DNA from: a phage
Strand: one strand, 5' to 3'
DNA length: 64,000 bases
Sequence record: NC_101838.1
Part shown: piece by piece, positions 1 to 64,000 of the stretch
How positions within the stretch are numbered: position 1 is the stretch's first letter
Layout of the letters: each line of letters opens with the position of its first letter
Notes under the pieces: generated by a model
The model's database searches: none
What the model was told of the DNA's origin: nothing
Seen by the model: the letters and a program-made list of their open reading frames with translations, nothing else
Program-made: the position numbers and the translations under genes

Positions 1-584
1 CAGAACGTGTATTTCAATCTGTTGCAATTGGTGGTGGTGCTAAAATAAAGAGAAAAGAAACTATCGAGAAGTCAAAGAAAGATAGGGATAAGGTCTATGT
101 ACATCCAAATGAGGATATTGAAGGATTTTATATCGCAAATGGTAGGCAAATGGTCTTTTACTCCAATAGGCTTTTGGAAATTGACGGGAAAATGCAACCT
201 GCGGAACTAATAACTGATGTTTGGACAGACATTAGTTGGAATGGAATAGCAAATGAAGGCGGCGTTAGTTTCAAAAATGGGAAAAAACCAGAAGCGCTTT
301 TGAAGCGGATTTTCGAAATGTGTACGCGAGAAGGTGATTTGGTATTGGATTCATTTGGTGGTTCGGGAACTACTGCTGCTGTAGCTCACAAGATGAAAAG
401 ACGTTGGATCTCAATCGAGCTAGGTGATCATTGTCATACCCATATTATTCCGCGCTTGGAAAAAGTGATCGATGGTGAAGATCAAGGTGGTATTTCTAAG
501 TCTGTAAACTGGCAAGGTGGTGGTGGTTTCCGTTATTACAAACTTACCCCGACCTTAATTGCGAAAGATAAGTCTGATCAATAA
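1..584 (+). CDS. DNA N6-adenine/N4-cytosine methyltransferase (beta-class), C-terminal part; 5' end lies outside window
   Basis: Frame open from window start; SAM-binding motif DSFGGSGTT near C-terminus. Confidence 0.7.
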   Translation, partial: ERVFQSVAIGGGAKIKRKETIEKSKKDRDKVYVHPNEDIEGFYIANGRQMVFYSNRLLEIDGKMQPAELITDVWTDISWNGIANEGGVSFKNGKKPEALLKRIFEMCTREGDLVLDSFGGSGTTAAVAHKMKRRWISIELGDHCHTHIIPRLEKVIDGEDQGGISKSVNWQGGGGFRYYKLTPTLIAKDKSDQ

Positions 585-597
585 AGAGTACAATCAA

Positions 598-903
598 ATG
601 ATGAAACGTTATAAACCATACACTTTTGAAATCGATTTCGAACTTGACGATATGTTCACTGTGGAAGCTCAGGCAGTTGTCCAGTTGCCAGACCCAGAGT
701 GCCGTGATTCTGATGTTGACTATTATGGATTTAGACAGATCACTGATGTACATGTTTACCACAACGGCGAAGAGATTGACTTCCACCAACTGCCAAACGC
801 TGTGCGCCACTCAATTTACAAACGTGCAGCCCGTGAACTAGAGTCCTATCTGGATGCAGCTACAACAGCGGCTGCATTTGCTGAAGAAGTAGGAGGTTTC
901 TGA
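598..903 (+). CDS. hypothetical protein
   Basis: ORF track 559..903; internal ATG chosen; start uncertain. Confidence 0.4.
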   Translation: MMKRYKPYTFEIDFELDDMFTVEAQAVVQLPDPECRDSDVDYYGFRQITDVHVYHNGEEIDFHQLPNAVRHSIYKRAARELESYLDAATTAAAFAEEVGGF

Positions 904-1298
904 TGATTACAGGTGTGAAGGTTATCCAATACCACTTAACCAAATTGGAAGATGCTGAAAAAGAGCTTGCAGAAGTTCTGAACAGCGGGTATACTTTTCT
1001 ATCATGCGCCTGCTCAGACACCTACGTTGTGTGGACACTTATCCGGAAGGAAGAGCCTGCAGGGATCTTGGTGCCAAATCCTAAGATTATTAGTGAGGTG
1101 GATGACTACTCTCAGGACGGCCTGCCAGAAGGTTGGGAAGTATGGGAAGGTGGTGAAAACCCTGCACCAGGTAAGTGGGTAAAATACAAACTACGTAGCG
1201 GTGCACAGTACGCTGACTACTCTGATGACCTAGACTGGAGTCATTCTTCACCAGGATCATCTGCAAGTTCATATGATATCGTAGCTTTTCAGGAATAA
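903..1298 (+). CDS. hypothetical protein
   Basis: ORF with AGGAGG RBS upstream; ATGA overlap with previous stop. Confidence 0.55.
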   Translation: MITGVKVIQYHLTKLEDAEKELAEVLNSGYTFLSCACSDTYVVWTLIRKEEPAGILVPNPKIISEVDDYSQDGLPEGWEVWEGGENPAPGKWVKYKLRSGAQYADYSDDLDWSHSSPGSSASSYDIVAFQE

Positions 1299-1310
1299 GG
1301 AGAAGAAGGT

Positions 1311-1793
1311 ATGTCAGATTTTATGTGGAAAGTAGGTTACGCAACCCCTGAAATGTGTGAGGCTTGCTTTGTTAAAATAGGCCGCGAGGATATCGACAAA
1401 GTGATCCTTAAGTTTCGTGATGTGGCTGTGATCGGCAACCGAGTGCTTAAGCACTTAAAGAATCTGAAGCTCACCAAAAAGAAGTTCTTCGGACTTTTCG
1501 AAGAGAAGGTTGATGCTTGGACTCATTGCATTCAGGAAGCCAAATCCCACTACAGTGCCATCGTTACTCCAGAACGGGTAGCAAAGATGGAAGGATTCAT
1601 CAACAGCACAGAATTTGAGTGCCTAAAGGCTGCCCTTGATAGCTATCCAAAGTGCCTCAAACACCTTGACAAGTATGCAGAAAAGGATGGTGAAATGTAT
1701 CTCACCCTGGACGCATATTATGAGATGCAAGAAATTTTAAATTTAGATTTGACATTGGTATCCACCGAGTATACAATAGGTATCCGGGTTTAA
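1311..1793 (+). CDS. hypothetical protein
   Basis: ORF with AAGGAG RBS; followed by intrinsic terminator. Confidence 0.55.
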   Translation: MSDFMWKVGYATPEMCEACFVKIGREDIDKVILKFRDVAVIGNRVLKHLKNLKLTKKKFFGLFEEKVDAWTHCIQEAKSHYSAIVTPERVAKMEGFINSTEFECLKAALDSYPKCLKHLDKYAEKDGEMYLTLDAYYEMQEILNLDLTLVSTEYTIGIRV

Positions 1794-1801
1794 CACTAGG
1801 C

Positions 1802-1826
1802 CCTGCCCGAAAGGGTGGGGCTTTTT
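1802..1826 (+). terminator. rho-independent terminator
   Basis: Hairpin CCCTGCCC-GAAA-GGGTGGGG followed by TTTTT directly after stop at 1793. Confidence 0.6.
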
Positions 1827-1844
1827 GCATTAGGAGACAGCAAA

Positions 1845-2609
1845 TTGAAATTTATCTACAAAGAACACTACCACAAAGGTGTTGTGTGGAGTCTATTTGA
1901 CGGGTCTGGTGGTGCAGTCATTGACTGGGCAAAAGCTGGGTACCTGTGCCTGTGCTTTAATGCAGAAGGTGCTGATCACGGCAGTTATGCAGAGGTTATA
2001 ACCGATCATCCCAACATTCACTATGTGGATTATTGGATTGACCCATGGTTCCCTCAGGAAACTTTTTGCATGTACCCAGCTCCAGACTTTATTCTTGCAT
2101 TTCCTCCGTGCACGCATTTAGCGGTATCAGGTGCTGCACATTTTAAGAAAAAGCTGGCTAAGGACCCCATGATCCAAATTAATGCTGTAAAGGATGCTCG
2201 GGTTGCGGAAGAGCTGGGAGAGATTTACGATTGCCCGTGGCATGTAGAGAATCCTGTGGGTGTTATGTCCACACTGTGGCGTAAACCTGATTACCGTTTT
2301 CATCCTTCTGACTATGGTGGGTATTTACCGGAGGATGATGTAAACCCTTGGTTTCCTGAATTTATAGCTCCACGTGATGCCTATCCAAAAATAACTTGCG
2401 GCTGGATAGGTAATGGATTTATAATCCCGCCCACAAAACCTGTCCCGCAAATAGTTGACGCGGTTAGCGGGTATTCCATGCAACACGCCAAGCTGGGTGG
2501 GAAGAGTGCAAGAACGAAGATGATCCGAAGCCTCACACCACGTGGCTGGGCAAAAGCTGTATTCTTAGCAAACGAGCCTGTAGTAAGGAGCAGAATTAAT
2601 GGGAAGTAA
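1845..2609 (+). CDS. DNA cytosine-C5 methyltransferase-like protein (short form)
   Basis: Motifs LFDGSGG (motif I-like), FPPC (PC motif), ENPVG (ENV-like); no ATG, probable TTG start after AGGAG RBS. Confidence 0.45.
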   Translation: MKFIYKEHYHKGVVWSLFDGSGGAVIDWAKAGYLCLCFNAEGADHGSYAEVITDHPNIHYVDYWIDPWFPQETFCMYPAPDFILAFPPCTHLAVSGAAHFKKKLAKDPMIQINAVKDARVAEELGEIYDCPWHVENPVGVMSTLWRKPDYRFHPSDYGGYLPEDDVNPWFPEFIAPRDAYPKITCGWIGNGFIIPPTKPVPQIVDAVSGYSMQHAKLGGKSARTKMIRSLTPRGWAKAVFLANEPVVRSRINGK

Positions 2610-4677
2610 ATTTATGGCATCTGCATACAACCGTTTCGGTGAGCCAAACCCGAAAGCAACTAAGTATAAAAGCGGGGGAAGTGTGAAACGAGACTATCGT
2701 GATGAAAAAGAAGTTGAAACTGTAGAGACTGTTTTAGAAAATACTAAAATTGTCCCTGTCCCACAACAAAATATCGGTCTGATGGCTGCACAATATTTTG
2801 GTGTGCGATCAGCATTGTCCCAAGAAGACGGTGTGACAGTCACTGCAACATATTTCCCATATTACGACCGCTACGGAAATCTGTCCGGTTTCAAAAAGCG
2901 CGACTGGACGATTCCTAAAGAGCAAAGGGGCCATTTCTCCGTTGTTGGCATAGTAAAGGCTAACTCTCAGATGTTTGGTCAAAAGCTGTGTGCATCTTCC
3001 AACAACCGTAAGCAGATTAACGTTTGTGAGGGAGAAGGTGATGTTATTGCAGCATGGCAGGCTGCATATCAGATACAAGTAAAAGGGATTCTCACCAACG
3101 CTAAAGCCCCGGCAAAGGTGAAGCAGTGGGCTAAAGAGGTCCAGGACGGGATCGACGCAGTTATCAACGGTGGTGATCTGGCAGGAAAACCCTGCCTGCC
3201 TTTTGTTGGAATTAACTGTGGATGTGCAAACGCAGTAGATACTTTTGCAAACAATGAGAAGTTTATCCGCAGCTATGGAACAGTTGTGCTGGCAATGGAT
3301 AACGATGCAGCTAACGAGGTAGAGAAGCAAAAACACGTCATTAAAGGTGTTGAGGCCACGCACAATATCGCAGCATTTTTGATGGCTGATAACGTTTACC
3401 ACGTAGAATACCCTGGTGAAGTAAATGACCCTGACGGGGTAAAAGATATCCGTGACATGCTGAAGGCTAAAAAGCTGGAAGATATTGTCAACATGTTCCG
3501 GCACCCTGTTAAATATGTGCCTGATGCTGTGTCGGATTTAGAAGACTTCTCTATCGAGTCTTTGCGGAAAAAGACTTCCAACGGGGTAGATATCAGCGCA
3601 GAGTTCCCAAAACTGCAAAAAATGCTAAAAGGCTTGCACAAAGGGACACTCGTAATGCTTACAGGGCCATCAGGGGGCGGTAAAACAACTGTAGCTAAAA
3701 AACTGGAACATTGTATTGCAAGATACCTAATGGACCCGACATGCCCGAAGGCTGATGACTATGAAGAGGATGATCGTCTATGTATGATCCATCTTGAGGA
3801 GGACCCAGAGGAAGCAATTAACTCCTTGTATGCAAACCAGTTAGGGTTTGATGTTAAAGAGTTTGTTGAAGATCCTAGCCAGTTTTTAACTGATCAAGAA
3901 CACGCAGAGATTCACCAATCATGGGCAAAAGCTGGAAAAATCAAAGTGTTCAAACATTTCGGATCTATTCCGGTGGACGAGTTGATTACCAAGCTTAAGC
4001 AAATGGTTTGCCTGTACCATTGCCGTTATATTGTGCTGGATCACCTGTCCATGGTAATTTCAGGGCTTAATGTTAAGGATGAGCGAAAAGAACTGGACAT
4101 GGCTATGACTCAGCTGGCTGCGTTTTGTAAGCAGTTTAACGTGTTTATCTTGGTGATCGCTCACCTCAAACGTACAGAGATTGTGCCTCCTAAGGACAAG
4201 GATGGTAACCCGTTACCTTTCTGGTATCCTGTGCGAAAAGAGAATTTGCGAGGATCGGCGGGGCTTGAACAGTTGAGTTGGGTAGTCATAGGTGTCGAGG
4301 CCGAAGAAATGGTGGATCGTTCTCGTGGACGTGTCCGTCTGGTAGGTCTTAAAAACCGTCCAGCAAAAACTCTAGGTATTGCTGACACTTTGGTTATGGA
4401 CCCGCACACAGGTAAGTTCCATGATGCCAGTAATTGGTACTGGGACAAAGAAATGCAAATGTTTACAGACGGAGAAGGTGGGGAGGTTGTTTGGAGACCT
4501 CAGGCTATGTTTGAGGATCAGGAGCATGCAGTTGTAGAAACACCTATGGGCAAGGTTGTGGCTGATAAGGTTGTAACTCCTACTGTTAAGCCTGTTGACA
4601 CGCAGGAAGACCTCCAGTACGATGATCCATCCTCTGACCCGGTCCCTGGTTTTGAGGATGATGAAACGCCTTTTTAA
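2599..4677 (+). CDS. DNA primase/helicase fusion (toprim primase + DnaB-like helicase)
   Basis: Toprim motifs CEGEGD and MDNDAAN; Walker A GPSGGGKTT; Walker B IVLDHL; acidic C-terminal tail EDDETPF. Confidence 0.85.
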   Translation: MGSKFMASAYNRFGEPNPKATKYKSGGSVKRDYRDEKEVETVETVLENTKIVPVPQQNIGLMAAQYFGVRSALSQEDGVTVTATYFPYYDRYGNLSGFKKRDWTIPKEQRGHFSVVGIVKANSQMFGQKLCASSNNRKQINVCEGEGDVIAAWQAAYQIQVKGILTNAKAPAKVKQWAKEVQDGIDAVINGGDLAGKPCLPFVGINCGCANAVDTFANNEKFIRSYGTVVLAMDNDAANEVEKQKHVIKGVEATHNIAAFLMADNVYHVEYPGEVNDPDGVKDIRDMLKAKKLEDIVNMFRHPVKYVPDAVSDLEDFSIESLRKKTSNGVDISAEFPKLQKMLKGLHKGTLVMLTGPSGGGKTTVAKKLEHCIARYLMDPTCPKADDYEEDDRLCMIHLEEDPEEAINSLYANQLGFDVKEFVEDPSQFLTDQEHAEIHQSWAKAGKIKVFKHFGSIPVDELITKLKQMVCLYHCRYIVLDHLSMVISGLNVKDERKELDMAMTQLAAFCKQFNVFILVIAHLKRTEIVPPKDKDGNPLPFWYPVRKENLRGSAGLEQLSWVVIGVEAEEMVDRSRGRVRLVGLKNRPAKTLGIADTLVMDPHTGKFHDASNWYWDKEMQMFTDGEGGEVVWRPQAMFEDQEHAVVETPMGKVVADKVVTPTVKPVDTQEDLQYDDPSSDPVPGFEDDETPF

Positions 4678-4693
4678 TGTTTAACAAAGAGTG

Positions 4694-4724
4694 GGAGGGG
4701 TAGTACAACCGCCTCCCCTTTAAG
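4694..4724 (+). terminator. hairpin between helicase and polymerase genes (weak terminator/attenuator)
   Basis: GGGAGG...CCTCCC stem followed by short T stretch. Confidence 0.3.
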
Positions 4725-4735
4725 GAGAACTGTAT

Positions 4736-7513
4736 ATGAGTATGTGGTCTTTCGATTTTGAGTCATCCGGTTTGCTGGAAGACCCAGATCTTTATTATCA
4801 CTGCGGTCTGTTTAAAGAGCTGAATAAGAACCGTTTTATGCTGTTCCTTCCTCTAAATGACCGCACACACTACTCCGAGGAGGATATAGAAAAGGCTAAG
4901 AACTTCATTCTGGCAAAGAAAACTCTTTATAAAGATTTTGAAGTTCGCATAGCAGATTTTTCGGAGTTGGAAGGTTGGCTTACAGGCAATTCTGACTGGT
5001 CACCAACAGCTTTGAACTGCCATAACTGCTACAGTTATGACTTTATGCTAATGGAAAGATTATCCGGTATTCATTTTGATATGTTCCGTGATCCTAAATG
5101 CATGGGGACTATCAACGACCACCAGGTTAACCTGTTTGATACGTTGGCGATGAGCAGAATCTTGTGGCCTGATCGCCCTTTACCAAAAGGTTGTCCGGAC
5201 TCTGTATTCAACCCGGTTACTAAGAAAATGCAGCCTGTTGGTCCTCACGGCCTTATGGCATGGGGCTACGCCCTTGGTAACCAGAAAGTTCAAATTGATG
5301 ACTGGCGAGATCTTCCGTTGTGGAAGTATGTGGATCGTGTATTCGAGGACGTTATCATCCAGGAGCTGCTCTGGAAAGAGCTGGTAGCGGAATCAAAAGG
5401 TGTATTCTACGGCAAATCTGACATGCAGAACTTTATGTACGATCCAGCCAAAGAGAAGCCGAAAGGGTTCAAGAAAATCACCTGGAAGAACGCATTACGC
5501 CGAGGCATGCTGCAGCACTTCCTGATGGAGCTGCAGGCCCGTCAGGGTGTGTATTTCGACATAGATGGGGCTATTGCTTTACGTGACCGTTGCGATGCGT
5601 GGATGAAAGAGATCGCTGATCGTGTTGAACCTCAACTTCCTTTAAAAGAGTTGTCAATGTCTCAGCGGCCCAAGTTCCCTGAAAAGCCGTTTAACCAAGA
5701 TGGGACAATCTCCAATAATGGTTGGAAATGGTTAAAAGATAAGCTTGGCTATCCTGTAGACATGAGCGCTTTAGAATTCAAAGCCCCGCCTAAGCGAGCA
5801 TTTACCTCCACAGGAGATGTCAGCAAGATGGGGATAAAATGGTGCGAAGAGATGGGCTGCAAAGACCCCGACAAGATGGCTGATTTCTTGAGAGGTTATA
5901 TTAAGGGCACCTCCACACCACAACCTTTACCTAAAGAGCTGATGGATCAGGCAATAAGTGATCTGCAGCAGAAGCGAATGCCTGACTGCAAGATACCTAT
6001 GAAAATCAGCAATCAGGACGACATTAAGCGATACCTGATCAGTGCTGGTTGGCTTCCGACAATGTGGAGAACTAAGGATGTAACTAAGGACAGCAAGAAG
6101 AAAGCTCTACCTGATGCAGATGTTGATGCACGAGTATATGCATACATGGACGAGCTTTTAGAGTCAGAGTATTGTGACCTAATTATCAACTTCTGGAACA
6201 AAACTGATGCTAAGTTTCAGACAACAGTGCACAAGTTCCGAAGCTTTCCTAACTCCGAAAGGATTAAAAAGGAAGTGTTCGGGAAAATACGCAGAAAAGC
6301 CAGGGCACTTATTACTTCTCCGCAACTGAAAGATACGTTTGGACACCTATGTCCGAATCTTGAAAAATTGAACGGAGAGATGGCTAAAGATATCGTCTTG
6401 TGGTTATCATTGCGAAACCGCAGATCGGTCCTTGATCCAATCAAGGAGGATAAGGTTGATACTGGTCTTCTTAATCACCCACGTTTGAAGATTGACCATA
6501 AGCTTCCTGCTAAAAGCTCTGGATTAACAAACACTTCCCGACAGAAACACAGTATTTGTGCAAACATGCCTAAACCATCTCCTAAAGTGGTTATGGGTAA
6601 AGAGATGCGTAGCTTGTGGGGTGTTCCTCCTGGATATTTTGAGATCGGTATTGACGGGTCCAACTTAGAGCAGCTTATCGGGGCTTGGGGTGCCTTTGAG
6701 TTCGACAACGGCTTGTACTATGATGTTGTAAGTAACGGAGACGCACACCAAAACAATGCTGAGGCATATACAAAAGTAGCAGGCAGAGAGGTGTCTCGTA
6801 ACGACGGTAAACCTATCACGTATGGGGTTATGTACGGGGCACAAAAAGATAAAGTTGCAGATATGCTGGATATCTCCCCAGAGTTGGGGCAAAGGGTGAT
6901 CGATGCACTTTGGGATGCCAACCCCGGTCTTAAGGGGCGCAAAGAGGATCTGGAGAAATTCTGGGAAGCAACAGGTAAGAAGTTTATCTACTCTTTTGAT
7001 GGTCATGCTATCTGGACCCGATCTAAACACTCTTTACTTAATGCATACCAACAAAATGGTGGTGCATCGCTGTGTGACTTAGTTGGGATACTCATGCACC
7101 ACCAAATGGTGAAGCGTGGGTGGTACGATGAAGGTGTCCGTCGTATTATCTATTACCATGACGAATATCAGCTTCAAGTGCCTGACACACCGAAGTATAA
7201 GACTGTGTACACCTTCGACACAATTGAAGAACTGGAAGCATTTAAGGCAGAGCAGGAAGCCAAACTTCATGTGTTCGACGGTCATAAGTACAAAAAGGCA
7301 CGCAAGGATGAGGACGGAAACGAAGTGGTTGACAGAGACGGAAACACGGTGTACGATCCTATCCTGAACGATGACGGAAAGCTTGAACTTATCTGGAGCC
7401 CTGTGGGTGAAATGGTGGTGCATTGCTTCTGGCAAGCTTCTAAAATGATGGGAGTCCCGTTCCAGATCACAGGTGAATACTTGTGTGGTCGTAACTGGGG
7501 TGATTGTCACTAA
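4736..7513 (+). CDS. DNA polymerase, family A (Pol I-like) with 3'-5' exonuclease domain
   Basis: Exo I motif FDFESSG; Pol A motif B KPITYGVMYGAQ; motif C YHDEYQ; AAGGAGA RBS. Confidence 0.9.
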   Translation: MSMWSFDFESSGLLEDPDLYYHCGLFKELNKNRFMLFLPLNDRTHYSEEDIEKAKNFILAKKTLYKDFEVRIADFSELEGWLTGNSDWSPTALNCHNCYSYDFMLMERLSGIHFDMFRDPKCMGTINDHQVNLFDTLAMSRILWPDRPLPKGCPDSVFNPVTKKMQPVGPHGLMAWGYALGNQKVQIDDWRDLPLWKYVDRVFEDVIIQELLWKELVAESKGVFYGKSDMQNFMYDPAKEKPKGFKKITWKNALRRGMLQHFLMELQARQGVYFDIDGAIALRDRCDAWMKEIADRVEPQLPLKELSMSQRPKFPEKPFNQDGTISNNGWKWLKDKLGYPVDMSALEFKAPPKRAFTSTGDVSKMGIKWCEEMGCKDPDKMADFLRGYIKGTSTPQPLPKELMDQAISDLQQKRMPDCKIPMKISNQDDIKRYLISAGWLPTMWRTKDVTKDSKKKALPDADVDARVYAYMDELLESEYCDLIINFWNKTDAKFQTTVHKFRSFPNSERIKKEVFGKIRRKARALITSPQLKDTFGHLCPNLEKLNGEMAKDIVLWLSLRNRRSVLDPIKEDKVDTGLLNHPRLKIDHKLPAKSSGLTNTSRQKHSICANMPKPSPKVVMGKEMRSLWGVPPGYFEIGIDGSNLEQLIGAWGAFEFDNGLYYDVVSNGDAHQNNAEAYTKVAGREVSRNDGKPITYGVMYGAQKDKVADMLDISPELGQRVIDALWDANPGLKGRKEDLEKFWEATGKKFIYSFDGHAIWTRSKHSLLNAYQQNGGASLCDLVGILMHHQMVKRGWYDEGVRRIIYYHDEYQLQVPDTPKYKTVYTFDTIEELEAFKAEQEAKLHVFDGHKYKKARKDEDGNEVVDRDGNTVYDPILNDDGKLELIWSPVGEMVVHCFWQASKMMGVPFQITGEYLCGRNWGDCH

Positions 7514-7562
7514 TGTAAACTATCAGCACAGGGAGGTGCTGTTGAGCAAAGAGGAGACTTTT

Positions 7563-7847
7563 ATGGTAGTAGAGCCAACAAAAACATTTACATCCATGAC
7601 CATTCCTGTTATTATGCAGGTGGAGTGTGTTCAGGTATCTCAAGTGTGGCCTGGCACCAAAATCCCAACAGGGCCTGATTTCTTTCAGGTTGGGAAAGTG
7701 TACAATGTCTGGAAGGCACCAGATTGTTACCCTTTCATTAAAGATGACCGTGGGATGCTGTGGTATCTTGGAAATGACTTGACACTGCACCTTGGGAATG
7801 CTATTATTGCAGTATTCAGACTTAACAAGAAGGAGACCGATCAATGA
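7563..7847 (+). CDS. hypothetical protein
   Basis: Internal ATG with GAGGAG RBS chosen over track start 7473. Confidence 0.45.
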   Translation: MVVEPTKTFTSMTIPVIMQVECVQVSQVWPGTKIPTGPDFFQVGKVYNVWKAPDCYPFIKDDRGMLWYLGNDLTLHLGNAIIAVFRLNKKETDQ

Positions 7848-8071
7848 CGACTTTGGTTAAAGCTACCTTTGTAGAAGAAAAGATGACAGACCTGTCATTC
7901 TTTAAAGAAGGAAAGACCTACGAGGTTTATTACGATAAAGCTCGTGCAAACAAAATGATTAAAGACGAGGAAGGGGTTGCCTGGTATATCTCTCACCTGG
8001 CAAACGGTGAGTATCATATCTACGGAACCACTTTGCTTGCCAAGTTTGTAGTTGTTGAAGAGGACCTATGA
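7844..8071 (+). CDS. hypothetical protein
   Basis: ORF, ATGA overlap with upstream gene. Confidence 0.45.
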   Translation: MTTLVKATFVEEKMTDLSFFKEGKTYEVYYDKARANKMIKDEEGVAWYISHLANGEYHIYGTTLLAKFVVVEEDL

Positions 8072-8262
8072 AAGTAAAGTATCTTGCTGAAGGTATGAAT
8101 AGGTATTTTACCCTTGGGGAAGAATATTGGCCCTTTACAAACAACGGTGATGTCTACGTGAAAGATAATTTCGGCACGCCGTGGTTTCTGCACTCTAATG
8201 GGCTGGGATACTCCATTTACTGCGGTGCAGTGAACAACACAACTCTTGCAGAGTTCGTTTAG
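8068..8262 (+). CDS. hypothetical protein
   Basis: ORF, ATGA overlap with upstream gene. Confidence 0.4.
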   Translation: MKVKYLAEGMNRYFTLGEEYWPFTNNGDVYVKDNFGTPWFLHSNGLGYSIYCGAVNNTTLAEFV

Positions 8263-8272
8263 AGGAGGTAGG

Positions 8273-8644
8273 ATGTTAGTAAAAGGTACCCACACAGTCA
8301 AACAACGTATTGAAGTTGAGATTGATGATTGTGAGCTGAAGCATATTTTACGGTCATGCTCCAACGTTTTGCTCCTTAGTATTCTTCAGGAGCGAGCGGA
8401 GAACGAGTTCTTAAATGCATTGGCAGGCCGTCCCGGTGACTTCTGTGTGCGTAAGCGTGGTGACAACAAGTCATGGTTGTGGGAAATCGATGCCGACTGG
8501 GATTACCACAAAAATGAAGGTATAGATGAGCCTATTCGTGAACTGACTGACAAAGAGATTCAGATGTACAATGAAGTTTGTCATTGGGCAACACGCCAAC
8601 AAATTTACCTAGACCCTGTGTGGCTGATTGAAAATAGCCATTGA
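8273..8644 (+). CDS. hypothetical protein
   Basis: ATG after AGAGGAGG RBS (track start 8246). Confidence 0.45.
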   Translation: MLVKGTHTVKQRIEVEIDDCELKHILRSCSNVLLLSILQERAENEFLNALAGRPGDFCVRKRGDNKSWLWEIDADWDYHKNEGIDEPIRELTDKEIQMYNEVCHWATRQQIYLDPVWLIENSH

Positions 8645-8669
8645 CAAGAAGTAAGATTAGATATAAGAT
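8641..8669 (+). promoter_or_regulatory. sigma70-like promoter
   Basis: TTGACA then TATAAG/ATAAGA -10. Confidence 0.45.
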
Positions 8670-8720
8670 GCTTCGCACAAACAGAGTGTTGATTTTTAAA
8701 TAACTAAGGAGACTGCTAAG

Positions 8721-8975
8721 ATGAAAATTACTTTGAAGTCAGAATGCGTTGCAAATGACCGAGCTTTTAAAGATTGCACAGTCGGTGCAATTTATGAAGC
8801 AGAGTTTTGTGAGAACCCTCTGGTAAAAGCCCTCCTGGAAGAAGGGGCCCCTTTATCACAAGAAGAGATCGATGAGCTGGAAAACTCAGCACAGTGCCTT
8901 ACCTTTAAAGATGATGAAGGAGACTCTGTATGGTGCACTGTTAATGAAGTAGTTTTTGTAAAACCTGAACATTAA
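8721..8975 (+). CDS. hypothetical protein, Cys-motif family (paralog of 9039..9299)
   Basis: AAGGAG RBS; motifs DRAFKDCT and GDSVWCT shared with next gene. Confidence 0.55.
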   Translation: MKITLKSECVANDRAFKDCTVGAIYEAEFCENPLVKALLEEGAPLSQEEIDELENSAQCLTFKDDEGDSVWCTVNEVVFVKPEH

Positions 8976-8978
8976 TAC

Positions 8979-9007
8979 TTGACAACAGTGATGGGGCCTA
9001 ATATAAT
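8979..9007 (+). promoter_or_regulatory. sigma70 promoter
   Basis: TTGACA-N17-TATAAT. Confidence 0.55.
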
Positions 9008-9038
9008 GGCCCTATCAAAACGAAAGGGGACCACAGCA

Positions 9039-9299
9039 ATGACCAAACAATACCAACGAATTAAAGCCAAGGTTAAGCCAGACTATCTGGAGAAAGACTC
9101 TGCTTTTCGGGACTGCACAGCCGACAAAGTTTACACAGGGACTGTCCTGTTGAACGATAAACTTGAAGTAGATGTGCTGGGTAAAGAGGCCGTTATCGAG
9201 GATGACAACGGTGACTGTGTTTTCTGCACCACACGGGAGCTAGAAGTCTTAGAATACTTCGGTGAAATCTTCAACTCTTTAGACGACGAGGAAGCGTGA
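9039..9299 (+). CDS. hypothetical protein, Cys-motif family (paralog of 8721..8975)
   Basis: ATG downstream of promoter; motifs DSAFRDCT and GDCVFCT. Confidence 0.5.
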   Translation: MTKQYQRIKAKVKPDYLEKDSAFRDCTADKVYTGTVLLNDKLEVDVLGKEAVIEDDNGDCVFCTTRELEVLEYFGEIFNSLDDEEA

Positions 9300-9688
9300 T
9301 GAAAAATATTTGGGATATTGATATCTTTGAAGCCTCTAAGCTTGACGGTGCTGATGGAGTTATTATGGTGTCTGATGGCAAGGCAACACTAACTTCCGGA
9401 GATATCATCTATGCCTTGGACGAGCTGGCGCTTCTGAAATCTACCGGTAACACTTTAGAGGAGCGTCTTCAAGGCTTCGCCTTCAAAGAAGGTACAAATA
9501 CCGCCATGATGTGCACCACACGGACAGTTCAGGTTGGTAACGGTGTCTATATGATCATTGCGGTGTGTTATAAATTCAGCAACGTCAATAAAGATGATGC
9601 TGACGCTGTCAACGATGTGGTTGTTCTCTTCGTAGGTGACGCTATGGCAGACCTGATGAATGCAGGAGAAGCGGCAAATGAAGACTGA
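9296..9688 (+). CDS. hypothetical protein
   Basis: ORF, overlap-coupled. Confidence 0.5.
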   Translation: MMKNIWDIDIFEASKLDGADGVIMVSDGKATLTSGDIIYALDELALLKSTGNTLEERLQGFAFKEGTNTAMMCTTRTVQVGNGVYMIIAVCYKFSNVNKDDADAVNDVVVLFVGDAMADLMNAGEAANED

Positions 9689-9980
9689 AAACATTACCCC
9701 AGCAGGGTTCTTAAAAGTATACCGTGAACTGCTATATACTACAGAGGACAGTGTTCTAGAGTATCCAGAATATCTTTTGCTGTATAAGTATCTGCAGGAG
9801 GCTGGTGAAAATCTGCCAGTTAGTGCAGAAGGTGGTCCGAACTGGATATACAGCGCATGGAGAAAGGTTGACATTCTCCCAGATCCAGGTAAAGATATGG
9901 TAGTTTGGCAGCTTATCAACAACATTGGGATTCCAATCTTTGATGAAGCTGTTAAAATCTATTTTGAACTTGACGATTAA
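9678..9980 (+). CDS. hypothetical protein
   Basis: ATG after AGGAGAAG RBS (track start 9660). Confidence 0.45.
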   Translation: MKTENITPAGFLKVYRELLYTTEDSVLEYPEYLLLYKYLQEAGENLPVSAEGGPNWIYSAWRKVDILPDPGKDMVVWQLINNIGIPIFDEAVKIYFELDD

Positions 9981-9997
9981 TATCAGGAGACCTTAAG

Positions 9998-10243
9998 ATG
10001 ACTGAAGTAGTTGCTCGCGCAGGACAGAAAGTACGTTGTGTTGAAGTAGGTTTTGGTGGCAAAGGGTGTCAAAACTTGACTCAAGGTAAGGAATACGCTG
10101 TTATTTCTGGTGGTGGCGACGAAAGTATTGTGTTCGAGGGCCACATCCTGGATGCTGAAAACTTTGAAATCTTTGACGACGATGGGGATCCAATCACCTG
10201 CCTGCTGGACGGGAATTGGGGAACTTTCGAAGTGATTGGCTAA
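9998..10243 (+). CDS. hypothetical protein
   Basis: ORF with CAGGAGA RBS. Confidence 0.5.
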   Translation: MTEVVARAGQKVRCVEVGFGGKGCQNLTQGKEYAVISGGGDESIVFEGHILDAENFEIFDDDGDPITCLLDGNWGTFEVIG

Positions 10244-10326
10244 CAAATACCTATTGTAATTTGCAGAAGGGGATGCTAAAATAGTGTCTCCTTCTATGTT
10301 GTTCAAATAAAATCGGAGATTCCATA

Positions 10327-10692
10327 ATGGAACAAATGAACGATCAAGCGTCGGTTGCGATGAACGAGCAAGAACAACCTCAAGAATTTTTCTTAGGGTT
10401 AAGTAAAGATCAAGTGTCTCTTCTACTAGTGCTTTCTTCTTTCATGGGAAGACTTCAGGAGCTCACACAACAACCAGAGGCTGAACAATTATTTCAAGCT
10501 CTGCGTGAAGAAGAAAAATATCGTCGTTTGGACTATGCCTTAGGTTGGGTAGCTCAACAACGAGATATGCTGATGGCCCTCTCTGGGACCACAAGTTTTG
10601 CAATGGGGCTGTTGGCTCAAGTTCAGGACAAATTAATTCAAGCAGGGTTTGCACACACGGCAAACACTAACGAAGAACAAGGAGACAAATAA
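10327..10692 (+). CDS. hypothetical protein
   Basis: ORF with GGAG RBS. Confidence 0.5.
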   Translation: MEQMNDQASVAMNEQEQPQEFFLGLSKDQVSLLLVLSSFMGRLQELTQQPEAEQLFQALREEEKYRRLDYALGWVAQQRDMLMALSGTTSFAMGLLAQVQDKLIQAGFAHTANTNEEQGDK

Positions 10693-11918
10693 TGAGCGTT
10701 ATTCAACAATTCGCTAACCCGATGAATCCGCGTGAAACTGTTTTACTGGCTCACGGCATGATTAAACGTGTCAGCATCAAGCCTATCAAAGGTGCTGATC
10801 CTACAACAGGTATTAAAACCACTGTGTGGCAAGGTAAGAAAATTGAATCCAGCCACACCATCTCTTTACTGATTTCTGAACTGGATTCCTCTGATAACCT
10901 GCTTCAAGGTGGTGAAGAAGTTTGGATCAGCATGGGTGATAAGCTGCTTAAACCTGGTCATCAAGACTCTGTCTCTGTTAAAATTGATGACAAGTGGGAA
11001 ACCGTAACGCCGGGATGGATCGTAAATATCCCTTTGAAGGCAAACGAGCATAACGGTAAGACCTATTACAAAGGCTCACTGGCTAAGATGGTCAAGCTGG
11101 GTGCAGGAGAGGCTCCAGCAGCGACTCAGCAGCAAAAACAGCAACAAGGTGCACAATCACAAGGCCAGAAGCAGAAACCTCAGCAGAATGCCAATCAGGA
11201 CGTTTTACGCATCTATGGCGATGTGACTCAGATTGTTGGCAACGTGGTTACTGTTAATGACCACAAGATTGGCGAAGGTGCTATGGTTGTAACTGATGAG
11301 CAGCTTAAAGACCTGGTGGTAGGTGGTCGTGTTGCAGCCATTGTTGACAAAGACACCGGAAACATTATCAGTGGTTTCAAAGCCTATCCCCCTAAGGCAG
11401 AGAACGGCACTCAAGGCTCCGGTGGCAAGCGTAAATCCTCTTACGACCCTATCGGTGTGGAAACGGGGCATAGCATCAATGCGTTGCAGATCATCCTGGA
11501 TCGCGGGTTTAAGGTAGACGACCCACTGGGCGTGGCTAAAACACTGCACGTAGTCACCATTGAGCTTAAGAAAGAGTATGCTCAAGCCACCAACCGAACT
11601 GAAGATGAAGTAGGTGCCAGTGTCGGTAATGCGGTGTTGAACGCTTGTCGCCGTATTGACAAGAAAACGAAAGTTGATGATTTTGCAGCGGCAATTACTG
11701 CAGAAGCAAAAGATGTCTTGACTAATCTGGCTGAACCGTTGTACGATTGGATCAAGAACGGTGCTGGGTCAACTGACTATCAAGAACCCCAGGCTGCCAA
11801 ACAGGAAGCAGCTCCACAGCAAAACACTGTAGACGCTCCTCCTGTAAATGATGAGGAAGATGACCCAATGGATCAGAATCCAGCACAGTACACCTTTGAT
11901 GATGACATCCCTTTTTAA
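10692..11918 (+). CDS. putative ssDNA-binding protein (SSB-like C-terminal tail)
   Basis: Gln-rich linker and C-terminal DDDIPF identical to the canonical bacterial SSB tail; N-terminal fold not verified. Confidence 0.45.
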   Translation: MSVIQQFANPMNPRETVLLAHGMIKRVSIKPIKGADPTTGIKTTVWQGKKIESSHTISLLISELDSSDNLLQGGEEVWISMGDKLLKPGHQDSVSVKIDDKWETVTPGWIVNIPLKANEHNGKTYYKGSLAKMVKLGAGEAPAATQQQKQQQGAQSQGQKQKPQQNANQDVLRIYGDVTQIVGNVVTVNDHKIGEGAMVVTDEQLKDLVVGGRVAAIVDKDTGNIISGFKAYPPKAENGTQGSGGKRKSSYDPIGVETGHSINALQIILDRGFKVDDPLGVAKTLHVVTIELKKEYAQATNRTEDEVGASVGNAVLNACRRIDKKTKVDDFAAAITAEAKDVLTNLAEPLYDWIKNGAGSTDYQEPQAAKQEAAPQQNTVDAPPVNDEEDDPMDQNPAQYTFDDDIPF

Positions 11919-11934
11919 CATCTAGTTAACATAG

Positions 11935-11961
11935 CCCTGCCCGAAAGGGTGGGGCATTTTT
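11935..11961 (+). terminator. rho-independent terminator
   Basis: Same hairpin as at 1802 (CCCTGCCC-GAAA-GGGTGGGG) followed by T-run. Confidence 0.6.
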
Positions 11962-11980
11962 GTATAAGGAGATCTGAAAA

Positions 11981-12397
11981 ATGACATTAGAAGATATCAT
12001 TGTTAAGCCTGAGAACTATGACCAATACAACCTGTCAACTCAATCTGTAGACCTTGGATGCGCCACGGTCAGTGCGTGGCTGGTTAACGGAAAAGAGCTG
12101 GATAAATGCTTAGAAGCTCACATGTCTATTAACAAGTTTCTGGATGAAAATACTCACTGGCTTGAGGGTGCAGGCGTATATGCTTCATGGTTGGATAGTA
12201 TGGGATTCGACTACCAATCTGAAGAGGGGTGGTGGAGCTATTTAGCTATCTGTCCAGAGACGCTACAATGCTTCATGAAATATTCTGAAGATTTGGAGTA
12301 CCGGGCGGTGGTTGATAGTGCTATTGCCCGTTATAGCCGTAAACCTTTTTCCCACGACATTAAAACTGTGGAAGAATTTGTTGAAGTTTTCTGTTGA
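11981..12397 (+). CDS. hypothetical protein
   Basis: ORF with AAGGAGA RBS. Confidence 0.5.
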   Translation: MTLEDIIVKPENYDQYNLSTQSVDLGCATVSAWLVNGKELDKCLEAHMSINKFLDENTHWLEGAGVYASWLDSMGFDYQSEEGWWSYLAICPETLQCFMKYSEDLEYRAVVDSAIARYSRKPFSHDIKTVEEFVEVFC

Positions 12398-12425
12398 CAC
12401 AGATTGAAAGGTGTGCAATTATAAC
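12394..12425 (+). promoter_or_regulatory. sigma70-like promoter
   Basis: TTGACA with AT-rich -10 (ATTATA). Confidence 0.4.
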
Positions 12426-12493
12426 TTCATAGAACGGGAGGACGTGATGAACGAAGAAAACTGGGATGTATAACTAACAGGAGGCCACTGCCC

Positions 12494-12691
12494 ATGATTT
12501 ATCGAATCCGTGTAAGAGAAGATGCACCAGGCTGTTACTTTGACTGGCGTGGGTGGTGGTTTATCCACCCAATGGATGGACTCACAGATAGAATGCTGGA
12601 TGCTGCCCTTTACACAGATACCGACATAGAATATAATCTCTATCTGAAGGACGGTATAGATAACGGCCTGTTTGAAGCAATTCCTGTGTAA
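12494..12691 (+). CDS. hypothetical protein
   Basis: ORF with CAGGAGG RBS. Confidence 0.45.
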   Translation: MIYRIRVREDAPGCYFDWRGWWFIHPMDGLTDRMLDAALYTDTDIEYNLYLKDGIDNGLFEAIPV

Positions 12692-12759
12692 GAGACTGTG
12701 ATAGCTATGTTTTATGATCTTCCTGTAGCGCCACCACCTGTTGAACCAGGAGAACTAAG

Positions 12760-13185
12760 ATGATCTATGAAATGCCAAAACTGATTCGTGACGATGCCCA
12801 AAACGCTCACACCATTATTATGGGCAAACGCATGGATATTATTTGTCATAAAGATTTCTGGGAAGGAAGTTACTTCACAGAGTATTTTGGTAAACTGGAC
12901 AATGGTCTGCTGATCCAGTTCTACACCGATGCGGAAAACAACATTCCCTGGGAGTTCGAAACTGAAGATGTCCATAAACTTTTCACCTTCCTCGGTATTA
13001 AGGTTAAGGCCAAGTTTGAAGAAGGTGAGTGCGACGATTGTGGATTTTATGAGGTAACAGATTTCTACCTTCCTAGCGGTAAGAACCTTTACTATGAAAG
13101 CCACTTCGGTAACTCCAATATGCCACAGTGCTGGACTGAGTTTTTTGAAATTGCGGAAGAGGAGCTGGCTTACCGTGATTATTGA
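12760..13185 (+). CDS. hypothetical protein
   Basis: ORF with CAGGAGA RBS. Confidence 0.5.
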   Translation: MIYEMPKLIRDDAQNAHTIIMGKRMDIICHKDFWEGSYFTEYFGKLDNGLLIQFYTDAENNIPWEFETEDVHKLFTFLGIKVKAKFEEGECDDCGFYEVTDFYLPSGKNLYYESHFGNSNMPQCWTEFFEIAEEELAYRDY

Positions 13186-13633
13186 TACTGTAGAGGGAGA
13201 TTTAATCTCCCTTTTTAAGAGCGGTGCTGGTCACCTGATCCACGGTTGTAACTGCTTCCACACAATGGGCAAGGGTATAGCAAAACAGATTGCCCGTGAG
13301 TTTCCTCAAGCACTGTCAGCCGACAAAGAGACTAGATACGGTTGCCTAAGTAAACTGGGTGCGTTCTCCCGATGGGAGCACTTATCTCCGGTAGGTATTG
13401 TCTACGGAATCAATCTATATACCCAGTTCTACCCAGGACCTAATGCTGAGTATTTCTCAATCCTGAAAGGCTTTGAGCTAGTCAATGAAGTATTCAGCGG
13501 ATCGACTTTACCATTCTACATCCCTAAGATCGGGTGCGGCATAGGCGGTTTGAAGTGGGAACACGTAGAGGACGTTATTAACCTTGCCACTTTCGACATA
13601 GATATTGTCGTGGTGGAGTACAAAAAGTGTTGA
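13175..13633 (+). CDS. macro-domain protein (ADP-ribose binding/processing-like)
   Basis: Motifs LIHGCNCFHTMGKGIA and IPKIGCGIGG resemble macro-domain signatures; probable GTG start overlapping upstream stop. Confidence 0.5.
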   Translation: MIIDTVEGDLISLFKSGAGHLIHGCNCFHTMGKGIAKQIAREFPQALSADKETRYGCLSKLGAFSRWEHLSPVGIVYGINLYTQFYPGPNAEYFSILKGFELVNEVFSGSTLPFYIPKIGCGIGGLKWEHVEDVINLATFDIDIVVVEYKKC

Positions 13634-13658
13634 CGACCATCTTCTGAGGTGATATAGT
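13630..13658 (+). promoter_or_regulatory. sigma70-like promoter
   Basis: TTGACG-N17-TATAGT. Confidence 0.45.
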
Positions 13659-13687
13659 TTCCACGACAACTAAGAGAGGAGAGCACT

Positions 13688-13858
13688 GTGGAGACTAAAA
13701 TCTTAATTCTTGCTGTGGTAGATACAACCGAAGGAGCTATATTCGAATCTGCAGGAGGGTATTTCTACCTACCATACGGAAAAAGAACTTCCGAGCCAGG
13801 TAAAGATTCAATCCTCAAAGTGTTCCCGTGTGCTTTCTGGCTGGAGATTTTGGTATAA
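13688..13858 (+). CDS. small hypothetical protein (not in ORF track)
   Basis: GTG start after AAGAGAGGAG RBS, 56 codons. Confidence 0.3.
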   Translation: METKILILAVVDTTEGAIFESAGGYFYLPYGKRTSEPGKDSILKVFPCAFWLEILV

Positions 13859-13884
13859 GATTGCAGAGGATTTGGGAGAGAATT

Positions 13885-14079
13885 ATGAGAAACAAGAAAG
13901 AACTTTACTCCGGTGAGTGGATCAACGATCAACAGGTGGGAGAGGTAACCTGCTTCCGATGTTTTACCAGGTACAATCTTAAAACTGCACCAAAAAGTGT
14001 TCCAAAGACTGACGGTTACTACATAAAAGAACCTCATTGCCCAAAATGTAAATGCCGATTGTACTGGAGCAATCTGTAA
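13885..14079 (+). CDS. small zinc-ribbon protein
   Basis: CxxC...CxxC pairs; ATG after GGAGAG RBS. Confidence 0.45.
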   Translation: MRNKKELYSGEWINDQQVGEVTCFRCFTRYNLKTAPKSVPKTDGYYIKEPHCPKCKCRLYWSNL

Positions 14080-14083
14080 GAGG

Positions 14084-14111
14084 TTGACATCTGAAAACTG
14101 CAGTGTATAAT
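14084..14111 (+). promoter_or_regulatory. sigma70 promoter
   Basis: TTGACA-N16-TATAAT. Confidence 0.6.
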
Positions 14112-14142
14112 ATACGCATAAACTAACAGAGGGTGATGTATT

Positions 14143-14334
14143 ATGGTAATTTTTAACCGGGATGGTATCATAGTTAGACAGCACCCGTTCCTTGAATACT
14201 ATCAAATTGAGCAATGGTGCTACGGGGATTGCAGTCACTCCTATGGGCAAAGTTGGGGATATCGTACAGTTTTTGAATCCACAGACCTTGACAAAGTAAA
14301 ACAGAAAGTTTTAGAACTTCTTAACAACAAGTGA
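14143..14334 (+). CDS. hypothetical protein
   Basis: ORF downstream of consensus promoter. Confidence 0.45.
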   Translation: MVIFNRDGIIVRQHPFLEYYQIEQWCYGDCSHSYGQSWGYRTVFESTDLDKVKQKVLELLNNK

Positions 14335-14344
14335 GTATCGTGCC

Positions 14345-14677
14345 ATGGTAACATTGGAAAGACGTAAAGCTATTGCCGCCACACTGGCAGACATCTTTTG
14401 GGATTGTAATTTAAAATCTACCCGAAATTGTGGTGCATCTGTAGATGTATTATTCCCACGGCCTACTATTGTTGCAATGGGCAACCTGCTCGATGTGGTA
14501 TATGGAGCATGGGACAAGGAAGGTGGATTCTATATCTGGCAACCTGACTACGGGACTTGGAAAGAGGTTAGTGGTTCTTCGGACTTCACTCCTGCAGTGG
14601 CTAAAATGGATGGCTGGAAAATCTATGTCGGTAACGACATGGAACTGAAAGGCGAAATTGTTTACTGGTTACCTTAA
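14345..14677 (+). CDS. hypothetical protein
   Basis: ORF. Confidence 0.45.
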   Translation: MVTLERRKAIAATLADIFWDCNLKSTRNCGASVDVLFPRPTIVAMGNLLDVVYGAWDKEGGFYIWQPDYGTWKEVSGSSDFTPAVAKMDGWKIYVGNDMELKGEIVYWLP

Positions 14678-14698
14678 GAAAGTCCAGGAGATAAAGTT

Positions 14699-14944
14699 AT
14701 GAACAAAGGGTGGACATTTGTAGACGGCGTTAAAAACATGCCTCTAGGAAAGTATATTGTAGCCATGGCAGATGAGAATGGCAAGGTTGATTTCGGAGTT
14801 TGCGAGGTTGTTCTTGCAGGATCTGGTGACTATGCTCACAAAACTGGGATAATTAACGGTCATTTCTACTTTGATTACAACCCTGTTGTGGCGTATATGG
14901 CTATGCCAGAGTTCGAGCTCCCAAAGGAAGGTGCAGATGTTTAA
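14699..14944 (+). CDS. hypothetical protein
   Basis: ORF with CAGGAGA RBS. Confidence 0.5.
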   Translation: MNKGWTFVDGVKNMPLGKYIVAMADENGKVDFGVCEVVLAGSGDYAHKTGIINGHFYFDYNPVVAYMAMPEFELPKEGADV

Positions 14945-15134
14945 GCTTAAATCTGCATGGAACATCGCTGTGGGGGACGAGATCCGTATCCCAGGTGGAA
15001 AGACCATTATGAAAATATCTCGTATCGAGTACGAAGGTGATCGTGTATTTCATATCTTTGCAGAAGATGGTCGAGAAATTTATATACAGGCAGGCTCTCA
15101 CATCTATATTCGTAAGAAAGGGGAGGACAAATGA
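14937..15134 (+). CDS. hypothetical protein
   Basis: Internal ATG after AAGGAAGG (track start 14871). Confidence 0.4.
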   Translation: MFKLKSAWNIAVGDEIRIPGGKTIMKISRIEYEGDRVFHIFAEDGREIYIQAGSHIYIRKKGEDK

Positions 15135-15460
15135 CAGAGATCATCATTTCAACTGCAGGGTATGTATTCCTGACAATCATTGCGCTGGCTATTCTGGTGG
15201 CGGTGTATGGATTTGTTATCCTTCCTATCCTTGAGACATTTAGTTTGTGTCGGTGTTGGAGAAAAGCTTACGGTCCACAACCATGGAAGGACTGGCCCCA
15301 CCTGGTGCGCTTAGCGTTCTCTTATGCTTACGATCACTCCAGTAGTGCATGCATAACCGGATACCACGCCCACAACTGGAGCTGGGAAGGGTTGAGGAAA
15401 TGGAATGTTACAAAGACCATACCTCTGCGCATGTACAAACCTAAAAACAAAGACAACTGA
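15131..15460 (+). CDS. membrane protein (N-terminal transmembrane helix)
   Basis: Hydrophobic N-terminus; GGGGAGG RBS. Confidence 0.5.
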   Translation: MTEIIISTAGYVFLTIIALAILVAVYGFVILPILETFSLCRCWRKAYGPQPWKDWPHLVRLAFSYAYDHSSSACITGYHAHNWSWEGLRKWNVTKTIPLRMYKPKNKDN

Positions 15461-15499
15461 TACTTGAAAATTCCTGGCATATCAAGTATAAGGGGGATT

Positions 15500-15960
15500 T
15501 CTAAAATGGATTTCCTCCTTTTGATATTTCACCGGGCTGGATATTTTAAAATTCTTAGAAAATCAGAAAATGGATCGAAAACTAAAATGGATTTTTCAGA
15601 GTAGGCGCGACAAGCTGAATAACTCATCCTATCGTTTGCACCATATTCCAGGCCACCATTATAGATTTCCCACACATGCTAACCTCCCTCTACTAGAACT
15701 TCCTCCACTTACCCTTGACCTTCTATGGTAACAATCTAACCGCTATCTTGAAGTTGCGGTGCAGCTTTCCAGGTACTCGATCTACTTTTCATTTCAGGGC
15801 TTGGATTTTCTGAAAATTTTTCTCGATAAATTTCTCAGTACTCGATCTGTTTTTCGTTTTCTGAATCGGATTTTCTGGAAATCGTTCCGGCTCTCAACCT
15901 GAAATTTTTGGGGACGAAATCGATTTTTCGTTTTCAGAAATGGATTTTTAAAATTTCTAT
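15500..15960. repeat. iteron-like direct repeat cluster (candidate replication origin or packaging-related site)
   Basis: Repeated AAATGGATTT, GGATTTTCTGRAAAT and ACTCGATCT...TTTTCRTTT units in a non-coding region. Confidence 0.55.
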
Positions 15961-16065
15961 ATGGGAATATTTTAGTGGATACTATTTTATAGTAAATTGT
16001 TACGGAGGGTAATTAGCGTGCTAATTAAATTTATTAAATGCGAGGAGTTCTCATTTAGAATCTTG

Positions 16066-16084
16066 AATGATAATCATTCTCGTT
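16066..16084. promoter_or_regulatory. Fur-box-like site
   Basis: GAATGATAATCATTCTC closely matches Fur consensus GATAATGATAATCATTATC. Confidence 0.45.
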
Positions 16085-16197
16085 TGCAGAATAACGGGCA
16101 GGCCCGGTGATTGTCTCCCGGCCCCTGTTGCCCCGGCTTGTTATTATAGTATCACACAGGACAAAGAAAGCAAGGATTTTTTGCATAAATTTTTAAA

Positions 16198-16216
16198 TGA
16201 TAATGATAACCGTTCT
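16198..16216. promoter_or_regulatory. Fur-box-like site (second copy)
   Basis: GATAATGATAACCGTTCTC; about 130 bp downstream of the first. Confidence 0.4.
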
Positions 16217-16473
16217 CATTTTATGCAGCGCTCATCCCTGGTGGTTGTCTCCCCCGTCACCGGTGCCTGCCGTCCTTTCGATAGGTATATTGTGCCACCT
16301 GTCGGGGCCGCTGTCAACACTTTTCAAAAAATTTTTCTAACCTGATGCGCTAACCGCTGCAACCTGGCGGGGCCAGCCTGGCAGGACCTAACTGACCAGG
16401 TGGGAGAGGGTGAAATCTTGCAAACCTGGTAGGCCCATGCTGTAGGGTAAACAATTGAAGAGGAGGTACAAAA

Positions 16474-16611
16474 ATGAAAGGTAATGCTACTCACCTGGGA
16501 AATGTAGTGATTAATGATACAGAAGCGCGGGAACATAAAGAAGAGTACGAAAAAATGGTGGTTAACCTGGCGGGGGGGCGGCAGGTGGATTCTATCATAA
16601 AAATAATTTAA
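16474..16611 (+). CDS. small hypothetical protein (45 aa, not in ORF track)
   Basis: ATG after GAAGAGGAGG RBS. Confidence 0.3.
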   Translation: MKGNATHLGNVVINDTEAREHKEEYEKMVVNLAGGRQVDSIIKII

Positions 16612-16619
16612 AATAATCG

Positions 16620-16649
16620 TTGACAACAAGGTTAATCATGGTATTATTA
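16620..16649 (+). promoter_or_regulatory. sigma70 promoter
   Basis: TTGACA-N17/18-TATTAT. Confidence 0.55.
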
Positions 16650-16697
16650 CCCTACAAGGTGAACAACACCGCACTAACCAGTAAAGAGGATAAATTT

Positions 16698-16895
16698 ATG
16701 AACGCATACGGGATCAAAGTACGTCGCAACACTCGCCAGGTGGTCACCGATCAAATGGTTTGCCAGGTGGACGTAACCATCAACAACGGGCAAGGCCTTT
16801 ATAAATTCCGTCGCGGTCAGAGCTATACCCGGCAACAGCTTAATCGTTGCGCCCTGACAAAAGGACAGATCAACCACTGGTTTAATAAAAAATAA
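16698..16895 (+). CDS. hypothetical small basic protein
   Basis: ATG after AAGAGGA RBS (track start 16620 lies inside the promoter). Confidence 0.5.
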   Translation: MNAYGIKVRRNTRQVVTDQMVCQVDVTINNGQGLYKFRRGQSYTRQQLNRCALTKGQINHWFNKK

Positions 16896-16898
16896 GTA

Positions 16899-16927
16899 TT
16901 GACATATAGTCCGACACCAAATACACT
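16899..16927 (+). promoter_or_regulatory. sigma70-like promoter
   Basis: TTGACA-N17-TACACT. Confidence 0.5.
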
Positions 16928-16959
16928 AAAAGCACAAAAGACACTAAGAGGATAAAATC

Positions 16960-17358
16960 ATGAAAACCACTACCTTTAATTTTGATAATGCGGACTTTTC
17001 TTTTTCTGATGTCAAGAACTGCCGCCGTGATCGTGGATTTTACAAGGCTTATAATCTGGTGGGCCTGGACGATGACAATAATTTGCACGAAGTAGCTGAG
17101 ATCCGGTATTATGCCGCCGTCAGCGGGAACACTCACTACTGCGTGTTTTGGATTCACGACAACAAGAACAATAAGTACGGTTATACTGGCGGCAAGGCGA
17201 GCGGTCACGGTTACGATAAAGCTAACGCAGCACTTGAGAGCGCATTAAATGCTATGGGGATCACTGCCGACGGCTGGATCTACGAAGAAGAGTTTTTGTC
17301 GGCACTTGCTGACCACCTGGGCTATAAAAAACACATTGTAACATGCGCCCACGAATAA
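16960..17358 (+). CDS. hypothetical protein
   Basis: AAGAGGA RBS. Confidence 0.55.
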   Translation: MKTTTFNFDNADFSFSDVKNCRRDRGFYKAYNLVGLDDDNNLHEVAEIRYYAAVSGNTHYCVFWIHDNKNNKYGYTGGKASGHGYDKANAALESALNAMGITADGWIYEEEFLSALADHLGYKKHIVTCAHE

Positions 17359-17364
17359 AAATCA

Positions 17365-17392
17365 TTGACACGCTGCAAAATTTAAGTAAACT
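17365..17392 (+). promoter_or_regulatory. sigma70-like promoter
   Basis: TTGACA-N16-TAAACT. Confidence 0.5.
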
Positions 17393-17440
17393 AGACACAA
17401 AAGGCGGGAATGTTTCCCGCCAGCACAAAGGAAAAAGATC

Positions 17441-17836
17441 ATGAATAAGAACGTACGCCGCATCATGAACGAACTGGCAAACGATGAAAAAATTATTGAT
17501 ATGCATTTGGTCAACATTTGCCGCCGTTGTGTAACATATAACAACCGCGCCGCAAAAGCGCGTGAGATGAACGCAAAAGGCACCTTAAAGCCCTTTCAGG
17601 TGGTTGTAAAATCTATAACTAGCGCAGCAGGCCAGGCGCAGGACCACAACAACGAGAGCGCTAATATTGATCCGTCTTACGTAATGAAACGGATCCGGAC
17701 TTGCAAGAATAAAGAGCAGGTATATAACGTCATAGATTGGCTGGACTCCCTGGGCGATGTGGTTTACAATAGGTTTTCTGCAGCTATCGAGATCCAGCTT
17801 GACAGATTGGACGGGAAAGTACTAAAAACTTATTGA
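17441..17836 (+). CDS. hypothetical protein
   Basis: AAAGGA RBS. Confidence 0.55.
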   Translation: MNKNVRRIMNELANDEKIIDMHLVNICRRCVTYNNRAAKAREMNAKGTLKPFQVVVKSITSAAGQAQDHNNESANIDPSYVMKRIRTCKNKEQVYNVIDWLDSLGDVVYNRFSAAIEIQLDRLDGKVLKTY

Positions 17837-17837
17837 G

Positions 17838-17883
17838 TTTATTTTTAGATGGCCTTGACACCAGGGCCATCAATAAAGTAAAC
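17838..17883 (+). promoter_or_regulatory. repeated palindrome/promoter element, copy 1
   Basis: TTATTTTTAGATGGCCTTGACACCAGGGCCATCAATAAAGTAAAC; palindrome GATGGCC/GGCCATC flanks a TTGACA box. Confidence 0.5.
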
Positions 17884-17916
17884 TAACCACAGTTGAGCGG
17901 AAAAGGAGGCTTAAAG

Positions 17917-18036
17917 ATGAGCACTACACGCCAGCACACAAAGGTAACCATCATCGTTTGCATCATTGGGTACATCCTGGCGCAAATGTTGATGGGTAGC
18001 GCCAACGGTGTCGCAAAATTTTTCTTAAACTTTTAA
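17917..18036 (+). CDS. small membrane peptide (39 aa, not in ORF track)
   Basis: ATG after AAAGGAGG RBS; hydrophobic core. Confidence 0.3.
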   Translation: MSTTRQHTKVTIIVCIIGYILAQMLMGSANGVAKFFLNF

Positions 18037-18064
18037 TTGACAAGCTAACTTAAATCGATATAAT
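18037..18064 (+). promoter_or_regulatory. sigma70 promoter
   Basis: TTGACA-N16-TATAAT. Confidence 0.6.
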
Positions 18065-18115
18065 AAGCACATAAACGGGAAAACTTCCCAGAACACACAA
18101 AAGGAGAAAAACACC

Positions 18116-18457
18116 ATGACTACTATGACCGCCTCAGAAAAAGCTATGCAGATCGCTGAACTGAAAAAACAGATCGCAGACCTTGAGAATAAGATCGATA
18201 ACTTTGAAATCGACGAGGACAAGTACGACGAAAACTATGATGAATGGTTAGACGAGATCTACGGCGAAATTATGATCGGAAACATTTCTTTTCTTCCGTC
18301 GCGTATCCTCAAGGAGCTAGATCCTATCGCTTACCGCTGCGGATTTAGCGACTACATCGACAGCCTGGATATTGAGGACGATGAAGAATACCAGGAATTA
18401 CAGACAGAGTTAGAAGAAGCAAAAGAAGAGCTTGCGGAGCTGGAAGAAAACGAGTAA
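18116..18457 (+). CDS. highly acidic coiled-coil protein
   Basis: AAAGGAGA RBS; Asp/Glu-rich sequence. Confidence 0.55.
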   Translation: MTTMTASEKAMQIAELKKQIADLENKIDNFEIDEDKYDENYDEWLDEIYGEIMIGNISFLPSRILKELDPIAYRCGFSDYIDSLDIEDDEEYQELQTELEEAKEELAELEENE

Positions 18458-18503
18458 GCTTATTTTTAGATGGCCTTGACACCAGGGCCATCAATAAAGT
18501 AAA
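18458..18503 (+). promoter_or_regulatory. repeated palindrome/promoter element, copy 2
   Basis: Same 46-bp element as 17838..17883. Confidence 0.5.
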
Positions 18504-18546
18504 CTTTATACTGTTAACACTGAACTAATGCATAGGAGTTAAAACC

Positions 18547-18792
18547 ATGGCAGCACTAATCACCAAATATTATGCCCCTACCAACACCAAAAGCGCCCGT
18601 ATCATGGTAAAAGGCTTCGGACGTAAAAAGGTGTACACCTGGGATTATGCCTTAGACATGGAAGACAACTACACCAACGCAATGACCGATTTTATTAATG
18701 AACTAAATAAGCAGATCTTGACAAGTTATAAAGTGACCGATATTGCTTATATAGGTGAAGGCGGGATCTGTTTTGTAGGCATTGTGAAATAG
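18547..18792 (+). CDS. hypothetical protein
   Basis: ATAGGAG RBS. Confidence 0.55.
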   Translation: MAALITKYYAPTNTKSARIMVKGFGRKKVYTWDYALDMEDNYTNAMTDFINELNKQILTSYKVTDIAYIGEGGICFVGIVK

Positions 18793-18840
18793 TTATTTTT
18801 TCGGTGGTCCTGGCTGCAGGGCCATCTATAAAGATAATTT
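18793..18840 (+). promoter_or_regulatory. degenerate variant of the palindrome/promoter element
   Basis: TTTTTTCGGTGGTCCTGGCTGCAGGGCCATCTATAAAGATAA. Confidence 0.35.
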
Positions 18841-18866
18841 ATCAACACCATGAAAGGAGAAAGTAC

Positions 18867-19220
18867 ATGATCAGCGGGGCTAGTTTTATTATTGGCGCTA
18901 TTGCTACGGCTTTAATTGTAAACAAGATCCAATCTAAAAACGAAAAAGATAGCAACGCGCTCACAGAATACCCATTTTGGGTATTCAACGACAACGAAGA
19001 CTACATAATCAAGTACAAAGATGAGAGAGGCGACCAGGTAACACCGCGACCGATCCCAGCTTACAAGATGCAGGAAACACTATACCGCCTAAAGGCCGGA
19101 GGCGCAAAGATCGTAGACTTTTGGGGATATGATTGCAAGGATCAGGAGGTCATAAAACGTCGTATCCGGGCGATTCAGGCAAATATTGAAATTAGTAAAG
19201 GGGAAATTTATGAAAATTAA
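18867..19220 (+). CDS. membrane-anchored hypothetical protein
   Basis: ATG after GAAAGGAGA RBS; hydrophobic N-terminus. Confidence 0.5.
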   Translation: MISGASFIIGAIATALIVNKIQSKNEKDSNALTEYPFWVFNDNEDYIIKYKDERGDQVTPRPIPAYKMQETLYRLKAGGAKIVDFWGYDCKDQEVIKRRIRAIQANIEISKGEIYEN

Positions 19221-19407
19221 TTTCGAAAAAATTGTAAAGCGCCCCCACGATTCCGAAGAGCTGCCGGAACGCCGCCAGCGTAACAATAAACTGAATAAAC
19301 CGAAAAGGTTCGGGAAGATCTGGAGGAATCACTATGATCGCAAATTACCGGGCCTGCTTTTGGAACGTGAACGACAGGCGGAACGATACCGCCACAAAGG
19401 CAAATAA
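19210..19407 (+). CDS. small basic protein
   Basis: ATG after AAAGGGG; Arg/Lys-rich. Confidence 0.4.
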   Translation: MKINFEKIVKRPHDSEELPERRQRNNKLNKPKRFGKIWRNHYDRKLPGLLLERERQAERYRHKGK

Positions 19408-19423
19408 CAACCAACGCCCCGCC

Positions 19424-19452
19424 ATTGTGCGGGGCTTTTTATTTCTATCCTA
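19424..19452 (+). terminator. rho-independent terminator
   Basis: CGCCCCGC-loop-GCGGGGC followed by TTTTT. Confidence 0.65.
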
Positions 19453-19577
19453 CGAATAGCGCCCCTGGTTGGCCCCACAAACGCCACAAAAGCCCCTACC
19501 TATGCAATCCCCTTTCTTAGCCTGAAAACATCACCCAGGACCGTTTTATGGTGTTAAAAATATCTTTTATTTAAAGC

Positions 19578-19606
19578 TTGACACCTTGGAATCGCCTGGA
19601 TATACT
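19578..19606 (+). promoter_or_regulatory. sigma70 promoter
   Basis: TTGACA-N17-TATACT. Confidence 0.55.
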
Positions 19607-19641
19607 AACCACATCAAAGCAAGAAGAAAGGAGTAAACGCC

Positions 19642-19902
19642 ATGCGTAAATTAAAAAATTTTGATAAAGTCGATGTTGTCCTGAATAATTTTTACTACTG
19701 CAATAATAAGGCCGTTTGGTGGCGTGATAGTTCCACCGATAAAGTTAAAGCGCGCTTTCTCCAGGGGCACTGGCAAGGCCGCCCAGTGATTAAGATCCGG
19801 GGGCAATTGGTAGCGTTTAAAAATTGCCGCCGTGTTGATGACGTTGAAGAGATTCTAAACATTTTACGCCACAATAATTTAAAAAATAGTGTTGACAAGT
19901 AA
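19642..19902 (+). CDS. hypothetical protein
   Basis: AAAGGAG RBS. Confidence 0.55.
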   Translation: MRKLKNFDKVDVVLNNFYYCNNKAVWWRDSSTDKVKARFLQGHWQGRPVIKIRGQLVAFKNCRRVDDVEEILNILRHNNLKNSVDK

Positions 19903-19920
19903 GCCTCAATAAGTATACTT
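19893..19920 (+). promoter_or_regulatory. sigma70 promoter
   Basis: TTGACA-N16-TATACT. Confidence 0.55.
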
Positions 19921-19976
19921 AAACACACAGGCGGGAAAACTTCCCGCCACTAACAAAGAAAATAGGAGAAAATATC

Positions 19977-20600
19977 ATGACCACCGTTAACATTACCGCA
20001 GGTTACAATTTATCTTTCGACGTGCTGACCGACGAACAAAAAGAAAAAGCCGTTGAAATGGTCCGCGAAAGAGAAGAACACAGCGGGGATAACTTTTTTG
20101 CAGAAAGTGTAATTGAATACTATAAAGAATATGTTTTTCCAGAGTATGGCCTTGAAGATACCGAAGTACATTGGTCAGGCTTTTGGTGCCAGGGTGACGG
20201 CGCGTCAATCAGTGCTGAAAACGTGGATTTAGAAAAATTTTTGCGTAAAGTAAAGGCCCTGACCAAGTTCCGATCAATTCGTCACTTGTTCGGCACAATG
20301 CACGATGGCGAGTTATCAGCCAGTGTTGAGCGTGATCCATATAGCCGCTATAGTCACGAAAACACTGTAAGCGGATACATTGATACCACCTGGCTAGATC
20401 TGACCGCCAAACAAGAAAACAAAGTGGAAGACCTGGAAGAGCTGATCACCGAGACGGTACGGGAGCTATCCCGCAAGGTTTACGTAGACCTGGAGGAGGC
20501 CTATCTTGAACAGTTTACTACCGAAAACCTGATCGGCCTTATTGAGGCCAATGATTGGCGGTTTGATGTGGATGAATATGGCGAGATGACTTTTTCATAA
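19977..20600 (+). CDS. hypothetical acidic protein
   Basis: ATAGGAGA RBS. Confidence 0.55.
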   Translation: MTTVNITAGYNLSFDVLTDEQKEKAVEMVREREEHSGDNFFAESVIEYYKEYVFPEYGLEDTEVHWSGFWCQGDGASISAENVDLEKFLRKVKALTKFRSIRHLFGTMHDGELSASVERDPYSRYSHENTVSGYIDTTWLDLTAKQENKVEDLEELITETVRELSRKVYVDLEEAYLEQFTTENLIGLIEANDWRFDVDEYGEMTFS

Positions 20601-20689
20601 ATAAAGTGTTGCAATAACCTAAAAACCTGCTATATTAAAACTCAAGGGGGCAAGACGTTTGCCCCACACAAAACAAAGAGGAAAACATT

Positions 20690-21070
20690 ATGAAAAACAC
20701 TACCAAGGCTATTGACACCGTTATGTTTAACCTGGTTACATTCCGTGAAGATATGAAAGATCTTCCACGTGAAACAGTGTGCGATCACATTGAAAACTAT
20801 CGCAAACTAATCAAAGAGTTGCCCCTAAAACGTGACCAGTATGCGGCTAACGCTATGCTCAACGCCATGATCAAAAAGATGATCCAGTGTGATTTAACCC
20901 TGGCCTATGACTATGCGGGTGGTCGTTTTGCAGTATACAATCAGCCCGTGCCTGGTATGGGCACCACCGAAGAATTGCACGCGCTCAATCTAAAACAAGA
21001 CGTATGGGATAACATGCCCCGCGTGGTGGTGTGGGCAGAAAGCGGAAAGATTTACGGCGATAATTTTTAA
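20690..21070 (+). CDS. hypothetical protein
   Basis: AAGAGGA RBS. Confidence 0.55.
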   Translation: MKNTTKAIDTVMFNLVTFREDMKDLPRETVCDHIENYRKLIKELPLKRDQYAANAMLNAMIKKMIQCDLTLAYDYAGGRFAVYNQPVPGMGTTEELHALNLKQDVWDNMPRVVVWAESGKIYGDNF

Positions 21071-21079
21071 TCAGGTAAC

Positions 21080-21103
21080 AGGCGGCAAATATGCCGCCTT
21101 ATT
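21080..21103 (+). terminator. weak intrinsic terminator hairpin
   Basis: GGCGGCA-loop-TGCCGCC followed by TTATTGTT. Confidence 0.35.
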
Positions 21104-21134
21104 GTTAAACAGAACTGCAAAAGAGGTACATAGA

Positions 21135-21506
21135 ATGGAATTTATTATTTTGGCTGTAGTAGTTGCCTTGTTCAACGCCTGGATCGCTGGCAAGATGGGT
21201 AGATCCGCCTTTTTATGGTTTATTATATCTATTTTCCTGGGGGTGGTTGCAACTATTGTACTTGTTATCCTTGCAATTGTTGACAAGGGGAATAATAGAA
21301 AGGGTAAAGTATTTTCAGACCTGTACGACGCTCAAACGTTTGTCAACGCCTATTATAGTGATCTTCCAGTCTCCCTACGCTGCAGCCTGGCACAACAAGT
21401 TTTCGATGAGGCTAAAACCAGAGATCAAGCCCATGAGATATGTTTAACTGAGGCGGATCGCCTATTTGAGAGGAATAGAAAATATGTGGGCCAACCGTTT
21501 AAATAA
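21135..21506 (+). CDS. membrane protein (two predicted transmembrane helices)
   Basis: ATG after AAAGAGG RBS; hydrophobic segments. Confidence 0.5.
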   Translation: MEFIILAVVVALFNAWIAGKMGRSAFLWFIISIFLGVVATIVLVILAIVDKGNNRKGKVFSDLYDAQTFVNAYYSDLPVSLRCSLAQQVFDEAKTRDQAHEICLTEADRLFERNRKYVGQPFK

Positions 21507-21705
21507 TGCCACGTTAATTAATCCCTTTAGTGAAGATTTGAAGCCAGCCGCCTGGCGTGATGGATTCAATAACGAACGCTTTATTTTCAAGCCTGATCTT
21601 GAGGAATTTTATAACAATGGATCGAACAACGACAGAGATAATTTTTCTTGTGGTGTGCGTAGTGATGGTACTCCTGGGGGCCATTGTAAACCACGTCACT
21701 ACTAA
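21484..21705 (+). CDS. hypothetical protein
   Basis: ORF overlapping the end of the previous gene. Confidence 0.35.
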   Translation: MWANRLNNATLINPFSEDLKPAAWRDGFNNERFIFKPDLEEFYNNGSNNDRDNFSCGVRSDGTPGGHCKPRHY

Positions 21706-21725
21706 CAGGGGGAAAGGGGGAGACG

Positions 21726-21845
21726 ATGACACCCAAGGATAAGCCCCGCACCGATAAGGCGCGCCGTGTTATGGTATGGCTTGAGATCATCGCCCTTGAA
21801 ATATTGTTAGGGGTAGGGATGTACTTTATCGCTGTAAGTAACTAA
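21726..21845 (+). CDS. small membrane peptide (39 aa, not in ORF track)
   Basis: ATG after AAGGGGGAG RBS; hydrophobic C-terminal half. Confidence 0.3.
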   Translation: MTPKDKPRTDKARRVMVWLEIIALEILLGVGMYFIAVSN

Positions 21846-21849
21846 GAAC

Positions 21850-21878
21850 GGCCCCCCGATCATGGGGGCCTATCTTTT
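21850..21878 (+). terminator. rho-independent terminator
   Basis: GGCCCCCC-GATCAT-GGGGGCC followed by T-rich run. Confidence 0.6.
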
Positions 21879-21904
21879 AAAAAAAAAAAAAATTCTTCCG
21901 GGGT

Positions 21905-21933
21905 GTTGCAATCCGGTCCGGAATGTGGATAAT
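21905..21933 (+). promoter_or_regulatory. sigma70-like promoter
   Basis: TTGCAA-N17-ATAATA. Confidence 0.45.
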
Positions 21934-21989
21934 AACAATCAACGGGGAGCTAATCCCCACCACCACAAAAACCAGAAAGGAGAAACAAA

Positions 21990-22190
21990 ATGAGCAACAA
22001 TATCCGCGTTATTAACTTCAAAAAAGAAGAAAAAATTGCCGTGCTGATTGACGGTCAAGAAATCTTCAAGGGCGACTATGAAGATCATCAAACGGCGATT
22101 AGTATCACTCGCGTGATTGGTTACCATAATTTTTACCCCCAAGGCGCTGAGGCAGCGGTTAAACGAATCAAAGAGATTGTAGGCCTGTAA
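21990..22190 (+). CDS. hypothetical protein
   Basis: AAAGGAGA RBS. Confidence 0.55.
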   Translation: MSNNIRVINFKKEEKIAVLIDGQEIFKGDYEDHQTAISITRVIGYHNFYPQGAEAAVKRIKEIVGL

Positions 22191-22193
22191 AAT

Positions 22194-22238
22194 TTATTTT
22201 TAGATGGCCTTGACTCCAGGGCCATCAATAAAGTAAAT
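22194..22238 (+). promoter_or_regulatory. repeated palindrome/promoter element, copy 3
   Basis: Same element as 17838 with TTGACT in place of TTGACA. Confidence 0.5.
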
Positions 22239-22284
22239 TTAAACCCTGTTAAAAATACCACGCAGTTAACAAGGAGTGATAGAC

Positions 22285-22584
22285 ATGTTTATCCAGGCTA
22301 ATAATCTTTATTTCTTTGATGGTCAGATCGTAGACGGTGTGGAAGTGGAGATCACCGGGTGCCCTGGCGGTCAGGCTATGACTTTTCGGAATAATGCCTT
22401 TGATGATTCTCATATCGTTATGAGAATGGAAGTTACGAAGCTGGACGACAAGAAAACACTTATTGACTATTCTGTGAAAGATCATCCAGACTACCGCATG
22501 ATCCATGGCGATTTGTGCATTGTTGACCGTGACAAGGTGGGCGGCATTGTGATCGCTATTGTGAACGATGTTTTCTCAAACTAA
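22285..22584 (+). CDS. hypothetical protein
   Basis: ATG after AAGGAG RBS. Confidence 0.5.
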   Translation: MFIQANNLYFFDGQIVDGVEVEITGCPGGQAMTFRNNAFDDSHIVMRMEVTKLDDKKTLIDYSVKDHPDYRMIHGDLCIVDRDKVGGIVIAIVNDVFSN

Positions 22585-22601
22585 TTTCAGCAGGTGATTT
22601 T

Positions 22602-22952
22602 ATGAAAGTCAAACTATATTACCTTAATGAGCTTAACCCCCTTGCCCAGGTCCGCGCCCTAGCTAATACCTTGATTTGTGAGAAATCTGCATATTGTGTT
22701 GAGCTTAACGCCATGCGTGAACGTCTCAAAGGGGGTTACTTTGACATCCATGCTGCAATCAACGGCCTGAATATGGAATTTATACGCTTACGTAACAGCC
22801 GCCGGAATCTGGCAAGAATGGAACAAGATCCGGCCCACCTTCGTAAGCTGGTTATTGAAAATCATCTGATGTTTAATGCCGAGGGTGATTATTACCATTT
22901 TCACCGCAAACGCTGGTACCGTGGCGGCAATACAGGCAAGAATGCAAAATAA
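22602..22952 (+). CDS. hypothetical protein
   Basis: ORF. Confidence 0.5.
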   Translation: MKVKLYYLNELNPLAQVRALANTLICEKSAYCVELNAMRERLKGGYFDIHAAINGLNMEFIRLRNSRRNLARMEQDPAHLRKLVIENHLMFNAEGDYYHFHRKRWYRGGNTGKNAK

Positions 22953-22990
22953 GGCCCCAGGCAGGGCCTGCAGCGATATAATCACATAAA

Positions 22991-23021
22991 GGCTATGCGG
23001 TTGCATGGCCTTTATTATTTT
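22991..23021 (+). terminator. intrinsic terminator
   Basis: GGCTATGC-loop-GCATGGCC followed by TTTATTATTTT. Confidence 0.5.
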
Positions 23022-23072
23022 AGCGTTACAGCGGCCCCAAGGCGCTTAAAAAAAAAATTTTTAAAGAAGTAC

Positions 23073-23101
23073 TTGCATCAAGTCCTACAATATGGATAAT
23101 A
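23073..23101 (+). promoter_or_regulatory. sigma70-like promoter
   Basis: TTGCAT-N17-ATAATA. Confidence 0.45.
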
Positions 23102-23157
23102 GGACGTGTCAGGGGGGCGGCCCCCAATCATTAACCGGATAGATAGGAGTTAAAATC

Positions 23158-23442
23158 ATGACTATTGTCACCGTTGGCGATGTAGTGGAAATGGAAGCAA
23201 AATACTTAAAAGCGGGTATGCATATCCTACGGAATGATCAAGAATTGTTATTAACGATGGTAGACTATAATCCCGGCCAGGATTATCCAAGCATCGACTA
23301 CTTTTTTGAGTATGTTGATGAAGAATTGAAAGAGGATGAGGCTTATCAGGGTGAATTCTGCAATTTCTTTTGCCCTGATGAGGTTGTAAAAGTTATCTAT
23401 CAACCTGGAGTACCTTTCCCGCTGCACGCTATCAATAAATAA
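23158..23442 (+). CDS. hypothetical protein
   Basis: ATAGGAG RBS. Confidence 0.55.
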   Translation: MTIVTVGDVVEMEAKYLKAGMHILRNDQELLLTMVDYNPGQDYPSIDYFFEYVDEELKEDEAYQGEFCNFFCPDEVVKVIYQPGVPFPLHAINK

Positions 23443-23496
23443 ACCTGGTGGGGCCGAAAAGGCCCCAATTATGAAAATAAAGAGAGGTAAATCATC

Positions 23497-23730
23497 ATGA
23501 TGGAACAAATTAAACGCGCTGAGTCTATTAATGGCAATGTGATCTATTTTGTCAGCAAAAACGAAAAAGGCGTACCATATGCGGCGGTAATAGTACAACC
23601 TGACGGCGATTATTGGTTTACTGTATACGGATCTTATTCTTTCGGGCGTCCGGTTCATGATAGAATTTTGAAAGTAGCAAATCCGACCGGGAAAAATATC
23701 ACAGCAGAAAAATTTTTTGAAAATAGTTGA
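23497..23730 (+). CDS. hypothetical protein
   Basis: AAGAGAGG RBS. Confidence 0.5.
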   Translation: MMEQIKRAESINGNVIYFVSKNEKGVPYAAVIVQPDGDYWFTVYGSYSFGRPVHDRILKVANPTGKNITAEKFFENS

Positions 23731-23756
23731 CATGACCATATAAGACTGTAATATAT
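23728..23756 (+). promoter_or_regulatory. sigma70 promoter
   Basis: TTGACA-N16-TAATAT. Confidence 0.55.
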
Positions 23757-23807
23757 AAATCAAAGGGGGGGCAACAAGCCCCACCAACCACAAAGAGGAT
23801 AAAAATC

Positions 23808-23987
23808 ATGGCTATTATTGCAAAGACTGAGATCGTAGGCTTAGATTCTATTCTCCTCGCATATGAGGAAGCTATAGAAATGTATGTGGTTTCCTATGGT
23901 GAGTATATTCGTGAATATAAATCTATTGATCTGGCTTTTGAATGTTATATTCGCCAGGTTAATAAAGCGTACGATGATTATCGTTAA
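23808..23987 (+). CDS. small hypothetical protein (59 aa, not in ORF track)
   Basis: ATG after AAGAGGA RBS. Confidence 0.4.
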   Translation: MAIIAKTEIVGLDSILLAYEEAIEMYVVSYGEYIREYKSIDLAFECYIRQVNKAYDDYR

Positions 23988-24077
23988 AATAGTTTGACAA
24001 CAAACAACCATCTAACAAAGCATAATACATAAGGCGGTGGAATGGTCCGCCACCTGGAACAAGAAGAGGAAAACAAG

Positions 24078-24182
24078 ATGAAACAGAAATTAATTGATGC
24101 GGTGATCCTGGTTATTGCCCTGGGTATTGGCCTGATTGCAACCATGGCTAATATGATCTTGTCTTCCAACGGTATCGGGTGA
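24078..24182 (+). CDS. small membrane peptide (34 aa, not in ORF track)
   Basis: ATG after GAGGAAAA; hydrophobic. Confidence 0.3.
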   Translation: MKQKLIDAVILVIALGIGLIATMANMILSSNGIG

Positions 24183-24191
24183 GGTTGGCAA

Positions 24192-24407
24192 ATGATCACT
24201 AACAAAACAGGCAAAACAGAATTTTTACGCAACTTACAGATCGGTAAGTCTGAGATCTGGTATTGCACTAAAACACCCCGTGACGAAATGAAAGACTTCA
24301 CCGCCACGCTGCAACGGGTAAAGATATCCATCACGCAGAAAAAGGCCTTACTAGTGGTGGAAGGTGAGATCCCCCAAACCGTTGTTATAGTTGAGCGTAC
24401 AGCATAG
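24192..24407 (+). CDS. hypothetical protein
   Basis: ORF. Confidence 0.45.
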   Translation: MITNKTGKTEFLRNLQIGKSEIWYCTKTPRDEMKDFTATLQRVKISITQKKALLVVEGEIPQTVVIVERTA

Positions 24408-24498
24408 TTTAATTTATACAGATACCTTAAAATTAACCAACAAAGCATAAACAGGCGGTTACCGCCGCCTTAAACGTAGCAGAAAGAGGATAGACACA

Positions 24499-24783
24499 AT
24501 GAAAAAGATGATCGCAGTTGTTGCCCTGGTTGTTGGACTTAATGCGCCTGTAATGGCTAAAGAGCTGGCAAAAGAGGTTAATCTAACGGATATTCATGCC
24601 GTCAATCAAATAGGGGTTACTTATCGCTTATGCCTTGCCGCTAAAACTTTTAAGGACGGCACAACAGAGTACTACGGCTTCGAGGGTGTCCGGTGCGGTG
24701 AACTTGCTCGCGACCTTAAAGAAGATCCAGACCTGGAAGATCTGCCCATCACCGTAAATGGTAAAGCTTACGTAAACCGTTAA
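24499..24783 (+). CDS. secreted protein with N-terminal signal peptide
   Basis: AAAGAGGA RBS; N-terminus MKKMIAVVALVVGLNAPVMA. Confidence 0.55.
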   Translation: MKKMIAVVALVVGLNAPVMAKELAKEVNLTDIHAVNQIGVTYRLCLAAKTFKDGTTEYYGFEGVRCGELARDLKEDPDLEDLPITVNGKAYVNR

Positions 24784-24785
24784 CC

Positions 24786-24920
24786 ATGAGAAAGATAATC
24801 ATCACCTTGGGGATTGTGGCGGGATCGCTGGCGCTCTTTCTCCTTATGGTTAGGTATGTGCTGATCGGTATTGTCCTGGTAGTCAGCGATCTGTTGGAAA
24901 CGGTTGGCACCTTGTTTTAA
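24786..24920 (+). CDS. small membrane peptide (44 aa, not in ORF track)
   Basis: ATG 2 nt after upstream stop; hydrophobic. Confidence 0.35.
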   Translation: MRKIIITLGIVAGSLALFLLMVRYVLIGIVLVVSDLLETVGTLF

Positions 24921-24932
24921 AGAGCGGTAAAA

Positions 24933-25124
24933 ATGAATATCGAACAAGTTAGAAAGGTATTGGCGGTACTGCGTTATCATAATCATAGAAAGGTCATAGA
25001 CGATCCTGATTATGTCGATTCAAGCCTGGAAGGGGATACACTACAAGCCATAAGTAACATGCAAGAATTGCTAAAGCGCATGACAGAGAAAAACCGACCG
25101 GACTACATAGGCGAAAAAATATAA
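24933..25124 (+). CDS. hypothetical protein
   Basis: ORF. Confidence 0.45.
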   Translation: MNIEQVRKVLAVLRYHNHRKVIDDPDYVDSSLEGDTLQAISNMQELLKRMTEKNRPDYIGEKI

Positions 25125-25140
25125 TCCTTATAAACTACAA

Positions 25141-25172
25141 AACAGGGCTTGCAATGGTCCTGTTTTTTGTTA
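25141..25172 (+). terminator. rho-independent terminator
   Basis: AACAGGGC-loop-GTCCTGTT followed by TTTTTGTT. Confidence 0.6.
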
Positions 25173-25255
25173 TACTTGTTTCACGGCAGGCACCTGGCGA
25201 CGGGGGGGGGAGACAATCACCGGGTGTGCCTGCTATATAAAAACTATAAAAACCG

Positions 25256-25284
25256 TTGACATCTGCCAGGTGGTGGGGTAGCAT
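25256..25284 (+). promoter_or_regulatory. sigma70-like promoter
   Basis: TTGACA-N17-TAGCAT. Confidence 0.45.
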
Positions 25285-25339
25285 TTATCTCGAAGGGGGC
25301 AAAAGCGCCCACACAACAACTGGAAGAGAGGAAAACGCC

Positions 25340-25612
25340 ATGTTAAGCTGGATTAACCAAGAAGTTGAATCACGTTTTAATGCTATTTGGGATCTCATCG
25401 AAAAAGAGGACGGAACATCAAGCCCTTATCTCAATAATCTTGAATTCCATTTCGTGGAAGCGATGAACGCAGAACATGATCACGAAGGTGGTGCGGATGA
25501 ATTCGCTAAAGGATATGGCTTCAACAATGCCAACGAAATGATCGAGGCGGTTGTACTCCAGGCTGAGGAAGATTATCAATTAAAAACGCTTGAATTCTGC
25601 CGCCGTAAGTAA
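25340..25612 (+). CDS. hypothetical protein
   Basis: ATG after GAGAGGAAAA RBS (track start 25256). Confidence 0.5.
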   Translation: MLSWINQEVESRFNAIWDLIEKEDGTSSPYLNNLEFHFVEAMNAEHDHEGGADEFAKGYGFNNANEMIEAVVLQAEEDYQLKTLEFCRRK

Positions 25613-25674
25613 TAAGATAATGACACGGGCCAAAAGGCCCACTAAACAAAAACCACATAAAGAGGAAAAACATC

Positions 25675-25938
25675 ATGAAACGCCTTGATCAGCTCAAATT
25701 AGTTCAATATATGGCTTATCGTGTTCTTGAAGTCCAGAAAGGTAGCAAAAAAGAGGTTTGCGAGAAAGCTTATAAGATCTTCACTCGCAAAAAAGATGAC
25801 TGGATGCTGCGCCAGACTAAAAAGGCTGACATCTTGGGGTACCTGGAAGAAGAGATCCGCCTTGAAGAGCAAGAAGAGATCCGCCGTAGTGAGGCAGATT
25901 ATCAGGCAGCTTGGGAAAACTGGATGAGCAACAAATAA
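25675..25938 (+). CDS. hypothetical protein
   Basis: AAAGAGGA RBS. Confidence 0.55.
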   Translation: MKRLDQLKLVQYMAYRVLEVQKGSKKEVCEKAYKIFTRKKDDWMLRQTKKADILGYLEEEIRLEEQEEIRRSEADYQAAWENWMSNK

Positions 25939-26003
25939 TACAACAAGTTACGGTCAGGGGGTAATAAAGCCCCTTGATCACATAAAAATTATGCTATCCC
26001 TGG

Positions 26004-26032
26004 TTGACAGGGATCGGCAGTTTTGCTATATT
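26004..26032 (+). promoter_or_regulatory. sigma70 promoter
   Basis: TTGACA-N17-TATATT. Confidence 0.55.
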
Positions 26033-26081
26033 CTTTTTTGAAGGGAAGTTGTAAGAAAATTAACTAAGAGGTAAAAACACC

Positions 26082-26501
26082 ATGAACATTAAATCTAATA
26101 ATCCGGCATATAGCTTTGATAACGCTTTTTGTCACGGTCCGGCGGCGAAAGGATTCGAAATCGATGGTAAACTAATTATTGTCAATGTTGACGGGGAAGA
26201 GGTTGCAGTATATCCGGTGGCAGACGTAAAAAGCCGTTTACAATGCCGCATGGATGTTACCGCCTATCAGCTTGATCCGGTTCGCATAGTTGCCCTGGTC
26301 CTGGAAGAAGAAATTAAAGCCATGCACCATAGCAACAGGTTTATTGGTGACGCTCAGGATAATATGAAGGTGTGCCGCCATAAAGTTAATGAAGTGCTTA
26401 AAGAGTACGGCTATAAAGATCTTATGATCAAACGTGATGAAAAATTCCGCTACCGTAACGACCTGGCAAATCGGATTTTTGAAATATACGAATCATTATA
26501 A
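26082..26501 (+). CDS. hypothetical protein
   Basis: AAGAGG RBS. Confidence 0.55.
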   Translation: MNIKSNNPAYSFDNAFCHGPAAKGFEIDGKLIIVNVDGEEVAVYPVADVKSRLQCRMDVTAYQLDPVRIVALVLEEEIKAMHHSNRFIGDAQDNMKVCRHKVNEVLKEYGYKDLMIKRDEKFRYRNDLANRIFEIYESL

Positions 26502-26519
26502 TTTTTTAACTGAATTATC

Positions 26520-26546
26520 AAGGGGCTTAGCCCCTTTCTTTTTGTC
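26520..26546 (+). terminator. rho-independent terminator closing the plus-strand block
   Basis: AAGGGGC-TTA-GCCCCTT followed by TCTTTTT. Confidence 0.65.
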
Positions 26547-27464
26547 TGCTCTTCCCCCTACCATAAACGGCCCTACCTGGAAAGTGGAATAATTGACGAG
26601 CCATCAATCCCACACACTGTACAAACATACATGTAAAATAGCTATTGCATAACCTTTCATTGTGTGGTAGCGGTGCTATTTTTTACCAGTTTTCCTTCCA
26701 AAATTGCACGTAATGCAGCTATTGCATAAATTTTAACCTGATGCATATCTTCAATATCTTGTCAACAAATAAAAATTCTTATAAGTCATACACTTATACC
26801 CCCACAAAAGCGTTCTCTACGTGAAAAATCGGGCATAACTATAGCCGCCAGATCTCAGAATTTACGTACGCTCGCCATTCTATAGCCTGCTAAGTATTTA
26901 TTCCAACCATAGAATAATGGAATAGTCAATACCTGAATAAAATAATTATTCGTTTAAACTGCATAACATAAATCAGCTCAGGTGTCAACATTTTTCGTAA
27001 ACAGTCTTAAATTGTCACTGTGAGTTATCATAAACAGAGAAATCTTTAGTCGTCTAATGTTTACTGTACGTTACTATACTGACTGGAATCATTAGATGAC
27101 TAATAGAAAGATAAGAAATAATTAACGATACAATTATTTTACCTGTAACAATAAGGCAACTATGCAAACGAATGGCATGGCGCGACGGAGTCGCGACATA
27201 ATATAAAAGCAGTAACCATCACCCCCGTGATAGTTTGTCTGCAAACTATTAATCAGATCATAGTTGCCTTGTATTTAGTTAATCATGACATAACAAGCAA
27301 GGCAACTATAGATCTTCTAATAGTTGCCCTGCTTTTATATTATGTCATGCTAATTATAATCAGTGCGATTATTGTCATGCAAACGAATGGCATGGCTTAT
27401 CATCTCTGTGTAAACAATCTATGCGTGAACAGTGAAACATGAAATAATAACAGTCGTTATTGTG

Positions 27465-27520
27465 TCAAGTATTCCGATTGTGTCACCATTGTGTCTAAAG
27501 TGTCATATTGTGTCAGACAA
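27465..27520. repeat. four closely spaced ATTGTGTCA-type direct repeats
   Basis: ttattgtgtcaag, attgtgtcacc, attgtgtctaa, tattgtgtcagac in tandem. Confidence 0.5.
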
Positions 27521-27969
27521 GTTTTTCTCCTCTTTGTCAAGTGCTGCATGAAAAATTTACAAACTGGTATGGTAGCATTTTTGCGGACCTGTTTACATTC
27601 AGGAGTGTATGTATAATCCTTGTTGTGTGGGCGTTTATACGTCTGGACGGTCAGAAGTCTGCAGGTTAATATCTAATCTATTGGCTGCTAACTATATCCC
27701 ACACAAATGATAAGAAATATAATTGTTATATGCGTAAACTGTAACTCATGTTATCAATCCCTGTATGGATCGCCAGTGGTGCGCATAATGGGTATTATGT
27801 TAAATTGCCCGTAATGATAAAGGTTCTCACAATGATAGGTATTCTCATTCACCCTCACAAAATAGATTGCAAATGTTGTGCCACTGTGTGAACGGCCTCA
27901 CCTATTAATTTGCCTCACTGCCTCGATATTTGAGAATTATTATAAGAATGAGAAGTATTCCCATTCCGT

Positions 27970-28330
27970 CCGCCTGGCAGCACTCCTGTAGGTCCTGCAA
28001 GGACTCTAGCTTTCAGCTAGACCCTTCGGGCCTCCCTGTAGGTCAGGTCAAAATCGGGGTAGAATTGGGCCTATTCAGATATTTCTGGCTGACTCTTCAG
28101 GTCTGTGTGGGAAAAGCCAACCTCTCCGGCGGGGCAGGGGGATATCTGCGGGAAAATTGCAGGTCAATTAAAAAATTTACGTGGTATATGAAGCGCTCTT
28201 CAGGTAAGGCATGTATTATGGGATGAAACCCTCTTCAGGCAATGATATTTGTGGGTGTGATATTTGCTGGAAAGCCAGATATGACGGGACTCCCGGCGGG
28301 GCAGGGGTGGTACAGACAGGGAAAATATGA
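27970..28330. repeat. degenerate repeat cluster in non-coding DNA
   Basis: Recurring CCTGTAGGTC (x2), CCGGCGGGGCAGGGG (x2) and CTCTTCAGG units. Confidence 0.45.
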
Positions 28331-29005
28331 AGGATGTGGTTGGGTAGATTGATCAGACAGGTAGAGTATGGAATATGTTACAAGTATGTTAAATATGGAG
28401 GTTGAATATCTGTAGGATTTGTGTGTAAAATCAAAGACTTAAGTGGTGTTGTGGTATTTTCTATAAATAATTCAAGTTTAATAGGCAATATTTGTCTCTA
28501 TCCGCTTTGTGTGGTAAACAGATTCAGATTAGATTGGTTTACAAGTGTATACATAATATACAAATTAAAGATACAAGAAACCCCCCCTCCCCCCTTCGGC
28601 TACCATTCACCTTTTCCTCTGACTGGTACTTAAACACTTATTCAGACTCTTCAGGTTATCACCCATATATCATATGGCAGTGACTGGTGTCCTCCGGCCC
28701 CTCTTTCGTCACCCGTCCGCTTCGCCATGCTAATGCCATAGCTAATGGTTCGGTTGTTCACCCTGTTCACTCAGGTGTATCTCTATACCCCTTCAAACCG
28801 AAGAGAACAGAAAACCCGAATTACTCGGTAAAAGAAAAGAGAAGAACTTAATTTTATCAGGATAGGCAAGAATGTCAAGGTATGACTGCTCACTAAACAA
28901 GCAAACAGTCATGTGTGGGAGGTAAGTGATTGTGGTGGTAGGAAATTTAGTTGAAAGATGTGTTATAGGTGCTTCCAGCACTTTAGCCGGGCAGCTAATT
29001 GTGTG

Positions 29006-29221
29006 TCAGTCCAGCGGTTCATCCTCTACTTCACTGAAATCAATGTTCATGGTCTCTTCCCAACCATCGATCTCAGCACAAGAGTGGAGTTCTTTAGGGT
29101 TTACTCCCAAAGCCTCAGCAACAGAGTCTATATTTAACACCTCTGGCAGGTATGATTCATCGAATTCAAGGTAAATCAGGCCACGAGTGTTGTCAGCTCC
29201 ACCAAATATCTCTATCTTCAT
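29006..29221 (-). CDS. hypothetical acidic protein
   Basis: AGAGGAGA RBS. Confidence 0.45.
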   Translation of the reverse strand: MKIEIFGGADNTRGLIYLEFDESYLPEVLNIDSVAEALGVNPKELHSCAEIDGWEETMNIDFSEVEDEPLD

Positions 29222-29342
29222 AAAATCTCCTCTGGGAATGAAAGTGTGAACAGGGTTTTATACGTTCTAATGCACAGGAATTATACACGTTTGCCTCTTC
29301 AGGCCATGCTTTAGCATGAGGAACCTGTGTGGGCTCGGTGCT

Positions 29343-29555
29343 TCATAGTCTACCACCTCTGAACTCTTCGTGCTCAGGCATAATAGAGAACCAGATATCT
29401 ACGATGTCTTCCCACGTTAGGTCATCAGCCTCAGGATCTACCTGGAGCGAAGATGGAGAATCTTCAGAATCTAAGTTTTCCTCTTTCACTGGCTCAGCCA
29501 AGGGACATATAGTCACTCCTTTGGATGTCTCTTCAGATGCATGTGTGTTTATCAT
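29343..29555 (-). CDS. hypothetical acidic protein
   Basis: ORF. Confidence 0.4.
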   Translation of the reverse strand: MINTHASEETSKGVTICPLAEPVKEENLDSEDSPSSLQVDPEADDLTWEDIVDIWFSIMPEHEEFRGGRL

Positions 29556-29653
29556 GTTCCACCCGTGAGTATTCCGGCAACAGCCGCTATGGACGTAATG
29601 ATCATCAGGATCACCACTAAAACTTCGGACAATGTTCTCATTGTGTACTCCAT
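29552..29653 (-). CDS. small membrane peptide (33 aa, not in ORF track)
   Basis: ATG downstream of promoter; hydrophobic core; stop overlaps next start. Confidence 0.3.
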   Translation of the reverse strand: MEYTMRTLSEVLVVILMIITSIAAVAGILTGGT

Positions 29654-29668
29654 ATTCTACAAACTATG

Positions 29669-29699
29669 TGTGGATACTATCACTGGATCGGTAATGTGT
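29669..29699 (-). promoter_or_regulatory. sigma70 promoter for the last minus-strand genes
   Basis: On minus strand TTGACA-N17-TAGTAT; the -35 lies inside a tandem 17-bp direct repeat. Confidence 0.5.
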
Positions 29700-29883
29700 C
29701 AACAGTCGGTAATGTGTCAACAGAAACGCCGCGAGGGTTTGGTTAAAATCCGAGCGTATGGTGATTTGGGTCAAAACGGACGTGCGTTCTCGCTACGCTC
29801 GAAATATGGAGTTGTTTGTAGGGAGCTCTTAAACGCTCTGTAATGAGATTAACTGCCCAAGGTATGCAATCGTGCACCAGATA

Positions 29884-29912
29884 AAGAAAAGGACGCCACA
29901 GAGCGTCCTAGG
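29884..29912 (-). terminator. rho-independent terminator (minus strand)
   Basis: GGACGC-loop-GCGTCC followed on minus strand by TTTTCTTTAT. Confidence 0.5.
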
Positions 29913-29933
29913 TGTCTTAAATTTGATATTTTG

Positions 29934-30245
29934 CTATACCCACGAGGGCTTATCAAGGTTGGAGTAGCTGAAAGGTGTCAAAAGGTGACTGTCAAAATCT
30001 CTCAAACTATCCAAATCTTTTTCCTCGTCCTGACACCATCTGTGCCTACATTTGTTGTTGTAGTGCATGGAATGCATAGCGTTCTGCAACTTAACAGGCA
30101 CAAGTGATTCAGGAGTAGATAGTATTGTTGGGTATGCCAGAACCACCTCAAACAGTGGAAACACATCGAAACTAAAGTCTACCTCTGCAGAGGTTGATGG
30201 CATGTAGGAGTATTTAGCCGCCTTTGTAGACATAATCCACCTCAC
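29934..30245 (-). CDS. hypothetical protein
   Basis: ORF, overlap-coupled. Confidence 0.45.
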   Translation of the reverse strand: MRWIMSTKAAKYSYMPSTSAEVDFSFDVFPLFEVVLAYPTILSTPESLVPVKLQNAMHSMHYNNKCRHRWCQDEEKDLDSLRDFDSHLLTPFSYSNLDKPSWV

Positions 30246-30574
30246 ACAGGTTTGATAATACCTTCACCGAATAGCTCTTCGTATCTAATCTTGTCCGGAT
30301 CCCACTCCTGGATAATTTCGAAGACAATATCCAACCCAGGGACAATCACTTCTCCAGTGTCAAGCTTAGCAAGAACAAAACCGGAAGGTTGAATGGTTTC
30401 CCAGTTACGGCGATCAGAATAAAATACTTCGAAAATATCACCAACCTCAATCCGTTTCTGTTGCTCAAGATGCTCAAGGTTCTCTTTCATACGGATGCAG
30501 CGTATTTTTCGTGCAGGCCATAGACCACCTGCATCACGTTCATTCAATTCTTTTACAGTGATCGGTATACCCAT
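30242..30574 (-). CDS. hypothetical protein
   Basis: ORF. Confidence 0.5.
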   Translation of the reverse strand: MGIPITVKELNERDAGGLWPARKIRCIRMKENLEHLEQQKRIEVGDIFEVFYSDRRNWETIQPSGFVLAKLDTGEVIVPGLDIVFEIIQEWDPDKIRYEELFGEGIIKPV

Positions 30575-30629
30575 CTCAAATCTCCTTCATAGATAGTAAA
30601 AAGAGGGGCCCAAGCCCCTCTATTTGTCA

Positions 30630-30935
30630 TTATTCTACAGAGCGTTTGAACAGAATGTCTGCCTCGGACATGTGCTCAACCTCTTCTTCGATTTTAGCTC
30701 GACGTTTTTCAGCCTCATAGCGAATATCGAACTCGGTAGCCACCAGAGATTTGATGAATTTAGGAGAATACAGGTGATCCTGCTTCTCAACGAGAATGAT
30801 ATCCTTAATGGCATCTTTCAGATCTTTAATCTGAAGTTGGAGTTCCACCAGTTCTTCGATTGTCTTGCGAAGGCGATCACGCTCTGCAGTGTCAGAAGGA
30901 AGAGAGGTGAACAGTTCAACTTTAGATTTAGCCAT
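30630..30935 (-). CDS. coiled-coil protein
   Basis: Charged heptad-like sequence. Confidence 0.5.
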   Translation of the reverse strand: MAKSKVELFTSLPSDTAERDRLRKTIEELVELQLQIKDLKDAIKDIILVEKQDHLYSPKFIKSLVATEFDIRYEAEKRRAKIEEEVEHMSEADILFKRSVE

Positions 30936-30963
30936 AGTAAGAGTCTCCTTATGTTGTTTTAAA

Positions 30964-31215
30964 TTAACGTTCTACAAAAATACCGTTCAGTTCAATAACC
31001 AGGAATTTCTGGTCTTCACTGTCGTCTCGTGCCAGCACCTCACAGACGTATCGGTCATCTCCATCATCATCGCAGTCAAATACAAGACTGAGGACTTTAT
31101 CATGATAAACCTTCGCCACTACCGCCTCGTAAGTATTGCCGATTGTGAATCCAAGATAATCTCCGATGCATTTGACAACAACATGGTCGCCAGCATTCAA
31201 GTCAATCTTCGTCAT
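30964..31215 (-). CDS. hypothetical protein
   Basis: Internal ATG after AAGGAG RBS (track 30964..31281). Confidence 0.45.
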   Translation of the reverse strand: MTKIDLNAGDHVVVKCIGDYLGFTIGNTYEAVVAKVYHDKVLSLVFDCDDDGDDRYVCEVLARDDSEDQKFLVIELNGIFVER

Positions 31216-31370
31216 TACTGCGCTCCTTGGGTAATAATACTGTATGTAAAACTTTAACCAGAGATGTGAATAACGCCCCAAAACACACCGATAGCGCTAA
31301 AACAGACAAGGCCATCATTAAAGCTTCAGTAAAATCAGTCACTCCTCACCTCTTGTTAGTCACTATACTG

Positions 31371-31634
31371 TCATTTATCCTTGCCGTCAAGAACTTTTTT
31401 AAATCTTTCAGGGATATCGCCTGTTCTTAGATAGCTCATGACCTCACAAGGTTCCCACTTGAATTTCTTACAAAGCAGGGCGGCTGAGATTGTTTCATTG
31501 CGAAAAGAAAGGATATTAATATCCCATTCTGAGAACCCCAACTTCCGAAGGGTAGCTACAGAAATCCTCACCGCAACCCAGCAGCAAAAACATGCAACAA
31601 ACGCCACTGCTATAACCCACATCAGGATGTTCAT
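31371..31634 (-). CDS. membrane protein
   Basis: Hydrophobic N-terminal helix. Confidence 0.5.
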   Translation of the reverse strand: MNILMWVIAVAFVACFCCWVAVRISVATLRKLGFSEWDINILSFRNETISAALLCKKFKWEPCEVMSYLRTGDIPERFKKVLDGKDK

Positions 31635-31723
31635 ACAAGCACCTCACTGAAATACAAGACACAGTGTTAAGGTTACAGACCAGCAAATAATTAACAGTGC
31701 CGTTGCAACCTTGGCAAGATTTA

Positions 31724-32011
31724 TCATAGTGCCTCTAAGATTTCATATCCTTCGGGTCGGAATACAAGCCACTCCGTGGCTCCGTTTGGTCGATACGCTT
31801 TATACAGAACAACCTGATCTCGGCACATGCACATAGCTACATAGTTTTCATCCACACCTGCAGCCTGCATTGCAGCTTCTTCTCCGGCAACTGCTTTGCT
31901 TACAACCTCCTTAGTAGGCAGGTGTGCGATCAGCTCGTCACCATCATTAATTCCAAAATGGCTGAGTTCTCCATTGGTATCTTTAATCTTAATCTTAACC
32001 AGATCTTTCAT
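31724..32011 (-). CDS. hypothetical protein
   Basis: ORF. Confidence 0.5.
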   Translation of the reverse strand: MKDLVKIKIKDTNGELSHFGINDGDELIAHLPTKEVVSKAVAGEEAAMQAAGVDENYVAMCMCRDQVVLYKAYRPNGATEWLVFRPEGYEILEAL

Positions 32012-32340
32012 TAGTCTTCCTCCAGGTTCAAAGGCCCTAAGATTTCATATGCCAGATTAGAAGTTACCAGAGGGTCTTCTGCATCTTTAGTATTATACCA
32101 CCCGTGAATAACCAGAGTCCCACTCTGTTTCATATCTAACTGGAACTGTTCTGCAGTTTCCTCATCCATCTCTAAGATCTCCATAAGGTACTTGATGTTA
32201 GGAAGGTATGCAGCTGTTACAGTTCCCTCTACCAGACCTTCGGGCCAACCTACATCCGGATGACAAGTAGGAACCAGGTTGGTCAGCTTAATGGTGTACG
32301 CTTTTTCTGCACGAGCCTTCAGTAACTGGTCAATCTTCAT
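32011..32340 (-). CDS. hypothetical protein
   Basis: ORF, stop/start overlap. Confidence 0.5.
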   Translation of the reverse strand: MKIDQLLKARAEKAYTIKLTNLVPTCHPDVGWPEGLVEGTVTAAYLPNIKYLMEILEMDEETAEQFQLDMKQSGTLVIHGWYNTKDAEDPLVTSNLAYEILGPLNLEED

Positions 32341-32690
32341 TATTCGTCCTCCTCTTCGGTGCCTGCTTCCAGTAATAAGTTAAGAATATCTTCTGCACAA
32401 GGCTCATAGAACTCTTGGCCTTCATTATCGATGATTTTGTAGTCATCTCCGCGAATAATCAGAGGATCACTCTCAAAATTATCGAGACCTTTAACAACGA
32501 CAACACGATCGATTGCCATCATTGTAAGAACTTTATCGACATCTTCCTCTGCTACACCATACTGCAGCAGAATGTCTTTGGTAGGAGGAACAGCATCCAC
32601 CACAACACCGTTACCAAAACCTTCCGGTAAGTTAGCTAAAATATCTTCCGGAACCACACTAACATCAAAACCAGTAATTTCTACTTTCAT
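32340..32690 (-). CDS. hypothetical acidic protein
   Basis: ORF, stop/start overlap. Confidence 0.5.
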   Translation of the reverse strand: MKVEITGFDVSVVPEDILANLPEGFGNGVVVDAVPPTKDILLQYGVAEEDVDKVLTMMAIDRVVVVKGLDNFESDPLIIRGDDYKIIDNEGQEFYEPCAEDILNLLLEAGTEEEDE

Positions 32691-32951
32691 TTACAGCACC
32701 TCTTCGTCAACTACTTCATAAAAATGGCCTGGGATTGCAATAGCGTTCTCACCTTCACCTACAAACACAGTTCCGTCAAGAATCAACATCATAAGAGTTT
32801 CTGGAATATCCTCTTCCTGAACGTTGCCAAAACCTTTAATCAGCTCGTAGGTTGGAAGATTTACCTCTAAGATGTCACCATCTTTAGAGCGGAAATCAAC
32901 ACCATCCTGAATCTCTGCCATTTCAAGGTTTTTCAGTTTAATCTTCATCAA
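32691..32951 (-). CDS. hypothetical acidic protein
   Basis: ORF. Confidence 0.5.
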   Translation of the reverse strand: MMKIKLKNLEMAEIQDGVDFRSKDGDILEVNLPTYELIKGFGNVQEEDIPETLMMLILDGTVFVGEGENAIAIPGHFYEVVDEEVL

Positions 32952-33027
32952 TCAGTCTCCCGTCTTGTTAAGATGAAGGTATTATTTCACACAGGGTTGG
33001 CGTTGTCAACACCTGTGTGCAAGAAAA

Positions 33028-33423
33028 TTACTGAAACAGTGCGGATAAATTACCTTCTGGTGGGAACTTATCTGCCAAAAACGGTGTTAGCACAGTAGCC
33101 TTCTGAAGATCTGGGGTCCACTCGTTGTTCAGAACATCCCAGTAGTACGCAATGTTGCTGTGTGGGTGCCGCATTACGAACTTTTTCCCTTCGTAGTCAT
33201 CTGAAACCTCTACAGAAGAAATAACAACAGAATCTTCAAGGGTTTCTTCATAGAAAGATCCACCTTCAAATTTCCAACGAGATGCAAGAGCTCCTGCCTT
33301 GAACGCTGCAGATAACGGACTGTCGGCAAGAACATACATTTCTTGCACTCTGTCGCTGCGATCTTTGCTTCTTACGTTGTATACAGTATCTGAGCTATAC
33401 TCAACACGGTATAGGCTTACCAT
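33028..33423 (-). CDS. hypothetical protein, paralog of 35230..35628
   Basis: Shared motif HPxS..YW..W.TWTP. Confidence 0.5.
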   Translation of the reverse strand: MVSLYRVEYSSDTVYNVRSKDRSDRVQEMYVLADSPLSAAFKAGALASRWKFEGGSFYEETLEDSVVISSVEVSDDYEGKKFVMRHPHSNIAYYWDVLNNEWTPDLQKATVLTPFLADKFPPEGNLSALFQ

Positions 33424-33782
33424 TACCGCACCTCCTCAATAACTTCCACATCTGAGCCCACCACAAATGCAAAAGGACAGGTTTCATGAAAGACATCCGG
33501 ATCGCCGCCAAGCTTGCTAACAATCTCTCCACCACTAATAAACACAAGCTCACCGATATTCATCAGATTGCTGAAATAGTACCCATAATGATTAAAGAAT
33601 GCAGCAGGGTCAGGTAGACTAGTAGCCTCAAGCACTACATCAGTTGAGGTTACTTTCTTATCATAACCTCTCGCCTTTTGAGATGCAAGATCTGCAGAAT
33701 CCTCAGGCGACCGGAGATGCACAGGAATTGTTTCACCAATAAAGCGTACTTTCATATTATCACCCAACAACCATAGCTTCAA
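33423..33782 (-). CDS. hypothetical protein
   Basis: ORF. Confidence 0.45.
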   Translation of the reverse strand: MKLWLLGDNMKVRFIGETIPVHLRSPEDSADLASQKARGYDKKVTSTDVVLEATSLPDPAAFFNHYGYYFSNLMNIGELVFISGGEIVSKLGGDPDVFHETCPFAFVVGSDVEVIEEVR

Positions 33783-34023
33783 AAGGGGTCATGAACGAAT
33801 AAACGGCATCATCATCTGCTTCAGGGAATGCTCCCAAAGACTTCATGTCTGAGCCCTTGACAAATACAAGGTTTTGATCAAAAGCTTCTTGAGGATCAAT
33901 CCGATACATATTTCGTAGAATATCGCCTACCTCCTCATCAAGAGGTGAGTATGCTGTGCACGTTTTTCCGATCAAGCTTTGAGAATCAGGGTATCCACCT
34001 GAAGTTTTAAAATAAACAATCAT
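33760..34023 (-). CDS. hypothetical protein
   Basis: ORF. Confidence 0.45.
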   Translation of the reverse strand: MIVYFKTSGGYPDSQSLIGKTCTAYSPLDEEVGDILRNMYRIDPQEAFDQNLVFVKGSDMKSLGAFPEADDDAVYSFMTPFEAMVVG

Positions 34024-34114
34024 ATAGTATCACCTCTGGTAAGAGATTGGGATTCCTTTCCCACAAATAATTACAAACCTTCCTTATCGAGGAAGTATGC
34101 TAATCCAAGCAGGA

Positions 34115-34384
34115 TTATTCCTCTACAATCTCATACACATCCGGAGTTACAATCAACTCTTCTCCGTTACCCGGTGCAACAAACACCACCATGCCTTCAG
34201 GTGTGTGCTTTTTAGCCATCTCGATAACATCTTCTCGCAGAGCTGGCTCCATCAGATCAAAACCTTCACCCAGGGCATCACGAACCACCTTCATATAGTC
34301 AACTGGTTGTGCTTCGACAATCATACCTTCAACCAGTCCACAGTTTTTGTCTGCCAGCTCAGTTTTGAATAATTTAATTTTCAT
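34115..34384 (-). CDS. hypothetical acidic protein
   Basis: ORF. Confidence 0.5.
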   Translation of the reverse strand: MKIKLFKTELADKNCGLVEGMIVEAQPVDYMKVVRDALGEGFDLMEPALREDVIEMAKKHTPEGMVVFVAPGNGEELIVTPDVYEIVEE

Positions 34385-34521
34385 TTAGAGGTCTCCTCAA
34401 TTATTTGATATTAATAGCCGTAACCTAACACATTAACTACAACTGCGATTGCAAACATAATTTCAAAGCATGCAATCTCTACATTTGGGACTAATTTCTT
34501 GATCACACCCATTGTAGCACC

Positions 34522-34839
34522 TCATTCTCTAAAGTCAATCTTTACTTTGCCTTTCCCCTTACCTTTCTTTCCACCGCATTTAGCCAGTTGACGTGCTGCA
34601 ACATCTACCATACGGTCAGTTGCCTCGTAAGCATCACTGCCTTTAGCTTTGGCAATAACTTCTTTTCCAGAATTGTCAAAAATGAACGCCATAACTTCCT
34701 GGTGATCATTTTCAACTTTTACACTCACACGTGCATAGTTGGCAGAGGGATGCAAACGCTCCAGCTTAGACATTTTGTGGGAAATGAAAGACACCATACC
34801 TTCAGTGATTTCTACGTTGCCAGTGATTTCAATTTGCAT
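34522..34839 (-). CDS. hpf: ribosome hibernation promoting factor / RaiA (YfiA) family protein
   Basis: N-terminus MQIEITGNVEITEGM and overall pattern resemble bacterial HPF/RaiA; basic C-terminal tail. Confidence 0.6.
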   Translation of the reverse strand: MQIEITGNVEITEGMVSFISHKMSKLERLHPSANYARVSVKVENDHQEVMAFIFDNSGKEVIAKAKGSDAYEATDRMVDVAARQLAKCGGKKGKGKGKVKIDFRE

Positions 34840-34921
34840 AACGTGTTCCTTTTAAAGAAGAGGGAACCAAACCCTCTTTGAAAACAATGATACTAAATCT
34901 GAAGCGTTGTGTCAACAGTTT

Positions 34922-35212
34922 TTACAGATTGTTGTCGATAGTTTTTAAAATATCCACAGCAAGATCTGCCATTTTTCGAACATACTCTGCAAACTCAACA
35001 GGATCCTTGATCAAAGAATTCACAGGGTCGTACCCTAGAGCGTTCAAAATGGCTGCAGCATCTACAACCTTCTCATCATTTGCGAAGATCTCTCCATCAA
35101 ACTTGTAGGTCCATTTTGAGTCAATCTTGGCAGGGAATGATTGGTCAACGCTTGTTACACCATCCTTTTTAAACGCTCCGGTGTTATCAGTGTCTAGAAC
35201 TAAATCCATCAT
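34922..35212 (-). CDS. hypothetical protein
   Basis: ORF. Confidence 0.5.
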   Translation of the reverse strand: MMDLVLDTDNTGAFKKDGVTSVDQSFPAKIDSKWTYKFDGEIFANDEKVVDAAAILNALGYDPVNSLIKDPVEFAEYVRKMADLAVDILKTIDNNL

Positions 35213-35229
35213 GTTAGTACCTCACCGTT

Positions 35230-35628
35230 TCAGTTTAGCTTTTCTTCAACAACCCCATAGCTCGGGACAGAGTCAAGAGCTTTCTGGTTTAAAAGTGGTG
35301 TAGCAGAATCTGCAAACGGTGTCCAAGTTTTTGTTCTGGCATTCCAGTAATGCTTCACTCTGGAATCTGGATGCACTATAACAAAAACTTTTTCACTTGT
35401 CAACACATTAATTTCTTCTACACCCTTGCTGATAATTTCTCCGTCATAGCCACCAGTCTGGTATCCTTCGTACCAGGTTCTTGCATATGCATAGCCAGCC
35501 TGCCAGCATGCAGCCTCCTCCGAGGTGGAGACTACGTAGAAGTCTTTCTCAAATTCTGGGATACGCCCTTGCTTTACGCTCCAAGCTCCGCGAATTTTCA
35601 TTGTAACTTTGAACAGTTTATTTTTCAC
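35230..35628 (-). CDS. hypothetical protein, paralog of 33028..33423
   Basis: Shared motif VIVHPDSRVKHYWN..TKTWTP. Confidence 0.5.
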   Translation of the reverse strand: MKNKLFKVTMKIRGAWSVKQGRIPEFEKDFYVVSTSEEAACWQAGYAYARTWYEGYQTGGYDGEIISKGVEEINVLTSEKVFVIVHPDSRVKHYWNARTKTWTPFADSATPLLNQKALDSVPSYGVVEEKLN

Positions 35629-35640
35629 AACGGTTACCCA

Positions 35641-35895
35641 TCACAGCTCTACAATCTCTGCATCTGACCCTGCCCCAAAGGCATAATAGGATTCTTCCCC
35701 GAAATAATATTCCGGTGCACCAGCAGCGATCAGGTCTGATCCCAAGATAAACACCACGTTGTGGCCTACATAACTGTGATGTTGCCGCACAGGATCATCC
35801 CACGGCAACCCTTCAAAGTATACCGCAGGAACGACCTTTCCCTTCAGGAAGGATTGTCCCAAGTAGACGTTAGAATCAAGAATTTTAACCTTCAT
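35641..35895 (-). CDS. small protein, MKVK family member
   Basis: MKVKILDSNVYLGQ...DLIAAGA; paralogous to 35885..36112 and 39525..39758. Confidence 0.5.
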   Translation of the reverse strand: MKVKILDSNVYLGQSFLKGKVVPAVYFEGLPWDDPVRQHHSYVGHNVVFILGSDLIAAGAPEYYFGEESYYAFGAGSDAEIVEL

Positions 35896-36112
35896 TCTCG
35901 TCCTCCACTATCTCTACATCCTCACCAAGGGCAAAGTTGTAGGTCCACTGGCTGTCAAAGCAGTCCTGAGATGCACCAGCGGAAATAAGATCTGCACCTT
36001 TTATTTTTAAAAGGTCAGGATAATCTTCGTTAGGGATAGCGGTAAACACTTTCCCCACTAAGGGCTCCTGACCAATATAGAAGCTTGAATCTAAAACTTT
36101 AACTTTCATCAA
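35885..36112 (-). CDS. small protein, MKVK family member
   Basis: MMKVKVLDSSFYIGQ...DLISAGA. Confidence 0.5.
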   Translation of the reverse strand: MMKVKVLDSSFYIGQEPLVGKVFTAIPNEDYPDLLKIKGADLISAGASQDCFDSQWTYNFALGEDVEIVEDENEG

Positions 36113-36396
36113 CGGTCTCCCTCAGGCGGTTGTGGGACGTAAACACTGTTACGAATATCGTCAGCAGTGTAGTAATAAGTGGTTCCAACCCTATCTCGGG
36201 CTGCAATGTACTCTGCTATACCAATAAGTGCCATTGATTTGGTGGCGTATCTTCCCCACTCGTTAGCTCCCCAGTAGAATTTAGACCAGTAGGGAATAAT
36301 ACCGAACAAATATACCTTTTGACGAACTTCCCAGTAAGTGCCTTTTCCGACAAGTTTAAACTCTACTTCACTACTGTTAATCTTTTTCATTATCAA
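36109..36396 (-). CDS. hypothetical protein
   Basis: ORF. Confidence 0.45.
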   Translation of the reverse strand: MIMKKINSSEVEFKLVGKGTYWEVRQKVYLFGIIPYWSKFYWGANEWGRYATKSMALIGIAEYIAARDRVGTTYYYTADDIRNSVYVPQPPEGDR

Positions 36397-36689
36397 TCTC
36401 CCTCTACCGTGGTCGGATTGTCAGTAAGAAATTGAGCATTGGCTGGAGGCACGCCTGACATTTTCCACACAACCATAAGTTTGTAACCAGGAACTCTATT
36501 AAGTGCAGATCGAGTAGAGTTTGTGCACGTATACTTTCGCTTTCCAAACCCGTTCTCCATCATAATCCAGTACCCAGTATCTTTGTCACCAGGTATCGGT
36601 AGACCACCTTCATCAACCCACTGAATGGACCACGGCACGATGGCTACAGCTTTATATTTAAACTTTTTAAACCACTCAAAAAGTTTCAT
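36393..36689 (-). CDS. hypothetical protein
   Basis: ORF. Confidence 0.45.
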   Translation of the reverse strand: MKLFEWFKKFKYKAVAIVPWSIQWVDEGGLPIPGDKDTGYWIMMENGFGKRKYTCTNSTRSALNRVPGYKLMVVWKMSGVPPANAQFLTDNPTTVEGD

Positions 36690-36784
36690 AATTCAGCCTC
36701 GCATAGACATAATCACTATAAACAGGCAAACAATGAATCCGAATGCCACGCCACCCATAAACGTTAATATTGATGCAATCATAG

Positions 36785-36970
36785 TCAATCAGCCTCGCTT
36801 GGCAACTCTTCTACCTTAACATGCCGAAAAGTGTTACCGTAATGGTTGATCCATGACATCAGCTCGCTTTCTTGCTCTTCCTCTGGGATGAACTCTCGAA
36901 TGCTGACAAGTTTTAAGAAAACCCAATCACAATCTGCACCCATTCTACCAGACAGGCAATAGTGCTTCAT
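36785..36970 (-). CDS. hypothetical protein
   Basis: Internal ATG after GGGAGG RBS. Confidence 0.4.
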   Translation of the reverse strand: MKHYCLSGRMGADCDWVFLKLVSIREFIPEEEQESELMSWINHYGNTFRHVKVEELPSEAD

Positions 36971-36987
36971 AAAACCTCCCACCTGGT

Positions 36988-37182
36988 TTAGAATATTGCT
37001 TCTTCCATTGCACCTGAGAGCAACAAAGAGGTGATCTGGCTAACATTCATCTCAGACTCTACTTCCTCCCCTTTGAAAGGTTCGCGGCAGAATAGGACTG
37101 TTTCAGGACTTTTACTTCGAACAATATAATACAAATCATTCAATGTGTTGTAGTAATAAGTGTTAAAACGTAAGTTTTTCAT
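36988..37182 (-). CDS. hypothetical protein
   Basis: ORF. Confidence 0.4.
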   Translation of the reverse strand: MKNLRFNTYYYNTLNDLYYIVRSKSPETVLFCREPFKGEEVESEMNVSQITSLLLSGAMEEAIF

Positions 37183-37466
37183 TTTCTAGTCCCCTTCTTA
37201 GATTTTTGTGTAGAAACGCTTTCTGCAATACGAGACAAACGTTCTTCTGAAGCCTTGCCTATTCCAGGTTTTTTGAGTGGGTTATCTTTATGACCACACT
37301 CCAATTGGATATTGGATACCTCTCCAACCTTGTAAGTCAATTCTAGCAAAAGGTTGTCGTCCTTGTCAAATGTTCTTACGATAAATTTTTTATCGTTCTC
37401 CTGAACTTCGTATCGGGTACCCGCAGTATACAGCATGGTGCCATCCGCATAGGATATCCAGATCAT
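37179..37466 (-). CDS. hypothetical protein
   Basis: ORF. Confidence 0.45.
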   Translation of the reverse strand: MIWISYADGTMLYTAGTRYEVQENDKKFIVRTFDKDDNLLLELTYKVGEVSNIQLECGHKDNPLKKPGIGKASEERLSRIAESVSTQKSKKGTRK

Positions 37467-37810
37467 TGAACCTCCTTCTGCTGCAACAGCATTAACTCTT
37501 TGTTGGAGATTTTTACTGCTGTTTTTATTGTTCCATCTTCACGAAACCACGACCAGAACTCTACAGTGTCCCCACTGTCAAGCAAAGCATACCCGTGGTA
37601 GAAGTCTTTGTCCTTAGACAGTTTCTCATCTATGTCTGCATCGACACATTCGTGATCCATAGCATTTTGCCTGAATGCATCGGTTATACCAATGCACGCC
37701 TTGCTCTCAAGACTGGTATATCCGATATCTTTTAATTCAGTTTCCCAAGTCCAGTACCCTATAAAAGCTAAAACAGCTACCCACATTAATAACGTTTTAA
37801 TCTTTGGCAT
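37463..37810 (-). CDS. membrane or secreted protein (N-terminal hydrophobic segment)
   Basis: N-terminus LLMWVAVLAFIGYW. Confidence 0.5.
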   Translation of the reverse strand: MPKIKTLLMWVAVLAFIGYWTWETELKDIGYTSLESKACIGITDAFRQNAMDHECVDADIDEKLSKDKDFYHGYALLDSGDTVEFWSWFREDGTIKTAVKISNKELMLLQQKEVQ

Positions 37811-37872
37811 TCTCTCTACCTCTTTCTTAGTTTATTTCACTATGGCACATCCTTTGTGCCATATCTCAACCA

Positions 37873-38334
37873 CTACTTAAATAGTAGTCCAAAATAGTGC
37901 AAAATTAACAGAAGTTGAACTACACCTAGTGCAACGGCGAGTATGTTAATCTTAGAATCGAAAAACTTCTTAACTTTTACTCTAAAAGGTTCCTTAATGT
38001 CCTTTACGATCCTATTTATAGATGATTTCATATCCCTGATTACCATCCTAAACATTAGAGACGGATCTTCCTTCTCTGTAATAGAATCGAAAACATACTC
38101 TCTTCGGTCATAAGGGCCTCCAGATCTGCGTATTAACCTCTCCACAGAGACCTCGTACGACACACCTGTAACGTAATCATCTATGATAAGTAGTGACGGG
38201 TCTTTATCGTCCAAGGGTATTAAAGTTATCTTTCCAGATTTTGTTAAAATTTCTCCTTTTTCAAGCAAGGTGTACCAATGCTCTCTACCAAGATTGTTGA
38301 GGCACGTTTTTACATATTTAACAAACATCGTCAC
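37873..38334 (-). CDS. C-terminally membrane-anchored protein
   Basis: C-terminal hydrophobic helix ILAVALGVVQLLLILHYFGLLF. Confidence 0.5.
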   Translation of the reverse strand: MTMFVKYVKTCLNNLGREHWYTLLEKGEILTKSGKITLIPLDDKDPSLLIIDDYVTGVSYEVSVERLIRRSGGPYDRREYVFDSITEKEDPSLMFRMVIRDMKSSINRIVKDIKEPFRVKVKKFFDSKINILAVALGVVQLLLILHYFGLLFK

Positions 38335-38534
38335 CCCTCATCGCACGTCTGATATAACCACTCTATGAAATCTTGATACCATTCGCCCTCTGAGCGCTCC
38401 GTAGGCCAATAATCTTCACCCTCTCGTGCATTAAAATCTGAGTATTCAACTTTCCACTCCTTTACCAGCTCGTGGAGAAGGTTTTCAGCCTGCTCTAAAG
38501 ATTTATTTTTTGCCATTGCTGTCTCCTTTTTCAA
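38331..38534 (-). CDS. hypothetical acidic protein
   Basis: ORF. Confidence 0.45.
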   Translation of the reverse strand: MKKETAMAKNKSLEQAENLLHELVKEWKVEYSDFNAREGEDYWPTERSEGEWYQDFIEWLYQTCDEG

Positions 38535-38735
38535 GATAGTTATACATCAGAACTGCACCACCTAAGATGGCTACCAGTAACAATATCCCAGATAGCATCT
38601 CAATAAACATGGCTTGAAACACTGGAAGGTCTCCCTAAATTAACGCACCATTTTAAATACATGCTCTTTTCCCATAAAGGTGCCTGGCTAAGATCTGCGT
38701 AGAACGCAATCTCTTTAAGAACAGTATAGATAGTT

Positions 38736-38963
38736 TTAGGTGCGGTCTCCATCCCTACTCTCCTTCCTGATATTCTTGTAGTAATCAACTAGGCACATTA
38801 TTACGATGAAGATAACAACAGGCCAAAAAGGTGCAGCAGTGATGATGGTGATAAAATCATCAAACTTCACCCTTCGTCTGGACACGATGCATACACCTGT
38901 CAAGAATACCGCTGTTATAACGGACATTACCAGGTAACCTATTAGCACAACATTTATACTCAT
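38736..38963 (-). CDS. membrane protein (two hydrophobic helices)
   Basis: Internal ATG chosen; hydrophobic segments. Confidence 0.4.
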   Translation of the reverse strand: MSINVVLIGYLVMSVITAVFLTGVCIVSRRRVKFDDFITIITAAPFWPVVIFIVIMCLVDYYKNIRKESRDGDRT

Positions 38964-38994
38964 TGGTCCTCCCCTTTGTAGGTTAAATTGTATA

Positions 38995-39528
38995 CTACAA
39001 ATGGTCGCTGAGGGTGTCAAGAAAATTATCCCGTTCTTTCTCAGAGTTTTCATGTGTGTAGCTGAAAAACATATCGAGAATAACCTTATTGATATATTCC
39101 AGCTCCTCTGTGTTCAGATGCTTAGCAGGATCTACAATGACATCCCAAATATCATACAGACCACACTCATGATACCCATAACGCCACTCAATTGTCAAGC
39201 TGAGCGGCAAATCTTTACCTTCACAAACAACCTTCCATCTACATATGTTGGTATCTGGTCGTACCTGTGCACGGTAAACCTGCACAAAATCCAATTTGAA
39301 TTTGAGGTACTCGTCATACAATTTAAGCACAAAGCTCTCGATTTGTGGAGACACTTTTGCAGCAAACTGTGCGTATTTGTACTTGCACTGGATGATCTTT
39401 CTGCGTTTTGCAGTTAAATTTTTTGCCGCCAGTTGTTCTTCAGTGTATCTCCACCTACGATCAACAAACGCAACAGGGTCTTTGTCCCCATAGAGGTCTT
39501 CCCAGTTAATCAGAAGCATACCTGTCAC
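38995..39528 (-). CDS. hypothetical protein
   Basis: ORF. Confidence 0.5.
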   Translation of the reverse strand: MTGMLLINWEDLYGDKDPVAFVDRRWRYTEEQLAAKNLTAKRRKIIQCKYKYAQFAAKVSPQIESFVLKLYDEYLKFKLDFVQVYRAQVRPDTNICRWKVVCEGKDLPLSLTIEWRYGYHECGLYDIWDVIVDPAKHLNTEELEYINKVILDMFFSYTHENSEKERDNFLDTLSDHL

Positions 39529-39758
39529 TCCTCCACAACTTCAAGGCCTTTACCGCCTCGCTCTGGCAGATTACTTAAAGATAGGTAATACATATAATCA
39601 GGAGAGATCCTGCCAGACTCTGCACCTGCAGCTAGTAAATCCTTCCCTTTAACCAGGACAACATTCTCGTTTGCAGATAGCCGTTTTGCTTCCACAATTT
39701 TACCAACACAGTCAACCAAGGAAGGGTACCCTAAATCTGTAAGAAATTTAACTTTCAT
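39525..39758 (-). CDS. small protein, MKVK family member
   Basis: MKVKFLTDLGY...DLLAAGA. Confidence 0.5.
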   Translation of the reverse strand: MKVKFLTDLGYPSLVDCVGKIVEAKRLSANENVVLVKGKDLLAAGAESGRISPDYMYYLSLSNLPERGGKGLEVVEE

Positions 39759-39795
39759 GCTACCTCCTACCTACCGTCCCTGGTAAGATAAATTA

Positions 39796-40194
39796 TTACT
39801 GAACAGAGCGCGGTGCTGGGAAGGATAACTCTTCTAAAGAGAAGATTTCATTTCCTACCACCCAAGTTGCTGGGTCATCTGGATCAACAGGTTGGATAAT
39901 CATTACCTCATCCGCCTCGCACACACGTTTCCCACCCATAGTAGCGTCAGCCACTAACATACGCGGCTCTTCAGAAATGCACAGGTAGCCACCTCGGCCC
40001 ACTGTTCCTTCCACGGGATCCTGCCCTTTGACCACAATGAATACCTTCTCTCCTGTGGAGATATTACTTTTCACACTAACAGTTTGACCAACTTTAGATG
40101 TACCGATCTTGGTGGCTTCAAACATTAAATCCCGAATTACTGTTGCATAGTTGCCGGACACTTTCTTACCTTCTTTAGTAATCTCAATCTTCAT
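39796..40194 (-). CDS. hypothetical protein
   Basis: ORF. Confidence 0.5.
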   Translation of the reverse strand: MKIEITKEGKKVSGNYATVIRDLMFEATKIGTSKVGQTVSVKSNISTGEKVFIVVKGQDPVEGTVGRGGYLCISEEPRMLVADATMGGKRVCEADEVMIIQPVDPDDPATWVVGNEIFSLEELSFPAPRSVQ

Positions 40195-40463
40195 AATCTA
40201 GGCTCCTTAAATGAATCTATGTAATCAATTAAATCCCAAGCATCCCTATGACCTGTCAGAGGGTATACTTCTCCAAGAGGGATCATAGCAATAAGTCTAT
40301 CAAAAACCCAATCTGGACGCAACATTTTATGGTGATACTCCCACTCACCTTCTACAGACTTTTTCTGAGTGATCAGGATCTCTGTGTAGTGTTTCGCCTG
40401 TCTTGAGTAGATTGAGAATGACTTGTACATAAATGGCCCCCTCTTGTTGAAAACAAAATACAC
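40191..40463 (-). CDS. hypothetical protein
   Basis: ORF. Confidence 0.45.
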   Translation of the reverse strand: MYFVFNKRGPFMYKSFSIYSRQAKHYTEILITQKKSVEGEWEYHHKMLRPDWVFDRLIAMIPLGEVYPLTGHRDAWDLIDYIDSFKEPRL

Positions 40464-40465
40464 TA

Positions 40466-40750
40466 CTACCAGGTCACTGTCAAGTAGGCAACTGTGTTAT
40501 TTTTCTCCGGAGAGATGCCAACAACATCCACCTGCAGACCTCCTGCCCTCAAATCCCCAACAATGTGTGGGAAGTAGTCTGAGAGGTGTGATGGGAGATT
40601 TATCGAAAATCCACATCCCAGAAAGCCTGCTAACGCTTTATTTTGTATCTCCCCAACAATCGCATCATAAATAGAGTTAAGCTCGTCAGGAAGCGTTACA
40701 GGACGTTTTAGCGCTAACTGGTGTAATTTGTCCTTAGCACTCATTTTCAT
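40466..40750 (-). CDS. hypothetical protein
   Basis: Internal ATG giving ATGA overlap with upstream stop. Confidence 0.4.
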   Translation of the reverse strand: MKMSAKDKLHQLALKRPVTLPDELNSIYDAIVGEIQNKALAGFLGCGFSINLPSHLSDYFPHIVGDLRAGGLQVDVVGISPEKNNTVAYLTVTW

Positions 40751-41280
40751 TTCAGGTCTACCTCTGGTGGTGCCAACCACATAAATGGCGGCAAGTCTAG
40801 ACGGTTTTTCTTGTCCCATACAAAATATGCATATGCCTGCCCATCCGTTCTACCATTAGATTGGAATGACGGACGCTTAGATATTGTGATCACAGTGGTA
40901 GGTGCATTATCAAGCCACCATTCAAATCTGGCCTTGCTTTCCAGAAAATTAAGACGCAAAAGCATAATAACTACGTCGGCATCTTTCAACGCCTTGTCCA
41001 CAAACTCACGAGCCAGGCTGTACGGCGGGTTGGTGATAATACAGTCAACATGGTTGTATTCTGTATTCAGATAGTCAACACCTTCTTGGATTTCTCCCCA
41101 TGCAGATCCTAACGGCATACGGGAGTAGAACACACCTGAGGCACTATTCCTGCAAGGCTCTAAGTAGGTCCAGTCTTCTGGGAACGGAATAAGGTCATAC
41201 AGCCCTTCTGCACACCACTCCGGTGTCACATACTCATCGTAGGCGTTACGTTGTTCATCAGGTTTTCTAGCACAAGTCAT
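40747..41280 (-). CDS. dam: DNA N6-adenine methyltransferase (phage Dam-like)
   Basis: Catalytic motif IITNPPY. Confidence 0.7.
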   Translation of the reverse strand: MTCARKPDEQRNAYDEYVTPEWCAEGLYDLIPFPEDWTYLEPCRNSASGVFYSRMPLGSAWGEIQEGVDYLNTEYNHVDCIITNPPYSLAREFVDKALKDADVVIMLLRLNFLESKARFEWWLDNAPTTVITISKRPSFQSNGRTDGQAYAYFVWDKKNRLDLPPFMWLAPPEVDLK

Positions 41281-41331
41281 GCAAATCTCCAGATCATAAA
41301 AGCCCTCCGAAGAGGGCTTTAGAATTAATGT

Positions 41332-42381
41332 TTAAGCTTCTTCGACAATTCCTGCACCCAGGATTTTTTCATTGAGCTCTTTTGCTGTTTTAATAATATT
41401 GTCCACCAGACGCTTGCGAGTCTTATCTTTCACCTTAACCTCTTCACCTCCGTTCAGAGTAGTCTTCAATTGAGACAGAATATCCTGAAGTTCAACGACA
41501 GAGAATCTCTGCAGATCTTCTGAAGTAATCTCACTCAGGGCAATTCTGACGGTCTCGCCACTTTCCATCTGCAGATTCAGGAACACAGTGTGAACATCAC
41601 CTTTCGAACCACCCGCTTTTGCAGATTCAACAGCATGAACTAACTCATCTAAAGATGTGCACTGGTGAATCTCCGGAAGACCTGCTTCACCTAACACGCC
41701 TTCTTCATCACCTTTTGCCAGAAGCTTTTTCGGTTTTTGTCCGTTCTGGATGCGTTGTATGTTGCCTTCATCCAGAATAATAGCTCCAGTGCGTGCTGCC
41801 AGCTCTTCTCCGTCCAACCACACTTCGCCACCAGCTGTGATGGATGCGATCTCATCTTCTGTCAGCACCCCACCGTAGTATTTTTCGATCAGGCGTTCAA
41901 AACGTTTTTTCCAGTAGCTGACCTGAGTATTCATGTTCACACCGTTACCATAAGTGCCACCTTGATAGTAGTGGAACATAAACTCTGTGTCCGGAGCCAC
42001 AGTACGTTCTTTACAACCAAGCCATAAGATTGTTCCAGCAGAGCAGCACATCCCTTCAGCATGTGCAACAACGCTTGCCTGAGACTCTCGGAATGCCTGC
42101 AGATAAGCCATTGCAATGTGCACGCAACCCCCAGGGCTATTGATGATCACCCGAATGCTCTCTTCCGGCTGAGCCATACGGATCGTCTGCAGACGAGACA
42201 TATGATCTTGTAAGTCTTCCAAATCGTCGATATAAAGAACGTGGTCAACAACAGGTGTTGGGTAGCTGTATGTTTCCATGATACCGCCCGGCATACCAAA
42301 CATTTTATTACTCATAGGTTCGAAACCGTTCTGTTTTTCTTTCATGCCGTGTACCATGGTTCTGCGAGGTGTTAAATTCAT
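41332..42381 (-). CDS. ClpP-family (S14) serine protease-like protein with C-terminal extension
   Basis: INSPGGCVHIAMAYLQAF resembles ClpP signature; candidate Ser in GMCCSAG. Confidence 0.65.
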   Translation of the reverse strand: MNLTPRRTMVHGMKEKQNGFEPMSNKMFGMPGGIMETYSYPTPVVDHVLYIDDLEDLQDHMSRLQTIRMAQPEESIRVIINSPGGCVHIAMAYLQAFRESQASVVAHAEGMCCSAGTILWLGCKERTVAPDTEFMFHYYQGGTYGNGVNMNTQVSYWKKRFERLIEKYYGGVLTEDEIASITAGGEVWLDGEELAARTGAIILDEGNIQRIQNGQKPKKLLAKGDEEGVLGEAGLPEIHQCTSLDELVHAVESAKAGGSKGDVHTVFLNLQMESGETVRIALSEITSEDLQRFSVVELQDILSQLKTTLNGGEEVKVKDKTRKRLVDNIIKTAKELNEKILGAGIVEEA

Positions 42382-42441
42382 GAGAAATCCTTAATATTGG
42401 AAGTTGAAAGCTATTTATTTAAACCTGATTCACATTTACCT

Positions 42442-42753
42442 TTATTTAGCAATCACTATGGAATACTTACGATTGTCAGAAGCATCACAACTCAATGATT
42501 GCCAGTCTACCACATACCACGTATCATTGTCAACAATTACTTTATCGCCTGTTCTGTAGCAAGTGCTGCTTTCAATAATTCGAGACTCGATAAAGAATCT
42601 GTGTCGGCGCTCACGTAGCAACGCTAAGTTAATTATATTACCACCGCTGTCCTTGGTCCACACATTCTTGGATCCCTTATTTGCCAAAATTGTCTCGCCG
42701 TTATAGACAAACAGGCAGTATATTTTATTCAGTTTCTCTTGTATTGTAGCCAT
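42442..42753 (-). CDS. hypothetical protein
   Basis: Internal ATG chosen. Confidence 0.4.
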   Translation of the reverse strand: MATIQEKLNKIYCLFVYNGETILANKGSKNVWTKDSGGNIINLALLRERRHRFFIESRIIESSTCYRTGDKVIVDNDTWYVVDWQSLSCDASDNRKYSIVIAK

Positions 42754-42854
42754 ACTGTCCTTCTCTCTGTTTTGTCCGATAATAATATCTAAAGCTTGCC
42801 TATTTGTCAACAACTGTTTTAGATATTTAAGGGTGGAATAACCACCCTTCTGTA

Positions 42855-43643
42855 TTACTCGGAAACAGGGGTCCAAATATGATTTGCACGATCCTCAATA
42901 AGATTGAGTGCGATTTGACGACCCAACCCGGAACGAACGACATCGTCTGGACTATCAAAGCTGATCATTCCAACCTCAGGATCTGGATGACGAGTAAAGA
43001 AATCCGTCACCCATGCAAGGCCAGATTTACCAGGGATGTCACGTTGGCTATTATCACCCATAATTACAAGGGTGGCTTGATCAGAGATCCTTGTGATAAT
43101 TGACAACATTTCTTCAGGGTTAGTTTGCTGTGCCTCGTCAATCAGGACAAAGCATCGCTCATCGAAACTACGACCACGAATGCTTTCAACTTCACAAATC
43201 TCGATACGACTGTTCTGACCGTCTCCCAGCATTGCGGCAAAAGCACCTTTGCCAACACGACGACAAATCGTGTCCATCATGCTTCGAAGATAGGGCCACA
43301 GTTTCTGCATTGCATTTCCGGGTTTAAATCCTGAAGTCTTTCCTGTCTGGACGTAAGGACGTGCAACAATGATCTTATCAATCTCGTTCTTACGCAGAAG
43401 ATCACCTGCATATGCAGATGCCATAAATGTCTTACCGGATCCAAACACACCGTTTACAATAATAATCTTACGTGACCCTAGATAATCAAGATACTTTTGC
43501 TGCTTCTTATTCATTGGTCGGAGAGCTGGAGCGGTGTGCTCTCTTTCGTCAGCAAATTTCTCAGCAGCCTTACGCAGGCGATCAGATTTGCGAGCCTCTC
43601 TAGCTTCATCACGCATGCGTTTTGTTTCTTTAGCTCGACCCAT
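42855..43643 (-). CDS. phoH: PhoH-like ATPase
   Basis: Walker A GVFGSGKT; Walker B FVLIDEAQQ. Confidence 0.8.
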   Translation of the reverse strand: MGRAKETKRMRDEAREARKSDRLRKAAEKFADEREHTAPALRPMNKKQQKYLDYLGSRKIIIVNGVFGSGKTFMASAYAGDLLRKNEIDKIIVARPYVQTGKTSGFKPGNAMQKLWPYLRSMMDTICRRVGKGAFAAMLGDGQNSRIEICEVESIRGRSFDERCFVLIDEAQQTNPEEMLSIITRISDQATLVIMGDNSQRDIPGKSGLAWVTDFFTRHPDPEVGMISFDSPDDVVRSGLGRQIALNLIEDRANHIWTPVSE

Positions 43644-43681
43644 GTTGGGACTCCTTTCAGATTGAGATGTGCCAAGTACTT

Positions 43682-44032
43682 TTACTGCAACAGTTTTTCA
43701 ATAGCCGCTTCCATGCTGCTTGCAACAGCCTGAACTCGGATATTCATCTCTTCTTGGTGGATCAGCTCCTTAAGCTCTTTAATGGTAAATTCTTTAGAGA
43801 AACCTTCCACCATAATCTTGTGCAAGGCTTCTTGCGTGTCTACTTGCAAGAACTTTTCCAGTTTGTTGGCAGAGGCTTCTAAATCAGCCCGAATACGAGG
43901 GTCATCTGTGCGATTCAGCATTAGGCGTAAGCCATCAAGATTAGTAGAAATAGCATCTGCATGTTGAGTAACTAACCGTGGCAAAATGAGATCTACAAAC
44001 TTATTAGCCAAATCGATACGTTCTTGTGTCAC
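43682..44032 (-). CDS. hypothetical protein
   Basis: ORF (GTG start in track). Confidence 0.45.
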   Translation of the reverse strand: MTQERIDLANKFVDLILPRLVTQHADAISTNLDGLRLMLNRTDDPRIRADLEASANKLEKFLQVDTQEALHKIMVEGFSKEFTIKELKELIHQEEMNIRVQAVASSMEAAIEKLLQ

Positions 44033-44204
44033 TGTTGCACCCCCTCTTCATCTTCATGATGTTTCTTTTCACGCTTGTGTTTTTTCTTAAGCTCAAGCGC
44101 AATCTCTTTCTTGTACGCCTTCTTCAAGGCTTTTTTAGCCATTTGGCACCTCCTCTGCTTTCATTACGACAATTATAACCGACTTAACAAAGCTTTGTCA
44201 ACGA

Positions 44205-44678
44205 TTAGTCAACCTGAACCCAACCATCTGCTACCTTTTTAAACATTCTTTGGTTATCACTGCCTCTAAAGGGTTTTTTGGTGGGGTTATCTTTTTCGTA
44301 CTTACCGTCCATAATGTAATCAACACTATCTTTAATGTAATCGGGGACTTCTTCAAACAAATACCCTGTGTACACCCAGATAGTTTTTGTGTTGCCGAAG
44401 TGTTCACGGATAGCGCGAATGATCGAGTACATACCATCAATATTGTAAGGCGCTAAAGGTTCGCCACCGCATAATGTAACGCCAGTAATGTGTTTCGGCT
44501 TTATAGAGTGAAGTATACTCTCAATAGTGTCATTTGTTAACGGTTCCCCTTTAGCTGGTGACCAAACACTTTTGTTTTGGCAACCGACGCAGTGATGTGG
44601 GCAACCAGAACAGAACACCGTTGTCCTAATGCCTGGGCCGTCAACCATGCTACACTCTATAATATTAACAACATTCAT
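44205..44678 (-). CDS. nrdG: anaerobic ribonucleotide reductase activating protein NrdG (radical SAM)
   Basis: VDGPGIRTTVFCSGCPHHCVGCQN: CxxxCxxC cluster typical of NrdG. Confidence 0.8.
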   Translation of the reverse strand: MNVVNIIECSMVDGPGIRTTVFCSGCPHHCVGCQNKSVWSPAKGEPLTNDTIESILHSIKPKHITGVTLCGGEPLAPYNIDGMYSIIRAIREHFGNTKTIWVYTGYLFEEVPDYIKDSVDYIMDGKYEKDNPTKKPFRGSDNQRMFKKVADGWVQVD

Positions 44679-44911
44679 TCCTTATCCTCTTTTAGGTAAG
44701 GATATTCAGGCCCACAATAAGCTCTATCCAAGAAAACAGCTTCTTCCCCTCTGGAATCAGTAGATCTATAATACCCATCACCATGGTAACTAACGAACCA
44801 GTGGCACCCATCATCGCTTTCTACTGTTGTGGCTCTGTCCGAATGAAAGATAATTTCGTAATCCTTACCGAATGTAAACCATCTGTTAGCTTTTACACAG
44901 ACACCTATCAT
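44675..44911 (-). CDS. hypothetical protein
   Basis: ORF. Confidence 0.5.
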   Translation of the reverse strand: MIGVCVKANRWFTFGKDYEIIFHSDRATTVESDDGCHWFVSYHGDGYYRSTDSRGEEAVFLDRAYCGPEYPYLKEDKE

Positions 44912-45231
44912 AAGGAACCTCTCTTCTGTGATGTGCTTCTATTCAAGATAAACCTATAAAAGTCCATTTGATGAAGCCGTATAACTTTTTATACTTACGC
45001 TTCAGTGCTAACAATTTTATCTTGATTTTCTTGATAGATTTCCGCATTTCGACCCCTTATGCTTATAAGTACTCCGCATCGCATTCAGGGCAATGCCAAA
45101 TAAAATCGTCCAGTGCCTTGCACCAACGAAGATTGCAACGACAACCACACTTGCAAATTTTATAAATACCTGATGACATACTGCACCTCCTTAGTTAATA
45201 GCATGTTTAAGATATGCATATCTTTCTACAA

Positions 45232-46164
45232 TCATTTACCACAAATCTTCTTGTATACCTCTTCTACCGTGTCAAACACTTCAGGCCTGTAGTAGAAAAA
45301 CTCAGTGCTACCGTCAAATTTTACAGGAAAGTTTATTTTATACTTGCTCAAGGCCTTATGCACAGATTTTTCTAAATCTACCATGTTTTGAGTTGATCCG
45401 CTCCATGTTTTTACTACGTGAAGAGTGTGGACACCTGCGCCAGATTTACGAGCACTGTTAAGCACCTCATTTTTCCTCCTGTGCATTTTAACGCATACAC
45501 CGATTTTCATAAGTGTTGGCACTTCTAAGTCATCAACCATAATGTAGAGTTTACCGTACTCATGAGATAAGAATCCATTTTGTGCGCATTTACAGCAGCC
45601 ACGACCACTTTTTAGGTTATTAGGTTTAGCAGACCACTTATACCCACAAATTTTGCACCTACATTGCACTTTTGTGTTATCATTGGCAATTTTCTCTAAT
45701 ATTTCTATGTCTGGGTTGGCTTTGTGGATAATTGCAGCGTGCTCCTTATGGGTTAACGCTTGACTTTGCCCACGTCTTAAGTCATAGCACTCTGGGCAGC
45801 CGTTTCTTTGGTATAAGTGGTTTTCAGGGTATTGTTCAAACACACCGTGTTCAGGGCAAACAATTTTTACAGGCGTTCTCATGTTCGCATATTTGACTAA
45901 TGAGTAATCGTACTTGTCCCCATGAACAGCCATAGCCTCTTTTATGAACTCTTCAGTGTTCTTTTTCGCTGACCCACCACACCTTGGACAACCATGATTC
46001 TTGAAAGCATGTGCCACAGGGGTTTGCCAGAACTCACCGTGCTCAGGACAAATTATACACACAGGTGTCTTGTTGTTTTTATACTCCACTTTGAAGTAAT
46101 CATATTTGTCACCATGTATAGTCTGAGCTTTTTCTATAAACTCTTCGGTTGTTAGTCTTCTCAT
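45232..46164 (-). CDS. free-standing homing-endonuclease-like protein (duplicated zinc-binding module plus T5orf172-like domain)
   Basis: Two repeats of HGDKYDY...CPEHG...GCP(R/E)C; C-terminal KIGVC...GSTEFF resembles T5orf172-type domain; own promoter. Confidence 0.55.
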   Translation of the reverse strand: MRRLTTEEFIEKAQTIHGDKYDYFKVEYKNNKTPVCIICPEHGEFWQTPVAHAFKNHGCPRCGGSAKKNTEEFIKEAMAVHGDKYDYSLVKYANMRTPVKIVCPEHGVFEQYPENHLYQRNGCPECYDLRRGQSQALTHKEHAAIIHKANPDIEILEKIANDNTKVQCRCKICGYKWSAKPNNLKSGRGCCKCAQNGFLSHEYGKLYIMVDDLEVPTLMKIGVCVKMHRRKNEVLNSARKSGAGVHTLHVVKTWSGSTQNMVDLEKSVHKALSKYKINFPVKFDGSTEFFYYRPEVFDTVEEVYKKICGK

Positions 46165-46236
46165 TACCAGACCAGACCCTTCCGCTATTCACTTTATATT
46201 GCATACTATAGAAAAGAGGAATAGAAGTCAATAAAA

Positions 46237-46275
46237 ACAAAAAAAAAAATGAGAGCATCCTTGCTCTCCACCTCT
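46237..46275 (-). terminator. rho-independent terminator after nrdD (minus strand)
   Basis: GAGAGCAAGGATGCTCTC hairpin followed on minus strand by a long T-run. Confidence 0.6.
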
Positions 46276-46279
46276 TTCC

Positions 46280-47557
46280 TTATTTACTCAACGGACAACA
46301 GTCTACATTCCCAACATGTTTAACACGTTCGATAACCTCTGCTTGTTTACCTGTGTTATACGGCCTACTGTTCGGGCTGGAGAGATAGCCAGACACTCTT
46401 CGGATCACTGAGATATATTGTTCATCGTGGCATCCGCACGCAGGGCAGCAGAACCCTTTAGCTGTTGCACTGAACTCACCAGAGAAACCACACTTGAGAC
46501 ATTTATCCACAGGTTGGTTAATACCAAAATACATAATGTGTTTATACCCGAAGTCAACAAGAGCCTCTAAAGCATCAAGGTTGTTTTTCAGGTTAGGTGT
46601 CTCTACGTATCCGATGTTGCCACCGGAGGAGATCATAGCAAAACCTTCCTCATACTCCCACTTATCAAAAGGAGAGCTATTGATCCATACTGGCTGATGG
46701 AAACTGTTGGTGAGATATTCATGCTCGTGCTTTAACACTTCTGGATATTCACGATCCAGACAGGTTGCAGCTTTATAGCATAGACTCTCAGAAGGAGTGC
46801 CGTACAAGCTAAATGCTAGTCTACTTTCCTTCTTGTATCGCTCACAAGCATCTCTCATGTGCTGAAGGATTCCAAGAGCTAAAGCCTTGTCACCTTCTCT
46901 GCCCAAAATCTGACAGGTTTCATACACACCAATGTACCCAATGCTGATGGAAGCGTACCCGTCATAGAAGAGTTTATCAATACTTTCTTCAGGATCCAGG
47001 CGAGCAAGAGCGCCTTCACACCACATGATGGGGTTCTGCCCTGCCTTTGTTCCTTTTAGACGGTTAACCCTTACAAGGTGAGCCTCGTATGCAAGATCCA
47101 AGTATTCGTCAAGAACTGCAAAGAAATCAACACCTTCCGTCTTAGCTTTTGCCGCAATCATTGGCAGGTTAAGGCTAACAACGCCTAAGTTAAATCTGCC
47201 AAGGTATTTCTCCTCGCCTGTTTCCAAGTCATTGTATTTGCTAAGAAAACTCCGGCAACCCATGCTCGTTACTTTGCCATCTGTCGAGCCTGTCACTTTT
47301 CTATTTAGTGGTACAGATACGAAGTCAGGATAGATACGTTCTGCACAGCATTCCAGAGCTAATCGTTTCAAATCATAGTTAGGATCTCCAGGGTTCATGT
47401 TGACACCCTCTTCTAGGAAGAACAGCACTTTAGGGAACACAGGTGTGATCCGTTCTTCACCAAGACCCATTTTGTGGACTTTCAAGTAATTTTTGGTAAT
47501 CATTCTACCAAAGACCGAGGTATCCAGTCCTAAACTTAATGTGATGAATGGAGTCTG
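46280..47557 (-). CDS. nrdD: anaerobic ribonucleoside-triphosphate reductase NrdD, exon 2
   Basis: Begins QTPFITLS, continuing exon 1; CCPACGCH zinc site; glycyl-radical motif RRVSGY near C-terminus. Confidence 0.8.
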   Translation of the reverse strand, partial: QTPFITLSLGLDTSVFGRMITKNYLKVHKMGLGEERITPVFPKVLFFLEEGVNMNPGDPNYDLKRLALECCAERIYPDFVSVPLNRKVTGSTDGKVTSMGCRSFLSKYNDLETGEEKYLGRFNLGVVSLNLPMIAAKAKTEGVDFFAVLDEYLDLAYEAHLVRVNRLKGTKAGQNPIMWCEGALARLDPEESIDKLFYDGYASISIGYIGVYETCQILGREGDKALALGILQHMRDACERYKKESRLAFSLYGTPSESLCYKAATCLDREYPEVLKHEHEYLTNSFHQPVWINSSPFDKWEYEEGFAMISSGGNIGYVETPNLKNNLDALEALVDFGYKHIMYFGINQPVDKCLKCGFSGEFSATAKGFCCPACGCHDEQYISVIRRVSGYLSSPNSRPYNTGKQAEVIERVKHVGNVDCCPLSK

Positions 47558-48354
47558 CTGTCTCCTCCCTGTGTTTCCACAGGGCCAGACTATCTCTTAC
47601 TCTACTTCAATAAGATAATAACCCTTTATTGTGAGATGCTTACCTTCGGCATTTCCTTCGATAGCCCTATGAACGTTACCTACGTTCAAATTTAAGGCTT
47701 TTGCACAGGCATAGAGTGAAGGATATTCACCCACCAAGGTTTTCCCTTTGTATGCCTGCACTTTCCTATAGCACTTACCTGGACAAAGTCCTGTTCGGAA
47801 AGCATGTCTCTTATTATCTTCCGGCAAAACCCACTCTAGGTTAGACGGATGATCATTCAATGTATTGCCATCTTTATGATTCACTTCCCAGTTTTCAGGG
47901 TCTTCTGGGACATCCGGCAAACAATACAAGGCAACAATCCTTGAGGTTTGGATTCGAATCTTTTTACCTTTGTGGTTGAAAGAGTACATATAACGGCGTT
48001 TAACATGCTTGTTACCTTTTCCATAACCTCCCCACAATATTGGGTGTAGCATTCCACGTTTCCCGTATACGTTTCCAACCTCATCAATCACATAGTTTGA
48101 TTCTTCACCATTAAGAATGATCTTTTTCATAGAGCCTCTCCATTTCGAAGTTAGTATTTCAACTAACCCCTACACTACTTGGTTCAGAAATGTTTGTCAA
48201 GCATCTCTGCCTTTCGTTAGTCGTTACAACCGTTCCAACTCCTGTAAGAACTAGTCACGGGATTGGCATAGCTTTCGCCTTAGCGTTCCCCGTTAGCCGG
48301 ATTTACCGACCCCTCTTATGAGGTTAGGAGAGTTTTACAACGGCCAGTTTGTTA
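47558..48354 (-). mobile_element. group I intron interrupting nrdD
   Basis: In-frame stop right after exon 1; conserved NrdD sequence resumes at 47557; core-like elements ACGGGGAAC and CAATCCCGTG; exon 1 ends in U, intron ends in G. Confidence 0.7.
47597..48130 (-). CDS. HNH homing endonuclease (intron-encoded)
   Basis: EVNHKDGNTLNDHPSNLEWV HNH motif; GGAGAGG RBS inside intron. Confidence 0.8.
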   Translation of the reverse strand: MKKIILNGEESNYVIDEVGNVYGKRGMLHPILWGGYGKGNKHVKRRYMYSFNHKGKKIRIQTSRIVALYCLPDVPEDPENWEVNHKDGNTLNDHPSNLEWVLPEDNKRHAFRTGLCPGKCYRKVQAYKGKTLVGEYPSLYACAKALNLNVGNVHRAIEGNAEGKHLTIKGYYLIEVE

Positions 48355-49215
48355 ACCGTTGACAGAAGTTAACGTATTGATTTGATAGAGCAAAGTCTGC
48401 ATGCTGTCAAATACGTCTTTATCTGTCATTTGCATTGCAACAGTCTCAGCATCTGGCAACCAATGTTCCTGGCAAAATTTAAGGTTCTTCTCATAGGTCG
48501 CTTCAGCATACTGTGCCAGATAATGATCAATATGGCTCATAGTCTGACCCCCATATTGAGCACTAGCTACTGCACTAGAGATTTGGCTAAGGATTGTTGT
48601 TGCAACCCCTATTGACTTAGGCTTACTGACATGGGCGTTACCAATGTTGAATCCGTTTTCCAACATATCTGGATAATTTACCAAACAACAGTTTGTTAAC
48701 GGACTGATCAAGTAGTCAAGATCATGCACATGGATGAAGCCTCTATTGTGCTCTTCTGAGACACGGTCTGGCAGGATCTGTGTTGATGCAAGGTGTTTGC
48801 TAAGAATGCCTGCAAGCAGGTCACGATGAGTGTGTACATGATTGGTAGGCTTATTTGCGTTTTCTTTTGTAAATTCATCACAAGTGCGATCCAAGAAGCC
48901 ACTAATATCTGCAAGCAGTTTTCCACCTGCCTCTCTGTTATTATCTCTTGTCTGCCTATACTGGATGTATTCTCTGGCTGCACATTTTAAACCCATATCC
49001 ATAAGAGCGTCTTCAACAAGGATATGGATATTTTTTACAGAGATCGTGCACTGGTCGGTTGGTAGATTGTTAGCAACAACTTCATTAACCGCGCAGGCGA
49101 TCCGGTAAGCTTCTTCTTCAGTATGTCCAGACTCAAGTAAGGCGGACTCTGCCGCCTTGATCACCTTAATTCCGTTATAGACCTCTTCTCTACCGTCCCG
49201 TTTTACAACTTTCAC
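48355..49215 (-). CDS. nrdD: anaerobic ribonucleoside-triphosphate reductase NrdD, exon 1
   Basis: ATP-cone start MKVVKRDGREE; NrdD blocks GFIHVHDLDY, TNCCLV, MLENGFNIGNA, PKSIGVAT, QYGG. Confidence 0.85.
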
Positions 49216-49490
49216 TTTTTCTCTCCAAAACCATTCTTAACAAAAGAGATGAAATCGTCGGCACCGCCTATATGGACACTTTCAAGATTACTTTCTAAGA
49301 AGATCTGCGGCAACGTTCTGGGTACGATTGGACTGCACTTCTCAATAAGCTCTTCTTTTGTGTAACCCTCGCCAAGTGTCTTATATACAAAAGGCAGACC
49401 TTTACTGACTGCAAATTCTTTTGCTCTTACACAATGTGGGCAGTTATCTTTACCGTAAATAATAAAGAAAAAAGATTTTTCACAGCTCAT
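49212..49490 (-). CDS. glutaredoxin-like protein
   Basis: CPHC active site in glutaredoxin-like context. Confidence 0.75.
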   Translation of the reverse strand: MSCEKSFFFIIYGKDNCPHCVRAKEFAVSKGLPFVYKTLGEGYTKEELIEKCSPIVPRTLPQIFLESNLESVHIGGADDFISFVKNGFGEKK

Positions 49491-49493
49491 GTA

Positions 49494-50582
49494 TTAAAAC
49501 TCCCAAATTTCTTCTTCAGCGTCATTAACAGTTGTGTTGACGCGGTAGTCAGTGTTCGACATTTCTTGGTTCGCCGTCTGTTGCAATGAAGGTTTCATCC
49601 ACACCTGCATAAACGGTAGAGGGTCCTTTGTTGGCGGCACAAAGTCTTTGTCGATGCCGTAGTAATCATAAATCGGTGAGCAGTTATAGTCAACCCATTC
49701 TTTAAGCAACGGTGAGTTAAGACCTATAATCGCTCTTCCTTCGCTGAAAATATAGTCACTCCAACCGTACTCTTTGGTTCGTACTTCATCAAGAATCTCT
49801 TTTAACTCCCCCTTTATCTCAAGGAAGCTTTTCTCCCATGCGGGATCGTTAAGCAAGATATCAATGATGGCAAAATCACCTTTCGAATGTAGCATTTCGT
49901 CAAGCATGATTTTTTGAACAAGCTGCGCCACCTGAACAAAAATACCCTGTTCAGCTACTGCGAAAGTGCATGCAAAACTTGCAATAAACTCAATACTTTC
50001 CAGGGCTAAAAGTGCAAAAAGCGCTCTAAGAATGCATTTCCGCACAATATCTTCTTCAACACTAGAAGGATCCAGGCGGTATTTTGCACCAATAACCTCA
50101 AGCTCTTGCATGTATTTGACAATAACGCCGGATCTGCTCAGAACGTTTTGGTTTTCCTGAATCTCTTCTATAATCTCACGGGCATTGGGGAGGCATTGTC
50201 TAACAATCTCTGAGTAAGTTAGTGCGTGAAGAACTTCAATCTCTGACTGTTTCATCAATAGAGTGAAAAGCTCACTATTAGTGATGAATGGTGAAAAGAG
50301 GCAGATGATCGATCTTGCCGCAACGCTATCAGCCTCCCATTGCCACATCAAGGTCTGCACCATCACGTCATAAGTTGACTTTGAGCATGTTACAAAATCT
50401 GAAATAGATTGCGACAAATCCACTTCATCCTCTGCCCAATCTTGCTCTTTTTGTTTTTTGTATAGTTCAAACAGTTGTGGATATTTTTTGTTGATAGAGT
50501 CGTACATACCCATTTGCTGTCCCAGAAACAGCGGATAGTCACCAGTTTTATGAGCGGTGTTCTCAGCATTAAATACAGCCAT
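49494..50582 (-). CDS. nrdB: ribonucleotide reductase class I small subunit
   Basis: Di-iron ligand ExxH motifs; acidic C-terminal tail EEEIWEF. Confidence 0.85.
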   Translation of the reverse strand: MAVFNAENTAHKTGDYPLFLGQQMGMYDSINKKYPQLFELYKKQKEQDWAEDEVDLSQSISDFVTCSKSTYDVMVQTLMWQWEADSVAARSIICLFSPFITNSELFTLLMKQSEIEVLHALTYSEIVRQCLPNAREIIEEIQENQNVLSRSGVIVKYMQELEVIGAKYRLDPSSVEEDIVRKCILRALFALLALESIEFIASFACTFAVAEQGIFVQVAQLVQKIMLDEMLHSKGDFAIIDILLNDPAWEKSFLEIKGELKEILDEVRTKEYGWSDYIFSEGRAIIGLNSPLLKEWVDYNCSPIYDYYGIDKDFVPPTKDPLPFMQVWMKPSLQQTANQEMSNTDYRVNTTVNDAEEEIWEF

Positions 50583-50621
50583 TATTCTAACCTCTAAAAT
50601 GGGGCCGAAGCCCCTTTAAAA

Positions 50622-52937
50622 TTATAGTGCACAACTTTCGCAATACTGATCTTCAACTGAACTATCTGCATTCAAAGGATAGTTCTTTCTGGTTTCATCT
50701 TCAGCCTGTTTCTTGGCATGAAGTTCCTCTGCCAAGGAGTCGCCAGCACCAACCCTAGAGTTTAAATAATACCATGTCTTCATTCCGAATTTAGTGGCAC
50801 GGATAAGGTACCCTAGCTGCTCCTTCATTGAAATTTTACCATCTTTCAACTTGGTGTAGTCTATGTACAAATCCGCGCTGATTGCCTGACCTGTGAATTT
50901 TTGAATCACAGCATACATATCGATCATGTCGTTAGTATCAACGTCCCAAGCCGAAGTGTAATACTCTTTCAACTCATCATAGTCAGGAACGATAAACAGC
51001 ACCTGCCCTTGTGGCGACTTTTTAAAGATAATGTGCTCACGGACAGGATAAACCCCGTTAGTGGTGTTTGTTGCCAGCGAAGAGCTTTCATTAGGCATAT
51101 ATGCTTCAAGAACGCTATTACGTAGCCCACCATTCTCAATGATTTCTTTACGTAACCCTTCCCAATCCTGTTTAAGAGAAGGATCTTTCACCACGCTATC
51201 GACCTCTTTGTTATAGGTGTCGATTGGTAACCAACCTTCTGGATATTTTGTTTTATGCATCCACTCGCAGACACCACGCTCTTTTGCCAACCGTAAACTT
51301 GCCTTATGCAAGCTGTAGCTGTGAAGTTCTGCAAGATCGTGAACGAGCTGTTTACTTTCAGGAGACCCGTAAGTAACCTTGTGGCTGGCAATAAAATGTG
51401 CAACATTGGTAAGGCCAACCCCGATGGATCTGCGTTTTTTAACTGTGCTTTCCATATTTTCATACGGATATGTCATGATTTCCATAACATTGTCAATCAT
51501 AAGCACCGTATAGTATGCAACATCCTCATACTCCTCTGGAGTAACCCTCCCAGCTACAAGAGATGACAGGAAGCACAATGCAACCTCTCCATCATCAGCA
51601 TCGTACTTGAAGATATTACGCATATCTGAATAGCCTTTTGTCGGGAGGGCTATTTCTGCACACAGGTTGCTTGAATAGATCACATCTTTAAAAGGTGTAT
51701 GTCTATTCATCTCATCTGTCCAGTATACGTACAGCCTTCCCACCTCAGTGCGCTGCGTGATCAGTTCAACAGCAAGATCTCTAGCTCGGATCCATGTTTT
51801 AGGAATACTGTCATCTTTAGCAATACGATCAACCTCTGCATCAAACTCCTCCATAGACATGGTGAAGATACCCTCATGCAGTTGAGGCGCGTGCTTATAA
51901 GAAACAAGCATCCAATCTAAATTCTTAGCCACACGGTTGATAAACGACCTATTAATACCGATGGAGTAGTCCATGGTGTTGATTCTTTTTGAAGCAACAG
52001 TCATAGGGTTTCTCAAACGGATTAGCTCATCAATCTGCGGGTCCAGTGCAAGGAATGATACTGTTGCAGAACCACCACGTGATTGTTGTCTGTTCTCCTT
52101 AACCCCAGCATCAATACCTCGATAATATGGAATCTTACCCATATGTTTAATAGTGTTACCACGAACACCATCGCCTGCAGATCTTGAGGATAAGTAGTAG
52201 CCGATACCTGCTTGGTTAACCGTCATTGTGTACGCAACTTCACGTGCCACACCAATAGATTTTGCTGTATCGTCAGCTTTTATTACACAACAAGATGCAT
52301 ACCCTGTCTTACCTGTGCGCAGCCCGTTTAAGTACGGTGTTGGGGCATTGATCTTTAAGTCGGACAGATAAGTGTATAATTTTACAACATCGTTGATACG
52401 ACGTTCTTTCGGCATATTCTTCATGACAGCCATTGCTATCCCCATAAACATCATCTGGGGAGATTCAAACAAGGTGTCTTTAAGAGTATCCTTGATCCCG
52501 TATTTGTCGCGAAACTGTTTAAGGACTGCATAGCCATAACCGAGATCTTTACTGTGGTCAATAACAGCGTCTAAAGTGTTTAGCTCGGTAAAGCTATAAC
52601 CCATATCCTCCCAATAACCTTTCTCAACCATGTCATTGTAAAATGATGGTAAGGAAGGGATCTTTGTAAACCCTCCAAAAGCCTCTTTATAGATCTGACC
52701 AATAAGAACACGACCAGCCATACGGGAATGTGCTTCGTCTTTACGGCTAACACAAGAGTCTATAATAGCTTGGTTAACTTCTTTGGTTGTACATCCATCA
52801 TACAACCGCTTGTAGGCATCCAGTGCAATATGTGACCAATTGCCGTTACCATCGTCACCGAAAATAGCTGCCTTATTTAAACGTTCTGGATCGAATGCCA
52901 CTTCACATCCGTTGCTTTTAATTACCTTGGTGATCAA
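50622..52937 (-). CDS. nrdA: ribonucleotide reductase class I large subunit
   Basis: N-terminal ATP-cone; active-site motif SNLCAEI. Confidence 0.9.
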   Translation of the reverse strand: MITKVIKSNGCEVAFDPERLNKAAIFGDDGNGNWSHIALDAYKRLYDGCTTKEVNQAIIDSCVSRKDEAHSRMAGRVLIGQIYKEAFGGFTKIPSLPSFYNDMVEKGYWEDMGYSFTELNTLDAVIDHSKDLGYGYAVLKQFRDKYGIKDTLKDTLFESPQMMFMGIAMAVMKNMPKERRINDVVKLYTYLSDLKINAPTPYLNGLRTGKTGYASCCVIKADDTAKSIGVAREVAYTMTVNQAGIGYYLSSRSAGDGVRGNTIKHMGKIPYYRGIDAGVKENRQQSRGGSATVSFLALDPQIDELIRLRNPMTVASKRINTMDYSIGINRSFINRVAKNLDWMLVSYKHAPQLHEGIFTMSMEEFDAEVDRIAKDDSIPKTWIRARDLAVELITQRTEVGRLYVYWTDEMNRHTPFKDVIYSSNLCAEIALPTKGYSDMRNIFKYDADDGEVALCFLSSLVAGRVTPEEYEDVAYYTVLMIDNVMEIMTYPYENMESTVKKRRSIGVGLTNVAHFIASHKVTYGSPESKQLVHDLAELHSYSLHKASLRLAKERGVCEWMHKTKYPEGWLPIDTYNKEVDSVVKDPSLKQDWEGLRKEIIENGGLRNSVLEAYMPNESSSLATNTTNGVYPVREHIIFKKSPQGQVLFIVPDYDELKEYYTSAWDVDTNDMIDMYAVIQKFTGQAISADLYIDYTKLKDGKISMKEQLGYLIRATKFGMKTWYYLNSRVGAGDSLAEELHAKKQAEDETRKNYPLNADSSVEDQYCESCAL

Positions 52938-53164
52938 TTTGCTTCCTCCACTTCACTAACGTATTTATCAAGGCAGGTATCAGTATCTTGCTGGATAAAA
53001 GTATCCTCTTCTACAGAGATATTTATAATTTTACCTGTATACTCGTCATAATAGACATCATCATACATTTTAATATCGTTTGTCAGGCCATTGAACCAAA
53101 GCCAACCAACATACTCTGCCCGACTTGCAAAACCAAGATCCTTCCACTTGGAGTTATGACTCAT
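52934..53164 (-). CDS. hypothetical protein
   Basis: Internal ATG chosen (track 52934..53242). Confidence 0.4.
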   Translation of the reverse strand: MSHNSKWKDLGFASRAEYVGWLWFNGLTNDIKMYDDVYYDEYTGKIINISVEEDTFIQQDTDTCLDKYVSEVEEAN

Positions 53165-53174
53165 CTTCACCACC

Positions 53175-53675
53175 TTAGCTTTCAATACCGAATAATTTTT
53201 CCAGGCGATGCAGATCTTCAAAATTGAAAGGTTCATCAACAATATGAATATCTTCAGCCTTTTCAGATTGTTTTGTATACTTTCTTACATTAACACGATC
53301 CTCTACAGGGATATCATACGGGAGATTTTGAACAAGCATTGCCTCACCAGGTGCTTTATCTACATCTAAAATATCTACACCGTTATACATTTGTGGGTAT
53401 CTAAAGTCTGCACGCATGACACCAGCAAATACATCTGCCTTTCGATAATGTGTTGGCTTATTTTTGCATCGAACGTTTTTTCCACGAAGAACATCAATAC
53501 TTTTTAAATCAAACCCTACGGCAAAGAGTGCAGCTCGGAGACCGTTTCGTGTGCGAACGTTAAACCCGGGGACGGTAGATAGAAAATCTAAAGTAACTGA
53601 AATAAATGTCTTTTTAGGAATCATAACATTACTCATATCTGTCTCCATTTCTGGCTCACCAACAAAGTGAGCCAT
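53175..53675 (-). CDS. hypothetical protein
   Basis: ORF. Confidence 0.45.
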   Translation of the reverse strand: MAHFVGEPEMETDMSNVMIPKKTFISVTLDFLSTVPGFNVRTRNGLRAALFAVGFDLKSIDVLRGKNVRCKNKPTHYRKADVFAGVMRADFRYPQMYNGVDILDVDKAPGEAMLVQNLPYDIPVEDRVNVRKYTKQSEKAEDIHIVDEPFNFEDLHRLEKLFGIES

Positions 53676-53734
53676 TATTATAGATTATCTAATACTATTA
53701 GTCAACACAAAAGTTACCTATCGCTGTGATAGGA

Positions 53735-54718
53735 TTAACCTTTCACGAAGTGGTTATTAAGCAGTTGTCTGTGCTGAACCCACCCACAAAAGTTGGCAGA
53801 CCAGAATTTACCATCACGGTCTTGATGGGTTACACCTTCCTGCCAAGTACTGATGTCTTGTGTGATTTCACATGAAGACAGGTAGTAGTTTAAACGTTCC
53901 ATTGCGTTATCGTGATCCATAGGTGTTGCCTGGTGCTCGTAAGGGCTTGCATGAATACGATCCCCACCAATCAATTTTTTAGCCACACTATCTGCCTTTT
54001 CAAACGTGCTGTCAATATTTCGATAAGATACTTGTGCACAGCAACTAGCACTGATAGACAGAGCTTCTTTAGTATCGAGAATGCAGAGCTTTCCTTCTGT
54101 GTCACGTACAGCGTAGTTAAACTCTCCGTCCAAATAAACGTGCTCTACATATGGGGTGTGCCATTGACCCGGTTTAAGGATTTCAGGAGTGCTATTCTCA
54201 AGAGCCTCCCACATACAATTAGCTAACATCTGAATCGTAGGATCCGCATCGTGCCAGCAACGGAGGTGGAAAAAATTATTCCACTCGGTGCTTGTTACAA
54301 CTGTTTTCATGCGCTGGAACGGCTCCACTAAGCGGTTACATACTTGCTTATGGTAACCAGCAAGGGCGAACTTCTCTGCATGCCAAGCGGCGTTTTTTGC
54401 AGCTTCTTTCCAAAACTCTTCAGGAGTTAGCTCCATGTCAGTGTACTCTACACGGATCTTTTGATCGTGTTCCCCACCATCTTCCATTCCTCGCTTATTT
54501 ACACCGAAGCGAACTGGCATTGCCGGATTCTCCACAATCTGTTGCAGCATCTTGCCGACAGGTACTGCACGGGAAGACATGGCGTTTCGGCTGAACACTC
54601 GGTGCGTCATAAGCTCTGAGTGAATAATTCGAGGATACTCTAGTTCAAAAGTGGTGATACGCTTACCTTTCTCGGAAATGCTGTCAGCAATAATCTTTGC
54701 AGTGCACAGTTTTAGCAT
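53735..54718 (-). CDS. thyX: flavin-dependent thymidylate synthase (ThyX-like)
   Basis: THRVFSRNAMSS fits ThyX signature (R)HRx7S. Confidence 0.65.
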   Translation of the reverse strand: MLKLCTAKIIADSISEKGKRITTFELEYPRIIHSELMTHRVFSRNAMSSRAVPVGKMLQQIVENPAMPVRFGVNKRGMEDGGEHDQKIRVEYTDMELTPEEFWKEAAKNAAWHAEKFALAGYHKQVCNRLVEPFQRMKTVVTSTEWNNFFHLRCWHDADPTIQMLANCMWEALENSTPEILKPGQWHTPYVEHVYLDGEFNYAVRDTEGKLCILDTKEALSISASCCAQVSYRNIDSTFEKADSVAKKLIGGDRIHASPYEHQATPMDHDNAMERLNYYLSSCEITQDISTWQEGVTHQDRDGKFWSANFCGWVQHRQLLNNHFVKG

Positions 54719-54918
54719 TATTTAGCTCTCCTTGTTTTAATTTTGGAAATTTCGTCTGGGTTTATGTTGGCCTTAAATGCAAGGTATCTGTTGAACATGT
54801 CAGAGCACATATCTTGGGTGATCCTAGAGGCATACACTAGCTTACCTCCTAGATCATACACCTCTAGCCAGTCACCGTATCTGACTACAGGATCGCCACC
54901 TTTAGAACATCTGCCCAT
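54718..54918 (-). CDS. hypothetical protein
   Basis: ORF. Confidence 0.45.
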   Translation of the reverse strand: MGRCSKGGDPVVRYGDWLEVYDLGGKLVYASRITQDMCSDMFNRYLAFKANINPDEISKIKTRRAK

Positions 54919-54919
54919 T

Positions 54920-55513
54920 TCAAATACCTTCTAAAAATTTTCCTATTTTATACCAGCTATTAGCGGTATAGTCAACACTGACCTTTAACTCCTCGAATTG
55001 CTCATAAGGCGTATCTTTTAGGATTTTAATAACTTCAGGTCGTGAAGCGAATTGGTTCAGGTATTCATGCCTGTCGTCAATTATAACATCTACAGCCACA
55101 TTCCCTTTGAAATGTATGGCGTAGAAGCCGTGGCCCTGGGTGTGATCGTCCAGATCCATAAAATCACTGGTCCAACGCTTTAAGAACCTTGATTTAGATG
55201 CAAGGTGACCTTTCTTGCATACCGAGATAAATGCAAGCTTGTGACCACGAGCCACCAAATCTTTCATAACCTCAATAGCCCCCTCTTCAGGCTTAAGGAA
55301 GTCGTAGAGGAACGGATCACTCCAGAAATCAAAAGGTCCTATGATGTTTTCTTTGGGACGATCAGGCCAATACTTTGACAGATCGTAATACATTAGCCCA
55401 TTAGAAGGTTTAGCTACTGTCTTACTGGCTGGACCATACAAACGCTCCAACCACTCCCACCATGCTGTTCCTGAATCTACCAGTGTCAGATCTACATCAA
55501 TTCCGATTAACAT
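54920..55513 (-). CDS. HAD-superfamily phosphatase, probable 5'-deoxynucleotidase
   Basis: HAD motif I DVDLT at N-terminus; C-terminal DDR. Confidence 0.5.
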   Translation of the reverse strand: MLIGIDVDLTLVDSGTAWWEWLERLYGPASKTVAKPSNGLMYYDLSKYWPDRPKENIIGPFDFWSDPFLYDFLKPEEGAIEVMKDLVARGHKLAFISVCKKGHLASKSRFLKRWTSDFMDLDDHTQGHGFYAIHFKGNVAVDVIIDDRHEYLNQFASRPEVIKILKDTPYEQFEELKVSVDYTANSWYKIGKFLEGI

Positions 55514-56121
55514 TCTTCTTGGGCCTCTTTAGCATCAATATACTTGCACACAATCTCCGATGCACACTCCCAAGGTGCACCTTCAGGGTTTACAACATCA
55601 AACTCAACCCCTTTTATTCCGTTCTTTTCCAGACTTAGATAGGTTCTGGAATCATTTCCCCAGTCATATCCTACACGGTGAATACGGAACAACAACAGAT
55701 CTCCACCTGTGCTGTATGCGTACTCGCTAAGGCATGCCAGTTCCTCTTTGAATCCACCATCGGAGTAAACAATAACCCCTTTACTTTCAGGAAAATCTTT
55801 CTTCAAAGATGCGACTGCGGCTTTACCGAAAGCATCTTCACCAAAGATAGGTTTAATCAGATTTTCACTACAATGGATCATCCATTCTCGCGGAGAAACA
55901 TGCTTGCCGTCTATCATTAAGAAAGGGCAAGGCTCTTCTTTGTAGTGGCGGTCATAAAGTGCATTCCAGAGTTGAGGAGTTACACCAGCTGCCTTAATTG
56001 CCACGCTGAAGAGCATTTCCTTAACCTCGCGGTGGTGTGAGTTAGGAATAGCTTCCAACAAGAGATCTGCAATGTGATCCTTACCACTGCTGGGCGGGGC
56101 GTTAAGAACAATAATATCCAT
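55507..56121 (-). CDS. P-loop nucleotide kinase, probable deoxynucleoside monophosphate kinase
   Basis: N-terminal P-loop NAPPSSGKD. Confidence 0.55.
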   Translation of the reverse strand: MDIIVLNAPPSSGKDHIADLLLEAIPNSHHREVKEMLFSVAIKAAGVTPQLWNALYDRHYKEEPCPFLMIDGKHVSPREWMIHCSENLIKPIFGEDAFGKAAVASLKKDFPESKGVIVYSDGGFKEELACLSEYAYSTGGDLLLFRIHRVGYDWGNDSRTYLSLEKNGIKGVEFDVVNPEGAPWECASEIVCKYIDAKEAQEEC

Positions 56122-56324
56122 TAAAAACCTCCGTGGTATTCTTCAACTGCATCAATAATACTTTTACACTTATCTACCAGCTCGTTAGCCACTACAGCAT
56201 CGTCTTCCCAAACAGCCTCCTCAATCTGATCAAGCAATGATCGCATCTTACTCATCATTTCTGGGATAAAGTTTTCTGAAAAGCTGTCTGGAATTGTTAA
56301 CTCTAGTGTCATTTCGGTCTCCAA
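56121..56324 (-). CDS. hypothetical acidic protein
   Basis: ORF. Confidence 0.45.
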   Translation of the reverse strand: METEMTLELTIPDSFSENFIPEMMSKMRSLLDQIEEAVWEDDAVVANELVDKCKSIIDAVEEYHGGF

Positions 56325-56339
56325 TCATACTATACGTTA

Positions 56340-56798
56340 TTAGAAGTTTGTTTTTACACGTCCCTTTTCATCAACCTCGTTGTTAGCTAAAAGCGTTACA
56401 AAGTCTGTGAAACGAACATGAAGAACCCTTTTCTTATCAAGGTATCCTAAAGCCACCCCTGAGAAATTTAGCATCAAAGGGGCTAAAGAAGCTCTGGCAC
56501 TGAAATGCTGTTGTTCTACCCTTCCAACACCCTTAGTGTAGGATGGGTTAAGATTGTAAGTTCTGAATCCCAGTTTTGTTGGAGCTTTAGAATTAAAAAC
56601 GACTTTATAGCGTTTCTTACTCAACTTATGTTCCAGGATAAGCATTCCCTTATCACCTTTGATAAGTTGAAAATCTGTAAAGTGCTCTTTTAAGACGAAA
56701 GGTAGTGCCAGTCCCATCGCCTGTCCTCTTTGTACCGCTGTCTCACCAAAAGCTTTTGCATCAGTAAGTTCTTTGGTCAAGTCTATGCTTTTGATCAT
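56340..56798 (-). CDS. hypothetical protein
   Basis: ORF. Confidence 0.5.
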   Translation of the reverse strand: MIKSIDLTKELTDAKAFGETAVQRGQAMGLALPFVLKEHFTDFQLIKGDKGMLILEHKLSKKRYKVVFNSKAPTKLGFRTYNLNPSYTKGVGRVEQQHFSARASLAPLMLNFSGVALGYLDKKRVLHVRFTDFVTLLANNEVDEKGRVKTNF

Positions 56799-57609
56799 AC
56801 CTGGTCTCCAAAATGTATTGTAGTTCTTTCTTACCTATACTCTTCATTCCAGCAGTCTTACCTGCTTCTTCTTGAAAAGAAGAATAGCATTCAGCAAACA
56901 CTCTGTCAACACCGTCAACTAAAGATTTTATGAAATATGTAGATTCTTCAGATTTTGGGTCATCCTCCCCCAATACTTTTCCAGCATTATACCCAACACG
57001 TCTTACACAGAAGTCGTAGTCATCTGGTGTGCTAAAAGAAAATAACTTATTCTCTCCAATCTCTACAGGATCCCTATTGCACGCCTTTTTCTCCCAAATT
57101 TGGAAAACACATGGCACGTCATAAGGTTTGCCATTAAGTAAAAACGAGTTCTTAGGGCACCTTTCGCTGTAGACAAGGTGCATCGACATGTCCAATTTGT
57201 TTGCAAAAAATATTTTTTCAAATGTCCGTGGCAAGATGAAGGCTATAGCCCCTCCAAGCTCTAGCAATGATGCACAATGGTTAAAGAATTTGCAAGCTAA
57301 GGATGAATTCTTGCCAAATGGTGGGTTACCTATGAAGACATCTGCCTTGGGATGCACCTCTAAGAAGTTTGCCTGAATGCACGGTGTTGGTCCTTCAAAT
57401 TCAGGATCTGGTACTAAATCGTACGACAGTATCTCTGAAAATAGTTTTGAAAAAGAACCCCTTCCAGCAGAAGGCTCAACGTATGCACAATTCCCATACC
57501 TATCTTTTACTTTACCAACAAGATATTCTGCATACTCAGGGTTTGTGTAATATTTGTCGTTGGACTCTTTCTTGCTCAAAGTGCCTCCAAAAGGAAAAGG
57601 GAGGCGCAA
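56761..57609 (-). CDS. DNA adenine methyltransferase
   Basis: SAM motif EPSAGRGSF; catalytic motif GNPPFG. Confidence 0.65.
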   Translation of the reverse strand: MRLPFPFGGTLSKKESNDKYYTNPEYAEYLVGKVKDRYGNCAYVEPSAGRGSFSKLFSEILSYDLVPDPEFEGPTPCIQANFLEVHPKADVFIGNPPFGKNSSLACKFFNHCASLLELGGAIAFILPRTFEKIFFANKLDMSMHLVYSERCPKNSFLLNGKPYDVPCVFQIWEKKACNRDPVEIGENKLFSFSTPDDYDFCVRRVGYNAGKVLGEDDPKSEESTYFIKSLVDGVDRVFAECYSSFQEEAGKTAGMKSIGKKELQYILETRYDQKHRLDQRTY

Positions 57610-57624
57610 GCCTCCCTATAGTTG

Positions 57625-58608
57625 TTAGATTATCTGAATCAGGGTGTTTTTCATTTCTTCTCTGGTGCGGATGTTGTTACGGTCACGAACAACAGATCCA
57701 CAACCTTCGCAGCGGTATGTTTTAAATGCACTCAGTTGAGTATACGCCAAAGCTTCTTCCTCGTGAAGGTGTTCTCCACCACAGCGTGGACAACGAACTT
57801 TTGGCTCCTCGTCTTGATAGTACAATGACATGTTTGGGTGCTGCTTAGCAAACGGGCGAGCCAGCAAATACAGGCCTTCCAGAGACAAGATATCACCAAC
57901 ATTGTACTCCCGCATCTGTTTAAACGCCTCAAGGTCACCGTGAACACACTTGATCCACATTTCAAATGTGTGGTCAATCAGTTTCTGTCGGGCAAGTTGG
58001 AAGTATTTGCATGCATACTCCAAAGTGTTTGCATTCAAACGGAATGCCTTCTTGATCATTTTAAGGGTGTCAACCTCTTTGTAGGGGCTTGTTGGAGGCA
58101 ACCCGTGAAATGCAAATCGTTGGTTGGCCCACCCACAGTCAAAACCTGAATTGTGGGCTACTGCGACATCACATTTATCCAGATAATACCACAAATCCTG
58201 AATCAATTCGAGATCATTGTGAATATCCTCATCCCACATTTTGTAATCGGGAAGAGCGCAGTCAACCACACTAGGACTGTCTAACCACTTACCTGCGAAA
58301 GTTAGCATGTAGGGCATAATTTCAATACCGCAGGTTTGAATGTTGGTCTTATAGTGCCCAAAGAACCAGCCGTTTGTTGGAGATGTCTCTGTATCATACA
58401 CCCAAACTTTAGCACCTTTGTGCTCTTCAAGGAAGCGCTCCGTTGCTTCTCCTACAATCTCTGACATATTCTCCTGTGCACGTTTAAGCTGTAGTCGGAT
58501 CCAGCTCTCACGTGACTCACGGCCTAAAAATTCACGAGCAATTTGTCTATTAGTGTATCCCTGTTGCTTTAGTGTTAAAATTTGCTCAAGAGTTAACTTT
58601 GTCATCAT
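57625..58608 (-). CDS. DnaQ-like (DEDD) 3'-5' exonuclease with N-terminal HTH and C-terminal zinc ribbon
   Basis: Exo I VYDTETS; Exo II AHNSGFD; Exo III YNVGD; CPRCGG...CEGCG. Confidence 0.7.
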   Translation of the reverse strand: MMTKLTLEQILTLKQQGYTNRQIAREFLGRESRESWIRLQLKRAQENMSEIVGEATERFLEEHKGAKVWVYDTETSPTNGWFFGHYKTNIQTCGIEIMPYMLTFAGKWLDSPSVVDCALPDYKMWDEDIHNDLELIQDLWYYLDKCDVAVAHNSGFDCGWANQRFAFHGLPPTSPYKEVDTLKMIKKAFRLNANTLEYACKYFQLARQKLIDHTFEMWIKCVHGDLEAFKQMREYNVGDILSLEGLYLLARPFAKQHPNMSLYYQDEEPKVRCPRCGGEHLHEEEALAYTQLSAFKTYRCEGCGSVVRDRNNIRTREEMKNTLIQII

Positions 58609-58620
58609 CGTTAAGATTCC

Positions 58621-58842
58621 TTAGTAAAACTGAAGAATGTCTTTTAAAGCGAAGTCACGATATTCGCCCTTGTCTACATCGAAGGCACGCATCAACCACT
58701 GCTCTTCTTTATGATACTCTGTAGAGCCAAACCATAAATTAGGCTCAGTAACGCAGCGATCTGCAACAACACCTTTCCAGTTACGGTATTTCATCCTGAT
58801 CAGGACTGAGTCGCAAGGATTGAATACCTTTTTCATCCCCAT
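58621..58842 (-). CDS. hypothetical protein
   Basis: ORF. Confidence 0.45.
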   Translation of the reverse strand: MGMKKVFNPCDSVLIRMKYRNWKGVVADRCVTEPNLWFGSTEYHKEEQWLMRAFDVDKGEYRDFALKDILQFY

Positions 58843-59386
58843 AGAAATCTCTCTCCTCAGTTTTCTTTATAAACTCTTGCATGTAGAACTCAATAGCCTC
58901 ATGCTTGGTGCACTCTGGATTAATGACAATATTGAGATCTGATTCTGCTCGTGCAATGATCGTAGCTTTAGAGCATCTCCTCAAGAACTTTGTCATATCA
59001 TCTCTGTAGTTTTTGTGGAGCGGGAAGTCGCTGTAGTCTTTCTCCAAATAGTCAGCCATCCGGCGCAACGCCTCTGATAAACTGCAATCTGTATACTCGT
59101 TACAGTATTTCATCCAGTATTTAAGCACATACCCCTCAAAGGTATTAGTGCACTGAGACAAAACACCCCTGCAACGACCAGTCAGATGATCATGATCTAA
59201 ACAAGGCTTACGAAGTGGCTCGCACAAGATCGGATCAAGACCATCCTGCTCCTCTGACAATTCTTTTCGAAAGTTGGCTATGTCCTTAGAATCTTTTAAC
59301 CACCCGTTATGAACGGGGGCTTTGACAGCTTTCTTTCTTATTTTACGCTTTGCGATAATCCCTCCAGATGCGCCCTGCCTATCCAA
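58781..59386 (-). CDS. endonuclease VII-like Holliday junction resolvase
   Basis: CEPLRKPCLDHDHLTGRCRGVLSQCTNTFEG matches T4 endo VII core. Confidence 0.7.
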   Translation of the reverse strand: MDRQGASGGIIAKRKIRKKAVKAPVHNGWLKDSKDIANFRKELSEEQDGLDPILCEPLRKPCLDHDHLTGRCRGVLSQCTNTFEGYVLKYWMKYCNEYTDCSLSEALRRMADYLEKDYSDFPLHKNYRDDMTKFLRRCSKATIIARAESDLNIVINPECTKHEAIEFYMQEFIKKTEERDFYGDEKGIQSLRLSPDQDEIP

Positions 59387-59967
59387 TAAGCATCTGCGAG
59401 ATCGGCCTTACCTTGTACCAAATTGATCCCATCTAGGAACCCAGGTTCAGATACTTCGCAGGCCTTAACCATCAACTTTTTATCCATCGTAACAGGTTTC
59501 TTCACAGTATGCTCTTTACCTGTCTTTTTGTCAAGCTTTTTCTTCTCCTCGAAAGCAAGTTCCTCAGGAAGATGACCACGAGCAAACTTTTTGGCAGTTG
59601 TTGGTGTCACTGTGTGGACCTTAAACAGGCCGTCATTTTCACAATCAGCTAAGGCATCCCAAAGCATAACTTCAAGACCGTAAAACAACCCAGCCAGTTC
59701 ACGTGTGGCATCCCCGCGTGATCCAAAGGAAAGCCCTTCCATAACTACAGTGTCAACGCCGTGCGTGTGGATATAATATCTGACCTGTTTGCAGATCCAG
59801 TCAATACGCTCAGCAGCTGTTGCAAAAGAAACCGTCCCTGGTTTCTTCTCTTTTGCAGATGAGCTTTGAGTTCGTAACACAACCTTATGAACAGGCTTTC
59901 CATCGTCCCATACAACGCAAGCTGTGTGTGTCAACGACTGGTCTATGGATAATAGACGCTCTCTCAT
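59338..59967 (-). CDS. putative RuvC/YqgF-like (RNase H-fold) nuclease
   Basis: N-terminal LSIDQSLTHTACVV resembles RuvC/YqgF first motif; weak. Confidence 0.35.
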   Translation of the reverse strand: MRERLLSIDQSLTHTACVVWDDGKPVHKVVLRTQSSSAKEKKPGTVSFATAAERIDWICKQVRYYIHTHGVDTVVMEGLSFGSRGDATRELAGLFYGLEVMLWDALADCENDGLFKVHTVTPTTAKKFARGHLPEELAFEEKKKLDKKTGKEHTVKKPVTMDKKLMVKACEVSEPGFLDGINLVQGKADLADAYWIGRAHLEGLSQSVK

Positions 59968-60299
59968 GCTTCCTCATCCTCCTCTCCTTCATCAGGAGCA
60001 TAAGCCTTATCTTTGAACAATACGAGAGAGCAAAGCTTAACATCTGTTTCCACACTGGTGAACATGCATAACCGCTCGCCCTCAATCAGCTCACAATCCT
60101 CTTTTAAAACAGCAGACCATACACGGTCATCTGCGTAATCATCCGTGTACAGGATGTATGAAATGGTGTCATCTTCATACAACCGCCACATACCTGTGGC
60201 AACAACGAATGTATTTTTTGTTTTAAGTGTCCCTGTTGTGTGATCATCCTCAAAAACAGCTTCCATAATTGCGTTATCTACAGAATTTTTAGTCATCAA
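59964..60299 (-). CDS. hypothetical acidic protein
   Basis: ORF. Confidence 0.5.
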   Translation of the reverse strand: MMTKNSVDNAIMEAVFEDDHTTGTLKTKNTFVVATGMWRLYEDDTISYILYTDDYADDRVWSAVLKEDCELIEGERLCMFTSVETDVKLCSLVLFKDKAYAPDEGEEDEEA

Positions 60300-61435
60300 A
60301 TTGCTCCAACATTTCTAAGAACGTTAACAAGTTTTGTTTGATCATTGAATGTTCGCTTCATATACAAACAGTCAAAAATTATACTCATCCATTGACCTAC
60401 GGAGATTCTACGATCAATACCATTGAAGTCAGTATACTTAACAACACCTTTCGGGAACCACTTCTTGTACTGATCAATAATAGCCACCCACATCTCCTTT
60501 GGAGTGCTGCACTGAGACAGTAGGTAGAATGCTGAGGCATCTCCGAACTTACCCTTACCGATAAGTCCTTGATACGGCTTGATATTGTCAGCAGAGTCAC
60601 CACACAGCATTTGGTATCCGAAGAACAGCATTCCGTAACCACCAACCTCTCCATTAGGCTTCATGAAGATGTTTCCCATACCGTTATCGATCAGCATAGG
60701 GGTTTCCCTTACAAAATCTCCCTTATCGTTTCGCATGGGATCGAACACAAGCCCCGGTAGTGTTCTTTGGTCCTTATCAATAGAGATAATAAACTTGTTG
60801 AACTTACCTGTTTTTTGGTAGTGGTTCCAACCTTCAAATTGCTGGATAGCTAACCAGTCGTCAGCCTCGATACCGTTGATCACTTGAGCATTATACTGCT
60901 TTTGGAGATACTGTCTTGCATCTCCAAGCAGCAGTGGTCGAAGAGTATTGTTACGGTTGGCTTTGTATCTTTCCGGCATGGGAAGATCTAGTCTGAAATT
61001 ACCTGTGCCTCCAAGTACCCCCACGCACCGATCTTCCGGAATACCGAGATAATTAAGGACTGCATTAGCTTTACACTTAATTGTGTGCAAGCAGTTCTCT
61101 ACAGGATCAGGGGTTTGGATATCCAAGACATCGAAATCTTCTCGTGTCCACGGAATAAACTCCTTGCCAGCCTTTTTACATGCAGCTTCACGGTTGGTAT
61201 TCTCAGCTTTTAACCAACCACCAACGGTGTTCTTCTGCCGCCCCCAGAACTCTGTTCGTGTTTTAAACATCTTCTTACGTCCGGAGGCTTTGTGTGTTAC
61301 CTCAATTGTCCTTTTTTCACAACTTGCTGCAGCTTGATATGCAACCTGATCGAAGTCATAATAAACTATAGCGTCAGGTTCAAGAAGATCAGCCAGACAA
61401 TCTATGGACTCAATAAGTGGATATTCTCTACTCAA
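60296..61435 (-). CDS. 5'-3' exonuclease / flap endonuclease (FEN family)
   Basis: GIEADDWLA and ISIDKDQRTL match FEN motifs. Confidence 0.75.
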   Translation of the reverse strand: MSREYPLIESIDCLADLLEPDAIVYYDFDQVAYQAAASCEKRTIEVTHKASGRKKMFKTRTEFWGRQKNTVGGWLKAENTNREAACKKAGKEFIPWTREDFDVLDIQTPDPVENCLHTIKCKANAVLNYLGIPEDRCVGVLGGTGNFRLDLPMPERYKANRNNTLRPLLLGDARQYLQKQYNAQVINGIEADDWLAIQQFEGWNHYQKTGKFNKFIISIDKDQRTLPGLVFDPMRNDKGDFVRETPMLIDNGMGNIFMKPNGEVGGYGMLFFGYQMLCGDSADNIKPYQGLIGKGKFGDASAFYLLSQCSTPKEMWVAIIDQYKKWFPKGVVKYTDFNGIDRRISVGQWMSIIFDCLYMKRTFNDQTKLVNVLRNVGAI

Positions 61436-61736
61436 AGACCCTCCTGTTAGTTATTCTGCAAGATGGTTGGATGCTGTAATGGAAGGCATCATCACTCTCT
61501 GCAATAAGTGACTCAACATCCCAATACTTTTCAAAAAGGAACGGATTAGACCCCCAGTGGTGGGTTATTTTCATCAAGGAGTCTGGTATCATATAACCAC
61601 AGATCTTAATTACATCGCCAGGTTGAATTGTGTTTTCATGAAGGTTGCTTGCCTTCTTCAGAATCATACCTTTATGATTCTCGTTTGCATACAACTGGAC
61701 AATATCTTTATCTTCAACAATAAAAATTTTAAGCAT
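61428..61736 (-). CDS. hypothetical protein
   Basis: ORF. Confidence 0.45.
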   Translation of the reverse strand: MLKIFIVEDKDIVQLYANENHKGMILKKASNLHENTIQPGDVIKICGYMIPDSLMKITHHWGSNPFLFEKYWDVESLIAESDDAFHYSIQPSCRITNRRVFE

Positions 61737-61795
61737 ATCTAGTTCTCCTAGTTTATAGATATCTTACCGATAATATCAGATTAATAACACTTTTG

Positions 61796-62089
61796 TCAAG
61801 ACTCTTTAGTCTTTCTTGGAGAGCTTTTTGTTGATCTTTTCCTTTTGTGGTAGATTCCAAGTGCAGCGTTTTCTTGGGCGCACGTTTTAACAGTTCTCAG
61901 ACAAGAACTTTCAGCTTTAGGCAGGTTTAACTCCCACCAACCAAGCCAGTAAAGTTCTGATTCAGACAACTGCTCAGATTCAGCCTTCCGATACAAGGCT
62001 TGCATACCTCTGATGATATCGTCCAGAGGTGTATCGAATACAAAAGCTGTCTTATCGAATTTCTCTTTTACAGGTTTCTTAGCCATCAA
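61796..62089 (-). CDS. hypothetical protein
   Basis: ORF. Confidence 0.45.
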   Translation of the reverse strand: MMAKKPVKEKFDKTAFVFDTPLDDIIRGMQALYRKAESEQLSESELYWLGWWELNLPKAESSCLRTVKTCAQENAALGIYHKRKRSTKSSPRKTKES

Positions 62090-62543
62090 GGTAACCCTCT
62101 ATCCACGAAAAGTCAGTCTTCCACTCTGGAACTTTACTAAGCTCACGCCACTCTGCAAAGCAGTCTCGGTAATACGCCTCTGCCATACCTTTGGTGATCT
62201 TATTCACCTTAGCCAACTGATTAACTGCCTGAGCATACTTTCCACGAATATTTGCTAACCCAGGATGCACCGATGTGTGACAATCTGGGCACAACGCTAT
62301 CAGTCCGACAAGCCGGATCACTCCCTCTTCGAAAGTGTAAAGTTCATGACACTCCACTGGATGTTTGCTGCCTTTACCGCCGCACACCTCACAGGTGTAG
62401 TTGGCTTCTCTATAGCACTTCTTGCGGATCTTATCCCACTCACTCTTCTTTACAGCGTTTCGGAGGTTATTATACCAAGCTGTTTCTGGGATCAGTTGCA
62501 CAATAAGCCTGCGTTCAGACTTCATTAAACGTCCGTCTTCCAC
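62079..62543 (-). CDS. zinc-binding protein, possible HNH-type nuclease
   Basis: CEVCGG...ECHE...CPDCH arrangement. Confidence 0.4.
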   Translation of the reverse strand: MEDGRLMKSERRLIVQLIPETAWYNNLRNAVKKSEWDKIRKKCYREANYTCEVCGGKGSKHPVECHELYTFEEGVIRLVGLIALCPDCHTSVHPGLANIRGKYAQAVNQLAKVNKITKGMAEAYYRDCFAEWRELSKVPEWKTDFSWIEGYLDG

Positions 62544-62552
62544 GTATCCTCC

Positions 62553-62759
62553 TCATTCAAAGAAATGGGTGCGAGGGCAGGAACCTGCCTCTCCTTGTTT
62601 CACAAGTTCGTAGAGCTCACCTTGGCTTGTCTCATAAAGGCAAATACGTTTACCATTGTCCCGATATACATCGACAAGATACGCTGTTTCACCTGCAAAC
62701 ACTACACCACAGGCCAGACATGCCGCCATGAACAAAATTGCCAACAGAAAATCTTTCAT
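62553..62759 (-). CDS. small secreted or lipoprotein-like protein
   Basis: Hydrophobic N-terminus with Cys residues (LAILFMAACLACG); directly downstream of endolysin. Confidence 0.45.
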   Translation of the reverse strand: MKDFLLAILFMAACLACGVVFAGETAYLVDVYRDNGKRICLYETSQGELYELVKQGEAGSCPRTHFFE

Positions 62760-62822
62760 GGTTAAACCCTCTCAAACATTTTATGAGGTGACAATACCAC
62801 GTCCGTGTGGTTATGTCAATGA

Positions 62823-63293
62823 TCAATCCAGGGCAACACCGCCTGCCTTTTTAAACACCTCGATCAACTTCTCGATCTTCTGTTCATGCTGACCATATCC
62901 AGCGCCGGGTAACGAAGCCCAGCGGGAACGGCATTTGCGGATAGCTTCGTGGATACGCCCTTCGTCAATGTCGGCGAGAGCCTTGCACTCACGGATCAGT
63001 TGCAACGCAATCTTGTCCTGACTGGCAGGGCCAAAATCTGGTAATCCTAACTGTTTCATGTAGTGTTTAGCAAACTTCTCCAAAACCTGGTAACGACCAG
63101 CAGCGGAGGAGGTAAGTTTAGCATTTAGCTTAACGTAAACACCTGGATGCTTGCTGTAATCGCTGAACAGCTTGCCGCCGACTATGACATCGTACCCCCG
63201 ATCCTTGGTAGGTTGTCTACCATTATCTGTTCCTTCCGAATATGCGATCATATCCAAGAAAGCTTTTCGTTGAACATTTTTATCAAGTTTCAT
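62823..63293 (-). CDS. endolysin, lambda R-like lytic transglycosylase
   Basis: QRKAFLDMIAYSEGTDNGRQ...GYDVIVGG...WASLPGAGYGQ closely parallels lambda R. Confidence 0.9.
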   Translation of the reverse strand: MKLDKNVQRKAFLDMIAYSEGTDNGRQPTKDRGYDVIVGGKLFSDYSKHPGVYVKLNAKLTSSAAGRYQVLEKFAKHYMKQLGLPDFGPASQDKIALQLIRECKALADIDEGRIHEAIRKCRSRWASLPGAGYGQHEQKIEKLIEVFKKAGGVALD

Positions 63294-63417
63294 TTTTCAT
63301 ACTCTCCAGTTTGCTCATAACTAACCCGATCAACAACACTGCATAGTGTGGTTATGTAGGTGCCAATTGAAAAACCATCATTCAATTGGCTACCGTTACC
63401 TACTAAACCATCCTACA

Positions 63418-64000
63418 TCATTCCAGAACCTCCCAAGTGTCTGGGTTAACATTTCGGACGCAGATACCGACAGGGAATTGGTAGTTGTTGTCTTCTGTCC
63501 TTGCTTGATATTTGAAGGTGACAAACTTGCCGATCATTTCCTGCATCCTGTCATAGCTACGCTCCTCGTGCGTGCCTTTCATCTTCATTTTAACAACAAC
63601 ACCTTCCTTGTCAACACAGATAAGAACACCTTCATCATTCTTATCTTTCTCAACGTCAATAACTTTCACCTCTGCGTCGTTGAACTTTTTCCATTTCAAT
63701 GCTTCAGATGTTCGCTGACCATACTCATATTTACCGCAGAAGTTACGCATAATGGTACCTTCATATCCTTCAGACATAAATATACCAACAGACTCTTCGC
63801 ACCGATCAACCGTATATGCAAGCTCTGCATCAACAACCTTAATATGATCAAGCATCAAAGAAGTAATAGCACCGTTTGCCTCCATAAGATCCTTACAGCG
63901 ACCAGACTCTGTTTCAGGATCCCACCACACCTTATCGCTAGGGATATCGAAAATATGATACTCTAGGTCGTAGCTGCAGTACCCACCGTAACGCAAATCA
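63418..64000 (-). CDS. ATP-dependent DNA ligase-like protein, C-terminal part; N-terminus lies beyond window end
   Basis: Frame open to window edge; motif IV-like EGYEGTIMRN; motif V-like ALKWKKF. Confidence 0.5.
   Translation of the reverse strand, partial: DLRYGGYCSYDLEYHIFDIPSDKVWWDPETESGRCKDLMEANGAITSLMLDHIKVVDAELAYTVDRCEESVGIFMSEGYEGTIMRNFCGKYEYGQRTSEALKWKKFNDAEVKVIDVEKDKNDEGVLICVDKEGVVVKMKMKGTHEERSYDRMQEMIGKFVTFKYQARTEDNNYQFPVGICVRNVNPDTWEVLE

Follow-up and report, generated by a model that had tools for sequence, protein, structure and literature searches.

Methyltransferase genes of the window

The window, by which we mean the whole analysed stretch of 64,000 nucleotides (NC_101838.1), belongs to Vequintavirus, the rV5-like E. 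coli myoviruses, and is 98-99% identical to the phages PMBT16 and DrSchubert (Bas50). It carries the end of a Type III Mod-like gene and complete genes for a compact C5-cytosine enzyme, a mini Dam-like enzyme and an M.TaqI-like enzyme. A first-pass annotation, made from the letters alone, had listed four methyltransferase genes, and all of these ORFs were recovered with the positions, strands and motifs that it reported. The HMM classification that it had recommended assigns each of them to a methyltransferase PHROG (E = 1e-29, 4e-87, 3e-66 and 5e-129), thus indicating that the motif matches are not due to chance. A PHROG scan of 20 other window ORFs of at least 140 aa retrieved no further methyltransferases, so that the total for the window amounts to three complete genes and the end of a fourth. 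All are orphans without a recognisable restriction partner. The finding of four genes is real yet ordinary, because all four ORFs are already annotated as methyltransferases in near-identical public genomes such as the Bas50 records. Published experiments address one of the enzymes directly, the GATC-specific mini-Dam; for the compact cytosine enzyme they concern a relative.

The ORF at 1..584 (+ strand, frame 3) is open at the window start, ends with a stop codon at 582-584 and encodes the C-terminal 193 aa of a Mod-like methyltransferase. Its description as a PF01555-like fragment is borne out by a score well above the Pfam threshold (E 6.7e-20, 72.4 bits; cut-off 26.7) and accompanied by a match to phrog_67 (E 1e-29). 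The product corresponds to residues 249-441 of the 441-aa Bas50 protein bas50_0071, with 192 of 193 positions identical. The AdoMet motif I (FGGSG) is located in this part, and the catalytic DPPF lies upstream, beyond the window. The full-length 441-aa relative matches PF01555 (E 3.4e-42, 145.3 bits) as well as the Type III Mod subunits 6k0w (E 1.3e-28) and EcoP15I Mod (E 2.4e-24); its motif IV precedes motif I, and the DPPF aligns with that of Mod (E 1e-28). The similarity to EcoP15I Mod and 6k0w comprises the N-terminal and catalytic regions and the beta-class PF01555 domain. Unlike Type III Mod subunits, however, the phage protein is about 180-200 residues shorter, and a Res-like gene is not annotated in its vicinity in Bas50 or PMBT16. 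Judged by its sequence, the gene encodes a predicted orphan Type III Mod-like beta-class DNA methyltransferase of 441 aa that would modify N6-adenine (or N4-cytosine).

The mini Dam-like N6-adenine DNA methyltransferase (40747..41280, - strand; 177 aa) matches phrog_799 (E 2.9e-66) and exhibits motif X (YVTPEW), motif I (LEPCRNSASGVF) and motif IV (NPPY, positions 84-87). Its score against the Pfam Dam family PF05869 stays below the cut-off (E 9.9e-4, 19.3 versus 28.1 bits), and the same is true for EcoRI_methylase (20.2 versus 26.4 bits). The protein differs by zero to one amino acid from its equivalents in Bas50, Bas55, Bas59 and PMBT16. For the N6 adenine methyltransferase of Bas51, nanopore sequencing has demonstrated methylation of GATC; the enzyme triggers the retrons Asa1 and Squ1, and D69G, D79G and T83P are the escape mutations (PMC12548924). 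D69, D79 and T83 are present at the matching positions of the window protein, and a difference from the Bas51 enzyme is not detectable, an identity deduced from Bas50, Bas55 and Bas59 and from the residue numbering. By analogy with this essentially identical protein, the window mini-Dam is a predicted GATC methyltransferase. The designation "Dam-like" accordingly holds for the function, but not for membership in the Pfam Dam family, where an E-value of about 1e-3 is weak.

The M.TaqI-like gene was initially read as an NPPF adenine methyltransferase of 282 aa at 56761..57609. Motif and strand of this reading are correct, but its start codon TTG 57609 is situated within a terminator-like hairpin (57598..57617, - strand; 8-pair stem with 6 G-C pairs and a T-rich tail). 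The favoured start is TTG 57579 behind a GGAGG ribosome-binding site, which results in a gene at 56761..57579 (- strand) for 272 aa, as in annotated relatives, located downstream of the hairpin (PHROG E 5e-129). The product has motifs X, I and IV in the forms YYT.P, EPSAGRGSF and GNPPFG and ends in a domain of about 100 aa; across 53 sequences, YYT.P, EPSAGxGSF and GNPPFG do not vary. A two-domain structure model aligns with M.BseCI, MmeI, CamA and M.TaqI over 228-251 of the 272 residues. With M.TaqI, M.BseCI and CamA the protein shares the motif order X-I-IV and an aligned part of 228-241 residues that includes the C-terminal DNA-recognition domain; it differs from them by being 100-270 residues shorter, by a low identity of 15-18% and by NPPF in place of NPPY. 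On the basis of this model the protein is assigned to the gamma-class N6-adenine methyltransferases, with DNA as the predicted substrate.

The compact C5-cytosine methyltransferase

The gene for the compact Dcm-like C5-cytosine DNA methyltransferase (1845..2609, + strand; 254 aa) starts with TTG 1845 and is preceded by AGGAG. A terminator-like GC-rich hairpin with a T run (1798..1823, + strand; 11-pair stem, 7 G-C pairs) is placed between the ORF at 1311..1793 and the C5 gene and overlaps the alternative start GTG 1815, which would extend the protein to 264 aa. A conserved neighbour gene was searched for beside the C5 gene and not found. The product belongs to phrog_757 (E 4.3e-87), and its family comprises 3,567 homologues with 1,027 representatives at 50% identity, those listed having mostly about 210-260 aa.

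The catalytic motifs FDGSGG (aa 18-23), PPC (87-89) and ENP (135-137) are well conserved. Motif I has the form F18-x-G20-x-G22, with G20, S21 and G22 retained by 90% or more of the family, and aligns with its equivalent in M.HhaI and M.HaeIII. All 51 family sequences share P87-P88-C89, which includes the predicted catalytic residues P88 and C89, and T90 is at least 90% conserved, C89 of the PCT motif is in register with C81 of HhaI, and motif VI (E135-N136-P137) is invariant in the family alignment. A confident structure model exhibits the Class I AdoMet-dependent fold with C5-methyltransferase topology. Motifs I-IV are in register with both M.HaeIII and M.HhaI; the hhalign alignment to M.HhaI is confined to them, and motifs VIII-X are not alignable by sequence. 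QxRxR (motif VIII) and GNxV (motif X) strings are absent from the 254-aa protein, and their role may be taken over by K182, which is conserved, and R146. A C-terminal IRSLTPRG helix is present.

The protein itself has no match to Pfam PF00145 at E <=0.1, and 7 of 51 homologues match at E <=0.01; the three of these that were examined pass the gathering score, but only over profile positions 4-94. Compared with M.HhaI, M.HaeIII and E. coli Dcm, the window enzyme is about 70-220 residues shorter and remains below the PF00145 threshold, and it departs from canonical C5-methyltransferases by PCT instead of PCQ, by the lack of a canonical QxRxR motif VIII and by the lack of a separate target-recognition lobe. 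Its minimal, almost absent target-recognition domain is reminiscent of DNMT3A/B; the identity to the catalytic domains of DNMT3A and DNMT3B is, however, only 12-16%, and regulatory domains or a DNMT3L-type partner are missing. The authors of the work on K42 and Bas06 Dcm also remarked on a DNMT3A-like fold (bioRxiv 10.1101/2023.08.16.553469).

A relative from the same compact family is Dcm of the Drexlerviridae phage KarlJaspers (Bas06), with 54% identity over the full length (E 1e-87; 254 versus 236 aa). Its orthologue, K42 Dcm, raised 5mC on msDNA in E. coli MG1655 as measured by LC-MS, the gain was abolished in a C82A/E128A/K175A/K176A mutant, and the enzyme is the trigger of retron Ec86; its CCWGG specificity was assumed from the host Dcm and is backed by msDNA mutagenesis only (bioRxiv 10.1101/2023.08.16.553469). 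The layout FDGSG / FPPCT / ENP / IRSLTPRG is common to Bas06/K42 Dcm and the window enzyme, and C82, E128 and K175 of K42 Dcm correspond to C89, E135 and K182. The window protein differs by ten additional N-terminal residues and is found in another phage family and gene neighbourhood. Moreover, the second substrate-binding lysine, K176 of K42 Dcm, is replaced by I183. Throughout the Vequintavirus clade this position is occupied by Ile or Leu, and at least 90% of the family members have Lys there, so that activity or specificity of the vequintavirus enzyme may differ from that of K42 Dcm.

The 254-aa protein is thus classified, from its conserved motifs, as a putative compact Dcm-type C5-cytosine methyltransferase that keeps the catalytic core (FxGxG, PC, EN-). 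By the mechanism of the family, Cys89 would attack C6 of the cytosine, and C5 would receive the methyl group from AdoMet. The original suggestion of C5-like motifs in an enzyme that departs from the textbook form proved correct. The label "non-canonical" is justified with respect to the compact size, PCT for PCQ, ENP for ENV and the missing PF00145 match, but not as a claim of something new, because PCT is the usual form in a family that numbers over 3,500 proteins, one of which, at 54% identity, has been found to make 5mC.

Methylated sites in Bas51 and GTAC content of the window

In wild-type Bas51, m6A was called at 1405 GATC, 509 GTAC and 576 other sites, compared with 35 GATC, 511 GTAC and 349 other sites in the T83P mutant; these methylation calls cover 6mA only (PMC12548924). 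GTAC methylation is unaltered in the mutant, which is indicative of a second active phage enzyme. The window contains 136 GTAC sites in 64 kb. At this density a genome of about 136 kb would contain about 580 GTAC adenines, and 509 sites therefore represent near-complete methylation. We infer that the GTm6AC of Bas51 DNA is made by the 272-aa enzyme rather than by the 441-aa enzyme; the Mod-like protein may be responsible for some of the remaining m6A sites classed as "other". The proposed self-methylation is hence substantiated by the virion DNA of a near-identical phage, which is methylated at GATC and GTAC.

Alternative substrates, products and roles

Two of the enzymes allow a different reading of their chemistry. 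In structure, the catalytic core of the 272-aa NPPF protein most closely resembles METTL5/PH1948, a family of RNA m6A enzymes, as would be expected of a METTL5/PH1948/Ta1320-type RNA N6-adenosine methyltransferase acting on host rRNA, other host RNA or phage RNA, in which case GTAC methylation would fall to the Mod-like enzyme. The matches to RNA enzymes, however, are confined to about 150 aa of catalytic core, and among the matches listed the DNA m6A enzymes M.BseCI, MmeI, CamA and M.TaqI are the only ones to reach the C-terminal domain. Motif X of the form YYT.P, as present here, is typical of gamma-class DNA enzymes, a bacterial homologue adjoins a Type I HsdM/HsdS pair, and the phage group of the 272-aa enzyme possesses a GTAC-specific DNA activity that has no assigned gene. 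We therefore regard an RNA substrate as improbable and retain the assignment as a DNA methyltransferase. The C5-like enzyme might, in turn, not methylate at all, either because it uses carboxy-SAM to form 5-carboxymethylcytosine, as CmoX does, or because it is dead in the Vequintavirus clade. The Arg in motif X of CmoX binds the carboxylate of Cx-SAM. CmoX homologues were chosen for SPPC and this motif X Arg, and most of their contigs contain a phage cmoA (PMC12783734). The window enzyme has FPPC instead of SPPC, a cmoA-like gene is not annotated, and the scan of the 20 larger unassigned ORFs yielded no additional methyltransferase-like protein. The gene is furthermore conserved at >=90% identity among the 332 sequences of its cluster, which argues against decay, and the 54%-identical K42 Dcm produced 5mC in E. 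coli MG1655. Both variants of this reading are accordingly very remote, and 5mC formation is the favoured activity.

A further alternative concerns the role of the four enzymes. Anti-restriction is a classical function of orphan methyltransferases in phages, and the first-pass annotation had interpreted the gene set as extensive self-methylation for this purpose, which would amount to a broad shield against host restriction-modification in general. The near-complete m6A of Bas51 virions at GATC and GTAC is in agreement with such a role, as is the conservation of the four orphan methyltransferases in more than 100 vequintavirus genomes. Broad protection is nevertheless unsupported, since the BASEL study found the Vequintavirinae to be "exceptionally susceptible" to the tested Type I, II and III systems and "lacking any effective protection". 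GATC and GTAC together cover few restriction specificities. Moreover, GTAC is mildly depleted in the window (observed/expected 0.71), and numerous GC-rich 6-mer palindromes do not occur at all, suggesting that site avoidance still matters. A general shield thus appears doubtful. We consider it likely instead that the four orphan methyltransferases bring about site-specific methylation that does not amount to general protection.

Biological significance

According to this account, the enzymes would act on phage DNA during replication and establish site-specific methylation, which would protect only against restriction enzymes with identical recognition sites and would expose the phage to methylation-sensing defences such as retrons. 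The published phenotypes are liabilities that may be transferred to the window by analogy: the mini-Dam of Bas51 triggers Asa1 and Squ1, and the K42 homologue of the compact Dcm triggers Ec86.

Little of the inventory is new, as the genes are annotated in the BASEL records, nanopore sequencing and mutagenesis have already characterised the GATC enzyme, and 5mC formation is known from a close C5 homologue. The comparison raises the questions which gene is responsible for GTAC m6A and what the approximately 350 "other" m6A sites of Bas51 represent. It also draws attention to the activity and target site of the vequintavirus compact Dcm, which retains only one of the two lysines replaced in the K42 mutant, and to the source of sequence specificity in two enzymes that are 177 and 254 aa long and have next to no recognition domain. 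The evidence for these methyltransferases as retron triggers is currently better than that for a protective role, and this liability is relevant to selecting or engineering rV5-like phages for therapy.

Methyltransferase genes and genomic context

A megablast comparison of the first 8 kb of the window yielded matches to 124 phage records, headed by Escherichia phage PMBT16 (98.9%) and DrSchubert/Bas50 (98.3%), both of which are Vequintavirus members, i.e. rV5-like E. coli myoviruses. The gene order runs from helicase, methyltransferase, primase/helicase and DNA polymerase over numerous small ORFs into a minus-strand block with ClpP, PhoH, ribonucleotide reductases, ThyX, exonucleases and ligase, and it agrees with the records of Bas50 and PMBT16. 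A tRNA scan and an Rfam scan of the window were both without matches. Comparison of positions 1..8000 and 38900..41400 also revealed 16-18 records from the series MG065635-MG065690 that are named ‘Campylobacter phage’ and are 97-98% identical to the Vequintavirus sequence of the window. They lack annotation, their stated host is Campylobacter jejuni, and they are probably mislabelled or derived from contaminated or mixed lysates.

The first-pass annotation had recognized four methyltransferase ORFs, all of which are borne out by very strong PHROG matches. All four genes are already annotated in Bas50, whose record names exactly these as ‘putative N6 adenine methyltransferase’ (three genes) and ‘Dcm-like C5 cytosine methyltransferase’ (one gene), and much is already characterized in near-identical or homologous phages. 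A PHROG scan of the 20 other window ORFs of at least 140 aa detected no further methyltransferase. The fragment at 1..584 (plus strand, frame 3, 193 aa; PF01555, E 6.7e-20; PHROG E 1e-29) is the 3' end of the gene for a 441-aa enzyme, with 192 of 193 residues identical to positions 249-441 of the Bas50 protein. The other three genes encode the compact C5 methyltransferase (1845..2609, plus strand; PHROG E 4.3e-87), the 177-aa mini-Dam with NPPY at 84-87 (40747..41280, minus strand; PHROG E 2.9e-66) and a TaqI-like NPPF enzyme (56761..57579, minus strand; PHROG E 4.9e-129). The ORFs stand as first delimited, apart from minor corrections of two start codons. TTG 1845 is the best start of the compact C5 ORF, because it is preceded by AGGAG and the alternative GTG 1815 lies within a terminator-like hairpin (1798..1823). 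The NPPF ORF is best started at TTG 57579, resulting in 272 aa, since TTG 57609 is located in a hairpin (57617..57598) and a GGAGG with TTG follows.

The anaerobic ribonucleotide reductase gene nrdD, which is single and uninterrupted in PMBT16 and Bas50, is split in the window (45232..49215, minus strand). Its N-terminal part (48352..49215, minus strand; 287 aa) and C-terminal part (46280..47503, minus strand; 407 aa) are separated by an HNH endonuclease ORF (47597..48130, minus strand), and a second endonuclease ORF is located downstream (45232..46164, minus strand). The arrangement suggests an insertion, by a homing endonuclease or an intron, that is peculiar to the present isolate. The 327-aa ‘thymidylate synthase’ (53735..54718, minus strand) is a flavin-dependent ThyX (PF02511, E 1.7e-9). 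It is an ordinary member of the ThyX type, not a ThyA, and there is no sign of a hydroxymethylase or of pyrimidine hypermodification.

The compact C5 methyltransferase

The compact C5 ORF is without match in Pfam or NCBIfam, yet its family is large and uniform: a set of 5.8 billion proteins contains 3,567 homologues, which reduce to 1,027 representatives at 50% identity, and the listed members mostly measure about 210-260 aa. An alignment of 51 sequences shows no variation in PPC, ENP and most of IRSLTPRG, and both the glycines of FDGSG and the Thr after PC are conserved to at least 90%. The initially reported replacement of PCQ by PCT thus characterizes the family as such and is no quirk of the window gene. 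PF00145 is matched by 7 of the 51 homologues, and in three homologues examined the match spans motifs I-IV only. Motifs I and IV of the family are in register with M.HaeIII in a profile search and with M.HhaI in hhalign (query sequence verified as identical to PDB 10mh). The latter alignment is confined to motifs I-IV, leaving motifs VIII-X outside, including the Asn/Arg position that separates users of SAM from those of carboxy-SAM. The profile search of the family against PDB sequences had M.HaeIII as its sole match (E 0.87), and the fold had to be compared as well.

The activity of relatives is documented in a study on retron Ec86, in which escape mutations of the KarlJaspers-like Drexlerviridae phage K42 mapped to a 711-bp ‘Dcm-like C5 cytosine methyltransferase’. 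Expression of this enzyme, which the authors modelled and superposed on DNMT3A, led to more 5mC on msDNA as measured by LC-MS, and a C82A/E128A/K175A/K176A mutant gave no such rise (bioRxiv 10.1101/2023.08.16.553469). The 236-aa Dcm of Bas06, another Drexlerviridae phage, and the window ORF share 54% identity along their entire length (E 1e-87). C82, E128 and K175 of the K42/Bas06 enzyme correspond to C89, E135 and K182, whereas K176 corresponds to Ile183, the second lysine having been lost in the Vequintavirus clade. The compact C5 enzyme thus belongs to a family in which the formation of 5mC has been demonstrated for one member. HHpred had earlier led to the annotation of a homologue from the related Certrevirus phage CB7 as a cytosine methylase (PMC7344957). 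The CCWGG specificity ascribed to K42 Dcm is based on analogy with the host Dcm and on msDNA mutagenesis (bioRxiv 10.1101/2023.08.16.553469).

We considered whether the compact C5 enzyme works with a separate specificity subunit and rejected this, as the neighbours of its homologues vary between phage types. Split C5 enzymes with a separate subunit are represented by M.AquI and M.EcoHK31I. No conserved neighbour gene suggestive of such a subunit was found at the loci of the window, the lambdoid phages and Salmonella phage SSE121, where the homologue is flanked by different small ORFs. The 160-aa ORF upstream of the window gene does not resemble the ORFs that precede the homologue in the lambdoid loci. 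In the nin region of the lambdoid contigs (L005/L006, genes 4476..6783) we observed a fixed run of PF05869 Dam, DUF6378, an unknown ORF of ~166 aa, compact Dcm, NinG, RusA and Q antiterminator, from which it follows that Dam-type and compact Dcm-type methyltransferases travel together across unrelated phage groups.

A near-consensus sigma-70 promoter-like site (1749..1777, plus strand; TTGACA, 17-nt spacer, TACAAT; 11 of 12 matches) is located at the end of ORF 1311..1793, directly upstream of the hairpin 1798..1823 and the C5 methyltransferase start. It is unusual for a hairpin to follow a promoter immediately, and the one here may represent a 5'-UTR structure instead of a terminator.

Adenine methylation of GATC and GTAC

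The Pfam scores of mini-Dam are weak (Dam 19.3 bits, EcoRI methylase 20.2 bits; both under the cut-off). The protein differs by 0-1 residues from its equivalents in Bas50, Bas55, Bas59 and PMBT16 and, by this comparison, seems not to vary among these vequintaviruses. According to PMC12548924, all escapers of retrons Asa1 and Squ1 in the related phage Bas51 are mutated in an ‘N6 adenine methyltransferase’, and engineered D69G, D79G and T83P exchanges abolish triggering. D69, D79 and T83 occupy exactly the same positions in the window enzyme. The source data of that study list nanopore m6A sites above a threshold of 60%, namely 1405 GATC, 509 GTAC and 576 other sites in wild-type Bas51, and 35, 511 and 349, respectively, in T83P (PMC12548924). 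The loss of GATC sites in the mutant shows that this enzyme methylates GATC on phage DNA. For m6A, these data amount to the methylation-aware long-read sequencing that the first-pass annotation had called for. If Bas51 was propagated in a standard dam+ E. coli, as we assume, host Dam adds little to the methylation of packaged vequintavirus DNA, since GATC m6A is almost entirely lost in T83P.

On the same strand as the mini-Dam gene, and 1.2 kb downstream of it, there is an ORF designated ‘putative glycosidase’ in the BASEL records (38995..39528, minus strand; 177 aa, no Pfam match). Besides the methyltransferase gene, this is the other gene hit by mutation (R87*) in Bas51 escapers of Asa1 (PMC12548924).

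GTAC m6A was unaffected by T83P, which indicates that a second phage enzyme is active. We know of no GTAC methyltransferase in E. coli K-12. The window contains 136 GTAC per 64 kb, corresponding by extrapolation to about 580 GTAC adenines in the whole genome, and with 509 detected sites the methylation of GTAC in Bas51 is close to complete. Two candidates have to be weighed. The 441-aa protein is homologous to Type III Mod subunits (6k0w, E 1.3e-28; EcoP15I Mod, E 2.4e-24) and has no Res gene nearby. TaqI-like enzymes typically recognize short palindromes and Mod enzymes asymmetric sites of 5-6 bp; an asymmetric 5-bp site is expected roughly 265 times in 136 kb. On the basis of these typical sites we tentatively assign GTAC to the 272-aa enzyme and part of the ‘other’ sites to the Mod-like enzyme, a pairing somewhat short of an even chance, with the competing assignment only slightly less probable. 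The 272-aa protein has no match in NCBIfam, and the ORFs of 171 and 199 aa adjacent to its bacterial homologues, where a restriction enzyme was sought, are without family match. That the 272-aa protein is an RNA methyltransferase appears improbable.

Significance for restriction and retron defence

GATC is not depleted in the window (observed/expected 1.10), GTAC is mildly depleted (0.71), and CCAGG and CCTGG are near expectation; enzyme specificities are not revealed by these site statistics. The original proposal of extensive self-methylation as anti-restriction holds for the self-methylation, but a general anti-restriction function is not supported, as the BASEL study found the Vequintavirinae ‘exceptionally susceptible’ to the R-M systems tested and without effective protection. 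Any putative protection can only be site-specific, directed against GATC-, GTAC- and possibly CCWGG-type endonucleases. The best-documented phenotype of both the mini-Dam of Bas51 and the Dcm homologue of K42 is that they give the phage away to retron defences.

Follow-up and report, generated by a model that had tools for sequence, protein, structure and literature searches.

Gene tk.4 of bacteriophage T4 was the single significant match when T4 was analysed by transposon sequencing on a host carrying DarTG2, and a clean tk.4 knockout sensitises the phage to DarTG2; the gene was named adfM, for 'anti-DarT factor macrodomain' (preprint, bioRxiv 10.1101/2025.11.20.689424). That T4 AdfM removes ADP-ribose from DNA was inferred by its authors without biochemistry. 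The supplements of the same preprint describe tk.4 as non-essential on K-12, and a HIDEN-SEQ library was also built in Bas54 (Vequintavirinae), with the DarTG2 challenge reported for T4 only (bioRxiv 10.1101/2025.11.20.689424). A search of these supplements with the word 'macro' did not locate a Bas54 orthologue. Our search of the literature found nothing on DarTG with rV5-like phages and, for DarTG2 with Vequintavirinae, the AdfN and HIDEN-SEQ papers only, neither of which tests the gene described here.

The name AdfM was given independently to the macrodomain gp104 of PhiKZ (Cell Rep 2026; PMC13309987). This protein, which as a Chimallivirus AdfM is imported into the phage nucleus, was shown biochemically to strip DNA of the ADP-ribose that DarT2 adds, and N23 and K78 lie in its active site (PMC13309987). 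Among bacterial macrodomains, SCO6735 of Streptomyces coelicolor lacks the catalytic residues of DarG and TARG1, yet it is efficient at releasing thymidine-linked ADP-ribose from DNA and protects cells against DarT (PMC9411070). Its activity is abolished by the mutations Q85A and Q85E and nearly so by N27S, and the mechanism proposed for it is water-mediated, Gln85 positioning the distal ribose (PMC9411070). The DarG2 antitoxin (macrodomain structures: Taq DarG, PDB 5m31/5m3e; Mtb DarG, 5m3i) has Lys80 in its macrodomain, carries a C-terminal DarT-binding domain and has DarT adjacent to it.

The window, by which we mean the whole 64-kb stretch of DNA analysed here, belongs to an rV5-like Vequintavirus. 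The 3 kb round its macrodomain gene are 99.9% identical to Escherichia phages naswa, magaca, nomo and pangalan, 99.8% to APECc02, and 99.6% to HdK5 and the BASEL phage CarlMeissner, all of them rV5-like Vequintavirus. In near-identical records the gene is labelled "macro domain protein", "phosphatase" or "hypothetical protein". It lies on the plus strand within a long run of small ORFs without assigned function and with sigma-70-like promoter matches, and a helicase and a polymerase are found upstream, which makes its assignment to a replication/early block in the preliminary description a reasonable one:

2599-4677: DnaB-like helicase, upstream of the macrodomain gene
4736-7513: family-A DNA polymerase, upstream of the macrodomain gene

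Searches of Pfam and PHROG assigned no informative function to the neighbouring ORFs and revealed no ART domain, and there is thus no sign of a multi-gene system; no DarT was found among them, and there are no tRNAs in the 64-kb window. The ORF just 3' of the macrodomain gene (13885-14076, plus strand) has a Phage_zn_bind_2 domain (PF23903, E 8e-23). Elsewhere in the window, nrdD, encoding anaerobic ribonucleotide reductase, is split across 46280-49215 on the minus strand:

48352-49215, minus strand: ORF with the ATP-cone and NRDD profile positions 1-154
47597-48130, minus strand: ORF for an HNH_3 endonuclease, between the nrdD parts
46280-47503, minus strand: ORF with NRDD positions 180-562 and the glycyl-radical domain

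This arrangement looks like an interruption of nrdD by a homing endonuclease or an intron. The adjoining ORF of 310 aa (45232-46164, minus strand) has DUF723, CapR/treble-clef zinc-finger and T5orf172 domains, a combination that may mark another mobile, endonuclease-like gene among those for nucleotide metabolism. Also on the minus strand, an ORF with a ClpP-like protease domain and a PhoH-like ATPase (41332-42381 and 42855-43643) are found beside the nucleotide-metabolism genes for RNR, ThyX and NT5C.

The macrodomain gene and the elements that may govern its expression are as follows:

12609-12637, plus strand: sigma-70-like promoter match, TTTACA-17-TATAAT, 11/12 (consensus scan only)
12760-13185, plus strand: upstream ORF of 141 aa, with a match to PHROG 8157 and none to Pfam (context only)
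13160-13164, plus strand: AGGAG, a putative Shine-Dalgarno-like element read from the sequence, 10 nt 5' of the GTG
13175-13633, plus strand: macrodomain CDS of 152 aa, with a GTG start and a TGA stop at 13631-13633

In a mechanical ORF list the longest form of the gene in this frame starts at ATG 13094 and has 179 aa, and the GenBank relatives are split on the start, with the short form in HdK5 and the long form in NHEP1. We dropped the 179-aa form and prefer GTG 13175, the start given in the preliminary description, because the N-terminus that it gives (MIIDTVEGD) resembles those of the ATG-started homologues of Krischvirus W115 (MIIDTVKGD) and T4 (Tk.4, MIVKYIKGD), because it is preceded by the AGGAG and overlaps the stop of the 141-aa ORF in the arrangement GTGATTATTGA, and because a start at 13094 would produce a 92-nt overlap with that ORF. 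The 141-aa ORF is kept together with the macrodomain gene in Vequintaviruses, whereas in T4-like phages vs stands in its place upstream of the macrodomain gene. Since its stop overlaps the GTG start, the two genes are probably co-transcribed and translationally coupled, and the 141-aa ORF may encode a coupled partner of the macrodomain protein. The promoter match at 12609-12637 could drive this two-gene unit; the next sigma-70-like match in the consensus scan, at 13630-13658, lies 3' of the macrodomain gene. The gene is under purifying selection, with a dN/dS of 0.23 against Vequintavirus NHEP1 and of 0.25 against T4, a comparison in which dS is near saturation.

The preliminary description had called the product a macro-domain protein and had proposed HMM and structure-based searches, which we ran and which agree with that name. 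The match to the family is far beyond chance: Pfam Macro (PF01661) scores 28 bits where the gathering threshold is 22 (E 2.2e-6), and PHROG 335 gives E 1.9e-59. Among 1.84 billion proteins the family comprises 4395 representative clusters (50% identity) at E<=1e-3, and of 50,697 phage records searched with tblastn, 2716 (5%) contained a homologue. An AlphaFold2 model made with a 60-sequence alignment has the three-layer alpha/beta/alpha macro fold, with a mean pLDDT of 97.1 and a pTM of 0.91. The closest structures are ADP-ribose hydrolases: a Foldseek search of the PDB gave TARG1, Poa1p, Taq DarG and Mtb DarG at the top, with TM up to 0.84, and a profile search of PDB sequences returned the same class (TARG1/DarG/Poa1p/SCO6735). 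By structure as well as sequence the protein is nearer to this ALC1-like class than to macrodomains of the MacroD, viral, PARG or macroH2A type.

DarG was the sole match in PADLOC (E 2.7e-13), confined to the N-terminal macro half of a two-domain model, and the sole match in NCBIfam (antitoxin_DarG, NF048014, E 2.5e-12), where a score of 46.7 bits stands against a cutoff of 250 and the 152-aa protein covers model positions 3-141 of 338. These limits on the DarG matches, together with the structure and profile matches above, argue that the protein is a stand-alone ALC1-like macrodomain, as modelled, and not DarG. A DarG2 antitoxin or a DarTG module was ruled out: unlike DarG2, the window protein has no C-terminal DarT-binding domain and no adjacent DarT, it has Gln84 in place of Lys80, and its score is far below the NCBIfam cutoff.

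The residues expected to form the active site are encoded in three segments:

13235-13282, plus strand: loop 1, the catalytic loop LIHGCNCFHTMGKGIA, residues 21-36, with H23, N26 and K33 (hmmalign residue table)
13412-13426, plus strand: NLYTQ, residues 80-84, which holds Q84 (alignments)
13520-13549, plus strand: loop 2, the diphosphate-binding loop IPKIGCGIGG, residues 116-125

The first and the last of these are the two motifs that had been quoted as resembling ADP-ribose-binding loops. Both are present, and they correspond to the two ligand-binding loops of the predicted macro fold; both loops are conserved. For comparison with characterized enzymes, reference sequences were aligned to the family HMM. 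The sequences were taken from HMMER output, SCO6735 (5e3b) being reached by a query with BT1257 of B. thetaiotaomicron (2afc/2fg1), which is 56% identical to it, and the Poa1p sequence was checked and is 100% identical to 6lfq. The positions correspond as follows:

Q84: Lys80 of Taq and Mtb DarG (FPTK), Lys84 of human TARG1 (ITK), Lys of PhiKZ gp104, Ser of yeast Poa1p, Q85 of SCO6735
G124: Asp125 of TARG1 (catalytic), Phe152 of Poa1p
N26: Asn22 of Taq DarG, N27 of SCO6735
H23: H24 of SCO6735
K33: K34 of SCO6735
N80: N81 of SCO6735
G120: G126 of SCO6735
G122: G128 of SCO6735

Glutamine thus takes the place of the catalytic lysine found in DarG and TARG1, a point on which the preliminary description was silent, and the catalytic mutant to design is Q84A rather than a lysine mutant. 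Conservation was scored in 233 aligned sequences, the window protein and 232 homologues collected in two database searches. Of these, 228 have Q84 (3 rows gapped), 229 have N26 (4 rows gapped) and 225 have H23 (4 rows gapped); Q84 also occurs in 60/60 sequences of another alignment. The same glutamine and the conserved asparagine are found in SCO6735, which is only 27% identical to the window protein (pairwise E 9e-10) and is the product of a bacterial DNA-damage-inducible gene, not of a phage gene. The two lysines that position DNA in SCO6735 are retained unevenly: K33, the equivalent of Lys34, is present in the window protein, while the position is Ala in most family members and Ser in T4, and the position of Lys89 is occupied by G88, so that this lysine is absent.

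The most informative relative is T4 Tk.4, to which the window protein is 39% identical from end to end (residues 1-150 against 1-152, E 2e-41). In T4-like phages the homologue directly follows vs and precedes tk.3-tk, a position that identifies it as tk.4 (3923-4390 in the T4 sequence compared, L003). Like the window protein, T4 Tk.4 is a stand-alone macrodomain of about 150 aa encoded in an early region of a virulent myophage of E. coli. Both match PHROG 335, both have glutamine for the lysine of DarG, and HGCNCFHTMG, NLYTQ and P.IG.GIG are identical in the two. On the other hand, 61% of the residues differ, and the phages belong to separate groups, Vequintavirus here and Straboviridae in the case of T4.

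A closer link between the two groups was found in Krischvirus W115 (L005). In this phage a macrodomain gene at the tk.4 position (2501-2956), in the gene order vs, macrodomain gene, three small ORFs, tk, encodes a protein that is 69.5% identical to the window protein, far closer to it than T4's own Tk.4. Such an identity at the tk.4 locus indicates that the gene has probably been exchanged horizontally between Straboviridae (T4-like) and Vequintavirinae (rV5-like) phages.

The relationship with the PhiKZ protein is of another kind. PhiKZ gp104 (12518-13006 in the sequence compared, L004) is, like the window protein, a phage stand-alone macrodomain in the broad PHROG 335, which pools lysine-type and glutamine-type AdfM as 'phosphatase'. 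Its identity, however, is only about 20% to the window protein (E 1e-4) and about 17% to T4 Tk.4, and it is strongly DarG2-like, with E 9e-25 to Mtb DarG and the FPTK lysine; on the identity and the lysine, a family shared with PhiKZ AdfM was ruled out. Judged by these alignments, the two proteins called AdfM are separate lineages, a glutamine-type, SCO6735-like one in T4 and rV5-like phages and a lysine-type, DarG2-like one in PhiKZ. Phages thus have at least two lineages of macrodomains for which anti-DarT2 activity has been either claimed or demonstrated.

[quoted passage not shown] We consider it likely that the protein is an early-expressed glycohydrolase that reverses the DarT2 modification of phage DNA, its substrate and its role in an rV5-like phage being inferred to be the same as for its relatives. 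Its production is probably early, under a host-type promoter. After binding single-stranded phage DNA that carries ADP-ribose, it would cleave by hydrolysis the N-glycosidic link of ADP-ribose to thymine N3, the modification made by the DarT2 toxin of DarTG2. In such a mechanism Asn26 would hold the invariant Gln84, which would orient the distal ribose for a water-mediated cleavage, as proposed for SCO6735; the two glycine-rich loops would take part, with neither a covalent lysine intermediate nor a DarT-binding domain. The outcome would be the restoration of phage genome replication and transcription. The preliminary description had likewise proposed counter-defence against DarTG-like ADP-ribosyltransferase toxins, and this part of its hypothesis fits the sensitisation to DarTG2 of the T4 tk.4 knockout, the window protein being a full-length homologue; for the interference with NAD-based signalling that it also proposed, we found no supporting evidence.

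Several points weigh against the DarT2-reversing reading. The T4 evidence is genetic and comes from a preprint, the identity to Tk.4 is only 39%, and the lysine of DarG is absent. Lys89 of SCO6735 has no counterpart and the K33 equivalent is poorly conserved in the family. In addition, the N-terminal loop is in register with that of Poa1p (H23 is kept, S30 becomes T30), which leaves room for a small-molecule substrate.

These points can be weighed against other functions for the same fold. The protein could erase ADP-ribose with broad specificity and have its relevant targets elsewhere than on DarT2-modified DNA, or there as well as elsewhere, for instance in uracil-linked ADP-ribose on RNA or Glu/Asp-linked mono-ADP-ribose on proteins. 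It would then counter other ADP-ribosyltransferase defences or toxins. SCO6735 and TARG1, structural relatives whose active site is the same or equivalent, also cleave ADP-ribose from uracil in RNA and from PARP1, and the spread of the family over 4395 clusters and 5% of phage records seems large for a counter to a single defence. We nevertheless regard this as rather unlikely, since the sole phenotype reported for the family, that of T4 tk.4, is DarTG2-specific, from a screen with a single significant match.

An enzyme of the Poa1p kind, acting on NAD-derived metabolites during infection as an ADP-ribose-1''-phosphate phosphatase (the activity of Poa1p) or as an O-acetyl-ADP-ribose deacetylase, is what the database labels 'phosphatase' and 'A1pp' would imply, and the N-terminal loop is in keeping with it. 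But the 'phosphatase' label is a transferred annotation, and the comparison is weakened elsewhere: Poa1p has Ser where Gln84 is invariant, its Phe152 corresponds to G124, and an insertion of about 25 residues is missing from the window protein. Of the Poa1p residues probed by mutation, H23 is kept, S30 is replaced at a position that is variable in the family, and F152 is replaced by glycine. Small-molecule processing of this kind would also leave the DarTG2 phenotype of T4 tk.4 unexplained, and we hold it to be improbable.

That the protein merely sequesters ADP-ribose-type molecules or inhibits DarT directly, with no hydrolysis, is very hard to credit in spite of the absence of the canonical catalytic Lys and Asp and of the finding that SCO6735 Q85A, though catalytically dead, can still inhibit DarT in vitro through interaction (PMC9411070), for Q84, N26, H23 and the glycine loops are near-invariant, an enzyme-like pattern, the equivalent glutamine is essential to hydrolysis by SCO6735, and DarG's C-terminal DarT-binding domain is lacking.

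Returning to a glycohydrolase of the Tk.4 type as the preferred reading, we tentatively suggest an extension of it, which we think possible but would not yet favour. T4/rV5-type AdfM may constitute a separate, ancient phage-borne lineage of glutamine-type ALC1-like macrodomains rather than a captured DarG2, with an SCO6735-like mechanism distinct from that of the lysine-type AdfM of nucleus-forming phages, and it could act on more than DarT2-modified thymine, with uracil-linked ADP-ribose on RNA and other base or protein linkages as candidate substrates. If the substrate range of the lineage is broad, a single small early protein would be enough to neutralise several defences that use ADP-ribosyltransferases.

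The macrodomain annotation was already known from near-identical GenBank records, and an anti-DarTG2 member of the family from the preprint. What is new is that the Vequintavirus protein falls within the Tk.4 family, that a Krischvirus protein connects them, and that a glutamine-type, SCO6735-like site sets this family apart from DarG2 and from PhiKZ AdfM. The split between glutamine-type and lysine-type AdfM matters for annotation and for the question of how many times ADP-ribose erasers were recruited independently by phages. For the Vequintavirus phages, a group used in phage therapy and biocontrol work, a probable counter-defence role can now be given to a conserved early gene, where most early genes have no known function, and the prediction is that these phages would be naturally resistant to DarTG2.

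What the first reader, a model, noticed from the sequence alone, without database searches (positions are those of the whole stretch)
15500..15960. Iteron-like repeat cluster between the replication block and the early cassette block
This roughly 0.5 kb non-coding stretch carries AAATGGATTT (at least 4 copies), GGATTTTCTGRAAAT (2 copies) and ACTCGATCT(N)TTTTCRTTT (3 copies). Its position next to the primase-helicase and polymerase genes fits a replication origin, though a packaging or terminal-repeat function cannot be excluded.
Basis: partly seen in the sequence, partly recalled or inferred. Interest (0 to 1): 0.6.

Follow-up and report, generated by a model that had tools for sequence, protein, structure and literature searches.

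The report
Conserved repeat array in rV5-like phages
The repeats are real and form one half of a 1-kb non-coding DNA control region that rV5-like phages of several genera keep at the same place; it may be a replication origin, and its neighbouring part carries the same palindromic boxes as the stretch of phage T5 where DNA injection pauses.

Summary
The window is an rV5-like Vequintavirus, 99.8% identical to phage CarlMeissner/Bas48. The repeats exist, with corrected counts: AAATGGATTT x3 exact, GGATTTTCTGRAAAT x2, ACTCGATCTNNTTTTCRTTT x2 plus one degenerate copy. They resolve into cluster A (15497-15600) and cluster B, three tandem 65-74-bp units (15771-15965), inside a 1013-bp gene-free gap (15461-16473).

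Among 12 Vequintavirus genomes the clusters are 89-97% identical. The 170-bp spacer between them is 71% identical, non-coding, and fixed in length. The same layout recurs in Seuna-, Mydo-, Henuna- and Certrevirus. A unit profile finds only these three copies in the 137-kb genome.

The stretch is not the terminal repeat (that maps to 27516-27975), not coding, and not a known or stably folded RNA. An origin remains possible: unique ordered repeats sit beside the least stable DNA of the region. But no initiator gene or DnaA/IHF site was found, and neutral-site skew does not support it.

The adjoining Fur-box-like palindromes (16037-16220) match the boxes of the T5 injection-stop region. They lie 8.3% of the genome from the physical end, which raises an entry-checkpoint rival. 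Function is unproven. Origin confidence is 0.35.

The parts
15497..15600 (.). Cluster A: short AT-rich words. GATATTT at 15523 and 15540. AAAATGGAT(TT) at 15503, 15567 and 15584. GGATATTTTAAAATTC at 15538.
   Evidence: Mean pairwise identity is 91% among 12 Vequintavirus genomes, and the cluster stays conserved where the upstream gene differs. Equivalent GATATTT plus AAAATGG/AAATCG word clusters occur in Mydo-, Certre- and Henuna-like phages.
15601..15770 (.). Fast-evolving spacer of constrained length between clusters A and B.
   Evidence: Mean identity is 71%. There is no codon periodicity (57/46/53 changes by phase) and stop codons occur in all frames. The 15480-15980 stretch measures 498-502 bp in every genome, and the small indels in it largely offset one another. 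My reading of the sequences puts the A-to-B gap at about 170-190 bp in other genera.
15771..15835 (+). Cluster B unit 1: GTACTCGATCTACTTTTCATTTCAGGGCTTGGATTTTCTGAAAATTTTTC.
   Evidence: families D1, D2. Unit-profile hit at 15773-15828, E = 3e-6. Mean identity 89%.
15836..15909 (+). Cluster B unit 2: GTACTCGATCTGTTTTTCGTTTTCTGAATCGGATTTTCTGGAAATCG...CTGAAATTTTTGG.
   Evidence: Unit-profile hit at 15838-15891, E = 1e-8. Mean identity 92%.
15910..15965 (+). Cluster B unit 3 (degenerate head): GGACGAAATCGATTTTTCGTTTTCAGAAATGGATTTTTAAAATTTC. It contains a 16-pair A/U-rich hairpin.
   Evidence: Unit-profile hit at 15916-15971, E = 3e-5. Mean identity 97%. Hairpin.
15920..16060 (.). AT-rich (70-80% A+T), least stable duplex of the region, directly after unit 3.
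   Evidence: In the nearest-neighbour stability profile, 15950-15990 lies at about the 99.9th percentile of all 40-bp windows of the 64-kb window.
16037..16121 (+). Adjacent conserved module, outside the finding's coordinates. It holds:
- a weaker box at 16037 (19 bits);
- the Fur-box-like palindrome AATGATAATCATTCTCGTT (16066-16084);
- a promoter-like TTGAAT (16063) - 18 nt - CAGAAT (16087);
- GGGCAGGCCCGGTGATTGTCTCCCGG (16096-16121).
   Evidence: This is the only part conserved at nucleotide level (83-88%) across genera. Mean identity within the genus is 96-97%. Box-matrix scores are 19 and 27 bits. The same box type occurs in the T5 injection-stop region at 9470-9642.
16191..16322 (+). Second, duplicated box unit. 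It holds the box AATGATAACCGTTCTCATT (16202-16220), CCTGGTGGTTGTCTCCC (16237-16253), and a conserved minus-strand promoter-like site TTGACA-17-TGgCACAAT (16317-16289).
   Evidence: (families D7, D10), (26.4 bits; 96% identity).

Best explanation
The repeats are the lineage-specific half of a roughly 1-kb conserved non-coding control region (15461-16473). This region sits at the inner boundary of the terminal early-gene block in Vequintavirinae. The repeats act as double-stranded DNA, as an ordered set of protein-binding sites, not as a gene or an RNA.

My best single reading is that this is the phage's replication initiation region. The proposed steps are:
- Proteins, phage or host and not identified, occupy the short words of cluster A and the three position-specific 65-74-bp units of cluster B.
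- The fixed 170-bp spacer lets the two clusters contact each other.
- The complex destabilises the adjoining AT-rich stretch (15920-16060).
- The gp4-like helicase-primase and the family A polymerase start there, possibly helped by transcription from the conserved promoter-like sites just downstream (16063-16092 on +, 16317-16289 on -).

Shown here: the repeats are real, unique in the genome, non-coding, selectively conserved, fixed in order and spacing across genera, and flanked by the least stable DNA.

Inferred only: protein binding, looping, unwinding, and replication initiation itself.
For: - Uniqueness. A unit profile built from Seuna-, Mydo-, Henuna- and Certrevirus units plus the window finds exactly three hits in the complete 137-kb genome, all in the finding. 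The exact motifs occur nowhere else in the window.
- Selection. Clusters A and B are 89-97% identical among 12 Vequintavirus genomes. The spacer is 71% identical and the 15480-15980 stretch stays 498-502 bp long.
- Deep conservation of architecture. Other genera have three units beginning GKWCTCGATC. Spacing is 74-78 bp then 63-71 bp (window 65 and 74). By my reading of the sequences, cluster A lies about 170-190 bp upstream, and the box module downstream. Unit i of one genus resembles unit i of another more than it resembles its own neighbours.
- A neighbouring subfamily has a different repeat family at the same place, as expected if sites co-evolve with a binding protein.
- The least stable, AT-rich DNA abuts the array.
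- The replisome is T7-like, with a DnaB_C helicase and a family A polymerase (PMC3606486). From my own knowledge, the T7 primary origin likewise lies at the early/middle boundary near one genome end.
- Alternatives were removed: no Rfam family, no stable fold (z from -1.4 to +2.4), no conserved ORF, and not the terminal repeat.
Against: - No recognisable initiator or origin-binding protein is encoded nearby.
- No DnaA-box or IHF consensus lies in the region in any genus.
- The units are three to four times longer than classical iterons, and there are only three.
- GC skew at four-fold degenerate sites goes from +0.19 and +0.06 on the left to -0.17 on the right. That polarity fits a terminus, not an origin, although codon bias of early genes could cause it.
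- The rV5 authors found no skew shift here (PMC3606486).
- A-tract phasing is not consistent across genera.
- The replication genes are 8 kb away, not adjacent.
- The adjoining box module has its counterpart in the T5 injection-stop region. According to Davison (10.1101/866236), that region is not where T5 replication starts.
- No experiment on this region exists in the papers I searched.
Confidence: 0.35

Rival explanations
1. Transcription boundary and operator region. The array and its neighbours separate the middle/replication transcription unit from the early block. The three units, each an A/U-rich hairpin followed by a T-run, would weaken or stop read-through. The clusters would bind a regulator. 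The Fur-box-like palindromes would be operators of a conserved promoter that couples a short transcript, or the first early genes, to a host factor.
For: - The region lies between two co-directional gene blocks of different composition.
- Unit 3 scores as a terminator-like hairpin, and units in other genera end in GTATTTTTTCT after small hairpins.
- The best-conserved element reads as TTGAAT-18-CAGAAT with a palindrome in the spacer.
- A conserved minus-strand TTGACA-17-TGgCACAAT lies at 16317-16289.
- The box matches the core of the Fur consensus as I recall it (AATGATAATCATTATC), and box arrays stand before sigma-70 promoters in unrelated viral contigs such as L026.
Against: - The early block carries many strong sigma-70-type promoters of its own (Gotham annotation; PMC7344957). 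One upstream region therefore cannot control the whole block.
- The hairpins are A/U-rich and too weak for ordinary intrinsic terminators. The overall fold is not better than shuffles.
- Termination does not explain the invariant GKWCTCGATC heads, the fixed number of three units, or the length-constrained spacer.
- No copy of the unit stands before any other gene.
Confidence: 0.25
2. DNA-entry checkpoint like the T5 injection-stop signal. If the DTR end next to the early block enters first, the roughly 11 kb up to this region would come in first. This region would then hold the DNA through host or phage proteins bound to the box array and to clusters A and B. The rest of the genome would follow later.
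For: - A box matrix trained without T5 scores 22 bits or more in T5 positions 4.5-60.6 kb only at 9473, 9577 and 9612. Those sites lie in Repeat Region 3, where the first-step-transfer shear point is put at about 9618 (10.1101/866236).
- The best local matches of the PVP-SE1, Mydo and anhysbys regions to T5 all fall in 9470-9642, with best E = 4e-8.
- The box lies 11.4 kb, or 8.3% of the genome, from the terminal repeat here, and 8.4 kb or 5.9% in KPP-1. The T5 value is 7.9%.
- In both groups a non-coding, repeat-dense region bounds a terminal block of small early genes. In T5, dmp, A1 and A2 are transcribed toward the end, as the early genes are here. Davison makes the point for T5-like phages that this region is better conserved than the neighbouring ORFs.
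- Vequintaviruses Bas48-59 share with T5-like phages a high sensitivity to daunorubicin, which blocks the T5-like phage Bas33 after first-step transfer (PMC13250531).
- Further boxes sit in the terminal repeat itself.
Against: - No homologue of T5 A1, A2 or dmp is found in the genome (tblastn, best E = 0.13).
- The region has no DnaA boxes, which Davison regards as central to the T5 signal.
- Clusters A and B have no T5 counterpart.
- The role of the boxes in T5 is itself unknown.
- I know of no report of two-step transfer in a myovirus, and the papers I searched contain none.
- Which genome end enters first is unknown.
- Box arrays also occur in unrelated phages in promoter-like settings.
Confidence: 0.17
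3. The stretch encodes one or more non-coding RNAs, for example a repeat RNA acting as an antitoxin mimic or decoy.
For: - It has tandem units of 65-74 nt and high nucleotide conservation.
- It lies downstream of a + strand gene with no strong terminator before it.
Against: - No Rfam match in the window or in five related loci.
- Fold energies are not better than shuffles on either strand.
- Palindromes shift position between units and genera instead of covarying.
- No promoter was detected upstream of the units.
Confidence: 0.05
4. Packaging signal or terminal repeat.
For: The finding spans 460 bp and the terminal repeat of the relative Gotham is 459 bp (PMC7471380). This is a coincidence of size only.
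Against: - Gotham's annotated terminal repeat aligns to window 27516-27975, 11.5 kb from the finding.
- In KPP-1 the 514-bp repeat lies about 8 kb from its copy of this region (PMC9862379).
- A separate array of five (ATT)GTGTCA words abuts the repeat boundary at 27459-27515.
Confidence: 0.02
5. Small protein-coding genes or decaying gene remnants, as several GenBank records annotate.
For: Records call ORFs here, for example rV5 ORF199, YN3 646-945 and Bas48_0099/0100. ATG 15506 follows a GGGGGA Shine-Dalgarno-like site.
Against: - The ORF calls disagree between records.
- A T-run indel at about 15595 changes the frame in half of the genomes.
- Every frame has stops in several genomes, and substitutions show no codon periodicity.
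- Conservation is at nucleotide level and highest in the repeats.
Confidence: 0.03

Closest known systems
Phage T5 Repeat Region 3, the untranslated region holding the proposed injection-stop signal (AY587007 9194-10409)
   Same: - Both are non-coding, about 1 kb, dense in direct repeats and palindromes. Davison reports that the T5 region is better conserved than the neighbouring ORFs.
- Both lie at the inner edge of a terminal block of small early genes, about 6-8% of the genome from the physical end.
- Both contain arrays of the same palindromic box, AATGAGAATCATTMTCATT(TGCA).
   Different: - T5 has paired DnaA boxes, 15-bp DRD repeats and a 10-kb terminal repeat that includes the region. 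It also has the trans factors A1 and A2.
- Here there are no DnaA boxes and no A1/A2/dmp homologues. The terminal repeat is 459 bp and lies elsewhere.
- Clusters A and B have no T5 counterpart.
- Two-step transfer has not been shown for this group.
Iteron-type origins (lambda ori; P1 oriR; plasmids pSC101, RK2, R6K)
   Same: Direct repeats in a fixed order next to an AT-rich, easily melted stretch, unique in the replicon.
   Different: - Classical iterons are 17-22 bp in 3-7 or more near-identical copies, bound by an initiator usually encoded beside or around them, often with DnaA and IHF sites.
- Here the units are 63-78 bp and composite. Each has kept its own identity since before the genera split.
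- No initiator gene and no DnaA or IHF site was found.
Phage P4 ori plus crr (two separated clusters of initiator sites)
   Same: Two repeat clusters held at a set distance that could contact each other by looping. This rests on my own knowledge of P4.
   Different: The P4 clusters are 4.5 kb apart, share one 8-bp repeat, and are bound by the alpha primase-helicase. Here clusters A and B are 170 bp apart and differ in sequence.
T7 primary origin (promoters plus an AT-rich region at the early/middle boundary)
   Same: A T7-like replisome, a position near one genome end at the early/middle junction, and an AT-rich segment with promoter-like sites nearby.
   Different: The T7 origin has no repeat array and depends on phage RNA polymerase promoters upstream of the AT-rich DNA. 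Here the best promoter-like site on the + strand points away from the AT-rich stretch.

Membership tests
Iteron-type replication origin | Several near-identical direct repeats of about 17-22 bp at helical spacing | tested here: not met
   There are three composite units of 65-74 bp (63-78 bp in other genera). They are 70-74% identical to each other, and each is closer to its positional counterpart in other genera. Cluster A has short words at 17-81 bp spacing.
Iteron-type replication origin | Adjacent AT-rich unwinding element | tested here: met
   15920-16060 is 70-80% A+T. Its minimum stability is at about the 99.9th percentile of the window.
Iteron-type replication origin | Cognate initiator gene next to or around the repeats | tested here: not met
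   All flanking proteins fall in families of unknown function. No Rep, DnaA-like or origin-binding domain was found.
Iteron-type replication origin | Host factor sites (DnaA boxes, IHF) | tested here: not met
   No TTWTNCACA in the window's region and no conserved one in the other six loci. No WATCARNNNNTTR in any of the seven loci from several genera.
Iteron-type replication origin | Replication starts here (marker frequency, autonomous or phage-dependent replication) | not testable with these tools
   No data were found in the papers searched. Four-fold GC skew changes with the opposite polarity, which is weak evidence.
T7/T4-type transcription-activated origin | Promoter directing transcription into an AT-rich unwinding region, used by a gp4/PolA-type replisome | tested here: inconclusive
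   The replisome type is present. The + strand promoter-like site at 16063-16092 points away from the AT-rich DNA. Conserved minus-strand promoter-like sites (16317-16289; about 16160-16140, the latter read by eye) point toward it. None has been verified.
T5-type injection-stop region | Untranslated, repeat- and palindrome-dense region at the inner edge of the terminal early block, about 8% from the end | tested here: met
   The region lies 11.4 kb, or 8.3%, from the terminal repeat. In KPP-1 the figure is 5.9%. For repeats and conservation.
T5-type injection-stop region | DRE/DRC-type palindromic boxes | tested here: met
   The boxes are met in the adjoining module (16037-16220), not inside the finding's coordinates.
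T5-type injection-stop region | Paired DnaA boxes (IRD'-spacer-IRC') | tested here: not met
T5-type injection-stop region | Pre-early proteins A1 and A2 needed to resume transfer | tested here: not met
   tblastn of all T5 first-step-transfer proteins against the full genome gave a best E of 0.13. Remote or analogous proteins are not excluded.
T5-type injection-stop region | Two-step DNA transfer observed | not testable with these tools
   This needs a shear or entry assay. The only circumstantial evidence is the shared daunorubicin sensitivity (PMC13250531).
Direct terminal repeat / packaging site | Coincides with the physical genome ends | tested here: not met
   Gotham's terminal repeat equals window 27516-27975.
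Known structured RNA family | Match to a covariance model or a fold better than shuffles | tested here: not met

The most novel reading that the evidence does not exclude
rV5-like myoviruses and their relatives deliver their DNA in two steps, like T5. The 1-kb repeat region would be the stop signal. Its Fur-box-like palindromes, shared with the T5 injection-stop region, would be bound by a host protein, possibly Fur. Clusters A and B would be bound by a lineage-specific factor. Together they would hold the genome after the first roughly 8% has entered.
Probability: 0.15. Interest if true: 0.85.

Novelty: new variant of a known kind. Interest (0 to 1): 0.55.

Why it matters
No origin, entry signal or other cis-acting site has been mapped in Vequintavirinae, although these phages are among the most often isolated and most used therapeutic coliphages. 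The rV5 paper marks a 'non-coding' box on its genome map and gives it no function.

This analysis defines the elements of the region and shows that their order and spacing are older than the genera. It removes the terminal-repeat reading. It also gives exact targets for deletion, binding and marker-frequency experiments.

The T5 link may matter beyond this phage group. The same palindromic box marks the place where T5 DNA transfer pauses, a mechanism unsolved since the 1960s. That points to a shared host factor that can be tested directly in both systems.

Tried and rejected
- RNA readings: Rfam on the window and five related loci found nothing. RNA folding of clusters A and B and of the box units on both strands gave z from -1.4 to +2.4.
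- Coding test of the spacer and clusters was negative.
- A-tract helical phasing was weak in the window and PVP-SE1 (p about 0.04) and absent in the other genera, so it was dropped.
- Scans for IHF, DnaA and sigma-70 consensus sites found no conserved site. The only Fis-like hits were the box palindrome itself. I also checked by eye for a sigma-54 promoter in the GGCAGG element; the spacing is wrong.
- Pfam and PHROGs searches of 20 flanking and early-block proteins returned only families of unknown function, apart from a Macro-domain/phosphatase hit and, in PVP-SE1, an HNH endonuclease.
- E. coli genomes gave no match.
- A search for relatives of the upstream protein in IMG/VR returned only two loci.
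- A unit pattern scan of viral contigs found only Vequintavirinae-sized contigs, so the units are restricted to this group.
- I tried to identify the uncultured contigs L018 and L058, which have box arrays beside DnaA boxes. They have no cultured relatives.
- T5 first-step-transfer protein homologues: none.
- Literature searches found no mapped origin, transcriptome or entry data for this group.
- The size match between the finding (460 bp) and Gotham's terminal repeat (459 bp) proved a coincidence.

Full report
**Identity of the window.** The region 15300-16600 is 99.8% identical to Escherichia phage CarlMeissner (Bas48). It is 87-99% identical to more than 110 other Vequintavirus genomes, rV5 included. 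Genes on both sides run on the + strand. A DnaB-type helicase lies at 2599-4677 and a family A polymerase at 4736-7513. About 22 small ORFs follow, up to 15460. Then comes a gene-free gap of 1013 bp (15461-16473). After it lies a block of small genes with strong sigma-70-type promoters. The rV5 paper draws a 'non-coding' box on its genome map and gives no function. Its skew analysis found shifts only where transcription changes direction (PMC3606486).

**The observation.** All three motifs exist, but the counts need correcting.
- AAATGGATTT has three exact copies (15504, 15585, 15938) and none elsewhere in 64 kb.
- GGATTTTCTGRAAAT has two copies.
- ACTCGATCTNNTTTTCRTTT has two copies, with a degenerate third.

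The motifs are pieces of two larger structures. Cluster A (15497-15600) holds GATATTT x2 and AAAATGGAT x3-4. Cluster B (15771-15965) is three tandem composite units with starts 65 and 74 bp apart.

**Conservation within the genus.** I aligned 12 Vequintavirus genomes.

| Segment | Mean pairwise identity |
|---|---|
| Cluster A | 91% |
| Cluster B units 1, 2, 3 | 89%, 92%, 97% |
| Spacer between clusters (170 bp) | 71% |

- The spacer shows no codon periodicity (57/46/53 changes by phase), and stop codons occur in every frame.
- The 15480-15980 stretch stays 498-502 bp long, and its small indels largely offset one another.
- ORF calls in GenBank records disagree with each other. A T-run indel shifts the frame in half of the genomes.

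The stretch is therefore non-coding. Selection acts on the repeat sequences and on the distance between the clusters.

**Conservation between genera.** Blastn across genera retains only 16048-16121, downstream of the finding. Reading the syntenic gaps shows the same layout in PVP-SE1 (Seunavirus), Mydo and KPP-1 (Mydovirus), Hena1 (Henunavirus), PcCB7V (Certrevirus) and several uncultured contigs:
- a GATATTT/AAAATGG-type word cluster;
- a non-conserved gap that I read as about 170-190 bp;
- three units beginning GKWCTCGATC, spaced 74-78 bp and then 63-71 bp;
- an AT-rich stretch;
- one to four palindromic boxes.

Unit i in one genus resembles unit i in another more than it resembles its neighbours, so the triplication predates the genera. 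A profile of these units finds exactly three hits in the complete 137-kb genome, all in the finding. A degenerate unit pattern occurs only in Vequintavirinae-sized viral contigs. Phapecoctavirus has a different repeat family (72 nt x2, 29 nt x3) in the same position.

**What it is not.**
- *Not the terminal repeat.* Gotham, a close relative with an experimentally inferred 459-bp repeat (PMC7471380), has that repeat at its record ends. It aligns to window 27516-27975. In KPP-1 the 514-bp repeat (PMC9862379) lies about 8 kb downstream of its copy of this region.
- *Not a known RNA.* There are no Rfam hits, and folds are no better than shuffles.
- *Not host-derived.* E. coli genomes give no match.

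**The origin reading.**

For it:
- The array is unique, ordered and length-constrained.
- The least stable DNA of the region lies directly after unit 3. The stretch 15950-15990 is at about the 99.9th percentile of the window.
- The replisome is T7-like.
- The position is at the early/middle boundary.

Against it:
- No initiator is recognisable among the neighbours.
- There are no DnaA or IHF sites.
- The units are much longer than iterons.
- A-tract phasing is inconsistent between genera.
- GC skew at four-fold sites changes from +0.19 and +0.06 to -0.17 across the region. That polarity is opposite to an origin's, though codon bias may explain it.

**The neighbouring module and T5.** The element conserved across genera is a 19-bp palindrome, AATGAKAATCATTCTCATT. 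It matches the core of the Fur consensus as I recall it (AATGATAATCATTATC). It is set between TTGAAT and CAGAAT and followed by GGGCAGG.CCGGTGWTTGTCTCC.
- Vequintavirus has two such units (16046-16322).
- A matrix built from these boxes scores 19 bits or more in the 137-kb genome at only five places: 16037, 16066 and 16202 here, and 27831 and 27947 inside the terminal repeat.
- The same boxes occur as arrays in non-coding DNA of many unrelated viral contigs. In two of them they sit beside clusters of DnaA boxes.
- In T5 positions 4.5-60.6 kb, the matrix scores 22 bits or more only at 9473, 9577 and 9612.
- The best local matches of the PVP-SE1, Mydo and anhysbys regions to T5 positions 1-60.6 kb all fall in 9470-9642, up to 29 nt at 97% identity, E = 4e-8.

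This T5 stretch is the DRC/DRE part of Repeat Region 3. It is the untranslated region proposed to hold the injection-stop signal, with the first-step-transfer shear point calculated at about 9618 (10.1101/866236).

Here the box lies 11.4 kb, or 8.3% of the genome, from the terminal repeat. The T5 figure is 7.9%. In both phages the terminal block consists of small early genes. In T5, dmp, A1 and A2 are transcribed toward the end, as the early genes are here. Vequintaviruses share with T5-like phages a strong sensitivity to daunorubicin, which blocks a T5-like phage after first-step transfer (PMC13250531).

Against a T5-type mechanism:
- There are no A1, A2 or dmp homologues.
- There are no DnaA boxes.
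- Clusters A and B have no T5 counterpart.
- The role of the boxes in T5 is itself unknown.

**Verdict.** The finding is a real, selectively maintained, genome-unique array of DNA elements. It forms the lineage-specific half of an ancient non-coding control region. Its function is not established. I rank the readings as follows.

| Reading | Confidence |
|---|---|
| Replication origin | 0.35 |
| Transcription boundary and operator region | 0.25 |
| T5-like DNA-entry checkpoint | 0.17 |
| Non-coding RNA | 0.05 |
| Small genes or gene remnants | 0.03 |
| Packaging signal or terminal repeat | 0.02 |

The first two are not mutually exclusive. The origin idea remains open and is weakened on several defining features. 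The terminal-repeat alternative is refuted.

Noticed in passing
window 16037-16084 and 16196-16220; 27813-27965; T5 AY587007 9468-9640 (L100): Fur-box-like 19-bp palindromes (AATGAKAATCATTCTCATT) occur only in this non-coding region and inside the terminal repeat of the phage. The same box type forms the DRC/DRE palindromes of the T5 injection-stop region. Davison's preprint on that region never mentions Fur.
   Followed up: yes
window 27459-27515: Five copies of (ATT)GTGTC(A/T) within 57 bp end exactly where Gotham's terminal repeat begins (27516). This is a candidate terminase recognition or cutting signal. GTGTC is also a T7-type primase recognition word, by my own recall.
   Followed up: partly
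window 26540-27515: A second gene-free stretch of about 1 kb (37-39% G+C) lies just before the terminal repeat and has its own repeats. Examples are ATGCAAACGAATGGCATGGC at 27162 and 27377, and AAGGCAACTAT / ATAGTTGCC pairs around 27153-27330.
   Followed up: no
L007 2620-2730, L009 2650-2760, L010 2630-2730, L002 3150-3260: Other genera and Phapecoctavirus share a further conserved block downstream of the box: CTTTACAAATCTTTACAAAT ... ACTACCGGCGATCCACCTTCC ... GTTAGCCCCGCCTTTTCGCCGTGGGGTGGCG. Vequintavirus has no obvious copy of it and carries a duplicated box unit at that place. Rfam has no match. It could be an RNA or a protein-binding site.
   Followed up: partly
window 7500-15460 versus 16474-24400: GC skew at four-fold degenerate sites flips sign between two co-directional gene blocks: +0.06 (and +0.19 in the replication genes) against -0.17. 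Whole-sequence AT skew doubles. The cause could be different codon bias, expression or history of the early block.
   Followed up: partly
one search hits MG065646, MG065647, MG065658-MG065674: Sixteen or seventeen records named 'Campylobacter phage' with host C. jejuni are 93-98% identical to E. coli Vequintavirus genomes across this region. They are probably mislabelled or contaminated isolates.
   Followed up: no
CP057073.1: A 137,565-bp 'plasmid' of an E. coli assembly from cattle faeces is 93.6% identical to this region over 99% of the query.
   Followed up: no
window 15592-15597: A T5/T6 run length polymorphism switches the reading frame of the ORF that starts at ATG 15506. This explains why annotation pipelines call ORFs of 32 to about 100 codons here in different records.
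   Followed up: yes
L018 (rc) 4470-4640; L058 4600-4800: Uncultured viral contigs with no cultured relatives carry box arrays flanked by closely spaced DnaA boxes (TGTGGATAA / TTATCCACA). This combination is otherwise seen in the T5 injection-stop region.
   Followed up: partly
PQ002170.1 (L003) 12-140: A Salmonella phage record filed under Demerecviridae starts 69 bp before its copy of the conserved box element and annotates an 'attL' repeat there. The record matches Seunavirus-type sequence, so the taxonomy line and the att label look doubtful.
   Followed up: no
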